Assembly (NCBI RefSeq): GCF_003918875.1
Contig: NW_025765178.1
Coordinates: forward strand, 1 to 64,000
Source of the DNA: Haliotis rubra
Lineage: Eukaryota
Reading direction: 5' to 3'
Length of the DNA stretch: 64,000 bases
Of the stretch, positions 1 to 64,000 are shown one piece after another (positions within the stretch are counted from its first letter, which is position 1; the number at the start of each line of letters is the position of its first letter). The notes under the pieces were generated by a model. It saw only the letters and a list, made by a program, of their open reading frames with translations, made no database searches and was not told the DNA's origin. The position numbers and the translations under genes are program-made.

Positions 1-3000
1 TGCCATGGTGAAGGTCACTGCGTGCAATATGGCGGGTCTCGTGTATCGGCACATACAAACAACATTTTGGTTGGACAGCTCGAAACCCAATACAGGTATG
101 GGATTTTGTTCTGGTCGAGCGGGAACAGATTGGTGGAACGGTAATTTTACTCTTATTAGAAATCCGATGACAATGATGATGATGAATTAATATTTAATTT
201 TAGGTACGTTCGCTATAGAAACCGACCACGCAGTGAACTTGCACGACATCAGACTGGCTGGATGACTTGGAATTAGACCAGTCTGAACCTGGCGTGAATA
301 GCTTCTGACCTACATTCAGGGTAAATCATTACCTTTGGTAAATTAATAGGGATCTCAAGGAATCGGAACAGATTACAATACGGTGAGATGATTATAAGAG
401 ACAAGAAAGATCGCATAACTCATATACAGAAATAAGAGTTGTTTATACGTGACTCATAGCTGAAAAAATTGCGAAGTGCAGCGTTAAACCAACCAAAATG
501 TGCAAGGGAAGAAACACTGATCCAACTTGAACATACACACACATTTATTTATTGCAGGGTAAACTACCGAGAAGGTCTTCCATGCGACCCGGGTGTCAAC
601 GAGGGTGATGAAGGAGTCCTGCAACGTTTCACAGTACACACTCGTGACCCCGCAGTCACTGTGGGATCTGTGTTTGTAGCTATCTGGGTGTGAATGGGTG
701 GTTCTTGACACTGTCCCAAACTTTCGGAACTGGAAGATATCCCATACACAAAGCATAATTGTATCCAATGGTATTTCTAGGTTGGCCTACAGAGGATGCC
801 TACCATCAGCTGAACTGGTCCTTGAGGCAGACTCACTCTGTGGTTGGTGAGAGGTGCCAGGTCTACAAACTGTGAGGGCCATTGTGTGTCTGTGCTGTGC
901 AGGGCGGGTACCCACTGCCAGTAAAGCATGTAACAAAAAACAAAAACAGGTTTGTGGAGTAACGGGAAACCAAACAGAAACAAGGATTAGGACCTATATC
1001 ACATTTCAGTCATTTTATATATATATGTACTATCCTTCCAAAGAAACGCATCATAAAAATAGCAATGTCAGCGTAGCAAATGAATTCAAAACGTGATTCA
1101 TCTTACAAAAGGTTTTGCTCTGTTTATGAGTCCCATGGTGTTTATGTTTTGAAAACATCACAATACAACGCACCATCCGTAAAATACCCGTATTTAACAG
1201 CATGATGTTCAATTCGGCTTGTAGTGTCACAGGATTGCTACAATTCACATGCAATGCACGTGAAACTTCTGGGATCAAATAGTCTCCACAATGGGTATAA
1301 AAGGTTGATCGCTGTCTGTCGATTATTCACCAGGCCCACAGTCTCAACGTGCAGTTCCCTCGACGCCGGCAGAATGTGGCAGCAGATGCCCTCGTAGTGG
1401 GCGACCCGAGCCACCACTGCGTGCAGGATCGCTTACATCAAGTACATCACCCGCTAACAGCCAGCGTTTTAATTCAGTACCGCCGACCAAATACCCGATT
1501 GAGGGAGGCTCAACAGGAACAGGTTGAGAGAGGCTGGTTTCACGTGCCAGAAGACCCTGTGCTCTCACAACAACACATCGTCGACATCGGGTTCAATGGT
1601 GCACCCACGTTCAGCCCTGGAACCCACCAAATTGGCGTAGAATCTGTTCAGTGGGATGAATCACGATTTCATTGGAACGACGCGATGGAAGAATGGTGTA
1701 CAGACGTCGACGTGAATGTTTCACCTACGCTTGCGTTCCCCCAGGTGGACAGATTCGGCGGGGACAGTGTTAAGGGATGCGGGGGCGATCACCCGTCGTA
1801 GGAGAAGTGGATTTGCGATGATCCAGGGCAGCCTGGACAGCTCAACGGCACTCTGGACGAAATCCTACGCCCACCCCTCCAATCATTGATCGCCAGAGGG
1901 AGTTGTTTCAACAGGACAATGCCAGGCCCCACACCGTACGTCACAGTTGAGACTTCTTCCAGAACCACAACATCAATGTGCTCCTTTGGCCCCTCAAGAT
2001 CACCGGACTTAAACCCGATCGAACATCTGCGGGATGCCCTGGACAACCTCAGCCCCAGACACTTCAGCAACTCACACATGCACTACAGGCAGAGTGGGCC
2101 GCGATCAAAACACGAGATTCTGAGACTTATTGCTCGATGTCGGTATTTAATGCCGCGTGGCAGTTCTGGCTGCCCACGGTGGTCACATCGAGGTATTGAC
2201 TTCAGTGCCACCACATCGTCTCCATGTCAAACTCAAACTGACTTCCTTCCTTGAGTTGGTGCCAAAGACGGATAAGTCTGCATCTCAGTCTGGCTAATCA
2301 GGCTATATTTCATTGACTCACAGCTTCCTACAAGATAAGCTCTTCAAAAATAGACATAACAATGCAGTTGGAAATTCCTATATGTTTCTTTGGGAGAGTA
2401 TATATATCACGCTTTTTCTTGCATTTTATGGCTATACGTCCAGTTAATAAACTCACAAACAGGCTAATTAGAGCAGGAAGGATGAGGATTTTATCCATTG
2501 TGTAGCTGTTGAAAACTTACCGTTTTCTAACGAAAACTTCAAACTCTTTTCACATCTAGGTAGAGTAGAAAGAAACATCACAATCAAAGACGTGGTGGAC
2601 GTCAGCGTCTCCAAGCGGTTCTACTGACGTCGACGTCAGTCTGTTCAACACCGTCATGGCTGCCAATTTGACTGACTACCGCGATCACCTGTTTCACGGT
2701 AAGCAGTCTTTCTATACACACTGTGCATACTTTGTAACATTTACATGAGTTGACAGATGAATCCAGGCACGTGTTATTTGTTACTATTGTCTGTAATATT
2801 TGCCCCTTTGGAACAGAGCATGAATACAGTATAGGCGGGAGAAGAGGGTGATGAGCCAACGGGAGTAAGGTTTGACGCCACGCCGACAGGGTTTGGTTTG
2901 ATGGTATTCACAAACATCTGCTTTGTGGTCATTGCCTGCAGGTGAGAATGAATCATACCGTGTACAACTCACACGACACAAATATTCCTTTATTGAAAGC

Positions 3001-6000
3001 TTTAATCAGTTGTTATTAACTCAATCAATCATCTACATAGCACTTCAACAATGTCAATATAATAATGTAAACAGCTGCTATACGTCATGCTTATTTGCAG
3101 GCAAGTCTCTGACATCTGGAGTAAAATATTCCTTCGTGAGAGCGTGGTACAACAAAACCTATTGCATCTTCAAATGAATGGCGTCCCTTATCCGCTAAAC
3201 AGCACCGATCACAGTAACAGTCAAGATGGGCCAAGCTGTAAGTATCTTTTACCTATTATATTGTACATGTTCTACAGAGCTGCCGTTGGTTCCCAGTAAG
3301 AAGGTGAATGTGTTTAGATGGAGGACTTTACCGCTGCTGTGTTACCATTATGGGTGAAAGAGCTTGAAAATAACTCCAACTGACACCAAAGATATAGGAC
3401 TTAGACACAGAACGAAACCTTGTCCAGTGGATGGTTCCTTCAGAGTCAGAGCGGCATCCCCAGACAGGGTCTTTTATCAGCACCCGTGCAAGGAGGCATT
3501 TTGAATACTGACTTGATCACCGTCTAATTGCAGTTCACTAATTCAATAGACAATCGTATAACTGTCGAATTTGGAGGACTCCATTCTTTAAAGGCAATAG
3601 TCCCAGTATTATATACCATGCGCGATGGTATCACAGTATCCATGAATCAGGGGACCTGTCCCTTCACCAGCTATACTCGCGACAGGTCTGAGGTTACGTC
3701 CAAACACCGTCTACTACTGCAGTGTCCTGGCTTACAACAAGGCTGGTCTAATAGCTACTTCCATTCTGATGGAGTACAGGTGGACGTCATGCTCCAGTGG
3801 CAGTAAGAATAATGGACGGACTCGGTCTGTACATTGTCAATTTATTCTTCTCTTGATGGTTCAACATAGGTATGATATACAGTAAACTTTTAAACATATT
3901 TATTATATAATGTTGAAAATGTATGCAGATATCCATGACGTGGACTACCAGGAGTTCAACATCCGAAGTCTTTGCCTCCTGGTACGGCTCTTCTCAGACA
4001 CAGACTCCACCATAGCCAAGTATTTCTGGTGTGTGGGGACAATCAATGACACATCAGATTGCAGTTTGATGGACTGGTTGGCTACAGGACTACACACATC
4101 TTCTAGGAGGTCACCTATCTCCAATCGTTAATGGTCAGTGAGCATAGAAAGCTACATTATGTTAGTGCCACTTATGTTAGTTATAGGATGATGTGTATAT
4201 ATATACCTATCACATGATTTACTATCTCGTTCAGGTACAAGGAACATGGGAGCAAGGTGTATGCGGTGGATGTGCTGTTGGTTAACTCTGATGTTGTTGT
4301 ATCTGATGGAGTCGTTGTTGATGAATTCCACCTGAACGTCAGGGATGTAGCATATCTTGGAGACAATCTGAGAAGAACCCATCTTTCTTGAGGTAGACGA
4401 TATTACAGGAAGTACGTCAAGCTGCAAACCTCAAGTCATACCAACATCATGTGGGAAACTGACACAGCGTCGTGTATCAAGGTTCAGGCGCCGGATTCAA
4501 TCTTTAGCTAAAGATGGACATAAGCGTTTACGGGTCCGTAAGTGGAAGCATCCAACAAACGATCTCAAGTCTTGAGGTTGGAGACAGTACAGCTGACTCT
4601 GTATGCTGGATACCCAGAGACTGTTTCCAACTCCCACAGATCAGTTGATGCAATATTACAATAGGAAGGGAAGTCTTCATCTTTACCCTGGACCCTAACC
4701 TCTGTAGAGGCACCTGCAGTGTCGGAGATCACTCAGTCGTCCCTCTGGAACAAGCACACATACAGGTTCACAGCCAGATACCAGCCCTGTCCGAAGATAT
4801 CGTCATCAAGGATGATTGAGTTTGTAATTGACCATGGGCGTCCAGACCGTGGACTATGTTGTTGGTCAGACAGTGTGGACACCTCGGAGGAGAATCTGGT
4901 GGTCCATTCTGTGTTCTGTCTCAATTGGTCATCTCTGCATGTTTCCTGGTAACTTTGAGGGACCAACAGTCTCCAATTACACAGTACGAATGGGCGATTG
5001 GTAACTAGTTTTGCTGTCATTACGTCCATACACTTTTGTAACTACATATATGCACCGCTGGGATTGGAGTTAATGGCAAAATGTCCGATATTATGGTTCC
5101 AAGAACAAGATATTAACTTGTATATTCCTCACTAGTTTTAAGGATTTTCAGTCGGGGACGTAGAAGAAAGCAAAATCCCCTGACATAGGACCAGATCTGA
5201 AACTATAGCTAAGTAGACTCCCTGCTTTGTTCAATTCACGTGGGTACAATATGCAAAGTACATTTCTATTGTCCCTCCGGTCTTGATATTGCCGATTATT
5301 AAGCAAAAATCAGCGTACAAACACACACACACAATAATAATAATAACATATACACAGTAATTTTCTAACCTTCGAGAACCCATCACCACACCATTGCTTA
5401 AGTGCTGTTACCGCTATAATTATACATTTAAGTCCATGTGTAAGTTATTGCTTATTATATCAGAGGGTCCCAGTTCCATGGCACAACCTCGAGTGGTACA
5501 CATGTCCAGGCCACACGGAACGATCGAGCCAATAGGAACACTGTCTAACGTACAGCTGCTCCATGGGACCACTTACATTACTCGTCATGGCGACGAATGC
5601 CGCTGGCTGACAGTTGTAACGTACGCTGACGCCATCACAGTAGATTAAGGACTGCACCAAAGTTCGACCCCATCAGATGGTCTGATGGTAAAATCTGACA
5701 TTGATAATTAAGTTGGTATAAGTCCACATCTATTGGATGGATTAACATTACATATCTCAATAACTGGAAAGAGTTCTTCGTAACATAGTAATCTAGTTGG
5801 TTTCATTGACACAGATGAGGTTTACGTTTGTTCCAGGACGAGATGAAGACTATCAGACATCAGGGTGTGGTGGAGTGCCCATCGCGTCGTAGATGAAGAA
5901 CAGGTGTAGAAACACTGCGACTGGGCTATTGGTACGTGGTATAACTTCATTGTTACAAGCTTAAAAGATTAGTTTTCTGTGTTCTTATCATAAAGTGGTT

Positions 6001-7695
6001 GGAATGAAAGATTCATGTATGACACAGGAACTTAGTGGCTATTTTCAGAGAGTAAAACATCTACGTCAGACACATATGGTGGCAATCCTAAAATGATCAA
6101 TATTAAGGTAAATAATATGAAATATATTTGGAAATTACCAGACATTTGCAAGCAAAACGATAAAAATGTATGTGGAAATATGTGTACTGAACTCATCTTG
6201 GGTCCAAAGCTGGAATATGTAGTTCACGAAGCATCTTCACTACACAGTAAATTGACACAAGTACTGAGTTTTAATGTATAATTTAGGATGGAAGCAGTTC
6301 CATCGTGTATAGCAAGTTTTCCATTCTCACACTATCTAAAAAATAGTCCTTATGTATTCATATACCATGGAAGGAATAAGGGAACACATGTGCTATTAGG
6401 TGGTGTTCCCTTATTTATTTCCAGGATTCCCACAGTGCAATACATAAATTTAAAGAAACCTTGTAAGAGAATAAAGGGAACACTCCAATAATGTTCATAT
6501 GTTCCCCTGTTCGCTCTAAGGAGTATATACAACATCTTAACCATTTCGCATGTACTAAGGTAAATTAGTATCCGTTCAATGACAAGTGGAGCATCGGGGC
6601 AGCAGGACATGAAGCAGTTTGAGAGGGTCCCCTGGTCAGTCCACAGCTCCATCATGACATCGCTCTATTCCACATCGCCCGTGACAGTCTACACCAGTCC
6701 GATGCTCAACAAGGTGGGGCTGGCGGCGACGCGACGTTTAATGGAAGTTGAAGTGGTCCAGACAAGGAACCAGACATCAGTTCCTGGCTTCCAGTGTCCT
6801 GAGAGAGAAAGTCAGTCGGTGTACAGCGAGGGGATATGTGTGTGACCAGAGTCACGAGAAAGTCCGACTCCAATGGGACAAAACCAGCCGACATTTCAAA
6901 ACAGTGGTAAACTGGAATATCTTCAGAAAATCAGAAAACACTGAATGTAAACCATCAATCATTGGTGCAGCGTTATAATATTGTAGTTACAAATATCATA
7001 ATCTTGAGGGTAGTTGCTACAGTAAACAGAACTACAGCAGTTGCGGGTGTTTCAGGATCGGTATTGAGGGAGATACGCTGACACACCAGAGTGTTGTCCC
7101 CGTCCATCTGAGTACACCTGCATACATTAGTGGAGGTGTAACACTGAAGGATGGATCGACATATCATGCCCTCACTTATCCCATTGATGATGGGGAACAC
7201 ACGGAGACAACTTATGCTGAACTTCAGGGTATAGGCTTCTCCAGCGACAATAGGTGGTGGTTTGGTGCTGTAAAACAGCTAGTCAAAATTCAAACAAATG
7301 TACGTCTATACCCAGATATCTTACATTCATATTGCTCAAACCGTGATAAATAAGTCACACTATCTAGTATGGATTATCACATTCCGTCCGTTTTCGTAAA
7401 ATATCTGCAATATTCACGTGTTTAACATCTTCCCACAGATTCTGGCCGTTTGTCTGTGGTCAAACTGGCGACCGACTGACCGTCGCCTGGCGGAATATGT
7501 TTGCTTCCTCCTGGGACGACCTTGAAGTATGAAGTTCACGTTGGAACAGCTCCGGAGGTTTATATTGTAGACAAGCTGTTAACAGAAAACGACGAAATCA
7601 CCTGGACTTTAAATTCGCAATATCGGGGATTTGATGATTTATGTTACCTAACCGTTATTGACACGTGTGTCCATGTCCTGGTCCACAAACAGTAA
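1..7695 (+). CDS. Paralogue A: 3' exons of a giant FN3-like repeat / CBM-containing extracellular protein; frame-disrupted in this assembly (pseudogene or base-call errors)
   Basis: Exon-by-exon collinear with copy B 38522-46672. Approximate exons: 1-96 (VKVTACNMAGL..DSSKP), 203-382, 557-698, 781-949, 2560-2698, ~2810-2941, 3100-3237, ~3305-3500, ~3628-3826, 3929-4130, 4234-5000 (CBM exon), 5463-5687, 5836-5931, ~6588-6907, ~7018-7230, 7439-7695 (YEVHVGT..AVIDTC). Many GT/AG junctions are at positions equivalent to B. Numerous 1-bp indels. Confidence 0.85.
1028..2400 (+). mobile_element. Tc1/mariner DNA transposon (degenerate) in an intron of paralogue A
   Basis: Transposase motifs across frames: DESRF (~1655), DRFGG, QQDNARPH (~1910), SPDLNPIEH (~2000). 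Imperfect TIRs TACTATCCTTCCAAAGAAAC (1028) and GTTTCTTTGGGAGAGTA (to 2400) with TA flanks. Confidence 0.85.
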
Positions 7696-8610
7696 GCTTG
7701 AACCAAGTGCACTTCATTCGTGTTTCTATACTCATATGGTAAAATTTAAACCAGCATGGTGCAACTGATTTTCATTCTCTTCAATGATGATATATTATAC
7801 ACTATTCAATTTGAATAGTAATTCATGGAATAATACAAACTATACTCCTTTACGAACACACATTACTCATGTTGTGCACGCAATGGCACATCGCAACATG
7901 TCTCTATGAGAAAGGTATTCGCCTTTTCATGGTAATGCAGTAGACTGAGCGGTATACCGTTGACCTTGCAACAGAGGACATGAAGTGTGGATGTGTTATA
8001 TATATTTTTCTCGTAAATTGCATGTATGTCCTTGTATTCTCTTTATAACCTTGGTATTTACATTTTTATCCATCCTATTCACATATTCGTTCAATATAAG
8101 TAGCCACCATAACTGAACGTAACCTAGAAAACAAACACGCATACATCCTTGTACTTGTGCAATGTCAAGGAAAGAAATATGATTGTATCGATTAGTATAC
8201 AATAACAGGATTGCAGGAGGAGAATGCCCGAGTAACTCCCATTCTTCTGAAGTGATTGAACCAAGGATCGTCCTGAATAAAGTTATTAGGATATTCCTCC
8301 TTCCTTGACAGAACCCCACTTTCACACCCTTTTCATCTCTTACTTGTGGAAGCTATCTGGAAAAATAACGCGACGCTTCATTTGTGTTTTGTGAATTTCT
8401 TTGATGCACATGGCATGCGTTCTTTGTAGATTCAAGCATTGAAAGCTTCATCGCAAGCGATCCTTACAATTCATATGCACCGCTGGTTCATGGTCCCAAT
8501 CGTAAATATTAAAAGTCGCCGTTTATAGAAAAAAGGACCTTTAGTGTAATTTGGGTTTAACGCCACGTCTGAACAGTGTATAAAACACGGATATAATGGA
8601 GGAAAGACCA

Positions 8611-9045
8611 CATGCACATCTCAAACGTGAAACCCTCTTGTAGGGGTGGTACATCTCAAACGTGAAACTCAGGTAGGTGATGCAACATCCTTAAACTTGG
8701 AAACCTCGTGTACGGGTGATGCACATCTCAAACGTGAAATCGCGTATAGGGTGAAGCACATCTCAAACGTGAAACCTCGTACGTAAGGATGTAACATCTC
8801 AAAACGTGAAACCCTCGCAATGGGTGATGCACCCTCAAAACGTGGAACCCTTTCGTGTAGGTGATGCAATACATCTCAAACGTGAAACCTTGTGTAGGTG
8901 ATGCACATCTCAATCTTGGAACCCTCAAAATGGGTAAGGGATGCACATCTCAAACGTGAAACCCGTGTACGGGCGGGATGCACATCTCAAACGTGAAATA
9001 ACATATAGTGATGTACATCTCAAACGTGAAATCGCGTATAGGGTA
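8611..9045. repeat. Minisatellite, ~35-bp unit (GATGCACATCTCAAACGTGAAA + variable ~13 nt), ~12 copies
   Basis: Direct tandem recurrence of CACATCTCAAACGTGAAA at ~35-nt period. Confidence 0.9.
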
Positions 9046-9078
9046 AGCTGATGCTGTCAAATCAAGAAACACAACCTG

Positions 9079-9245
9079 AGCGGCGGCGGGTAGCCTAGTG
9101 GTTCATGCGTTCGCTCAACACGCTGAAGACCCGGTTCAATTCCCAACATGGGTACAATGTGTGAAACCCATTTCTGGTGTGTCTCCCGCAGGACATTGCT
9201 GGAATATTGCTAAAAACGGCGTAAAAAGAAAACCTACCTCACACA
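9079..9245 (+). mobile_element. tRNA-derived SINE (abalone-type, family 1)
   Basis: A-box TAGCCTAGTGG, B-box-like GGTTCAATTCCC, body ATGGGTACAATGTGTGAAACCCATTTCTGGTG, tail GGAATATTGCTAAAAACGGCGTAAAA. A reverse-strand relative lies at ~47835-47960. Confidence 0.85.
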
Positions 9246-9693
9246 ATCTGAGCGAACAGGGATTCGAACGGGGGTCAAAGGTGTATCGCGTATCGAAACG
9301 ACGCAACTCCTCTCAATAGGGACTTCCATGTCTGGAAGGATCCCAACGGATGCACCTGTTCATACAGAGCCTAGAACAAACAGTATTTGCTCTGTTTTAG
9401 TTTCTTGTCGTTAAAGCTTTACAGGATGTAACACAAAAAATATCTTGTTAGAATTCAAAGGAAATATACATTTTGAAAGACAAGAATATTAATTTCATAC
9501 CGTTATAAAGTATAAAACGGACTGAACAGAATCCCTCAACTCGCCATTGGGAGATACACATGCAGTAACGTAAACTTAGAAATTCTGTCTTAACCTTATA
9601 GTCCCTCACGACTGTTATGGTCATAGCAGCAACTGGCATAATTTGACTGGGTTGGGCTGTGGGTGTCTGGATTATTGTCTTTCATCAAAATTA

Positions 9694-10010
9694 TACACAA
9701 AGAACTTAATTAAGCACCCCTGTATTTTTGCAATGATAGGTTTCCAACACGTACATAAAACCTGTCGTGGAAAAACAGTTTTTCTGACAGTTATGATCCT
9801 TTGACTCATGCAAACAGACAAAATGATTGGAATCCATGTTGATTTTATGATGATAATTGCTCATTTAAATACAAACACATACTGATTTTCATACAAAACC
9901 ATGTCTATACAAGTATGGCCCTAGGTGTTTCATGTTGAATTTACTATTGTACGTGAACATTCAACACTTTGCCAAATGTTATGAGCCAAAACCAGGAGGG
10001 TGTTATTAAC
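9694..10010. mobile_element. Non-autonomous Tc1-like element (family shared with 36385-36904 and 55417-55740)
   Basis: Starts TACACAAAGAACTTAATTAAGCACCCCTGTATTTTTGCAATGATA, the same terminus as the other two copies; internal sequence aligns by eye with 36420-36610. Confidence 0.7.
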
Positions 10011-12569
10011 CAGCCACTGGCTGGTCAGTTGAGATAACACTTGAGTCCACTGCAGAAACCGGTTCAATGACGCGTTTGTTATTATATCTGCCGTTGATCA
10101 GTGTATACTCTTCCAACGAATCAGTATAAACTAGATTATATTTTTCATATGGCAATGTGTATGCATTATTATATGACCGCAGGATATACAGGAAGATATC
10201 AAATCACGTATTGACGATCACTGCTTCCTGCCTTGTGTTGTGCCGGAATTTCAGCATGTGTTTAGCATCGTATATGGGTGTTGCAAGCTCCAATTCATCT
10301 GTAACTCAGGTGTTTCTGGTAGTTTATCGTTATTCCGTTATTACACGTTACAGTTTTATTTCGAAAACATTTGATTTTTATGAAAACAGTCAAATGTATA
10401 TATCTTAATATCTAATACATATACAGTAAATGAATATCAAAAGTAGGTAATAAAGGGGAGTAATGAAGTAACACCGATTACACCGATTGTTGTAAATCGT
10501 GCATAGCATATGAACAATTCATCCCACGGAATTACATGTAATCGACGAGTACAACATGTGCTAGACACCATGTTTCAGTGTGTATGTATTGAGTTTAATT
10601 CCACGCTATCTTTAGTAATATCCAGGATATGTCCAGAGACAGTTTCGCCATTATGACATTAGTCAGATGTCGATGTTGGCAACTGTGGCGATAAATTCAA
10701 ATGCTACAAGGTTCATTTTGCATTTTTAACTTCAGGGTTAGGTAAGACTAACCGATTCATACCGTGGGCGAATTATAAGTTGTAAGTTTACACCCACCCC
10801 CGTGCTACCGTGTGTCTATTCAAAGTCAGGCTAAGGCGGACTGGTAGCGATTTCCCCAACGACGTTTTTCGCAATTTGCAGCGCGGCTGTGGTTTTCTGA
10901 ATGACGCACCCGAGCAAGCTTTATTGAGACGTATACCGTTTCCTTGGCCGCATTGATCAACGATCGTAAACCTTGACTTCTATAGGACACTTATCTGAAT
11001 ACCTAACTGTGAATAGTTTTACACGTAGTTGCATGCTTCAGATCGTCTTTGGATCATAGCCGTGAGGGTTGTTTAACCCCTTTATCAGTCGGCTCGCATG
11101 CGATATGCCATAGGGCTGTATGGGCATGTTATACCGTACCAGCCAGCGCTGCATGAAACAACACATGCAATGTTTCACATTGTTTAATGTGGCGAAGTAC
11201 ACAATGATACAATGTACATTGTGAAAGTTATATTTAGTTTATTGTTTTCGCTGCATTCATTATTACACTTTTCACGGCCAGTTCAAATGATCGAACCAGT
11301 CCGCTGAGTGGTTGATATTAGGAGCACCGTCCATGATGATAATTCACCTGACCAAACCAATTCCGATCCATATAGTGGGATTGTAACAAGAAGTTGCTGT
11401 GGAAATACAAAGGCAATGGGGATAATGGATGCTGCATCATACTTCATGTGTCATCAAATTAAGCAAACACGTAAATGAGTAATACTTTCCTTTACGAAAC
11501 AGTAAAAGTAAGAATCTGGATCCTGATGGATCACTCATTGTCACTGCAAAGGGTTAGTCTATTGACAACATGGAAATGCTATATTATGATAAACATAAGA
11601 ATGTACAATATGCGGAAATAAACGATAATTTCTTTGCATTACATCAGCATACACCTTGATAATTTCACTGTTTAAGGTTTAATCGATCAAACTCTTTGAG
11701 AAAATATTTCATGACATCATCTTACAAATCCTAGTTTGAAATGATTTTATATTTCCCAATATCGTTACAACATGGAAGAATACGCGATACAAGGATCTCA
11801 GTCAGTTAATCAGTATTTGGACAACACATATAGACGCACTTAAAAGCTATAACAGGCGTTAAGGCGTGGTTAATCTCTATCACCAAGAGGGTTAAAGTCC
11901 GTAACGTAAATTCGTACACGTCTGCTCTTGTCGTTTTGAAAGGAACATGAAACTTCTGTTGAGAAATTTCCATTATAAAGTCCGTTTGAATATCACTTCT
12001 GGTTCCATGTATGCCGGTTTTGGTGTAAGGGATCATTGGGGGTTGCGACACCCTGGCCTGTTCACTCATGAGCTGGCATAGTTGAAGAGAGAACAAGTTT
12101 TCATCTCAGGTGGGATCTGTAACTTAATGGTTTAGTGAACTGTTCCAGACGAATTCAGGATGCAGTACGTGATGTGATTTCAAGCCAGCTTTATAAGGGT
12201 TCACAAACCGTCAACATATGTTGTGAGATTTCTTTTCTTCTTGTTACTCCAAACCATGTCATCTGGCCGGAACCAAAATGGTAAGTACATCAACGTGATG
12301 ATTAAGGCTGCATTTAATACGACAACTTATTCTGTCCTTGGGTCTCGACTACCGTAATGACTCCTATATAATACTCACCAAAGATCAATATGAGGACTGC
12401 AATGAGTGCAGAACACTGCAGCAATGGTAGTGAGTAGGATCTGTTGTGAGATCACATTCAACATGTCCCAAATCTCTTCATTGGCTACGTAAGTAGAAGA
12501 GAGGATACAGTTCAAAATTTGGTCAACACATACCACGCTGTTCACAAGACATCTCCATACCTGCAAACT

Positions 12570-12850
12570 TTAAACATCTGGTCTACCAGCCTACGCGAAG
12601 CCTACGCTCCGCTGATCAGTTCCTCCTTTGGTGTTCCTTCCCACAAGGTGCCATAACGTTTCAGTACCGCTGTAGTTTGGAGCTCTCTCCTACATCTGCG
12701 ATGCTCAGGTGTTGACGTTTTTAAAGCTCATCTCAAGACCTATCTCTTTGGGAGATATTAGTATTCACTTGAATTCATTAAGTTACGCCTGAGAATGGCC
12801 TTGAGGTGTGGAGAACAGCGCTATACAAAGGTCATGATTATTAGTATTTT
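12570..12850 (+). mobile_element. 3' end of an L2/CR1-group LINE
   Basis: Degenerate ORF2 C-terminus LRSADQFLL..VP..WSSL..FKAHLKTYLF, followed by a 3'UTR ending GCGCTATACAAA and a (TTA)-like tail. Confidence 0.65.
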
Positions 12851-13293
12851 AACCATTAATGTATCGTATAGTTTACATTGCAATAGTCATCCTCGTCCTT
12901 ATAACCTTTGGAAAAAAATGTTTGTTGTTAGATTACGAGTTAAAGCATTTCCAGTATATAAAAACAAGCTACAATAATCCCACAAATAAACTTTCCGTTA
13001 ATGTTATAATGAGGCACGAGCGGCCAGGGTGTCTGGCTGGCGTAATCGCATTCGTCATCAAATAGTCGTGCCACCCGTAACCAGAATCCTCGTGCATACA
13101 CTTAATTTGTGAGCTTAATCCGTAGGGTTTCACCTTATGAATCCGTCCAATCTCCTGAAACGTTTTTCTGACCAAGGAGTGTAGACTTGTGCGCCCATGT
13201 AATTCAGCTCTCGTGATATTTTAAGCAGTAAAACCACTGCGGATATGCCATGCAATAGGGTAATATATATTTATATTCATTATGGTTTATTAA

Positions 13294-13362
13294 CGCACAC
13301 GCGCGCGCGCATCGCACACACACACACACACACACACACATAAATATATATATATATATATA
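13294..13362. repeat. Compound microsatellite (CG)n(CA)n(TA)n
   Basis: Directly visible. Confidence 0.9.
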
Positions 13363-14000
13363 TCACCCAGTGGTTTTGATGCTTATTTATGTATAAACTG
13401 TTTTGAAATTAATGTTTTGATATATAGAAGACAATTATTATACCATAAACTATGCTTTTAATTCTTTTCTTTAAATTGTAATTCTCGTAATAAGCAAACC
13501 GACGTTTGTGACATTACGTAAAACAAGCAAAATCATATAAGTTCAGTCTATTCAGGGCGGTCTGACATAAGGTGTCGATTCTTCTGAATAAGCCGTCTAA
13601 TGAACGATTTGGCTCGATGTAAGAACAATAGAAAAAACCCATTTTATATGTTGGCAAGTGTATTCAATAAAACACTAACTAAGTGATGATATTATCGTTT
13701 ATGAATACCATTTGACCCTCGTTACGTTGGGGTAAATATCAACAAAATTCAACCATAACGCCATACAAAATATGGTTTCAATTTCGTAATTGAATATAAC
13801 GTCCCACGTAATAAATAATATCTCTTTTGAGATAACTTGAAAGTTATTATGTTCAAGGATGAAGCATTGCAGCAAGCACTCCCCACTCTTTTGCTGTCTG
13901 AAGTCATGTCGGGGTATTAAAGTGGTGTCGGTATTACACAACAGTTCGGCGCCAAATAAGTGTCAGGTTGGCTAGATACAATGTATGGTGACAGATTCAA

Positions 14001-17000
14001 TTACAACGTAACTCAGTGTGTCATGTACAGCGTGACAGTCAGTGCGTCAAGTACAACGTAATCCGAGTGTATGTCATGTACAACGTAACACAGAGTGTGT
14101 GTCGTACAACGTTTTCAGTGTGTCAGCTACAAGGTAACTCAGCGTATCAGCTACAAGGTAGAAGATAGAAGAATTTATTACGGTATATAGGCTATCAATC
14201 TGCACAATAAATGCAAAGTGGTATATGATATATAGACAATATGTATTTCAACATATACATAGGTATATATATATATATATACATGTCTCTTCTAACATTG
14301 GATAGAATTCCTTTAGATAGTGCATGTTTAATAAATAATGAAATTCTTTTATAAGTAAATTCTTATCTTTGTACAAAACAACTTATGATATTTATTAAAC
14401 ATGGACAATTAAATTTGTAGGTATTTGTTTCCCTTAAATTTGCATATGCATCGCAGACAAGTACAAAATGTAATTCATCTTCAAAATTATATGGTTGTTA
14501 ATATTTTACATTTTGCTTTAACCCACTGTCATCTTGACATCTTACGTTACATAGAGAGGTAATTGTTGAATACGTAAATAGCATAAATAACGGCGATATT
14601 CCCTTAGATGTACATTAGAAATATATTCAATATCCAGTATCGACTTTAATGATTTGTAATAGCGATAAATGTGTTTATCTACGACGAAAGCAACATATTT
14701 TGCTTTGCAAAATCTACAAGTCTTTATTTAAACATAAATACAAATCATTTGTTACACTACTCAACTCTTGGCTTTCCCACACAAAACCAAAATCCATACG
14801 CTTAATAATATTCTTATATAAGATGCCCAAGTAATTCTACATACAATCATCAAGCTTTTAAAGAATTTAAGAGTGTTCAAAAATCTATCGGTAGCCATAT
14901 TGCTGATAGTTTACACCTCAGTTTACTAATACAATATCTACCGCATTCTGCTATCATTGCGTTATTGGACATGCTTCTTACCTACACCTAGTACACATTT
15001 AGCAAAATTAGAGTGGAATTTGTTAATAGTTTGTCTATCTTGGTGACCCCATACGTCTGCAATAACAGTAGCGATATTTTCATTTTTATTTTTACTGGGT
15101 CAAAGAGCTTGAAAAAAACACTTTGGTGACATTTGGATATTTATAAGATACCGTTTGATAGCAAATAAGGCTTTTAGTGGTTTTATGGTGGCGTGTACAA
15201 GGTAAGTCAGTGTGGTGTCATGTGCAACGTAACCAGTGTGACATGCCAACGTAACTCAGTGCGTATTTCGCCGCTACAAGCCAGTGTGTACCGCGTACAA
15301 CGTACCCTGTGCGTGTGGCCGCGTACAACATAATCCCCAGCGGCCAATTACAAGGTAATTCAATGTGTCAGCTACAAGCAGTAACTCAGTGTGTGTCATG
15401 TGCAACGTTCCTCAGCGTGCGCTCGCGTACCAAGGTAAGTCAGTGCGGTAAATATGTAAATTACGTAACTCAGTGCGTGTGGGCCGCGTGCAACGTAACC
15501 TACCAGTGTCAGTGTACAAGGTAAGTCAGTGTTTCAGCTGCTGCGTTTCTCATAAAATACGCAACGTACCCAGTGTGTCGCGTACAACGTAAGTCAGTGT
15601 CATGTACCGTAACTCAGTGTGTGTTAGATGCAAGAGAGTTGCGTCATATACAACGTAATCCCCAGTGTAACGTTAACAACGTAAGTCAGTACGCAATTAC
15701 GTAACCCAGTGTGTTAGATGCAAAGCGAGTTAGCGTGTCATACAATGTAACTCATGTGTGTGCGCTGCGTGCAACGTAACTCAGTGTGTCGCGTACCAAA
15801 TCAACCTGCGTGTGTCATGTGCAACGTAACTCATTGTGTGTCATATACACCAACTAAGTGTGTCATGTGCAACGTAATCCCAGTGGTGTCAGCGTACCAA
15901 GGGTAACTCAGCGGTCAGCTACAATGTAAATCCCCAGTGTACAAGGTGCAACGTAACTCAGTGTTCTGGCACAACGTCACCAGCGGGTCATGTACAACGT
16001 GTCAGTGAGTCAGCTGCTGCTGGGTAACCCAGTGTGTGTCAGCTACAACGTAACTCAGTGTGTATCGCGTACAACATAACCCAGTGTGTGTCAGCCACAA
16101 GGTAACTCAATGTACGTCAGCTACAACAAGTCAGTGTGCGTCATGTGCAACGTACCCTCAGTGTAGTCAGCTACAAGGTAAGTCAGTGCGGTGTCATGCG
16201 TAACGTACCCCATCGTAAAATAGCTACAACGTAACTCAGTGTGTCATGTGCACGTGTAACTCAGAGTGGTCATGTCCAAACGTAAGTCAGTGCGAATCAG
16301 GTACCAAGGTAATCCAACGTGTGGCCAGCCAGCAAGTCAGTAAAATAAGGTAAACGTACCCCAGCGTACAAATACAACGCATCTCAGTGTGTCATGTACA
16401 ACATCATAACCCAGTGTGCGTCAGCTACAAGGTAACCTACCGCATGTCAGCTACAAATGTAAGTCAGTGCAAGTCATGGTGCAACGTACCCCAGTGGTCA
16501 GCTGGTAAGCTCGCGTACCGCGTGTAACGTCCTCAATGTGCGTCAGCTACAACCCGTACCTCAGTGTGTAAGTTAGGATGCAAAGAGAGTGAGGTGTCAT
16601 ATACAATGTAAATTAGCAGTGTCATAAAATTCACGCCGTAGCTCAGTGTGTGTCATGCGCAACGTAACTCAGTGTGTGATGCGCAACGTTACTCAGTACC
16701 GCGTACAACGTAAGTCAGTGTCAGCTACAAGGTAACTCATGCGTGTCAGCCACAAGGTAACCCAGTGTGTGTGATGTACAACGTAAGTCAGGTTTGTCAT
16801 GTAAATCACGTAACCCAGTGTGTTAGATTTTAGCAGAGTTAGTGTGTCACATACAACTTAACCCAGTTTGTGTCATGTCCACAGGCAAGCGTGCGTCAGC
16901 TGCAAAGTCAGTGTGTAATTACATGCAACGGTAACTTCAGTGCAGCCAGCGTACAACGTACGTCAGTGCGTCAGCAGTACCACAACTCAGTGTGTCAGCC

Positions 17001-18230
17001 ACAAGGCAAAGTCAGGTCATGTGTAACGTACCCCAATGTGTGTCAGTCACAAACGTAACCCCAGTGTGTTGATGTAAAGAGTTAGTGGTCATATACAACG
17101 TGATCCAGCGGGGCTCGCGAACAACGAAAGTCGCGTACGCCGCGTACCACGTAACCGAATGTGTTAGATGCAAAGAGAGTGCGTACCGGTATACAATGTA
17201 AACTCAGTGTGCATGTCTCTTAATGCGCCCAGTGTGTCACGCCGTAACTCAGTGTGCGTCAGCCAAGGTAACCTTATTGTGTCATGCGTAACGTAACTCA
17301 GTGTGTCAGCGTGTACAACGTAACTGAGTGTGTGTCATGTACAACGTAACTCAGTGTGTTGCGTACCACGTACCCCAGTGTGTGTCATGTACGCACCCAG
17401 TGTATGTCAGCTGGGCTATGTAACTCAGTGTGTGTCATGTGCAACGTAACTCAGTAAAATGCGGTACAACGTAACTGAGCGTGGCCGCGTACAATGTAAC
17501 TCAGTGCGTCATGTACAATGCAACTCAAAGTGCGTCATGTACAACGTAACCTTAGTGTGTGTCATGTACCACGTACCCAGCGTGTCAGTGTATTACGTAA
17601 CTCAGTGTGTTTCAGCTACAAGGTAAAGTCAGTGTGTACAAGTGTGCAACGTACCTCAGTGTGTGTCATACCAAACGTAATCAGTGTAAGGTCACGTACA
17701 ACGTAACCCAGTGTGCGTCATGTGCAACGTAACTCAGTGTGGTCATGTAACAGCGCACCTCAGTGTGTGCCGGGGCTACGGTAACCTTCCAGGTGTCAGC
17801 TGGGGCGGTAAGTCAGTGTGTGTCGCGTGCAACGTACCTCAATGTGTGTCAGCTACAATGTAACTCAGTGTGGGTCATGTACAACATAACTCAGTGTGTT
17901 GATGCAAAGAGAGTGAGTGTGTCATATACAATGTAACTCAGTGTATACAAGTGTACTACGTAGCTCAGTGTGTGTCATGTACAACGTACCTCAGTGTGTG
18001 TCCCAGCAACGTTCCCTCAGTGTGTCCTTACGTGCAACGTACCCCAGTGTGTGCCATGCAACGTAACTCAGTCAGGCCATGCGTAACGTAACTCAGTGTG
18101 TGTCATGTACAAATATAACTCATGCGTACCAAAGCAACAAGGTCAGTCAGTGTGTGTCAGATACAAGGCAAGTCAGTTTGTGTCACAGTCCAACGTAAGT
18201 CAGTGTGTGTCAAATACAACGTTTATGTAT
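14001..18230. repeat. 26-bp satellite (GTACAACGTAACTCAGTGTGTGTCAT), roughly 120 units, in two blocks (14001-14160 and 15196-18230) split by a LINE insertion
   Basis: Tandem recurrence with variants AGCTACAAGGTAAGTCAG and an occasional GTTAGATGCAAAGAGAG unit. Confidence 0.95.
14161..15195 (-). mobile_element. 5'-truncated LINE fragment (ORF2 C-terminal region) inserted in the satellite
   Basis: Minus-strand peptides HSNFAKCVLGV (~15000), GFGFVWESQE (~14780) and EDELHFVLVCDAY (~14460) are typical of LINE ORF2 C-termini. TACAAGGTA flanks both sides. Clade not determined. Confidence 0.75.
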
Positions 18231-18264
18231 ACGTACGCAATTCTGATGTATTCTTTATCTCCAG

Positions 18265-21200
18265 AGGCTCCGTTCCCTGCGGTGTTATCGCGGGATTCTG
18301 TATGAAGAAGCCCATCAGGTATTGTGTCTGGCCCTAGGGGCTTCAAAGGGAAAGTTGTCTATCGTTTAATTTTTTCTTTATATTGCTAACCATTGCAAGT
18401 GTTGAGTTTATGGGGATTCTTCTGCATTGCAGTGTATGTTATTGGAAGATTAACGCATTAGTAACCCAAAAATCCCAACAAAGAATATTCTGCAAATTAA
18501 AAACGTGTAGACTATTCCCTATCTGAAAATGATATCAAATCCAACCATTAGACCCAACTTTGCGACATTGAAAAGTGCGGGTTTGGCGCCAACAGACGTA
18601 TATCTTCATTGAGTGGTTTATTCAGCAGCACTTTGTGTTGCTCTTTATCAATTTAAAATTTGTTTTAAATAGATTATTTTATAAATGACGTATGCCAGTC
18701 AGTATCAGCATGTGTTAATTTTGGTGTCGGTCATTAGTAAGATTTGGCAGTGAGTCACGTGAGAAATTTTAATTAACTTCTACATGGGGAACAGTCTTCG
18801 GCTGATCAGTGGAGCATGAACAATAGCTTAAATGATATCGTGTGCGCTTCGGCACCGTGTGCAGGGTCTGGAAAGCGGATAGTCAGTGAGTGAGTTAAGT
18901 TTACGCCGCATTTAGCAAAATCTCAGGAAATATCAGGAGGGAGGACATCGGAATTAAAGGTATGAAATGAAAAGCGCACGCAGTTCTGATAATGTAGTTT
19001 TCATTTCATCCCAGTAACGACAGAACCTACGATATCGGGTAAAACCAGCTGTACTGAAGGCTGATATGACACTGGAAGCACCGGAGACATCAACAGTGAT
19101 CCACCTCAGAGTGTAACTTGGTCAAACATTGCGTCACCGTCCGGTGTGGAGTTCAGCTTATCCGACCAAGCACATACCAGAAAGAAACTCAGAGCGGAGG
19201 ACACAAGTCGACAAAGGAAATTAGTTGAATTAGGGACAAGTCGACAAGCCACAACCAGGTTTCCATTGAGGGTTATGAAGGGCATAGTCAACGCTTCAGC
19301 CAAGTTCACACTTAGGAAGACAAACGAACGGTACAGTGCTCTTTACCGATAGGTATTGGGAATGCTATGATACGTTGTTCTCAGGAATAAACATAAGGAC
19401 TTGGAAAGCATTATTAAGGTCAAAACAGGCATATATGCTTTTGGGAAATGATCACCCAAACAGTTTATGGTTTTGGTACAGAATGTCGTGTTAATTTGAA
19501 GTAGCGTAATTGATCTTTCATCAGAAATGCTTACTAACATGTTGAAAATATTGACTAAATAATGTATACTTTCAGCACAGACAACTAAAGTTCCTTCAAG
19601 AGATTCAAGGTGATTGCGTAATCATCACGTTGTACTAATGTGGCTGCTTGTAGAGACGATCCTGCTAACAGCAAACGTGTAAGCGAAGAATTTAAGCCTC
19701 TTTGTCCATAAATGTATTCATTTTCTGTCAACAGCTATCTGTATCCATTTTAACACCGTTCTAAAGCAAACTGGAATTTAATGGTTCTTGGTAATGACCG
19801 TCATTTGCCGCTGATTATGTATAGCACACGATTGATGAGTGAGACAAACAGGGTGATTCTTGTGAATGTTGAAGATGCAAAGAATGTCCCATGTGACCTC
19901 CTTCCAGTAAAGACAACCCTGACGTAGATGGCTACAGATGTGCAGGCAAGAAGACAGGGGAGGAAGTTCTTCCATCACTCCTGCCCTTCCGTCACAGGGA
20001 TGAGTGAGTAACTAGATCGTTGGGGGTATCAGGAGAAAATCAACCCACTCGTACACTAATGCAAAACTTTTGTTTGTATGAGTGAGTATTGAGGATATAG
20101 GTCTGACGCTCATATTGTTCCATGGCAACTTCTTCACCTATTCTTACCCGACTAATCCTCGTATCATCACACTTTTAAATGGTGGCATTCAGGCATAGTC
20201 ACAATGTTAACAATTACATGAATATTAATGTATTTGGGGTATCGATTTAGATAGAACCCGCCATTCCATCCTTAGTGAAGATTACACAGCGGAGCAGGTT
20301 GTATCATTTTGCATTTCCTTTGACAGCATTGTGTTTTCCTACAACGGCCACCAATGGCGGGATATAGTCAAAGTCCGGAACAAGGAGAGTACCAACACAT
20401 TAGCGACCCACTACTACGACGGTGCCACAGCCACATGACCACACCTTTAGCATTGTGTCCATTGACCTGGTGGCTCCGTATCATGCCAACCTTCTACTCT
20501 GCTTGTGTTGGCAGCATGTTGGTTGTTCCTAATATCAAACGTACTGTAAGTGTACAGAGTGTACAGTGTATATTAGCAACATACCGTCAAAGGATGCTTT
20601 GAGATAGTAAGAATTCCTCTGTTGCCCAGCGAACGAAATTCTTCAATTATTCCATTTATATACATCATCACAAACACGTCCCGCTGAGCTTATGGCGGCT
20701 ACATCCATGACAAAGGAAAAGTAGTGCCAGTCTGTTATAGTTTCTTTCGAAAACGTTTGTGACAAGCGTCTCTATCAAATGCGAGAAAAAATACAATAGG
20801 TAGACTCCGCAGCTGTTCAATCGCAACGTGTGTTTTAACATTGTCAGGAACACAATTTTCCTACCCTGAGAACAACATTATCTGGCGGCACCATAAAACA
20901 TAGACGCAGTGTTTTGACAGCTCCTGGAAATCAAACAGGAATGAGTTAAACGACCTCTTTAAATACATACTGGCTGCAAAGTGCCATCCACTGGTTTGTT
21001 GGTTCCAATGGGTGTCGTGCAAAGTTGAGAACAAACGATACTTACCTTCAGGTGATGACAAAACCACTGCATGTAACGATTTAACCTCAAGCTATTTCAT
21101 ATTTTAAACACCGTCGAACCCATGGTCTCGCGCCATGTGTGTTTATTTCAAAGCTTTGGTCAAGATATCTGTACAAAAATAAATTGTTTCCGAAAGCTTG

Positions 21201-24200
21201 AAAACAACTTGTTTTGGTTAGTTTATCATTGTTTACAGTTGATAAACGCATTACGTCTTTCAGCCAATAGTGAACTCCGGTGGAGTTGCTGGTCAGATGC
21301 CGACTCAGGCATTGACTCGGTTTTGTAGAGGGAGTGACTGAACTCCAAGAAGATGGGGTGTTCTCCGTGAAACGGTCTGATGGGTTTTACATATGGATTT
21401 CAACAGCATCGACAGTTAGTATTTGTTTTACCTGTTACAAACGTGGATTTCCATTGATAAGTGAAAATAGTTCCTTAGAATTGTGTGCGCAGATGTTTGT
21501 GCCGCATGTTCGTGTGTTAGTGTCCATAGATATACTGACATTTTAGGGACACAGTAAGGAATAAAATACACACGACACGCTAATGTACCCATTAGTCTAC
21601 CCTATATATGTTGTCACCATCGTCCATAACTGTCAATTCGGAAATTTCTCTAGGAATCATAGCAGAAACCCAAGTCTATAATAATTTTGTATGTATGTAC
21701 CATGCAGCTTGCAGGAAATGATTATTAACATAACAAATGTATGTATGAAAGCTATCGATAAATCAATCGATACAAGACTGAATGGGCTCAAATACCAGTC
21801 CTATGTCGGGAATAAGAGAAATCATAGGAATAAAGACATTTTACAACATAGCGGGTTATTACGGTGCTATTGGCGCCCTCGGTTTGGTTTTCTTTATTTA
21901 ATCAGAATAACTAAACTGAAATTTAGATCGCGAATGAGTTACTTTGTCTCAAACCGATTTACCCGGAGTTTTAAACTCTCGGCTTTCCCGTCCTAAATTT
22001 GATGTTTTACAATAATTTCTATTTATTACCAAGGAATCTGATTGACACAATTCGTTAAACATTGATGGATGGATCAAAACTTGTGTTATGTTTCATCTGT
22101 TCACTCTAATGGTAAATGTATGGATGCCAGTTTTGTTTTATAATGAGATGAGAAATGGGGTATCATCCAAAGAGTTCAAAGAGGGCTTGATCGGAAAAGG
22201 AGTCTAGGTTGGGAATAATTAATGTAATATAGTCCCCTATTCTTAACGCCACTGACCCTAATAATAAAAGGCACTCGTGTCTCATATAGAGATGTTGTGG
22301 ACCCATTCTGTAATGAATCGTAAATTTGGCTTTTGAACCTTGGATTGATATTCTGAAGTGAGTCAACATACCGCTTTAGAGGTAACAACTTATGTTTTTA
22401 ACATGTTTCGTGGTGTATATATTCTGCACCGTTATCACTCTAATCTGATAAATGTAAGAACCCTCATCGTAACGCCAACGAACTGCCAAGGACCAGAGGT
22501 TGAAATCCATAAAATGTTTAACTTCATTACCGAGGAGGTTTATCTTTTTGATTAAATGCCCTAAGTCAGTATATACATTCTCGTCACGATTCCTCGAAAC
22601 TGTCAAAACCGTTAAAAATATCTTAACGTCCTTTATATGTAATGTTCCATTTACATAGCGCCAAATTCCACAACAAGTATGTTCATGGTGCTAGCCATGA
22701 ATAGCACAGCACATTATTACCCGGAATAGCCTGCTGCCTTAGTAGGCGCTAGAATGTTATAGTCATTTTAGTCTGAGTTATCCCATCTGGTACCCATTTT
22801 CCGCTGGGGAACAGTGGCAATATTGAACAAAAATCACTTGCCTCAGGTGAGAGACCACATGTACCACATGTGCTTAGTTGGTGGGGAGAGAACTGAAGTC
22901 CTAGAAACTATCAGGACTCGTTCGCCAAACACGGTCACCTATCCAATGACTCCCCGCGTCCAGCGTTACTTAACTTCAACTGATTAGTGACCTGAGCTCT
23001 ATGCAGAGGACTACACAACACCATATGTATATCCAGATCTCGTTAATGATTTCTTTCAGTCGTCTGAAAACTACACGTTAACCAGTGATGGCGTCTTACG
23101 AGATCAAAGCTAACCGTCTCGCGACAAGGCAGGTAATCATAGAAATGCCAGGCGGATCCTTATGTACGATAGTTCTTCGACTGTAACAACACAAGAAAAT
23201 ACAACTCTCTCCGTGACGACAGCATCATCAGCAACGTCATCATGGCAAATGACGTCATCAGCAGTGACAGGTAGACTGGACCAACAGATACATCAACACA
23301 AAACACGATCACAACAAGTGGCTCGGCCAGATTGACACCGTGACTAACGTTGAAGCCCCCTATGATGATTCGACGAAGGTGACAGAACAGTTGATGCCAT
23401 CGATAATGTTCAAGGTATGTCTATGTCCCATTCAGGATCTTGTGAATGTAACAATGCCGTCAGGTAATTCCGGCACCTAAGCACATCGATCACAACACGG
23501 CAACTAAGGTCTCTTTATTTTGTGGTTTACGTGACTAAACATGTTCGTATGCATCATATTTACCTAGAGAAATATAAGTTTTATTGACGACCATACGATT
23601 CTAAAGTTGCATTATGCCTTACGGTTGACCTTTACAGCGTTCTGACGACATCGCTTGCTCTCCGTAATTCTGCTTAGCAACTGATGCGCATAGCATCCAG
23701 CTAGAGATCCGAAGTATGGGAGTGTATTAGGGCCAGATTATTTTAAAAATCACTTCATCAATGTAAGGAAGAGTGTTTCATATTAAATCCAATTATGAAA
23801 ATGCAGAAAAAGGTTTAAAGGTCTGAAGAAAACGCATTTTCATAAACTGTCAATCTATCTGTCAAATACTGTCATTTACTTTACCTTCGTGATTAAAAGC
23901 CAGTCCCCTTTAGAAATGTCCCGTTTAATGTCGATAGGTAACGCAAATTGCAGCTGCGCAGAATTACCGGAAGCGCGGAATTACAAGACCTCGCTTGTAC
24001 ATATAAGCCAACATGTCAATGATGTTAATTCTTCGTGCATGATCTGTCACATCAAAGACAATTGCCGATCCTGTGAATACGCAATGGTGTTGATCAAATA
24101 TTATATCCAATAAGGTTTCCGAATCTCCTTTAGTGAATGAAATTACGCCTGGGTCCTGTCCATCAAAGCGATCGTAGCGCCAAGATGATTGTAACTCCCA

Positions 24201-26660
24201 TACTTTTAACATAGACTTACGACTGTCGTAGCACTACGATCGCTCTTGAGGAACGGGCCCCTGCAGGGTATCTGAATATGTCACCGCAGCATAAGCCAAC
24301 ATTTACAGGTGTGTTGACGTGTCATGTAAAGGAATTCAATATAATTTATATTCCATATTTATGGAAACGCAGTCGTGTAATAATGCATATAATTTGGTCT
24401 ACTATTCAGGTATAACTCGTTTCCTCACCTTTTACAAAGTCGACCACCAAGGAGGGTCGTCCATCACCAGCCCACCACCTGATAACCTGTTCACCAGTCA
24501 AGGGTCTGAATCAGTCACAGACCATAACACCCCTCACTAGTGGACGGGGACACTATACGCTTCTGGTTCGAGCCTATGACATCATGTCAGAAATGAAAGA
24601 AGAGAATGTTACAGTCCATATCGACACATCACCTCCAGTCATAGAGAACCTGTGGCTAACCAAGGAGACAGACTGAACGTCAGTGTACATGGAGCAGAGA
24701 CACTCACAAACATTACGTAAGTCAATGTCTTCCGCATGTTCTTAAATCTCTTCTTGTTTGTTTGTTTCATTAATTGCTGCTTCGGTACAATTCCAGGATA
24801 GAGTGGGTAGCGTATGATGAGCACAGCGGTCTGGAGACGGTATCCTGGAGACTAGTGGACAGGTATCACAACCAGGAGATCGTACATGGAATAGGGCATA
24901 TGACGGCACAAGGAGAAGCCATAGTGAGTAAACTGTGAATATTCGTCAACACTTGATGGTTGAGAGCTGATAACCATTGTTTACAAGAATGACTCATATT
25001 CGTGCACATCTGACAACTGTCCACTTTCTCACTAAAATGTGCGTCAATTATCATAATGAATGTTTCCATTCTAATTTTGAGGACATGATGCACGTCACAC
25101 CCATTCGATGTACAGTGGATAGCGGTAACTATAATAATGACAAACTACAATAAGATTTAAAATGAAACCAAGTTCATGGTTTGTTGAAAACAACATTTTG
25201 CTTACACATGCTATAATGTCACATATATACTGCCAAATGAGACAGTGTAAGTTTTCTAAGATTCCATATGGTAACATTGAAGAAGTATTTGGTTTGGTTA
25301 ACTACGTGATAACTATAAAAGGTGACAATATCCGTGCTGCTTTTCGATCGTGGCATGGTAGGGTAGGCCTCAGCGCAGTACCGTGATTTATGAAAAGCCA
25401 CATGACGTTTTGGTTTTGGAAATACAGATATAATGTATGAATATAATAATGTATCATTCGCAAATGTAATAATATCTTCAAGCAGACCCGCAAATACATT
25501 CCTGAACTTTTGCATTATCTAACGAGCGAAACTCGCCCGAAAACATTGATGTTTTTGGCTGTTACCAGGCAGTTATTTATACATTCCAGACAATTGAGGA
25601 TTGCAATGATAAGTACGAAGACAATGCGCGGGGGCCAAGCTGCTATTGTACCCCCTTTAGCGGGTGCTATCACCGTCACTTCCATGTTGTAACTGCTATG
25701 GTGGACAGCAATAACTCTCATGGAGGAATACTTCGACAGCAAAGAAACGGAGTTCACGATTCTGACTACTATGTGGAGGTCACTGTAACAAATCAAGCAT
25801 TGATAACAACCAAACTGGACTTTAAGGTACGTACCTGAAATTGACCCACAACCTGGTAACCCGTTCCACAAAGCGGATCTATGCCCCATACTATAACAAC
25901 ATACACAGCATTAACGTAGCGCGGGTATGTGGACCTTAGTCAGTGATCTGTTCACCATGCATGCGTTTCTTCATGAAATTATTAATATATCAATAATAAA
26001 TGGGGAAATATATGTCAAAATCTGTATATATCGCCATACACTTGTGAATCTGTAACATAGATACTGTATTCGTTCGCAGGTTACAATAGACATTAGTCCT
26101 CCCTCATACTGGCGTTGTCCACGATGGTCAGTCTGGACACCCGGAAGTGGACTATCAGGACAGTCTACAGCTCCACGTCCACTGGGACGGGTTCTTTGAC
26201 AGAGAGAGTGGGGTCATGTTCTATCAGTACATATTTAGCTCTCACTGCCACGGAGCCGACGCTTTTGATCTGATGTTCCTTCACAACAGGCATGTACTTT
26301 CTCCTGCAAACTGTATGAAACGTTATCCACTGTATGTCTGTTTGTGAAATGTATTTTCCTAAATATCATCTTACTCACATACAGGTCACGGAAACCCTTT
26401 TCCACATCCGCCTCCTGGACAGCGCCCACTGTCGGCAAGTATCACGTGACAGTGGTGGCCTTCAACCGAGCACTGGAAGCATCTGACCCAGTGTGTTCTG
26501 ACGGAGTGACTGTAGACACAACACCACCCAGTGTCAGTGAGGTGGCAGTGAGAGACTCCAGGGTGATGGAGGGGCTGGTCAAGTCATCAGATAACGTTGT
26601 GTGGTTCATCGACGCCCACAGGAGACGTGCCCAGGTGGTCAGTCCAGATGACAGTTGCAG
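18265..26660 (+). CDS. Paralogue B, upstream exons (indel-laden in this assembly)
   Basis: Clear exons: 21264-21414 (LRWSCWSDADSGID), 23060-23414 (DKAGNHRNARRILMYD..HNKWLG), 24410-24716 (VDHQGG..RAYDI..IDTSPPVIENLWL), 24797-24923 (IEWVAYDEHSGL), 25590-25826 (CYCTPFSGCYHRHF), 26080-26289 (WDGFFDRESG), 26385-26660 (SDGVTVDTTPP). Weaker exons at 18265-~18360, ~18790-18885, 19015-19330, ~19800-20000 and ~20340-20500. The 5' boundary is uncertain. Confidence 0.75.
22650..23022 (-). mobile_element. 5S rRNA-derived SINE (SINE3) with Deu/Nin-like core
   Basis: Minus strand reads GAAGTTAAGTAACGCTGGACGCGG..TTGGATAGGTGACCG (5S internal promoter-like), then CCCAGCGGAAAATGGGTACC (Deu-domain-like), and ends ..GGCGCTATGTAAAT (L2-like tail). 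Confidence 0.7.
24148..24263. mobile_element. Short MITE (Harbinger-like termini)
   Basis: Imperfect TIRs GGGTCCTGTCCATCAAAGCGATCGTAG / CTACGATCGCTCTTGAGGAACGGGCCC with CTG on both flanks. Confidence 0.65.
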
Positions 26661-26893
26661 GTACAGAAATAGCTTATCAACATAGTTAACTGTCATCTGC
26701 TTCAGTCAGTACTTATATGAGTAATTGGGTTAAATATAAGATTCATATAATTCAGCTCAATAACTCTCAGCAATACAGTCACTGATTGACGGAAGTATCA
26801 GTATCATCCGAAGTTTGGGATTTGTGTGTTTTAACACACGATTGATTGAATGTTTCATAAATTGTACTTATGAGGATTTTACATTGGATCCAG

Positions 26894-29800
26894 GTCCATG
26901 GCCACGCCAGTAGATGACGAGAGATTGTCCTTGTTTCCAATACATCGTTACATCAACGGAAGTAGGATACATATGTGCACCGATGGTTGTGGATCCCTAG
27001 TCAGTATGCCTCCCACCTTCATCACGTCTCTATACGTCTGCAGGGAACATCACGTGAGTGAATAAACTAAAGGGGAATGCCATTATATAGAGCTTGAGGA
27101 TTAACTTAGTTCTGTTCGTGGTATTGGGACAGCACCATATTTATTATGTTGTTTAATTCTCCACAGAGAAATATTCGTTCACAAGCCGGTATGGAGATTT
27201 TAGCTGAATGTGGCAGTACACCTCACAATGAACTAGGAATGCTAGAAACTGAATTATATTAAGACATGCATATCATAGCAGTATTTATGAAGTGGAAAAG
27301 TGCTAAAAAAAACTTGAAATGTATGATGTCTACATTGGTATATATTTATATAGTTTGTTGTGTCATGTCCTCACCTTCCATTGCCAGCTCTTCGTAAACT
27401 GGACTGGCAGTGACACTGAGAGTGGTATCTATGACTACGAGCTTGGGATGATGTCAGATCCTTCTGGTGAAGCAGCTCCAGATATCCTGCCCTACACGTC
27501 CACTCATCATCATCCTCAGTATCAGGGCTACCATCCCCGTCTCAGTGAGGGGCAACAGTTCTACATCGCCATCAAGGCCATCAACAAAGCTGGCATCTCA
27601 GCTTCAAAGGTATGGCATTCACTGAGTGAGTGAGTGAGTTAAAGTGACATTCGCTGAGTTTACAGTAAACGTAACACGTTAAATCCAAGTTTGACAATTC
27701 TTATGCTTTGTGATATAAATTTTCTTTCATTTCTAAGGTTGTGGGCCCTGTAAATGTACATACCTTGTACCCTGGATTTTCTGGATCGATCAATGTTATG
27801 TTGGAAAGTAACGTTCTGGTTGCCCGATGGAATAAGGCCTTCACAGATCCCGTGTTACGGTATCTCAAGTACGAAGTCTCTGTGAGTAAGTATACTTTGT
27901 CATCTGCTCAGCATATGTCGATGTATTAGACCCGTACGTCCCTGTCGTGGGGTATAGTATCGATGTGTGTGTGTGTGTGTGTCTCTGTGTGTTTGTGTGT
28001 GTGTCTGTGTCTGTGCCTGTGTGTGTAACAGTTTGTCTTATGCGCATATATTGTTGTTTATATGTAACCAATACAAGTAAACACATTTTGTTTCTATTCC
28101 TCAATCAATTCTTGAACTTCTAGGCGGTCAGTCGACAATAATCCCATTCAGGAGGCTGCAGTCAGGAGGAGGTTGTACTCTGATGTCGCCACCCACGTGT
28201 ACAGCTGTCGCCCTCACAGGCCTCCACTGGGACCTCCATCACAGCCACACCTACTTTGTGTCAGTCAGAGTCACCAACATAGTAGGACTGTCTACAATAG
28301 CGCTGTCTGAACCCTACGTCCATGGCGTCATGTCGCCGTTACGTGGTGTAGTGGAAGACGTTATTCCAGCTGGAGAAGGATCTTTGCTCGAAATAGATGT
28401 ACGTGTATATCTGTTGGTTCCGGAACCAAGATTCAGAATAAGAGGTCATCTTTTCTTTAATATCCTGTGTGTTAATCAAGTGAACATACAGAAGCCATCA
28501 CTGGTGACCACGATCCCTTGTTTGGCGATCTACCTTCAGTTGTTGGCCTTTATAGCCTGTTTTATATTGTGTACTGTACAAATAGTGCTGTTAATTTTAA
28601 CTTCATATACTAGCTTAAGTCTAGTAGTGACATCTAGCAGCTTTGCTGTCTTTTGACAACAGGTTTTTATCATCTATACATATTTTACCAACGTCAAATC
28701 TTGTTCTTGCCACGATATGGCTGAAAATTGCCAATGTGACGTTAAATATTAACTCACTCACTCACTCACTCACTATATTTGCTGTATTAATGATTCAATA
28801 TAACTTAAATGTGATGATTTTCGGAAATGCATTGAATATTCGTATGTACTGCTTCTGTACATTCTTGTGTACTGTCACCTTTAACTTGACGAGGCATCAC
28901 CAGGACCGCATGAACATTGAGTAAATTATTTGCAGGGTATTCAGGACACAGACCAGCAAATCTCAACAGGTTCCCTAACGGCCAGATGGCATGGATTCGT
29001 CAGTGAGTCTATGACCGCAACATACAAAGTCGGGATTGGATCTCAACCTCGTACATCAGACGTCAGGAATTTCATAGACGTTGGCAAGGTCTCGCAACAT
29101 GAGTTTATTGGCCTGAATTTGCAAGAAAACCAGGTTTGTAGCGCACAATGTTGCAAGTATATATATGTCTGAATACCGTGTTATGTTATACAGCATATTA
29201 TTCTTGATATTTCAGTGCAAAGTATTGATCTTTGTCTGTTCACAGAAGTATTTTGTGACTGTCGTGGCTGTTACTGGAGGAGGAGAGATGACCGTGTCCT
29301 CTGACGGTGTGACGGTCATCAGGCCAAACGCTGCAGTCACAGATGTCACTATCAGAGATGGACCAGGGTGCAGGGATTCTGGTATAAGAAGACTTTTGCT
29401 CAGTGCATATTGTATACAAGACAATCCTTGAAGAGGCTCTAGTTTCATGATATGACTATATATTTCCAGAATTACTTACAAAGAATTAAGTAGCTAACAA
29501 AATCCAAATGGTTAGAGCAACGGTATATACATATGTGTTGAGAATACTTTTAGCTTGATATAAGATGAATCGTCATCGAATCTACATCGAACAGATTTTG
29601 GAGTGTCTCCCGAGTCAATAAGAGTATAATTTTCATACGTTTGTGGTTATAGTTTTAGAGAAAATATGATTTGCAGATAAGCGGTGTTTCATCGTAGTAA
29701 CTGATTATTCTATTTTTGGAATGATTTTGTTTTCTTGTTGAACGTAACTGACGATTTGTCTTGTGTTGTTCTCAGAACAAGGTCATGATGTCACGGCGAC

Positions 29801-32800
29801 AATCAAGATGGTATGTATGTGATTATCATGCAAAGAGAGCTTTGTGTGAAATGATGAAACACTGGAGAGAGTCACTGTTTGTACCTACTGATTCCCTTGT
29901 ACTTACTGAAGTGTAGATAACCATCAACCTTTACCCTTAATCAACTTCCAGGATTGTTCTCGTGATCTGCAATTTCAAGCCTCTACTTCAACATATGCAG
30001 CCCACTGGATCAGGAATACCAGCACTACTCTGGGCTACCCGGATGTACACTGGGGGCTGCAAGCACAATTACCCAATTCAGGTAAATGAGAACTTGAAAT
30101 ATAGCTTCCAAATATTTGTGTGTATTTTATATCACAAAGTACATTTGTGAAGGAAAATGCTCTTAATAATTCTTTTTTGATTAAAAGTTATCAAAATATC
30201 AAACAAGGTGTCAGTATTGAAACAAAAATGTTCGAGGATAATAACATATGAAATAGGATTCACGAATTGTTTGCTGATTTGATTTTCTAGTTAAGTTATT
30301 TTATGGACAGTTATTATTGTATCATATTATATCGTCACATGTTGTATTTGCACCTAAACAGATATCTGGAACACCTGGAGAGATTTCGAGACCCTTGGGT
30401 CGACTGAGAGGCTCATAGTTGGGGACTTAGCTTTAGAACCTGGACGAACCTTCAGGGCTGCAGTCAAGTTCTGTGCTGGTAAAGTCTGTACCAAGCCCAC
30501 CCATAGTGACGGTGTGACTATCATACCCCATCCCCCAGCAGCTGGAAGCATGGCATTAACATACCAGGAATCTGACGGGGGACAGGCTCAGGTAACGTAT
30601 GAAAAGTTTGAAAGTAAATACAATGTGAAGTCAGGTATATTTAAACATTTTTTTGAATTCCTTTTCTTGGAGGCATGTGTAAGTTCTGAGTGAGGAAAAC
30701 ATATATGGATGACCAACTTCGTCATCATAAGAGTGATGTTCAAACAATCAAACATCAAACAATTGTCAGACACATGCAACAACCATAAGATAAGATAAAC
30801 GTTATCGACTCTGCCAACAACTCACGTTTTAGCCATTTGTACGGAACCTGCGATGTCATTACAAATACGTCTTAATAATACATAGTTACTCACATTACCA
30901 TTCTGTAGCCATAAACTGCATCCGTCTTCCTAACATCGCACACAAACCTTCAGGCATGGACAAAGCCTGCTGATAATATGTGTGCATGTTATTAGTTGAG
31001 TTGAGTTGAAAAAAGAATCGATAGTGTATTATGTTTAATAATACACAGAACTATATGTGTCTAGATCCAAGTTAAGATGTCCCGGTTCCGTGATCCTGAT
31101 ATACCGATTCTGTCAGAAGCCTATGACGTCATGACAAGATATGAATGGGGTCTCACAGATAACAGTCACAACAGCAAGATGTTGATCAACTGGCAAGAGG
31201 TGGATGCTGACAGTATTGTCAGTATCAAAGACGAGGTACACAAGAACAAAATATTTCGTTATAAGTTATCATTACCCTTTCCTCATTTATCGCACTATTG
31301 CAAATGTCATAGAGCTATTGTGTGTGTTTCCTTTGCTGACGAATAATGGTAGTTTTTGTTTCCAGACACGTTTTCAGATATTTCTTCCGAAGCAGCTCGA
31401 CTTTACCAAGTGCAGAAGACTGACGGTCAGGGGTTACAATGTAGTTGGCATGTATTCGGCAACTTCAGCAGATGTCAAAGACTGTAATGCCTATGACCCA
31501 CGTAACGTTGTGCCTGCAGTCGTGGTAGATGTTGTTGGTGAGTAAATGCTGAAGAAGACACAAACACAAAGTAAACAACTGGTCAATACAAAACACAACA
31601 ACAATGTTTTTTGTAGTTTTTTAGATTTCCACATCAGTGGAAAGTCTAGTCCTACTCACAATGGTTTAACCCATGTATTTAACATTACATTCTACTCACA
31701 TTTCAACCATGAAACAAGTATAAAGGATATTATTCTCACATTTATATGCTTTAAGGTCACATGCAACCAAAACATCAAACATAATTACAACACAATTATC
31801 ACTTATTCATGACATATAATATACATTGCTGGTTATGAAAAAACATATAAACAAAATTATAAGCGTACAATCGCAAATCAATAGTGCAATATTGTGTACT
31901 TCGGTTTACTTCCCAAGAAACGAAGCAGCCGGGACGGCTGGTTCATTTGCAGATGCTCTCACGGCTGATTGTGTGTGTACATATAGAGATGTTGGGTTTT
32001 GTAAATACATGCTCATTTTTTGTGTATAACATTTTGCAATCAACAGACATCATAACATGTCATGTGTTCAAGTATCACACCTGCCTGTCTGTGTAATTAC
32101 ATAATGTGACAGAGACCGAACTCGGGCCATAAATCAATGCATTTTGTTTATGGTGTATAGTCTGATTGGTGTTAAGTTCAAATTGCATGTGGTCAGTGAT
32201 AGCAGTTGTGTATTGAATATTGTCATTAGCAGACAGGCAGGCAGACACACAGGTGTCAATAAAACAAGACATTGAGTTTCGTCTGTGACAACGACATATA
32301 TATATCACAGTTGGAAATTCTGTCAACGCTAAATAATGGCATTGCGTTTAAGTATCGAACTGAGAAAGTGACTCGGTAAGAAGAACGTGTGGTGAAATAG
32401 ACAAATGAAATTATATAAACAGTTAATTTACTGTCATAACATATAAAAAGCTCGCGACTGTGAGATATCAACAAAACATTAGAAAAATAGCTCACACCAA
32501 AGCCTTCACCGAGTATTCACCGGACAACCGCTTCCAAGCTGCGCGAACCTACTTCACTGGGCACGTGCTAAAAGCGCAGCCCAGCTGTTGAAACCCGTTT
32601 TCCCCAGAAAAGTCTGGGGAAAATTAGTGAAACGTTTGAACTTAGATTTCACGCTTTTGTTTTACATCGCGTTATTTTCAACTTTATATGTTGAATTTGT
32701 ATTTTTGACGATTTGTTTCGGTAAGTCCATACCGAAAGGTATCAGAATCTGCAAAGTTGTGTTTTACGTTGCATGCGACCTTTAAGAAATCCATGTTTGT

Positions 32801-35800
32801 ATGAAAGTAACCTTACAACAGATTTCAAATTCCGTGTATATATTCGTTGTTCTTGAGTGTCACTGTCTGAATCAAAGAGATTTTAGAAACTATTGTAAAC
32901 ACTGGAACACATGCAACTGATACAAGACGTTGTGATTTCAGGCACAGCCAAAGGACCACACCTGGGATATAGCATCAGTTTAGATCAGAACAGTCACTGG
33001 AAACACGATGATGCTGACTACACTCCCTACAAGAACATCCTGTCTGCTGTGTGGCCGACTCTACGTCACAGGAACTACACGTGGGCAGTGGTGGCAGGTG
33101 ACCAGTTAGTCCCCTCATCTCACTACAAGAGAGAGACTCTGATGACCGTCAGTGACCCCTGTAACGTGCCCGATGTCATCAAGTGTGGACACATTGGTAA
33201 TATATATGTACACACATAAATACAACGTTGAAAATTAAAATCTTTTTAAAATATCATTATTATTTGAAATGCAGTGCTATCGTGAATTTACAAATCACTC
33301 GACTCAGATTGTTCAGTCAAATAAGTGGTTATCAAATAATCGCAATAACACGCTTCTGAACAGGTGACCTTTACTGTTATTTTTGCTGGGGACACAACGC
33401 AAAGTTGCAGTTTCTAACATATGCATTGGGAATGCATGCGGCAATAAATCTTGTACAGAAAACGCAATAGAAATCTGTAAAGTGTGTTTTAAATTTATGA
33501 TCAATCGAGAACACGAAAATCGGCAGTTTTTACATAACGGTAACATTATATTTGCCGATATGGCGTGATTTACATTTGAACAAACACGTTGGAAGTGTGT
33601 TGCTTCTGTAGGGATGTCCAATTGTTAGCTTACGAAGTAGCTGTCTACCATGTTTTCAGTGATAATTACACGTTCGAATAAGGTATTACCTGAAGTGTAA
33701 GGCCATTGCTTGAGGGTGTAATACGGGATATTTTGTTTAAAGGATGACTACATTAAAAACACACTCAACATTGGATTCATGCGGCATCTATAATATATAC
33801 ATGTGATAACACTTACGCGTTTGCCTAAATGGTAGAATGTAAGGAATATAGGTATGTTTAAGCTTACCGGTTCTCAATCTAAAAAATAGAACTATCTGTT
33901 TTGAAAAGAATGCTGTTAAATCTACACCTAGCAATGCGATTGTCTTCTAAAGCGAGTATGGCTCAACTGCAATCTTTTCGTACTTATCAGTTCACGAGTT
34001 CCTCAACGTAGAATTCACCCAAGAGGAATACCTACATCATGGCAGGAGATTTTATGTGTGCATCCACGCTGATGAGAAGAATACAGCGTTCGAGAAGTGG
34101 ACGACCCAGCTGGCTGAAGTGAACGTCTGTAGTGATGGCATCGCAGTCGACCTCACGCCACCGACACCAGGGACGGTGAACATCGAAGGACTCACAGACG
34201 GATTTTTTCAGGTACTGGTATATCGCTGTGAGACAGACAGATTCCACAACATTGGCATTCACTTTGAACACCTACTCTTGGTAGGTTCTCTATAACAAAG
34301 TCTAAGAACAAAATCATAGCCAAACCCCTATCACGTCTTTCAGATTAGCAGAACAGAGGTTTCCCTGAAATGGACAGACTTCACTGACATCGAAGAAGAG
34401 ATACAGATGCTTCATCTGAGTGGCATTTCACATTATGAGGTAGCCCTAGGTACGAAGAACCACATAGCTTACTTTAACTAAAATAATGTTCAGTCGATTC
34501 TCTCAACAACGTGCGTGTGTCCTGCTGCATGTACATCGGAATAATTCTTTAATTACATCAGACTGAATGATAGTAAATAGTAAATCGAAGACAATGGCCA
34601 ACCATGAATGTTTCTTCTCTAGGATCTGTTTCTGGGGGACAAGATGTGGTCAAGTTCACCAATGTTGGATCTGTCGACCATTACACGCTCCATAGTCTTC
34701 ATCTACATACTGGAAATACATACTATGCCTCAGTGAAAGGTATAACGACATAGAAATAGAAATAATAAAGAAAACATTAATGACCCATTAAACATCTATA
34801 TATGGTTGATGTGAATCTGAGACAAACCGGTTCCTCTATGTAAAAAAACATGGGACTTTCATTACGCTCGCGCTCAAAATGTTTTTCTTTCGTTCTTATT
34901 TTCCTCTATATTACCCATGATGCTGTCATTTTAGCCACAGATTTCGTCAACATGACAACAGTGGCTGTGTCAGAAGGTTTCCTTGTGGACTCCACAGCTC
35001 CAGTCTTGACTGGCCAGCTTCTACAGCTGGAGGGACGCTACATCACATCACGTGTGCTGCATGTCTGGTAATATCGAATTGATATATAAACCTGTCATGA
35101 TCAAATGATGTAACACAAGATTCTTCTTGTACCTTTAGTTCTGAAGGCAAATACCCTTGATTGAGATCTTAGTGATGTATTCACCCTATGTATTTTTAAC
35201 ATACAGTTACTCAATTGGAGTCTGTAGAATGTAGGTAATGCCCTCACCTGGCATATCTAATTTTTGTGTAGTTATCAATACTCGGTGAGTGAGTTAATAT
35301 TTAACGTCGCATCGGCAATATCTTAGCCAAATCGTGACGAAAACAATTCATGCAATGAAAATGAAAAAAAATTGAAGAGTAAAAACCTGTAAACGATGGA
35401 CAGTAAAAATACTAGAGTAGGTCAGATATGAATATAAAACTAGCATGTACATCTAAAACATTTTAATCAAAGAAGACAATACAATATAAAACACGGGCTA
35501 TAGATCGCCAACAACTGAAGGTAGAACACCATACTAGGAACTTATCAATACTGTGCAAGATGACTCTGAATGATGTCTGTTATAGCTGGACCAACGTGTT
35601 CTTAGACGAGGAGAGTGGAATTAGAGAATACATGGTTTCCATGGGTACCAGACCTGCGTATGCTGACGTGTCAGAGAACGTGATCACTGACCACGATTGC
35701 TTGGAGGTTGATACGTCAAATGTGGAGGATGGACATTCATACTATATTTCTGTGAAGGTACATATGAGCGCAGTACTTGTATTTCGATAAGGCGCATCTA

Positions 35801-38800
35801 TCTGTCTCTACACTACGGTACAGCTCTATTAATAGATTTACACAGATTTTCAAACCAGATCGGTTTTTACTCTTCCCACATATTATCCTAGTGATTTTTT
35901 CATGCTTAAGAAAAAACATATTCTGCGTATTCATTCATAGTTGATGTCACGTTTGCTACTCACGATATGGAACTGTATGCATATGTTTTTACCCTTAAAC
36001 ATATATTTGGCTTAGGCCGTCAACGGTGCAGGTCTGTACACACTGTCCTCATCACGACCTCTGGTTGTGGACACCACGCCACCATCAACTGGCCACGTCT
36101 ATGACGGAGTACAGTCAGCTGCCTCACACGATGACAAAGACAAGGACTATATCACCAGTGCCTCAGAGATGGGAGCCTACTGGGAAGCCTTCGACGAGCC
36201 TCATTCAAGTGTCGCTATGTACAAGGTCAAGGTCGGGACCTGCAAAGGGTGTGACGACAAACTGGAAGAGATAGAGTTTGGAAATTCAAAAAGTAAAGTT
36301 TTATTGTGTTATTGTTAGAGGTCAAGGATTGTCCTTGATGAAATATTAAGTTATTGGCAAATAGATCTTCGCAGCACACATATATACACTAAGACCTTTA
36401 TTAAGCACCCCGTGTATATTTGCAATGATAAAAAACATTAGATTTTCTGACCCAAGTGATCCTTTGACTCATAGAAAAAGACAAACTTATTGGCATGTTT
36501 ATTTTATGATGAAATTGATCATATTAAAAAGAGCACTGCTTTTCATACACAGTCATATCTGTACAAGTATAGCCCTGGAATGCTTAATGTCGAATTTATT
36601 TGTAAATGTGAACACTCAAAATGTCATTTTGATGTATGTCATGAATGCCATGTAACGTCCGTGTGACTTTATGACAGTCACCACACTCCTCCTCATACCT
36701 TCTGTCAGCCTCCTGATCCTCTGAAGGGGCAGTCTTCGCCATTCCTCATGCAAAACAGCTTCCAATTGGGCCAGGTGCTGTACAGGAGAATGCCTTTGTT
36801 GCACACGACGACCAGTTATGTCCCAGATATGCTCCAACGGGTTAAGATGGGGTCTCATTCAGACGGGAGATAAGTCAGGGGTGCTTAACTAAGTTCTTTG
36901 TGTATATTTCAAAATGTGATGATAGTATATGCTTTCATTATCGTCTTAGCAGCCTATCAAACAAAATGCAGATATCCGAGGCGTGATGCGAAATATATAA
37001 CATTTGAATGTGCACACAATTCCATATATAAAATATATAATGATTCAGACACCAACCTCCAGTACATACTTGTCTCCTCAGATCTATTTTTCAATACAGA
37101 CACTGCTTATTATCTCACCAGCCGATCAAACAAAATACGGAAGTTTGTAACGCACAGTAATTTATACCTCTTCACAACCTATATGATGCCATACATATAT
37201 GTTTCAGATATCAGCCTCCAGCACATCTTGCTCTCCCCAGGAGTGAAGTACTTCACCACAGTGACAGCCTGTAACACAGCAGGCCTCTGCAGCAGCTCCT
37301 CAACCTCAGACGGTGTGATCCTGGACAGCTCTCCACCAGTTCCTGGAACAGTGCAGGATGGCACAGGCGACATGGATATACAGTTCCAGGCGACGAGGTT
37401 AATGTTCCAGTTATACTTGAATAATGTAATGTTGATTAGGGAAATGTTGTGTGAACTTTATTGTTTTTCAACCACTTTACCTGCCTAAACCCTTGTTTCA
37501 GGACATTTATGGGATGCAAATGGCGAGGCTTCCATGATCCTGAATCTGGTTTAGACCACTATGAATGGCGTGTAGGAACAACACCAGGAGGTGATGAGAT
37601 TCTGGCAGCCAGGAATGCAGCCCTGGAGGAGGTCATCTTCCACATCTTCCCACGTGACCAACAGCTGCCAGTTGGGCAGATGATCTACAGTACTGTCCGA
37701 GCGTTCACCAAAGGAGGTACAATACATATTGTTCTTATCATGATCTATTCTGTATATTTTGATTTAAGAACCCATTTCCTCACTTGTACACACGTTATAT
37801 CTGTACACAATAGTTAATTTTAACATGCCATTGATTTTTTAATCCGCGCTACAGGATTGCATTCGGAAACGACGTCCAATGGAATTACGATAGACAACAG
37901 CGGACCTGTTGTTGTGACCACACCGACGGCGAGAGACGGGATTTCTTCCGTTGTTGCTAACACTACAATCAGTCGGACAGCTCTGAGTTTACACTGGAAG
38001 TTCCACGACGTTGAGTCCTCCATAGAACGCCAGTACCTCTCCTTATCATCTCACCAGCTTGGAGAGATAGATAGTTCTAATCTTAAAGTACAGTGAAACT
38101 GCTTGAATCATTCATGTCAAAATATACCTGGCGATTATTCCTTGTAAATGAACAGTGTGAAACTACGCTGATAATCAGTGTTTATTGCTTGTAATAGTTA
38201 TCGAAGGCAGCTCATGAACAGATCCCTACTATCCAGCTCTATGCATATACATTAGTAACTGATGTTTATACATAGTTAAGTTGTGTGGCCATTGTGAGTA
38301 CACCATATCAATTGTTAATATCACGGTTCAATATTGACAATCCGAAGTTGAATAAAAACGATTAGATTTTTTATGTATGAAAAGCACGGCAGCGTTTGTC
38401 TTTTATCTTATCGATTTTTATGTAATTTGTATTAATTAATTTATTATAATAGTGTCCTCTGAGCCAATTCACGACAGTATTGTTTTCACAATGTTTAACG
38501 AAATCCACAACTGGTCCCCAGATTCCAGGTTATATTCGAAAATACACATACACAAATCTGGACTTGCATGATGGAAGTAAATACAAGGTGAAGGTCACAG
38601 CTTGCAACATGGCGGGCCTCTGTACATCAGCAGCTACAGGGGACATTTTGGTTGACAGCTCTAAACCCAAAACAGGTAATCTGTTGCTGTACACAATGAA
38701 ATTTGGTGATTGTTTCGATCGAATGAATATGTGAAAAGATTACATGACACTGCTGTTGTTCGTCTGCAGGATCCTTCTCCATAGAAACCGACCACGCAGT

Positions 38801-41800
38801 GAAACTTCCACGACATCAAACTGGATGGATGACTTGGAACAGTACAAATCTAAACCTAGCGTGGCTTGGCTTCTCTGACCTACATTCTGGAATACAACAT
38901 TATCTTGTATCAGTGGGGTCTCGAGAATTCGGAACTGAGTACAATAAAGTAAGTGAACAACGTTGTGATAAAGCGTCACAAACGACAACTGATTATGTAT
39001 GCTATTTCCTAGCATATAACTGACATGATAATAACGTGTACATAAATATCCTTGAGTGAGTGAGTGAGTTTAGTTGTACTATATGGCGGCGGTCTGTAAA
39101 TAATCGAGTCTGGACCAGACAAACCAGTGATCAACAGCATGAGCATCGATCTGCACAACTGCAAACCGATGACATGGGTCAACCAAGCCAGCGAGGCTGA
39201 CCACCCGATCCCGTCAGTCGCCTCTTGCGACAAGCGTGGGTTACTGAAGAATCATTCCAACCCGGACCTTCACGGGCCTAAATATTCCTGACATGAGTCA
39301 CATATTTGTAAGATAAAATAATAACGCCTGCAGAAATAGTCTTGAAATAAGTCACATATTTATAATAGGGCAGTGGACTAACGGAGGTCTCCCACGAAGC
39401 AGCCGGAGTTGACAAGGGTGACGAGGGAGTTCTCCAGACCTTCAGTGTGCCCACCAAGACTCTGCCACATGATGGGACTGTGTTTGTAGCTATCTGGGCA
39501 GTGAATGGGGTACGTAGCATACTTTAGTGTGTAACTCACGTGTGTAGATATTATGAATGAATGTCTCCTTTTCTGTCTTTATACCATGAATCGCCTGTCG
39601 CTGACATTGATGATCAGTCAATAGAATGTTTCGTTGTGACTCGCAGGTTGGCCTACAGAGTGATGCCTACCACGCTGAACTGGTCCTGGAGGCAGACTCT
39701 ACACTGTGGCTGGTGAGGAGGTGCCAGGCCTACAACTGTGCGGGACACTGTGTCTGTGCTGTGCAGGGAGGTACCTGTCCTGAAGACACATGTGTATTAT
39801 CAGCAACAGGTGTGTCTTCTTATATTCAGATGTCAGTTATGCACAAACCTTAGTTAACAACTAGGTCTTAATATTTCTTTTGTGTCTTATAATATTTCGA
39901 TGTAACACACAAACATCTGTTAACGATGAATAGGTGAGTGTACGCGTCATATCACGACTTTTGGTGTTTTAGAAATGGTCGCACCACGAACCTAGGTGTG
40001 GTGCGGACAAACCACGGAATATAAACAAAATAGCAGATTCGAACCAATGACCATGGGTTCACACCCATCCCTCCAATAAGTAGACCACCCATGCCCTTAT
40101 TTAGAACTCTGTTCGATAGCTGATATATCTATCCACACATCACACAGCCTAAATGAGTGTGTTCATCCTTTGTGTCATTGTTTGTTATTTGTCCATGTCA
40201 TCCAGTGCAAATTGTTTACAGGAGCCACATCTATCACTGTCGTCGACACTATCGACCTCTCGTTAACACCTGACGTTGCTGACGTTGATGTTTCTCCTTT
40301 CAACACCTACATAGCGGCAATCTGGTCTGTTACGCCCGGTCTCCAAGTAACACGGTATGGCTATATCAGATACTGACGTCATAATTCAGTATTCACCAGA
40401 ATACATATTTGCATCAAACTTGTATTTGTGTTATATACCGATCATCTGGAATACACAAACAGAGACACATGAGGTGATGAACAAAAGAGTACAGGACCTG
40501 GGAATATCTCCATGTTCCAAACGTCTTGCGCTTGTAAACAAATATTTTTACCGGCTGATACAAACCATCGATATACCTTTGGTCATACCCTTTGGCTATC
40601 TTCAATAAAAAATTAAACACATGTAAACAAACAATTGGTTTTCTGGAAACATCTATCCAACAAAAATCAATCTTTGGAAAATGATATTATAACTTCCTAA
40701 TCTCAACAGAATAATGAGTAAGGCAGTTGAAAAGATCATATAATTGCCCGGTCAATTATGTCACTTAAGATCATATATCTGTTATATTGCAGCTATGAAT
40801 ACAGTATAGGGGAGAGCGATGGAGATGAACCAGAAGGAGTTTTTAATACAACAACTGGGAGGGTTTGGATGGACGCTGGTCAACAAACATCAGCTGTCAT
40901 ATCATTGGAAGCAGGTCATTATATGTTCTAGTTCTTTCTCTTTTGTCAAGGGTTGTTTCATCCCTATAGTTTTGTATTTCAAAATTCCATACGACCTTCT
41001 TATTGGAGCATTTTTCTATGACAACGTAGTCCCTTGTATATGGTCTTGAGTTTGCTTTTTTGTACATGCTGATTTCTGATTTCAGACAAGGTTCTGACAC
41101 CTGGAATAAACTACTCCTTTTTCGTAAAGGCGTGGTATGATAACGTAACTTACAGCATCTTCAAGTCAGATGGCGTCACCTTTGATACAACGCCTCCTGT
41201 AACTACTAACAAATCAGGAAGAACTGTAAGTGCATCTTGAATACCAGTTTTCTCTGAGCCTTTCTTGAGTGCATTTATACCGTTCCGTTTATTATTTTCA
41301 CATGTCTGACCGAAACAAATGCTGACACAGGTGACGGAACTCCGAGACGTTGAGGACTCCAAAGACAGAGACTTCCAGACACAGAACAGCACACTTGACG
41401 TCACGTGGTCTGGACATTTCCTGCCTGGTATAAGCAGCATCCATCGATACAGGGTCTACATCAGCACGCACAGAGGAGGTATTAGGTTTAACTGATTATC
41501 ATTAGCTTGTCTATATGCGAGAGCTCTCAGCCCTCATCAGTATCCGCGTCCCAACACCTGGATAAATGATGGAGTGAAGATGTTCTGTGGTGCTGAAAGT
41601 GCTATTAGCCCCAATTGATTATACACACTGACATGTCTTATGCCTGGAAACACACACGCGCACTTGCACACATACATGCACATACACGCACATGTGCAGA
41701 CACATATGCACACACACATATGGACGTATGGATGCTGCTCGCGATCATAGGGTTATTGACGTGTATAGGTACACACAAACTTGTTCTGTAGTGAGTATGT

Positions 41801-44800
41801 TAAGGAATAGAAAACAGGTATTCAACAACTCTTCAACTGTAAATAGAAAATGCCTGTACCCTTTTATATATTACATGCATCGATATCGTACTCGTCGATT
41901 AATAGCATATTCTGTCGCCTATGGATTTGTCAGATTAGTGTCAAACTAACAGTCGCCCTGAGGTTCCTGATTAGACATGATTACTTTGTATGCAAGCAAC
42001 GATTCAAATAGTGCTACTGTTATTCTTACTACTGTAGGTCTGTGATTTAATGGTTTAACTCTCAGGTCACAGTATCCACGAATCAGGGGACCTGACCTCC
42101 ACCAGCTATACAGCGACAGGTCTGAATTTACGTCCAAACACCGTCTACTACTGCAGTGTCCTGGCTTATAACAAGGCTGGTCTGGTCAGCTGGGCCTACT
42201 CTGATGGAGTACAGGTGGACGTCATGCCTCCGGTGGCAGGGAGAGTGAAGGATGGAGCAGGTACTATGCTGCAAAATTAACAGTCAGTGATGGAGAAGAC
42301 CAATACAAAAATGAAAACAGTAGATACTTTCAACATTAATGATGCATTGTACATCGGTATGTGATCCATGATTTCAGCTTGCGGGACTATTGCAAGACTA
42401 TATCTTTTACATCTGCAGACCTCCACGACCAGGACTACCAGAGTTCAACATCCGAAATCTCTGCCTCCTGGTACGGCTTCTCGGACACATACTACACCAT
42501 AGCCAAGTATTTCTGGTGTGTGGGGACAATCAACGACACATCAGATTGCAGTGTGATGGGCTGGTTGGATTTTGGACTGCACACATCTTTCAGTAGATCA
42601 CTTCCAACTCCATTGTCTGCTGGTAAATATACCATATATTACATTAAAATGTAGAGTCAGGATATAGTGATACATATCTTCACATTTCTTAAATATACTG
42701 ACGATGTTTACAGGTACATTATGGAACAAAGTGTATGCTATAGACGCGGTTGGTCATGCTTCTGACGTAGCTGTATCTGATGGAGTTGTCATCGACACAT
42801 CACCCCCTGAACCTAAGGATGTAGCATATCTTGGAAACAATCTGGTGATGAACCCATCTTTCGAGGTAGACAAAATAGCTGGTTCAACGAAATGCAGCCT
42901 TGTCATACCAACATCATGGGAAAGTGACACGGCGTCGTGTATCAAGGTTCAGGCGCCGGATTCGCCTTTAGCTAAAGATGGACATAAGTTTGTGTCCGTA
43001 AGTGGAAGCATCCAACAAACGATCTCAGGCCTTGAGGTTGGGAGGGAGTACAAGCTGACTCTGCATGCTGGATACCCAGAGACTGTTTCCAACACCCACA
43101 GATCAGTTGATGCAATAGTTACAATAGGAAGTGAAGTCTTCAGCTTTACCCTTGACCCTAACCTCTGTAGAGGCACCTGCAGTGTCGGAGATCACTCAGT
43201 CGTCCTCTGGAACAAACACACATACAGGTTCACAGCCGTAGATACCAGCATGGTGCTGAAGATATCGTCATCGTCAAGGATGATGGAGTTTGTACTGGAC
43301 CATGTAAGTGTCCAGACCGTGGACTATGTTGCTGGTCCGGACAGTGTGGACACAGAGGAGCATCTGGTGGTCCACTCTGTGTTCCTGTCACACTGGTCAT
43401 CTCTACATGCTTCCTGGCACTTTGAGGACCTGCAATCTCCAATTACACAGTACAAATGGGCGATTGGTACGTTAACCTTCACACTCATAGTGTTAGAACA
43501 ACGTGCACAGATTCGATCTGTCTCATGATTTAATTTTTCCTAAAATATTGCTGACACTTGCTAAGATAAATATGATGAACCCAATTATTACATTCAGTTT
43601 CTAGTGATAATGTACTGAGTTATAAGCATTTTATCACTTGAGGGTAACACTATGTATCATAAAATACTCTGTAGTGAGGCACGTATCAAGGACTCACGCT
43701 CCTGTAAAGTGACATACAATTCGCAATGCAGAGTCACAGTCACTGTCCACTGTAGCGCGTTAATTACTTTCATCACCTCGACGTATTTTCAGGGACAGTT
43801 CCAGGTGGCAGTCAACTTCAGAAGTATACGAATGTGGGCCGAAAGCGTCAAGGTGTAATTTCTGGTCTAAAGTTGGTCCACAACACCAAAGTTTACATCA
43901 CTGTTATAGCAACGAATGCTGCTGGACTGACTAGTGTTTCCCATGGACAACCCATCATTGTAGATCTGACGCCGCCAATCTTCCGTCACATCGGTGATGG
44001 TCCAGGTACATGTCGTAGGATGGATGATTGTGTTCCGCTTCACAACGCATTTGGTTGTCTACCAGCTATATCACAACCATACACAATTTATGGAAACTAA
44101 TGTAACTTAATGTAAAGGCAAATACTCCAAATCACAAGTTACCGATAACAGCAAGATCGTATGTTACGATGCCCATAGGTGTATCTAAGAGCCGAAGACA
44201 GAACTAACAAAACAAAACTTGTGCCGGCTTGAACTTTAAACTTAAACCTTTATGCAATACAAAAATATACATGTACTTACGTGTGATCCTACATTAAAAA
44301 TCATGAACCATTACTCCAAACGTATTTTCAAGTTCATTCTTTGTGTTTAGGTCCAGATGAAGATCATCAAACATCAAGTGTGGTTAGCGTCAACTGGAAA
44401 GTGACGGATGAAGAGTCTGGTGTCGACCACTGTGACTGGGCTATTGGTACGTGAATGCACTTGCCGATATTATGAGTGATGNNNNNNNNNNNNNNNNNNN
44501 NNNNNNNNNNNNNNNNNNNNNNNNNNNNNNNNNNNNNNNNNNNNNNNNNNNNNNNNNNNNNNNNNNNNNNNNNNNNNNNNNNNNNNNNNNNNNNNNNNNN
44601 NNNNNNNNNNNNNNNNNNNNNNNNNNNNNNNNTTCTGTTGTTCCTCAAACAGGAAGACGCAGACGAAGCGACGACATCATGACATTCCGCACAGTGCCCA
44701 CAGGAGAGTCCACAGCTGTGATGGACATTAGTGATGCATTCAACACCTCATCAATAACAGTTTACACAACAATACGATGTTTCAACAAGGCAGGCTTAGT

Positions 44801-46672
44801 GGTGGCTGCGACGACGGACGGGGTTGAAATTGTCAGAGAAATTAACAAGATATCACTAGAAGAATTGAGTGTCTTGAGTGGGACCCAGACTGAATCCATC
44901 TCCTCTGACAGAGGGATGTGTCATCAGGACCAGAACACAGTCAGGCTCCACTGGAGCCAGGCCGACCGACAGCTGAGGTCCACAGTGGTAAGTGGCTTAC
45001 TGTACCTTAGTCCTCGACATGTGTAAGATCTACGCTAATGGTGGTACAAGTGATGTTGTTGTTTAACACCACACTCGGAAATATTGCAGCTATATGACGG
45101 TGGTCTGCAAATAACCGAGTCTGGACCAGACAATCCAGTGTTCAACATCATGAACATCCGTCTACACAATTAGAATACGGTGACATGTATCATGACATGA
45201 GGCTGACCACCCGATCCGATAGGTCGACTCTTTCGACAATCCTTGGCTACTGAAGGCCAATTCACCCAGCGGTGAAGGGTGATCCGAAAAGTGCGCAATG
45301 TTACGATGATGGATAAACACAACTGGATTAGGTTTGTTGATAAACGTTTTGGTGGTTGTCAGTTGCCTTTGTTATATATCTCGTTATATTTATAGGTTTC
45401 AGTTGAGGGTAAACTGCGTACCTACCAGGGTGATATTCCAAACTACATGCATTACACATATGCTACATTTTCCGATGTAAACTTGGAGATTGGCTCGACA
45501 TACAACGTCTGTGTCGTTCCTGTTGACGTGTTTGGGACGACTGGAGAGAAATCAACTTCGTACTTTACAGTTCGTCATGAACCACCAACTGTATCTGGTT
45601 AGTACTGATAACGTCAAACAATCAGCCTCCAGTCACTGTCCTAACATGACATGTCATGTAGCGGTGGGTTACATATGTCCAACATTCATGATCAGTATAC
45701 ATGAAGGTAAACTTATGAATTCTCATTGTTTATGGAATTGATAATCAATTATATATAATGTTAATTTTGATATTGTTATCAAACGGAAATGTGAGAGCGA
45801 TTGTCTAAATAGGAACAGTTACAAGAGTCGCACAAGATAGGAAGTCCGAAAGTGCCGCGTTAATTATACCCACAACTACATGTATTGGTGAGAACGATAT
45901 CCCCAAATGCAACATATCTTATATTTAGGATTACACTTTCTTAGTAAAGTACAAATTCTAGTACTTTTTGGGGTGAGTCCCATGCGGGATTCGAACCCGT
46001 ACTCTAAGAATCAGACACCTAATCGCCAGCACACAATGACGCCTAGACCGCTCAGCCACCGCGGCTTCCACAAAAATGGAAGTCGGACAACTAGTAGTCT
46101 AGACTGCAGACTTTGTGTAATGGCGATTAGGTGCCTGACTCTGCGGGCGGGGGTTCGAATCCCGGATCGGACTCAACCCAAAGATTCGAACCCACACCCT
46201 CAGGCAACAAATCGCCAGCACACATAGATGTCCCCAAAGTCCGAAATCCCCAGATAAATTAGAATAAAGAGTATATAATATAAAATCTGATGAACTTTGG
46301 CACAATAAATGAGCACTCTCTTTGTGGTTGTGTTTAGCGCTATATGAAGTTTCAGTAATATTGATATATATCCTGTTTCGAATTTCATTTCCAGATTCGG
46401 GACGCATATCCCTTTCACAAAACAAAACCAAGCTGACCGTGTCGTGGAGGAACATGTTTATGTCTCCTTGGAATGACCTCGACTATGAAGTGCACATAGG
46501 AACATTGCTTGGAGGAGCTGATATTGTCGACAGAATGTTGACAAAGAAGGAAGAAATTGTCATTCAGCTGAACTCGAGACAAGCTGAATATATCTATGCT
46601 ATGATAACTGCTATCGATGTCTGTGGAGCTTACATTCAACGTACTCAGAGTTTCACTATCAATTATGACTAG
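26894..46672 (+). CDS. Paralogue B, intact part: 37 exons encoding 2416 aa of a giant uncharacterised FN3-like repeat protein with Cys-rich and CBM-like modules
   Basis: GT-AG, phase-compatible exons: 26894-27053, 27388-27609, 27738-27885, 28124-28398, 28936-29133, 29246-29381, 29776-29810, 29952-30081, 30362-30591, 31065-31235, 31366-31537, 32942-33196, 33991-34211, 34344-34449, 34623-34739, 34935-35067, 35586-35757, 36016-36292, 37208-37397, 37502-37716, 37855-38087, 38522-38675, 38770-38948, 39369-39509, 39647-39809, 40222-40354, 40793-40914, 41086-41225, 41331-41478, 42066-42260, 42419-42622, 42714-43466, 43793-44005, 44351-44446, 44653-44987, 45396-45597, 46395-46672 (TAG). The sum is 7252 nt = 1 + 3x2417. 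Recurrent motifs WxxFxDxESG, YxxxxGTxxGxxD, VxAxNxAGL and SDGVxVDxxPP. Confidence 0.92.
31751..32785. mobile_element. Non-autonomous Kolobok-like DNA transposon in an intron of B
   Basis: TTAA-GGTCACATGCAACCAAAAC at the left end and GTTTTACGTTGCATGCGACCT-TTAA at the right end (TIR plus TTAA target site); no ORF. Confidence 0.7.
35285..35545 (-). mobile_element. 3' end of a retroposon family with (ACTC)n tail; relatives at ~28708-28772 (+) and ~47155-47560 (-)
   Basis: GAGTGAGTTAATATTTAACGTCGCATCGGCAATAT is the reverse complement of the 28730-28772 tail; GGCTATAGA-containing segment is shared with 47355. Confidence 0.6.
36385..36904 (-). mobile_element. Internally deleted Tc1 element retaining the transposase C-terminus
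   Basis: Minus ORF 36616-36858 reads PHLNPLEHIWD..LEAVLHEEWRRLP..IRRL..MRR..VIKSHG. TIRs ..TTAAGCACCCC / GGGGTGCTTAACTAAGTTCTTTGTGTA with TA flanks. Confidence 0.85.
39054..39276 (-). mobile_element. SINE (abalone-type, family 2) with (ACTC)n tail
   Basis: GAGTGAGTGAGTTTAG..GGCGGTCTGTAAATAATCGAGTCTGGACCAGAC..CTGACCACCCGATCCCG..CCCGGACCTTCACGGG. A second copy is at 45055-45270. Confidence 0.85.
42714..43466 (+). CDS. Large exon of B encoding a galactose-binding-like / CBM (CBM_4_9- or DUF642-like) jelly-roll domain between FN3-like modules
   Basis: NLVMNPSFE ... DGHKFVSV ... IQQTISGLEVGREYKLTL ... WNKHTYRFTA ... LDHVSV match the NLxxNPSFE / Q...GxxYxL / W...F.A / LDxVSV pattern of this fold. 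Confidence 0.8.
44482..44632. other. Assembly gap (151 N) inside intron 44447-44652
   Basis: Run of N. Confidence 0.99.
45055..45270 (-). mobile_element. SINE family 2, diverged copy
   Basis: GGTCTGCAAATAACCGAGTCTGGACCAGACAATCCAGTG..GGCTGACCACCCGATCC matches 39090-39215. Confidence 0.8.
45965..46226. repeat. Inverted array of tRNA-like (Pol III A/B box) repeats
   Basis: Minus copy ~45968-46068 (TGGCTGAGCGGTCTAGG..GGTTCGAATCCC), plus copy ~46095-46182 (GGCGATTAGGTG..GGTTCGAATCCC), and a partial minus copy 46183-46226. Confidence 0.7.
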
Positions 46673-46891
46673 TTATTTTTAAGACATTGTATAGCATGTT
46701 AAGACATCAGGTACGCTTTGATACAGTGTCAATCATTTGTATTAAGTATTGGAAATGAAACATGCAGCTGATTTAATGATGTAAAGTACTGAACGAAATT
46801 GTGTAGTTCTGCACAGCACATATAGGTGTTTCACAATGATTTTTTAGGTTGTTTTCATGTGTCGCAATATATTGATGATACTTGTATACAT

Positions 46892-46897
46892 AATAAA
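46892..46897 (+). promoter_or_regulatory. Candidate polyadenylation signal of paralogue B
   Basis: AATAAA 220 nt after the stop codon, followed by a GT/T-rich stretch. Confidence 0.5.
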
Positions 46898-47834
46898 TAT
46901 ATATATTAAAATAATGTTGTAAGTTGATTTTTTTAAGATTGTGAAGAGCACTTCGTTCTTGATCCGCTTGATCAATTGCAGATGATTTACTTAATATGCT
47001 TTAGTTTCATCTTCGTATGTAATGCTGGACCAAAAGAAAACTCACTTGATGACTGGTGGCATTTGCCTGTTAAAATCCATAAAACAAATATTACATGAAG
47101 TAAAATGTATTGAAAAGATCAAAATTACAATTAATACAGTTGTTACATTCAGATTGAGTGAGTTAGTGAGTTAAAACTTTACATAGCTTTGGCGATATCG
47201 CAGCCATATGGCGATGAGAACAATTGGAATAATATTAAAGGTCTGTCTACAAAGGACAGTTTTTGAGTATCAAAGATTAGTTATAAAGCAAACCAATTCT
47301 TTATAAAATAAGTCATTACTTCCTCTGGCTATAATTTAGTATAAATTAAAACTAGGCTATAGACCACTAGCGACCAAAGTCATCTTCTGGGTATCAAGGG
47401 GACTTACGCTACATCTGCTTTTTGCATGATTCCCATTACTTTGGCCACCAGTGTCTGTATGCAGGACTAACCAATATTAAAAACTTACCCACAATTGAGC
47501 AATTACAACGCTAGTAGACGATGATATAATCTTCAGTTAGTGTGGACTTACGCGCCACTGTCAGGGGGACAATACTTTTAAACTACTTTAACCCCTGAGT
47601 TATACCGCCATTAATAATCTAAGCTGGTGATAACAACACACAAATTTTATAACAGTTCAAATGTTCAAAATTTATCTGATCAAGATTTTGACATTGTTTT
47701 ATATTTTTATATTTGTAAACATATCCTTTGAAGATGATGATTGATAACAGGCACCCCTCCTGAGAGAGAAATCTATGCAGTCAAGCAAAATGTGTTTGAC
47801 TGTGTTTCTCTCCTCTCAAGGGACACAAATGAGA

Positions 47835-47960
47835 GAGTAGGTGAGTTTGGTTTTACGCAGCTTTTACCAATATTCCAGCAATATAACGGTGGGGCACCAA
47901 AAATGGGCTGCACACATAGTACCTATTCATGTATGCAGTCGAATTCGTGTCGTCAGGACG
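47835..47960 (-). mobile_element. SINE family 1, diverged copy
   Basis: GTTTTACGCAGCTTTTACCAATATTCCAGCAATA..CACCAAAAATGGGCTGCACACATAGTACC is the reverse complement of the 9145-9230 body. Confidence 0.75.
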
Positions 47961-48150
47961 ATCTTGATTGACAAGAAGTTCACCTGGCTCTGCAGGCCTG
48001 TCTCTGCAGGTATGTTACGTTGTCACTCGGAAGCATCCAAAGGTTCTAGCAATGTGGACATAGGTCTTTGCCATCTGACTCCTGATGGAGTGAGCTTGTA
48101 AATGGATTTGGGAAGTTAGAAATCAGAAAAAAACACATGTATTTATCGAC

Positions 48151-48274
48151 CTGGGGCTCCTTTCACGAAGCAAGCTTTACTAAGGTTAACCTTATCTCCC
48201 ATTCTTTAACATTGCACTAAGGTTACCTTAGTGACCTCACGATCACCTTAGTGCTTTGTGAAAGGAGGCCCAGG
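48151..48274. mobile_element. Short MITE (Harbinger-like termini), related to 24148-24263
   Basis: CTGGGGCTCCTTTCACGAAGC / GCTTTGTGAAAGGAGGCCCAG inverted termini plus internal inverted repeat ACTAAGG / CCTTAGT. Confidence 0.7.
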
Positions 48275-50359
48275 AACAAGTTCGACATGCCTCCCGGGAC
48301 AATGCCAGTTGGAGAACTATAGGTATGCTTTATGTGGTGCATGTGCCTTGGTGGACGACGTTGCTCGTCCACAGCAACACAATTTAGCACGTATGGCGAC
48401 CTAGTCAGCAAAACAATCAACCTATAAACACAGCTTCAAGTCAGCATCCCTTACAACTCAAACCATACCTATCAATAGTGGTGTATCTGCGAGGACTGCT
48501 CGACGAGGTCTTCAGTATCAAGGCAAGGCGCCTCGCCCGACGGCCAACTCTGACGCCAGAACAGCAACATCGACGTCTCCATTGGAGTGGAGAAGAGATA
48601 AGCGTCCATCTTCACCAGGCTGACGGAAGGGGACCATTTTGGAGGCGAAGATGATAGGCCTGCATCAAAACATACAACGCTACTTGACGTATAATCTTGC
48701 TCGTGAACCCCCATATTTGTTGTGGCCTATTTGCATGTTCCAGGTGCACTGTTCTCATGGACTGTTGGTCGTTACCATACCTTAAAACATTTGTCTTCCC
48801 AAATGATAACTAGTAAAAGCAGCAGTAAACCTTACACAATGATTCAGTTTGTTGTCTATGTGTCACAGGTGTTATGCTGACATGACTAATGGCGGGGGTC
48901 AAGACTCGCTTTAATACGTCATAGATTCATGCGTACATCAAGATATGTCACGCACTACACAAATATGGTCTAAGGGAGGCAACTCCAACTGGCTTACATC
49001 ACAACAATAAGTATTCCCTTTGAATGCAGCATCTTCTGATATACATGCATCTGACAAGTATGTTTGTGTTGTCTGAGGTCCCGACATATGATTTTGATGG
49101 AGTCCTTTCTATAGCGCATGTGATGTTGAAATCGACAATTTGTGGGTAACAGTAATTGGATTATATAATTGTGATTAATTCAGAAGACGCAAGATCTCTG
49201 GTTGAAATGTCGTTCCCCAGGAAATCTCAGATCACAGGTAAGAACACTACACTGACAGTGAAAGGAATGCATTCCAGTTGAATGTCAACGAACTCGAGGT
49301 AAATTCTCACCGAAAGCATCTTAGTAATGAATGTTCACCTGTGCATTTCTGTTTGGTGAAAGAGGTTGACTGGAAATTATTGCTTGAAATAGATCTTCAA
49401 GTTGATGCCATATATGCCAACAATACATGTGGCACAATATAGACTCAACAAATCAATATATTATCATAGAGTGATGTAGCGTTGCATAGCTTGTCAGAGG
49501 AAGCGACTGATTAGCCGTTCGTAAATTATCGAGTACTGTCGTGGCATGATTGTAAGATGAAGAGTCATCTATGTTTACTTCCCTTTCATAACGCCAGACT
49601 CAGAATTTTTCGAGATGTTTGGCGGATACGGGAGATCTAACAGAAAACACCGAATTTATAGCGACCTTCAGGCAAGTTATGGCCACATGTCGCTGTTATG
49701 ATAGTCAGCTGTATCAGCTGGACGATGGCAATTTATGAGGCTGATAACATTATTACAAAATTAAACTTTACATAAATACGAATCGTGCATCACCTAAAAT
49801 ATACGCATCGTATTTGTTTCCGTTGAGAACAATTTTACACATACAAGATGTTCTTTATGATACTTGTGTTGATTATCAGATTATACTGTGAGTATGCTGA
49901 TATATTTTAGTGTTATGAAGTTAGGAACTGACATATGGAAATTACCATAATTCAACTTGAGAACATATATGCAAAGAATGAAAATGGCACTCAAAAGACT
50001 TAACAAATCATTCTACCATGACTACGTGAAATACTCGAACAGCACAGCCACATTACCTCCTATTATAAATAATATTCAAACTCAATTACAATCAATGCAC
50101 AGCCCCAAACATAAGTTTACAAACATCTAACATATAAATCAGAAAGCCTTGTAAAAATGCATCCCTATCTATAAAAATATTGCAGCAAAGCTAGTAAATA
50201 TTTGCCTACCTGGTAAATGGTATATTTGTTTCCTTTTAGAATGGGAAATTCGCAAGATTACGGTCGGGGTGGGGGTGGGTGGGTGTTATTGTGTGTGTGT
50301 GTGTGTGGCTCAAGCGTTTAAGGGGGTCTAGAAGTTTTAGGGTTTAAAGTAAAAAGTTC

Positions 50360-50393
<34 letters not shown>

Positions 50394-51339
50394 AAGTGTT
50401 CGGGTTGGACATAACAAAACCTCTGCATGAACTGCATCTTCGTTTATGCCTCGTCTACCACCTGACCCAACCTTCTTGTCCACAGCTTCAATATTGAGTG
50501 GATACTGTTTGCCTTACAACTTCATTTAAATGTTCTCACATTTTTTGCAGATTCTGACGAGATACGATCCAGGGTTCTCTGTGTCTTGAGTCTTGAGTCC
50601 TCCGCTTTACCGAGTGCACTACAACGAGTGATGGCGTCTTACAGTTGAATTGTAATACTTGTGTTTGATAGTCTTCTTTAGTGGGAGTCTGTATGTTGGA
50701 AAAGTTCGTGCGTGGACCGTGTTGCTGGTACATTTCATGCTTTATAAATTTGTACACGATTTTTTTAACGAGATTAAAGGGTGATAAGGTTCAATGAGAT
50801 TGTTTTGTTTGTCATTACCATAGCTATGTCTAAAATCAGACGATTCGGATTGTTACACAGAACCAAACAAAGTTAAAGTGAAGGTTCCAGACCACAGTTC
50901 CTCCACGTCTTTACCTCTGGATTACTTGTTTGATTCCACACTGGCTAGTGATTTACAGGAAAATATAGAGAGTGTGAATCAGAGTTCATCGTTATTCTCC
51001 CGCCTCGATGCTCACGATAATTGAATTTATCCTGACAGTCCCACCTTAACCCTGGACCCAGTACCAAACAACCTGTAGGACTGAATTTTTTTACTCTTTG
51101 CACTAAGATTTCTGCTGAGGAATCAGCCAGTAAATTCTGTCAGGATAATTATTTACTACCAAATAAGAGTAGGTGCATACATTGCAAGGCCGATGTGAGT
51201 AAAATTCAATAAGAAGAAATGTAAACAATCTAATAAAAAACACTATTCCCTTGAGAAAAAAACATCTGGTTTGAAGGAAGCAATATTTCCTTGAGAAAAT
51301 CACTCCTTCTCTGTTATTGTTTCGCGCGAAAAATTATCT

Positions 51340-52080
51340 TATGAACAGACTGCCAGAGAGACCTCAATTCCCCACGAGGTAGATGGTTGTAGCGACATAA
51401 CCACAACAGAAACAATATCGGACATTCGTGAGGTTTGTGTCGAGGACATCAAACTTGGTGGATGTACCAAAATAGGGGGACCGGGCACCACTATTGAGAT
51501 TGATGAGGCCAAATTTGGTAAACGAAAATATAATCGGGGCCACAAATTAAAAAACGTGACGGTTCTACTCTGCTACCCATCATAGGATATCATGCTCTTC
51601 CCGGTACAACAATAATCTCCGATGAGTGGGCTGCTTACAGAGGCATTAAAGATTTGGGATACGAACATTTGACTGTGAATCATTCATCAAATTTGTCGGT
51701 AAATATTTCTGAATATTATTAATATTCCCCTTATGATTGAATAATTTGTGGTAATTCATTTTGTTGATGTTCATAGGATATCATGCTTGCATACTCTCAT
51801 TGAAATGTAATATATATATAAATATATATATATTTATGATTGTGGTAATTCATTTGTTGATCAAGCACTAATAGATTTATATATATGCACGATGACTTGA
51901 AAGAAAACAGAAAACAGGTGGCGGTGCGTGAAGCGGCAACTCCATAGCACGCACTCAACCAGACGCAACTTCGACCTCCACCTGTCGGAATACATCTGGC
52001 GCACCTGTGTCGTTGGAGACAATCCACCGTTCGAGCATCTGATACATTCGATTGCCCGACTATACTCTTTGTAGGCAAGT
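51340..52080 (+). mobile_element. Merlin (IS1016/ISXO2-like) DDE transposase remnant
   Basis: KIGGPGTTIEIDEAKFGKRKYNRG (~51468-51540), PGTTIISDEWAAYRGIKDLGYEHLTVNHS (~51599-51688) and HLSEYIWR (~51979). Confidence 0.85.
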
Positions 52081-54784
52081 ACAACTTGTTTTACTTCGAT
52101 TCATCAGGAGTTCAATGTTGTTTATTAAGTATTATTAGTTTTGAAACTACTAGTAGTTTGTAGTTATGACGTCACATCCACCATCTTCAGTTTAATGGCT
52201 GACGAAATGCACGGGGTAAGGCGAGTTCTTATCCCGGTACTTCAAAGTGTGTATGCACAGTGTCCTTTAAAAAAAGAATTATGGCTTCTAGACCAATGAA
52301 AATACCATGGACATGTATCTATTTTTTGCGCATAATGAAAATAAAGGGGGAATACGAGTGGAAGTTTTACCCGATTCTGCAGGGTTCAGATTCGAGAGTC
52401 ACTAAAGTATTTTCTCAACCTTTCGCAAAATGTAAACACTGGCTTGTCTGCCATTTCAAACAGTTGCGTAGCAGCTACTTCCAAGAAAATAAGTAGGTCA
52501 GACGATATCCATTATAGTGTTGCCAGAGGGGGTACAGTAAACACGGCACACAAAACAATAGGCTGGTGAAGGTGGGCATATAAAAACCAAGCTCTTAAGT
52601 ATTGCATTATTGCATTGAATAAACTTTAGTTTGTTTTCTTGGGACAGAATATATTTTATATGTTGCAATATTTAAAACAATACGAACGGCGCCTACCACA
52701 CCCTTCACAGAAGAGTTCAATTCTCTAAATTAATCATTGAAACCTCACGCTACCCGTTCGGTTTCAAATGAAATTTAGAGACTATCAATTCAGTGTAACA
52801 TTCATCTAATTTTCAAACACAGTACTTTTATCTCCTAAATGTTAGTGTTATGAAGTTAGGAATACTGACATTGCCAGCTGATACTTGTTAGGGCACAGAT
52901 TGAAATAGGTTAATACAGCTTGCTCAGCTTGACCTGATCAAGTGAATTCTAATACATTGCGTAACCGTGTCACAAGTGGCTAGGTTTATTATTGTGAAGG
53001 GGTGCACTTTTGTCAGTTGATTGTCAACATGTCCGAACAGCCGAGACAAGGTCGCCGTTTGACATCTCAGTGTCGAGAAATCGTCATGTTTTCGATTAGG
53101 GCTTTTAGGCAGCGAACAGCAGCAACTTGCGAGAGTGAATCAGATTGTGAAAGTAACTGACGTCTGTACGTTGTATAGTTAGTAAACCAAACTACATAAC
53201 ATATGACTGTATTAACAATTCAATTAAAACATGAAATGATTTTTTTTCAGAAGTGTTGTTTTCCAGAACAAGGTTTGTAACGAATCCACATTCTCCGATC
53301 TCCTATTTAATGAAGTTAACTCGAGCTGCCGTTTGTGCCGTTTGACCTACCGGGTCATGCATATGTAGAATAGCTCAGTTCAAGCTCAACAAACTTCAAC
53401 CTTGCATACCACGAGTGAGTTTCCGGCATATGTCATAGGTTGCATATAGCTGTTAGGTTCATCGTGTGTCGCTTAGTTTAGGTAGTGAACCACATGGCTA
53501 TGAATCTTATCCCGTCCTCATTATGAATCAGTGAGTATGTCTACGCCGTGTTTTAGCAATGTACAAAGTACACTTCGTACGTTTTACCCGTGTGGGTAAT
53601 TGTACACGTGCCTGTGGCGTGGAGCCCGCACGCTTCCTCCAGTCTCAAGCTTCCTAAACATTTGTAATCATCATTCTCTCTTAATTTGTTGTATTGTTTT
53701 AACACGGCAGTTAAGACTATTCAAGCTATATAATGTCGGCCTGAAAATGACCGACTCCCAGCTAAACATTCCATACCATTTTCGATGACGGCAAAAACTG
53801 TAATACACAAGAATTTCTTTCTGTGGTTGTGGCAGAGTCAACTTAGTGTTGTATATAGTTTATTAATATAAATACATATGTATATAGTTTTGTGAATAAA
53901 CATGTTAACCTTTAAAGTTGTTGGTCATATTTTGATGAGATATACAATCTCATTCAATAAACCATTTTATCAATTATTTTATACTCAACTCTCAACATTA
54001 GCCCTCTAAACATCAATCTAATCTTAAGACTAATCTATTTCAGCACTACTAATTTACACTGCATACATTTCTCACTGCAATCCCTCCCTAAGCTTGGCCC
54101 TTGCTTAGGCCAGTGTGCAGGTTCAATTGTTGTCTAATCACCCAAGCATATAATATATTAAGGTATTTAAAGGTTAATTTCATCATGTCTCTTAGTCCGT
54201 CTCTTATGTGATTATCATGGCGCATGTTGTGGTTTGTCCTTACTCTATGGGATCGAGATCATGGTGATCTGGACTGTTTTTCCATGTATATAAGGTTAGT
54301 AATCTCTAGTCTTGTGTATATATTTATTGTGCTTTTGTTTGTGCATTTGATAGTTGATGGTTATATTGGCTATAGTTTAAATTATGTTTAATCTCGGCAC
54401 CAACTTTCTAAGTATTTTATTTGATGGTAACTCACAGTATAGTGAGTTATGTTATTGCTTTTATTGTAGATTATAACCCGCATTAGAGTGAGTTATCATA
54501 CTGTTTTTGTAGTGTAAGTTTAGCTCACAGTATAGTGAGTTATGTTAATGTTAAGGTTACATTTTGACTAACAGTACAGTGAGTTGTTTGAGTGCTATAT
54601 TATATAATTATGTACATCATAATATTACATATATTCATATTTCATCTGTGTATAACATTTAGCAATAACCTTACTTTCCATATTCCTATTATATTAAAGC
54701 ATTATTACTATAACATTATTATCCCTACTTTAAATGAATGCGTTTGTGGATGTATGTGTGTATATGTGGTTAGATGTTGTTCTA

Positions 54785-55306
54785 TGTAGCTTTTACCGTA
54801 GTAACTCTTTTAATCATTTGTTGTAAATGTCATCTGCATACGGTATTAATCCATCCAGCAGATGGCGAAGACATGACGTAGATGTGTCGCCTATGTATGC
54901 AGTAGCTCAGGTGATACCGACCTCGTATGTTATCATTGTTGTTTCAAATACTAGTATATTTATCAGTATATATTATGTAATATATGTCACATGTGTATTG
55001 TTTACAGTATCAATGCCATGTAGTATAATTAATACATGTGTATCATTAAGTATTGTGCATAACCATGGTATATATATACGTGTGTATGTAAAACTAAGTA
55101 GTTAATTAAGTTATTATGTAGTAATGCTAAGTAAATCTATATGTTGCAGATCCATTGGATAAACTTATATTGTCATTTTACCATGTTTCAGGCTAAACGG
55201 TTTGGTTATTAGATTCATTGTAATAAACGTCCATCCGCCGCACACCACAGTGGCTTTGTGGTTCTTGTCAGAACACTCACTACATCCTAAGGCTACTACA
55301 TGGTGT
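54785..55306 (+). mobile_element. Possible LTR remnant
   Basis: AATAAA at ~55222, an end ..TACTACA at 55300 followed by PBS-like TGGTGT; candidate TGTAG starts at 54785 or 55117. No gag/pol seen. Confidence 0.3.
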
Positions 55307-55416
55307 TTGGTCAAATTCTAATTTTGAGTGTCAATTTCCTTTTGCAGTGCAATATATATTTCAAAAGAACGGCGAATCACCATCAACGTATCGTATATTA
55401 AATATGTAAGTAAATA

Positions 55417-55740
55417 TAAACACAGAACTTAGTTAAGCACCCCCTGACATATCTCACGATTAAATGAGCTTCGATCTTAACCATTTGGAGCATATCTGGG
55501 ACATGATTGGTCGTCGTGTACAAAACCTGGTCCATTTGGAAGCTTCCTTACACGAGGCATGGAGCAGACTGACCTTTAACAGAATAAGGAGGCTGACATG
55601 AGGAGGGGAGTCCTGGCTGTCATACAGTCACATGGAGGTTGAACTCGGTATTGACCTTAAATCGTGTAAAACACGCAAAATGACCTTGAAAACCTATCAT
55701 TGCAAAAATACAGGTGGTGCTTAATTAAGTCATCTGTGTA
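55417..55740 (+). mobile_element. Internally deleted Tc1 element (same family as 36385-36904)
   Basis: TIRs CACAGAACTTAGTTAAGCACC / GGTGCTTAATTAAGTCATCTGTGTA; encodes DLNHLEHIWDMIGRRVQ. Confidence 0.8.
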
Positions 55741-56439
55741 TACATTGTCATCATTTACTTTCAATGTTCCATATTTCTATAGTGCATCATTGTTCTAGGT
55801 TTGGGTGGTGCACGCCATCCATCCACCCTGTCGATATACAGATGTATAAAGTGTACATTGAATGGAAGAGCCTCAAGTCTCTTCTAACATTCCCTGGTCA
55901 GGGCATTGGTCAGTCATAAAGTGCCATTACCTGTTCAAATTTAATCTGTCCAGCAATTGTACGTTCTAAACACTCGAAATAACAAGTACTTTGAAAAAAG
56001 CTAAATAGTTTAATATGTTCAAAAAGATTAAGAAAAAAGTAGCCTTATACCTATGAACAGACGTAAGCCTTAAATAGTCTCAAAAATAAAAATATATGTT
56101 CTAGTGTATCATATATTTTCCATTTGGTCATCAAAGATCCTTCACCTCGCTGCACTGCCGTACGTGCTATGTTATCCTGAAGGCATTGGTTCAATAATCC
56201 TAACACGTCAACGGACTGAAAGAAAACCTAAATACACAGACTCATATTGCTCGATTTGCTTTAGTGAAAAGAGGTCCAAGTTAACGTAAGAACCCTAGCT
56301 GTCCAAAATTAAACCACACACTCGGCTACATCATAAAAAAGAAGAGTAAACATGTTCTGAAGAGTAAACAAGCGAAATACACAACACTGTGTTTCCATAT
56401 TCCATCTGGTCTGGTAATTCAAAGCACATTAAAGAAAAG

Positions 56440-57330
56440 TGTATTCCAAATTAATCCAAAAGATTTTGGAAAGATGTTTTCAGGGTATGGGAAGTCATTC
56501 TTGCAAATTATGAATCAAGTATAGTGTCAGAAACAAAATCAAAAGTCAAACTGGAATAACTCTAACATAACTATTGATGACAAACCGATGGTTTATGAAA
56601 ACTGGTAAAAGAAAGGTGTAGTTTTTGACAACGATATTATACATGAAGATGTGAGGTTATTAACATTCGAAGAATAAAAAACTTATTTTCTAACTCTTGA
56701 AGGAATCAAAGCAGTAATAAGGTCATACGCACACAAACAAAAACACAAACAAAGCCTTTGTAATAGCAGCTGTAAATTCCCATCTTTCTCATTTATTAAC
56801 AATCAATAAATATTTCTCCGGGAAATAAAGATTTATATAATACTCTTTTGAATTCATTCTTCACCAGGCTACCATGCTATTCAAAATGGGAACGTATTTT
56901 AGACAGATGTTTCACTGACAAAGGATTGATGGTTTATAATACTATTCTTAGCAAATGTATTAAATGTACTGAACTAAGGTGGTTACAATATAGGATTATA
57001 ACCAACATTTTACCAACAAAATCTTTCTTTATAAAGTAAAATACGAAGAATCACCACTTTGTTATTTTATTGGTCACCTCTTTTTGAAATGTGAGGATGT
57101 AAAGAAACTATGGGATGAAGTAACAAAATGGCCTCATACTGTTCATATTTTTCGTTTGAAAATATTTTGTTCGGAATTAACGATGAAAATAATAATAACA
57201 TATATGTAATCCTCCTCCTAGTCAAACAATATATATTCAAATGTCCTATTGGAAACTATGCTACTCATATCAACTTTGTTGAAAAAAGAAGTTATTAAGC
57301 ATTATGATGTTAACAGATGTCTTCATTATC
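56440..57330 (+). mobile_element. Tx1/L1-clade LINE ORF2 3' fragment (zf-RVT region), degenerate
   Basis: FWKDVFRVW, WNNSNITID, KKGVVF.NDII, ELRWLQYRIITNILPT, HLFLKCEDVKKLW. Confidence 0.75.
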
Positions 57331-57772
57331 AAATGTTACTGAACAAATGCTGTTTTTTGTCTTGTGGTTTTATTTTATTCAGGTCAACGTTACACTTGTT
57401 GTCTGGTGAGATTTATGTTTACTCATAATACTGTTTACGTATTATTTAACTCAACTGATTCATAATGTACTGTTTGCTGTCTGTTTGTGTGGTATTATAA
57501 TGTATGCCTGTAAATGAAAACATCGAAAATATACACTGTTTTTCTAAAATATGTGTCTATACCATACATCGTTGCGAGTACTATGACTTAATGCATTAAA
57601 CTTCCTTGTTGAGTATTCGTTTCAAAAGCAACAGCAAATACTGAATTTCAATGAAGACACGTGAATCATAATTAGATACATTCAGTATGATGAATACCAT
57701 TTCAAACTGTGGAATATTACCGTATCTCAAGCCGCTACAAAATGTTAAAAACAAAAATATATGATATAATAA

Positions 57773-60700
57773 CTAGTCTTGATTGACCTTGAAACTCTGA
57801 GTGCGTTGAATGTTACCTCCACAGACATCGATAGCACTTATCATAACATAAATATATTCAGCTTGTCTCGAGTTCAGCTGAATGACAATTTCTTCCTTCT
57901 TTGTCAACATTCTGTCCACAATATCAGCTCCTCCAAGCAATGTTCCTATGTGAACTTCATAGTCGAGGTCATTCCAAGCAGACATAAACATGTTCCTCCA
58001 CGACACCGTCAGCTCTCCGTTGCTTTGTCTCAACGATATGTGTCCCGAATCTGTAACAGCATATCGATAACGGGCAATATAGAAGCAAAGTTCATCCGAC
58101 CTATAAGAATGTTTTCATTCGGAACAATGTGAGGACTCAGGGAAGTCGTCCCTGATTTTACAATCAAACCAATTAAATTCGATTTTTGATCAAATGTATT
58201 TCAGGACATTAGATATTCCTGTGCAATGTCCTGATATCATTTAATCATTGCCACTTTTTTGTTTTATAAAGATTCTCAGTATCAAGTAATCCATATGCAG
58301 TTCCCTAGGTAATCAAAATAATGCCACCTTCAAAAGAGTACATTGTGCTAAAAGACTATAATGGGCGCATATCCATAAAATAATACTAACATCCCCAAAG
58401 GTAAGTATATCTTACTTGACCTTATTACGTATAGGATAACAAGCTGATCATAAATAAATTGTGCAAAATTTTATGTCCGAACAATAACACAACGTTGATT
58501 GTGTAACATTAGTACTTACCAGATACATCAGGTGATTCATTGGGAACTGTAAAGTAGGAAGTAGTTTTCTCTCCAGTCGTACCAAAGATGTCTACAGGAA
58601 CTACACAGACGTTGTATGACGAGCCAGTCTCCAAGTTCACATCGGACAATGTCGCATATGTATACTGCAAGTGGTTTGGAATATCACTCCGGTAGGGACG
58701 TCTGTCACCTACGATTTCAACCTACAAAACAAAAACAAGTATATACAGACATATGCCACCAAATGTTCTGTTGATACACCTACACGGACTGGAATGTTCT
58801 CAATATGCATCGTAAAATTTCGCTACCAGGTCACGCTGAACAATTTGTGCCAAGATTAGTGTAGATCTTACACATGTCTACAGACTGTGAGTACAGAGAC
58901 CTACCACTGTGGACCTCAGCTGTCGGTCGGCCTGGCTCCAGTGGAGCCTGACTGTGTTCTGGTCCTGATGACACATCCCTCTGTCAGAGTAGATGGATTC
59001 AGTCTGGGTCCCACTCAAGACACTTAATTCTTCTAGTGATATCTTGCTCTTTTCTCTGACAATTTCAACCCCGTCCGTCGTCGCAGCCACCACTAAGCCT
59101 GCCTTGTTGAAACATCGTACTGTTGTGTAAACTGTTATTGACGAGGTGTTGAATGCATCACTAATGTCCATCATAGTTGTCGACTGTCCTGAGGCAACTG
59201 CGCGGAACGTCATGATGTCGTCGCTTCGTCTGCGTCTTCCTGTTTGAGGAACAAAAGAACATCAAGATGAAACGTGTATATCACAGGTTGCTACCGTACA
59301 TCACTCATAATATCGGCAAGTGCATTTACGTACCAATAGCCCAGTCACAGTGATCGACACCAGACTCTCCATCCGTCACTTTCCAGTTGACGCTAACCAC
59401 ACTTGATGTTTGATGATCTTCATCTGAGCCTAAACACAAAGAAATGACATATATCAACACTTTAGAAAGCGACAATCTAAACTTAAAAACCTTCCGAAAT
59501 AATGCAAGTAATAGTGTGTATCTATACAAATATATCGCTCGTCGTTATTCAGGTATGCTTAACAATAGCACCTCACCATCCACAACTCTCCAAGGTGCGG
59601 CAATCGCAAGCCTGTTCCGCTTCCATTCTTTGCTTTTGTGCTCATTACGCTACAGTGAACTATTATATTTTCATTTTTTTCTAATTAGCTTATCAGTTCT
59701 ATACTGTGTGTCTGAATCTTATTGAAAATGTTACTTGTTGAAAATGATTAATAACTTTGATCACCACGTCACTCGCTAGCAGGATTACCTACTGCTCTTT
59801 AGATATATCTCTTGTATGTATAGTCATGTATGCCTCCTTACTAAGAGTACATGTGGCTGACACCTTTAAGTAGCTTGTTTCATCCCTTCACTTCAGTCTG
59901 TTTACTGGACACAGTCGATTTAATTAGCTGTTTGTGTGTCTTGCTAATGGTATTAATTAGCTGTCTTTTTACAGTTGCTCAGTTCAGATATTCGTTCACT
60001 GCCTATCAGCTCTCAATGCTCTTCGCTAGTATTGGGTTCAGTCACTTTAGATTGTCTCTCGTTAACTATTTCCAGCAAGTATCAACAAAGAAACTGAATA
60101 TGTACTGTAATATGTTGCCTGTTGTTTATGTTACTATTTCATTTACAACCTGGTCTCATATGTTGATGACATGTTTCGCCCTATGGCTAGTTTTGTGTCG
60201 CTACTTCCCATAAGTATTCTAAGGCACATGAACGAGCATTGCAACCTATGACCTTTCTGTGACCGTCATCAATTGTCTTGGAGTATTGACCTTGCAAATA
60301 CTTCCTGGGCCAAAATGTGATGGTAAGGAAGTGACACAGTTGGGACATCACCGAATGTGTAGTAAAGCGACATTGTTTTCACGTGTTTTGGAGCATTTAC
60401 CTGGCCCATCACTGATATGACTGAATAATGGCGGAGTCAGATCTACAACGATGGGTTGTGCACGGGAAACAGTGGTCAGTCCAGCAGCATTCATGGCCAT
60501 GACAGTGATGTAAAGACTGGAGTTGTGGGTCAGCTTCAGACCTGAAATATCCCCCTGAACTTTCCTGCCTACATCTGTGTACTCCTGGATTTGACTGCCA
60601 CCTGGGACTCTGCCTGTAATAAGGTGAAGTTTGTTGCCACTTTGTATCTATCAGAAGGTGAGGTATGAATCGTCCAGTAGCCATTTCTTTGAATTTAAAT

Positions 60701-63700
60701 ACAATTAATGAATGTATTCTTCATGAATGCATCACAGCGAATTCTGTCACACTACAAACATATTTAGCTTCTTCAACATGACATTGTACACGAATTAGAC
60801 ACATTTGTATTTAGCATTATACTAACCTAGGTCTCTCGTTGACTCATTTTGATGTAAGCGGAGAGACTTACCAATCGCCCATTTGTACTGTGTAATTGGA
60901 GACTGTAGGTCCTCAAAGTGCCAGGAGGCATGTAGAGATGACCAGTGAGACAGGAACATAGAGTGGACCACCAGATGCTCCTCAGTGTCCACACTGTCCG
61001 GACCAGCAACATAGTCCACGGTCTGGACACTTACATGGTCCAGTACAAACTCCATCATCCTTGACGATGACGTTATCTTCAGCACTATACTGGTATCTAC
61101 AGCTGTGAACCTGTATGTGTGTTTGTTCCAGAGGACGACTGAGTGATCTCCAACACTGCAGGTGCCTCTACAGAGGTTAGGGTCAAGGGTAAAGCTGAAG
61201 ACTTCACTTCCTATTGTAACTATTGCATCAACTGATCTGTGGGTGTCCGAAACAGTCTCCGGATATCCAGCATGCAGAGTCAGCTTGTACTGCCTCCCAA
61301 CCTCAAGACCTGAGATCGTTTGTTGGATGCTTCCACTTACGGACACAAACTTATGTCCATCTTTAGCTAAAGGTGAATCCGGCGCCTGAACCTTGATACA
61401 CGACGCTGTGTCAGTTTCCCATGATGTTGGTATGACGAGGTTGCATTGCGTGGTACTACCAGTTAAATTGTCTACCTCAAAAGATGGGTTCATCACCAGA
61501 TTGTTTCCAAGATATGCTACATCCTTAGGTTCAGGGGGTGATGTGTCGATGACAACTCCATCAGATACAGCTACGTCAGAGGCATGGCCAACCGCGTCTA
61601 CAGCATACACTTTGTTCCATATGGTACCTGTAAACATAGTCGGTACATTGGATGTTAGGAAATATATCACTATATCCGGGCTCAAGATTCTAGATGCAAC
61701 ATATCATATACTTACCAGCAGACAACGGAGTTGGAAGCGATATACTGAAGGATGTGTGCAGTCCAGTATCCAACCAGTCCATCACACTGCAATCTGATGT
61801 GTCGTTGATTGTCCCCACACACCAGAAATACTTGACGATCGCGGAGTCTGTGTCAGAGAAGCCGTACCAGGAGGCAGATACTTCAGATGGAGAACTCTGG
61901 TAGTCCTGGTCGTGGATGTCTGCAGAGTTTAAACATACAGTCTTGCAGTGTTCCCACAAGCTAGAAATATGTGGATATATAATGCGTCATTAATGCTGAA
62001 AATACCCACTGTTTTCATTTCTGTATTGAGCATTGTCTTAACAAACAGTTATATTTTCAGTATCGTACCTGCTCCATCCTTCGTTCTGCCTGCCACTGGG
62101 GGTATGACGTCCACCTGTACTCCATCAGAGTAGGCCCAGCTGACCAGACCAGCCTTGTTATAAGCCAGGACACTGCAGTAGTAGACTGTGTTTGGACGTA
62201 AACTCAGACCTGCCCCCGTATAGCTGGTGGAGGTCAGGTCCCCTGATTCGTGGATACTGTGACCTGAGAACATCAAATCGCAGATCCATAGTAGTAAATA
62301 TATTAGGAAAGTGGATACTGATAAAACAGGCACATTACATCCAGTCAGTAAAATAGATTTGGAGATATTGAATGGTGTTTAATAAACTAGTAAGCAATTA
62401 TCCATTTTATCATGTTACTTGTAAAAAATCGATTTAGGTCGAGACATGCCATGGACTTAAACAACCAATTGTGACCGAGCTTATTTATGTTGTACAACCA
62501 AATAGCAAATTGATGTGGACATGATCCGATCCTGGTTCCACGGGGTTAAGGATCGCCTTAGTCAAAGTCAATAGATAATTATGTCAAAGGAAACTATGTT
62601 AAAGTTATCCTAGATATGTGTAAAACTATGAAATCCTGTTTATCTACTAATGGTAACATATGGTCATTCTTTAACTGCAGAAACAGTACTAGGAAGAGAA
62701 CCTACTTGCTTTGTATTTATGTGACCCTGAGCAGTATCTCTTTACTAAATTAGTAAATATAAATTTGAAATGTATCAGTGATCAAATGGAGTATGATTTA
62801 CATAAATGTTTCATTTGAAACACTCTCATTCGATTAGATTACTTCAATGCGCTATGGGGATGGCTTGATGACATCCATGGATCATGCGAGCTCAAATCTC
62901 CCGTACATAATGCGATGAACAAAGATCAGTAAAACTAATACCTCCTGTGTGTGTGCTGATGTAGACCCTGTATCGGTGGATGCTGCTTATACCAGGCAGG
63001 AAATGTCCAGACCACGTGACGACAAGTGTGTTGTTCTGTGTCTGGAAGTCTGTGTCTTTGGAGTCACTGATGTTTAGGACTTCCTTCACCTGTTTTTTTT
63101 ATATTTGTGTCTGTCAGTCATGTATAGATGATACAAATCAAAACAGCAACGACAGGAGTAAATTCTAACATCCGGCGACCCTGATTCATTCGGGTATAAG
63201 GGGAAAGTAGTGCTGACAATTGTATGTATTTAATTAGAAATCCGTGACTATGAAAGTGTTCAAGTTTCTTATGGGAAACAGTGTGTACCACAGAATGCAC
63301 TTACAGTTCTTCCTGACTTTCTTGTTACCGTGGGTGGTGATGTAACGAAAGTGACACCATTTGACTTGAAGATGCTGTAATTTCTGTTATTATACCAAGC
63401 TTTCACGAAGAAGGAGTATTGTATTCCAGGTCTCAGAAAGCTACCTGAAACAAAGAAATAGCATGTATTAAGACAGCCCCATCCCAATCATCACTGAACC
63501 CTTCTCCGGAATGTAATACGAAACATTTTGACTTCTCAAAATAGGTCACGGCTGGCCCTTTCATATATATATATATATATTGTTGAATGTAGCCTCTTTG
63601 TAAATGTTACATGCGTCTTGGCATAAAATATGAAAACTATGTCTTTATGAAAAGCGATGAGGTACTTCAAATACCTCAGAAAGAAAGAAAGTTAAATGGA

Positions 63701-64000
63701 ATTTCTTTTAATGACATCACTGCCTATGTGAAAACATACACGACAGTCTAGGCTACATCACGTATAAAGACATTGACTGAAACGTCTCTGATATATATCT
63801 CTAGGCAACCATTCACAGCGGCAGCAAGATTTAAGGCACGAAATGCATTGATATTATTTTACAACTGGATCATATTAGGAAGAATATAAATGAACAGTTT
63901 CAAATAGATGAAAAAACCCTTTTGATAACAGAGGAGAAACATAATTTACATTGACCTTTGTCCAAGGACAAAATCGCTGATGTTTGTTGACCTGCATCAA
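57773..64000 (-). CDS. Paralogue C: 3' exons of the same giant FN3-like repeat / CBM protein, convergent with B and apparently intact; continues beyond the window
   Basis: Exons in transcript order: (>64000)-63956, 63444-63305, 63089-62942, 62263-62069, 61919-61716, 61627-60872, 60613-60401, 59429-59334, 59239-58905, 58721-58520, 58050-57773 (stop). Lengths and phases match B exons 41086-46672, except +3 nt in the CBM exon. Confidence 0.92.

What the first reader, a model, noticed from the sequence alone, without database searches (positions are those of the whole stretch)
1..64000. Cluster of at least three paralogues of a giant, uncharacterised FN3-like repeat protein with a lectin-like domain
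Seen: three collinear copies (A+, B+, C-) with shared exon structure. B has ~20 modules of ~100-130 aa, most ending in a variant of SDG(V/I)x(V/I)DxxPP, plus a CBM-like insert and Cys-rich modules, and ends ..FTINYD* with no hydrophobic anchor. Knowledge: the W..YxxxxG..VxAxNxAG pattern is FN3-like. I recall similar proteins in marine invertebrates only as uncharacterised and cannot assign a gene name. Inference: a locally expanded family of very long secreted rods displaying a glycan-binding domain, a candidate mucosal/innate-recognition or matrix/adhesion system.
Basis: partly seen in the sequence, partly recalled or inferred. Interest (0 to 1): 0.8.

Follow-up and report, generated by a model that had tools for sequence, protein, structure and literature searches.

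The report
Abalone giant FN3-rod gene cluster
This stretch of blacklip abalone DNA holds three neighbouring copies (one long, one cut by the window end, one frame-broken) of a gene for a giant rod of about 22 fibronectin-III domains carrying one sugar-binding-type domain. The family is conserved from molluscs to amphioxus, is already in the databases as "uncharacterized protein", and I found no study of it.

Summary
The window is Haliotis rubra. Copy B is RefSeq LOC124266452: 2552 of 2554 residues identical over 40 coding blocks at 25698-46669. Copy C is LOC124266445: 869 of 869 residues identical, covering aa 430-1298 on the minus strand. Copy A (1-7703) is a collinear 3' copy that needs about 70 frameshifts and 2 stops to be read.

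The N gap (44482-44632) lies inside a phase-1 GT-AG intron (44447-44652), and no residue of the annotated protein is missing across it.

The modules are true but divergent FN3 domains. The insert is a CBM4/CBM61/DUF642-type beta-jelly roll (Z 15.8).

Full-length relatives are about 3,400 aa: a hydrophobic leader, a roughly 410-aa head, 22-23 FN3 domains, and the CBM between FN3-19 and FN3-20. The 22 modules are positionally orthologous across six phyla. The family is therefore ancient and fixed in architecture, and it is expanded in Haliotis (at least 9 loci in H. rubra).

None of the three copies is a complete gene here. The B and C models lack a leader. B's upstream exons (19.05-26.4 kb) are frame-broken. 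All frame breaks lie in the first 26.4 kb, so decay and unpolished assembly cannot be told apart.

Function is untested and I found no paper. This scan already reported the same family on other DNA of this genome (s1-327964).

The parts
1..7703 (+). Copy A: the 3' part of a paralogue, cut by the window start. It is collinear with aa 836-1964 of H. rubra LOC124288735 (P0159) in 16 blocks and is frame-broken throughout. Its CBM exon lies at about 4238-4999.
   Evidence: about 80% aa identity, but about 70 frameshift events and 2 stops; many frameshifting indels in the CBM exon versus B; collinear with L003 through the introns; 4.2 indels per 100 nt.
14002..18222 (.). Minisatellite with units of about 24-26 and 50-53 bp, between copy A and the first traceable B exon.
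19054..24920 (+). Upstream relic exons of copy B, at about 19054-19322, 19862-20001, 20322-20545, 21261-21316, 23060-23413, 24409-24717 and 24798-24920. They correspond to aa ~250-740 of full-length Haliotis paralogues, are frame-broken, and are not part of the RefSeq CDS.
   Evidence: three guide proteins agree on frameshifts at 19085, 19277, 20343, 20363, 20439, 20483, 20500, 21274, 23270, 23371, 24502, 24530, 24565 and 24663. Searches read two of them directly.
25698..46672 (+). Copy B open CDS, equal to H. rubra LOC124266452 (XP, 2554 aa): 40 coding blocks, 21 FN3-like modules plus one CBM-like domain, stop TAG at 46670-46672.
   Evidence: 2552/2554 identical with no frame events. GT-AG introns; module count; stop codon.
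42714..43466 (+). B exon encoding the end of FN3-19, a CBM4/DUF642-like beta-jelly roll (about residues 40-205 of the exon), and the start of FN3-20.
   Evidence: exon boundaries. AF2 pLDDT 83. CBM61, CBM4-2, CBM16 and CBM22, Z up to 15.8, rmsd 2.0-2.2 A over 130-136 residues. DUF642.
44447..44652 (+). Phase-1 intron of B that contains the assembly gap 44482-44632.
57773..64000 (-). Copy C, equal to aa 430-1298 of H. rubra LOC124266445 (1298 aa): 11 in-window coding blocks from 63998 to 57776, stop at 57775-57773, CBM exon at 61628-60873. Upstream exons lie beyond the window end.
   Evidence: 869/869 identical with no frame events; every exon is single-frame, 68-97% aa identity to B.

Best explanation
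The window is a Haliotis rubra locus with three neighbouring paralogues of an ancient, uncharacterised bilaterian gene family. A and B are in tandem. B and C are tail-to-tail.

The full-length product is about 3,400 aa. It has an N-terminal hydrophobic leader and a roughly 410-aa head without recognisable domains. In other phyla the head carries SRCR, PAN or EGF-like domains. After the head comes a fixed array of 22-23 divergent fibronectin-III domains. A single CBM4/DUF642-type beta-jelly-roll sits between FN3-19 and FN3-20. There is no membrane anchor.

Inferred mechanism, not shown: the FN3 array forms a long extracellular rod that presents one polysaccharide-binding-type domain near its C-terminal end and a variable head at the other end. 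That is a glycan-binding matrix or surface-coat scaffold or cross-linker.

Within this window, B (LOC124266452) and C (LOC124266445) are open but N-terminally incomplete models. A, and B's 5' third, are frame-broken.
For: Identity: B is 2552/2554 identical to P0193. C is 869/869 identical to P0011.

FN3: the AF2 model of one module has pLDDT 90. All top-50 Foldseek PDB hits are FN3 domains. The module profile hits titin, fibronectin, Dscam and contactins at E 1e-26 to 1e-10.

CBM: AF2 pLDDT 83. VIA Z is 15.8 to CBM61 and CBM4-2. DUF642 matches 22 of 40 relatives, best E 6.7e-9.

Architecture: every full-length relative has 21-23 modules. Each module's best hit is the collinear module in 10 proteins from 6 phyla, with 18-21 of 21 steps increasing.

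Leader and anchor: leaders are seen in Acanthaster, Lineus, Pomacea and full-length Haliotis proteins, and no TM segment.

Constraint: dN/dS is 0.35 for B-C and 0.19 on the CBM exon.

Distribution: molluscs, annelid, nemertean, hemichordates, echinoderms and cephalochordates, all annotated 'uncharacterized'.
Against: No binding, localisation or expression data exist. The window's own CBM exon scores only 14.8 bits on DUF642 against a cut-off of 27. The same fold serves non-lectin roles in Stig cyclases and Cry/Vip toxin domains. The annotated B and C lack a leader, so these copies may not be secreted or functional. No signal-peptide predictor was available. The apparent absence from vertebrates and ecdysozoans rests on the listed hits only.
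Confidence: 0.6

Rival explanations
1. The three copies in this window are non-functional relics of segmental duplications. A is a dead pseudogene. B and C are 5'-truncated copies without leader or promoter. Only other loci of the family (full-length 3,300-3,400-aa genes elsewhere in the genome) are functional.
For: A needs about 70 frameshifts. B's upstream exons carry at least 14 frameshifts and the first ~250 codons are missing. The RefSeq models of B and C start mid-array without a leader. The RefSeq B model skips 26128-26385, which drops half a module. A further near-copy (L001) is annotated only as a 343-aa fragment and has in-frame stops in one exon.
Against: 2,554 codons in B and 869 in C are open without a single break. 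dN/dS is 0.35-0.41, and lowest on the CBM exon. C's 5' end lies outside the window.
Confidence: 0.3
2. The frame breaks are assembly errors. The first ~26.4 kb of the window would be poorly polished long-read consensus, and A and B would really be intact genes.
For: Every frame break in the window lies left of about 26.4 kb and affects two different genes. There is none in the about 3,400 codons to the right. A versus its closest paralogue has 4.2 indels per 100 nt, 83% of them 1-2 nt, in introns as well as exons. B versus its closest paralogue has 0.73 per 100 nt. Pseudogenisation does not predict extra intronic indels.
Against: Break density differs threefold between A and B's 5' part. Only 36% of A's indels are homopolymer-type. 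Homopolymer-length spectra of the two halves differ only slightly. A also has excess substitutions (10.2 versus 5.6 per 100 nt).
Confidence: 0.35
3. The family is a diversifying innate-immune or mucosal pattern-recognition system. This is the first reader's alternative: local expansion and mosaic exchange would generate recognition variants.
For: There are many loci per genome, at least 9 in H. rubra and several each in Lineus, Ptychodera, Acanthaster and Mytilus. dS between B and C varies per exon from 0.06 to 0.58, which is compatible with gene conversion. Some relatives have SRCR or C-type-lectin heads.
Against: The putative binding domain is the most conserved exon (omega 0.19, 94% aa identity between B and C). 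Modules are one-to-one orthologous across phyla. No exon between B and C has omega above 1.
Confidence: 0.15
4. The jelly-roll domain does not bind sugars. It would serve as a protein-protein interaction or structural module, as the same fold does in Cry/Vip toxins, or as a small-molecule pocket as in HpiC1-type cyclases.
For: Foldseek and VIA list Cry1 and Vip3 domains and Stig cyclases at Z 13-15, close to the CBMs. Pfam HpiC1-like matches 9 of 40 relatives.
Against: The top-ranked matches with the lowest rmsd are ligand-bound CBMs (CBM61, CBM4-2, a porphyran-binding CBM). DUF642 is the commonest Pfam match.
Confidence: 0.2

Closest known systems
RefSeq H. rubra LOC124266452 (XP, 2554 aa) and LOC124266445 (XP_046557193.1, 1298 aa), 'uncharacterized protein'
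   Same: They are copies B and C themselves: 2552/2554 and 869/869 residues identical.
   Different: The RefSeq models start mid-array. They omit the frame-broken upstream exons (19.05-24.9 kb) and half of one module (26128-26385). Copy A did not turn up among the protein models that my searches returned.
Full-length family members, e.g. H. rufescens LOC124141844 (3406 aa), Acanthaster planci LOC110977889 (3304 aa), Branchiostoma floridae LOC118405866 (3412 aa), Lineus longissimus LOC135497317 (3573 aa)
   Same: The same 22-23 FN3 modules in the same order, with the CBM between modules 19 and 20 and no TM segment.
   Different: They have an N-terminal leader and a 400-650-aa head, with SRCR in Amphiura and a weak PAN match in Lineus. 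The copies in this window lack these.
Fibronectin type III domain superfamily (Pfam PF00041; titin, fibronectin, contactins)
   Same: A seven-strand beta-sandwich, a conserved Trp in the N-terminal half, a Y-x-V-x-A-x-N-x-AG strand F motif, and profile-level sequence similarity.
   Different: The modules are too divergent for Pfam to call on single exons. They have their own signature (W-x-x-F-x-D-x-x-S-x-I-x-x-Y ... SDGV-x-VD-x-x-PP), which is shared with bacterial multi-domain proteins.
CBM4/CBM9-type carbohydrate-binding modules and plant DUF642 (PF04862) cell-wall proteins
   Same: The beta-jelly-roll fold (Z 15.8, rmsd about 2.1 A over 130-136 residues). An N-terminal NPSFE-type strand and a C-terminal LD-x-V-x-V strand are conserved.
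   Different: 14-21% identity. The window's exon is below the Pfam cut-off. The domain is embedded in an animal FN3 rod instead of an enzyme or a two-domain plant wall protein. The ligand is unknown.
FN3-rich extracellular matrix proteins with one lectin-like domain (usherin, pikachurin/EGFLAM, tenascins). This comparison comes from my own knowledge.
   Same: The general design: a long FN3 array plus a glycan- or receptor-binding globular domain, secreted.
   Different: No sequence relationship beyond FN3. Their globular domains are different (laminin G, fibrinogen-like). No vertebrate member of the present family was seen among the listed hits.

Membership tests
FN3 superfamily | A seven-strand beta-sandwich of about 90-110 aa with FN3 topology | tested here: met
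   AF2 on a 118-module alignment gives pLDDT 90.4 and 7 strands. The Foldseek top 50 are FN3 domains except one PKD-like domain, prob 1.00, TM 0.5-0.68. The folded sequence was the paralogue module P0159:545-655, because a window module spans two exons.
FN3 superfamily | Sequence-profile similarity to recognised FN3 domains | tested here: met
   The module profile A3 hits titin (2.6e-26), fibronectin (7e-14), Dscam and contactins. Pfam fn3 reaches E 1e-8 to 1e-16 on whole relatives.
FN3 superfamily | Pfam PF00041 call on the window's own exons | tested here: not met
   Ten B exons give no fn3 hit at E<=1. The exons split the modules and the modules are divergent.
CBM4_9 / DUF642 galactose-binding-like jelly roll | Beta-jelly-roll fold superposable on solved CBMs | tested here: met
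   Z 15.8, rmsd 2.0-2.2 A, 130-136 aligned residues to CBM61, CBM4-2 and the EndoMA1 CBM. Foldseek E is about 1e-7 to 1e-6.
CBM4_9 / DUF642 galactose-binding-like jelly roll | Pfam family score above the curated cut-off | tested here: not met
   The window exon scores DUF642 14.8 bits against a cut-off of 27. 22 of 40 relatives match at E<0.1, best 6.7e-9.
CBM4_9 / DUF642 galactose-binding-like jelly roll | Carbohydrate binding | not testable with these tools
   Needs glycan arrays or pull-downs with the expressed domain.
Bilaterian 22-FN3 + CBM giant protein family (unnamed) | Collinear, positionally orthologous module array with the CBM between modules 19 and 20 | tested here: met
   B is collinear with H. 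asinina P0013 aa 74-2937. The module-by-module best hits form a diagonal. B has 21 modules in its open part.
Bilaterian 22-FN3 + CBM giant protein family (unnamed) | N-terminal leader and head (secreted full-length product) | tested here: not met
   B's model starts MVDSNN... and C's starts MGCKWRGF..., both mid-array. The first ~250 codons of full-length paralogues are not found upstream of B. C's 5' end is outside the window.
   A-B is 76% and B-C is 89% identical over the CBM region. B and C are inverted and 11 kb apart. A and B each have a different closest locus on other contigs of the same assembly.

The most novel reading that the evidence does not exclude
The family is an ancient bilaterian extracellular component with a fixed 22-FN3 rod and a DUF642/CBM4-type glycan-binding domain. 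It is retained in lophotrochozoans, ambulacrarians and cephalochordates and lost in vertebrates and ecdysozoans. It would anchor or cross-link a polysaccharide of the mucociliary surface coat or apical matrix. That would make it a previously unrecognised core matrix protein of marine invertebrates, and the first animal use of the plant-wall DUF642 fold.
Probability: 0.25. Interest if true: 0.6.

Novelty: new variant of a known kind. Interest (0 to 1): 0.38.

Why it matters
The genes are already catalogued, so the window adds no new sequence.

What the analysis adds is a description of the family. It is a one-to-one conserved array of 22 FN3 domains with a CBM/DUF642-type domain at a fixed position. 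It is shared by six animal phyla, has many copies in abalone, and I found no literature on it.

If the jelly roll binds a glycan, this would be a conserved and still unstudied component of invertebrate extracellular matrix or mucus.

For genome annotation, the locus shows that the RefSeq models of B and C are N-terminally incomplete. It also shows that the left 26 kb of this contig is either decaying or poorly polished.

Tried and rejected
- Pfam on ten B exons found nothing. Pfam on ten other ORFs, including TE-like ones and the Cys-rich exon, also found nothing.
- Pfam on the heads of full-length relatives gave only weak EGF_2 and PAN hits, plus SRCR in Amphiura.
- A PDB sequence search with the CBM profile gave no hit.
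- Paper searches by DUF642+mollusc, by nine accession or locus names, by DUF642/metazoa and by Haliotis mucus proteome found nothing relevant.
- I first took the H. rubra contigs L001 and L003 for orthologues from another species. The 99.9-100% identity of P0193 and P0011 to the window showed they are paralogous loci of the same genome. My 'B versus L001' dN/dS is therefore a paralogue comparison.
- I first called A a plain pseudogene. The indel spectrum and the confinement of all breaks to the left 26.4 kb make assembly error a serious rival.
- A homopolymer-spectrum test for unpolished sequence was inconclusive.
- The exons of B and C were never joined into a spliced model for any tool. Searches were made exon by exon by reference, or with database proteins. 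The joined-model step was left out.
- The gap was not filled and its letters were not looked up. Only distances and frames of the flanks were used.


Full report
**Source and identity.**
The window is eukaryotic, with many short open stretches joined by GT-AG introns.

A word search with the largest exon (42671-43525) gave 91% identity to a Haliotis rubra protein. Later, two RefSeq proteins of H. rubra turned out to be encoded here exactly.
- LOC124266452 (P0193, 2554 aa) aligns to 25698-46669 in 40 blocks, with 2552 of 2554 residues identical and no frame event.
- LOC124266445 (P0011, 1298 aa) aligns with its residues 430-1298 to 63998-57776 on the minus strand, 869 of 869 identical.

The window is therefore blacklip abalone.

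**The three copies.**
Self-blastn shows A(+) 209-5004 matching B 38775-43469, and C(-) 63467-57768 matching B 41063-46677.

A home-made protein-to-genome alignment allows introns and frameshifts. As controls it gave zero frame events for B's 3' part and for C. It extends A to 7703. A is collinear with aa 836-1964 of LOC124288735 (P0159) in 16 blocks at about 80% identity, but needs about 70 frameshifts and two stops.

All ten C exons tested are single-frame and 68-97% identical to B.

A and B are in tandem. B and C are tail-to-tail, 11 kb apart.

The copies are not alleles.
- Over the CBM region, A-B is 76% and B-C is 89% identical.
- Each copy has a different closest locus on other contigs of the same assembly. 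L003 is closest to A and L001 is closest to B, and both are collinear through the introns.

**The gap.**
Left of the gap, the exon ends ...DWAIG with the donor G|GTACGT at 44447. Right of it, a pyrimidine tract ends CAAACAG| at 44652. Both junctions are phase 1.

The RefSeq protein passes from 44350-44445 (aa 2252-2283) directly to 44652-44987 (aa 2284-2395). The gap (44482-44632) is therefore intronic.

In copy C the alignable flanks are 39 nt apart. I used distances and frames only. The gap was not filled.

**Anatomy of the protein.**
Pfam sees nothing on single exons, because most introns cut the modules in the middle and the modules are divergent.

A profile of the CBM exon found 1,367 proteins. 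Among them are 2,900-3,600-aa proteins of Haliotis, Lottia, bivalves, Owenia, Lineus, Saccoglossus, Ptychodera, Acanthaster, Amphiura and Branchiostoma. All are 'uncharacterized' or auto-named 'Fibronectin type-III domain-containing'.

*Modules.*
- A module HMM built from these finds 21-23 modules in every full-length member.
- Each module of the H. asinina protein has its best match at the collinear module of ten proteins from six phyla. The array is thus an ancient, fixed structure and not a recently amplified repeat.
- One module (the paralogue segment P0159:545-655, since a window module spans two exons) folds with pLDDT 90 into a seven-strand sandwich.
- Its top 50 PDB neighbours are FN3 domains, bar one PKD-like domain.
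- The module profile hits titin, fibronectin, Dscam and contactins by sequence.

*The insert.*
- The insert (exon 42714-43466) folds with pLDDT 83.
- It superposes on CBM61, CBM4-2, CBM16, CBM22 and a porphyran-binding CBM at Z 13.8-15.8, rmsd about 2.0-2.3 A.
- 22 of 40 relatives match Pfam DUF642. The window's own exon is below the cut-off.

*Ends of the protein.*
- Full-length relatives start with a hydrophobic leader and a roughly 410-aa head, and have no TM segment.
- B ends FTINYD followed by TAG.

**State of the copies.**
The open part of B lacks the head and the first three modules.

With full-length Haliotis paralogues as guides, B's upstream exons can be traced back to 19054. They carry at least 14 frameshifts on which three guides agree. 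Two of these I read directly.

The first ~250 codons are not found. Immediately upstream lies a 4.2-kb minisatellite.

Two further breaks (about 26101 and 26397) explain why the RefSeq model skips 26128-26385 and loses half a module.

Strikingly, every frame break in the window lies left of about 26.4 kb. To the right, about 3,400 codons in B and C are clean.

| Comparison | Indels per 100 nt | Share 1-2 nt | Mismatches per 100 nt |
|---|---|---|---|
| A versus its closest paralogue (L003) | 4.2 | 83% | 10.2 |
| B versus its closest paralogue (L001) | 0.73 | 53% | 5.6 |

A's indels occur in introns as well as exons. Pseudogene decay does not predict extra intronic indels, so uncorrected long-read error is a serious rival.

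Three things keep real decay possible: the unequal break density, the modest homopolymer share, and an inconclusive homopolymer spectrum. I leave this open.

**Selection.**
Nei-Gojobori dN/dS is 0.35 for B-C over 812 codons, 0.19 on the CBM exon, and 0.41 for B-L001.

dS per exon between B and C ranges from 0.06 to 0.58.

**Mechanism.**
*Shown:*
- an FN3 array;
- a CBM-type fold at a fixed position;
- a leader and no anchor in full-length relatives;
- purifying selection;
- deep conservation.

*Inferred:* an extracellular rod that binds a polysaccharide through the jelly roll and another partner through the variable head, that is, a matrix or surface-coat scaffold. This rests on what is established for CBM4/CBM61-type modules and DUF642 proteins, not on any test here.

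A diversifying immune role is less likely, given the conservation of the putative binding exon and the one-to-one module orthology.

**Novelty.**
- The sequences are in RefSeq.
- I found no paper on the family.
- This scan already reported the same family on another piece of this genome as 'a widespread but entirely unstudied family' (s1-327964). My independent results agree with that note.
- The family is a new variant of a known kind: an FN3 matrix protein with a lectin-like domain.
- The present locus is mostly an annotation refinement.

**Procedural statements.**
Exons were searched by reference, or database proteins were used.

Noticed in passing
window 1-26400 versus 26400-64000: All frameshifts and stops seen in family exons (about 70 in A, at least 16 in B's 5' part) lie left of about 26.4 kb. 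There is none in about 3,400 codons to the right. This suggests a sequence-quality boundary in the contig, or a shared decay zone spanning two genes.
   Followed up: partly
window 14002-18222: A 4.2-kb GC-richer minisatellite (units of about 24-26 and 50-53 bp, 64-84% matches) sits just upstream of the first traceable B exon. This is where the first ~250 codons of full-length paralogues cannot be found.
   Followed up: partly
window 26080-26400: The RefSeq model of B uses a short exon 26080-26127 and then jumps to 26386. Paralogues align through 26080-26287 with a frame change at about 26101. The model thus drops the N-terminal half of one FN3 module, apparently to avoid a frameshift.
   Followed up: partly
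L001 (H. rubra QXJH01001897.1) 1854-12002 versus window 33133-44481: A fourth near-copy of B sits on another contig of the same assembly, about 90% identical through exons and introns. It is annotated only as 343-aa and 154-aa fragments and has in-frame stops in the exon matching 38778-38942.
   Followed up: partly
window 8612-9042: A tandem array of a 37-bp unit, about 12 copies, downstream of copy A.
   Followed up: no
window 36654-36909, 55412-55640, 9692-9964; also 1300-2250: A dispersed repeat is shared between an intron of B, the B-C spacer and the A-B spacer. The ORF at 36619-36858(-), and ORFs inside A's intron (1301-2251), look by eye like Tc1/mariner transposase remnants, but Pfam gave no hit.
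   Followed up: partly
P0018, P0012, P0039 (bacterial MAG proteins): Bacterial proteins of 2,700-4,300 aa (Schekmanbacteria, Acidimicrobiia, Marinimicrobia) carry 22-40 matches to the same module junction (SDGV-x-VD-x-TPP). Capsaspora and Nematostella proteins match at module level only. The module type is older than the animal family.
   Followed up: no
P0189, P0190 (H. cracherodii, H. asinina paralogues, about 3,650 aa): Some Haliotis paralogues of the family carry a precomputed PLAT/LH2 (PF01477) hit, and one a TSP1_ADAMTS hit. These are absent from B and C.
   Followed up: no
window 27890-28104 and 41540-41750: (TG/CA)-rich microsatellites inside B introns read as Cys/Val/His/Thr runs in ORF lists. 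They are not coding.
   Followed up: no
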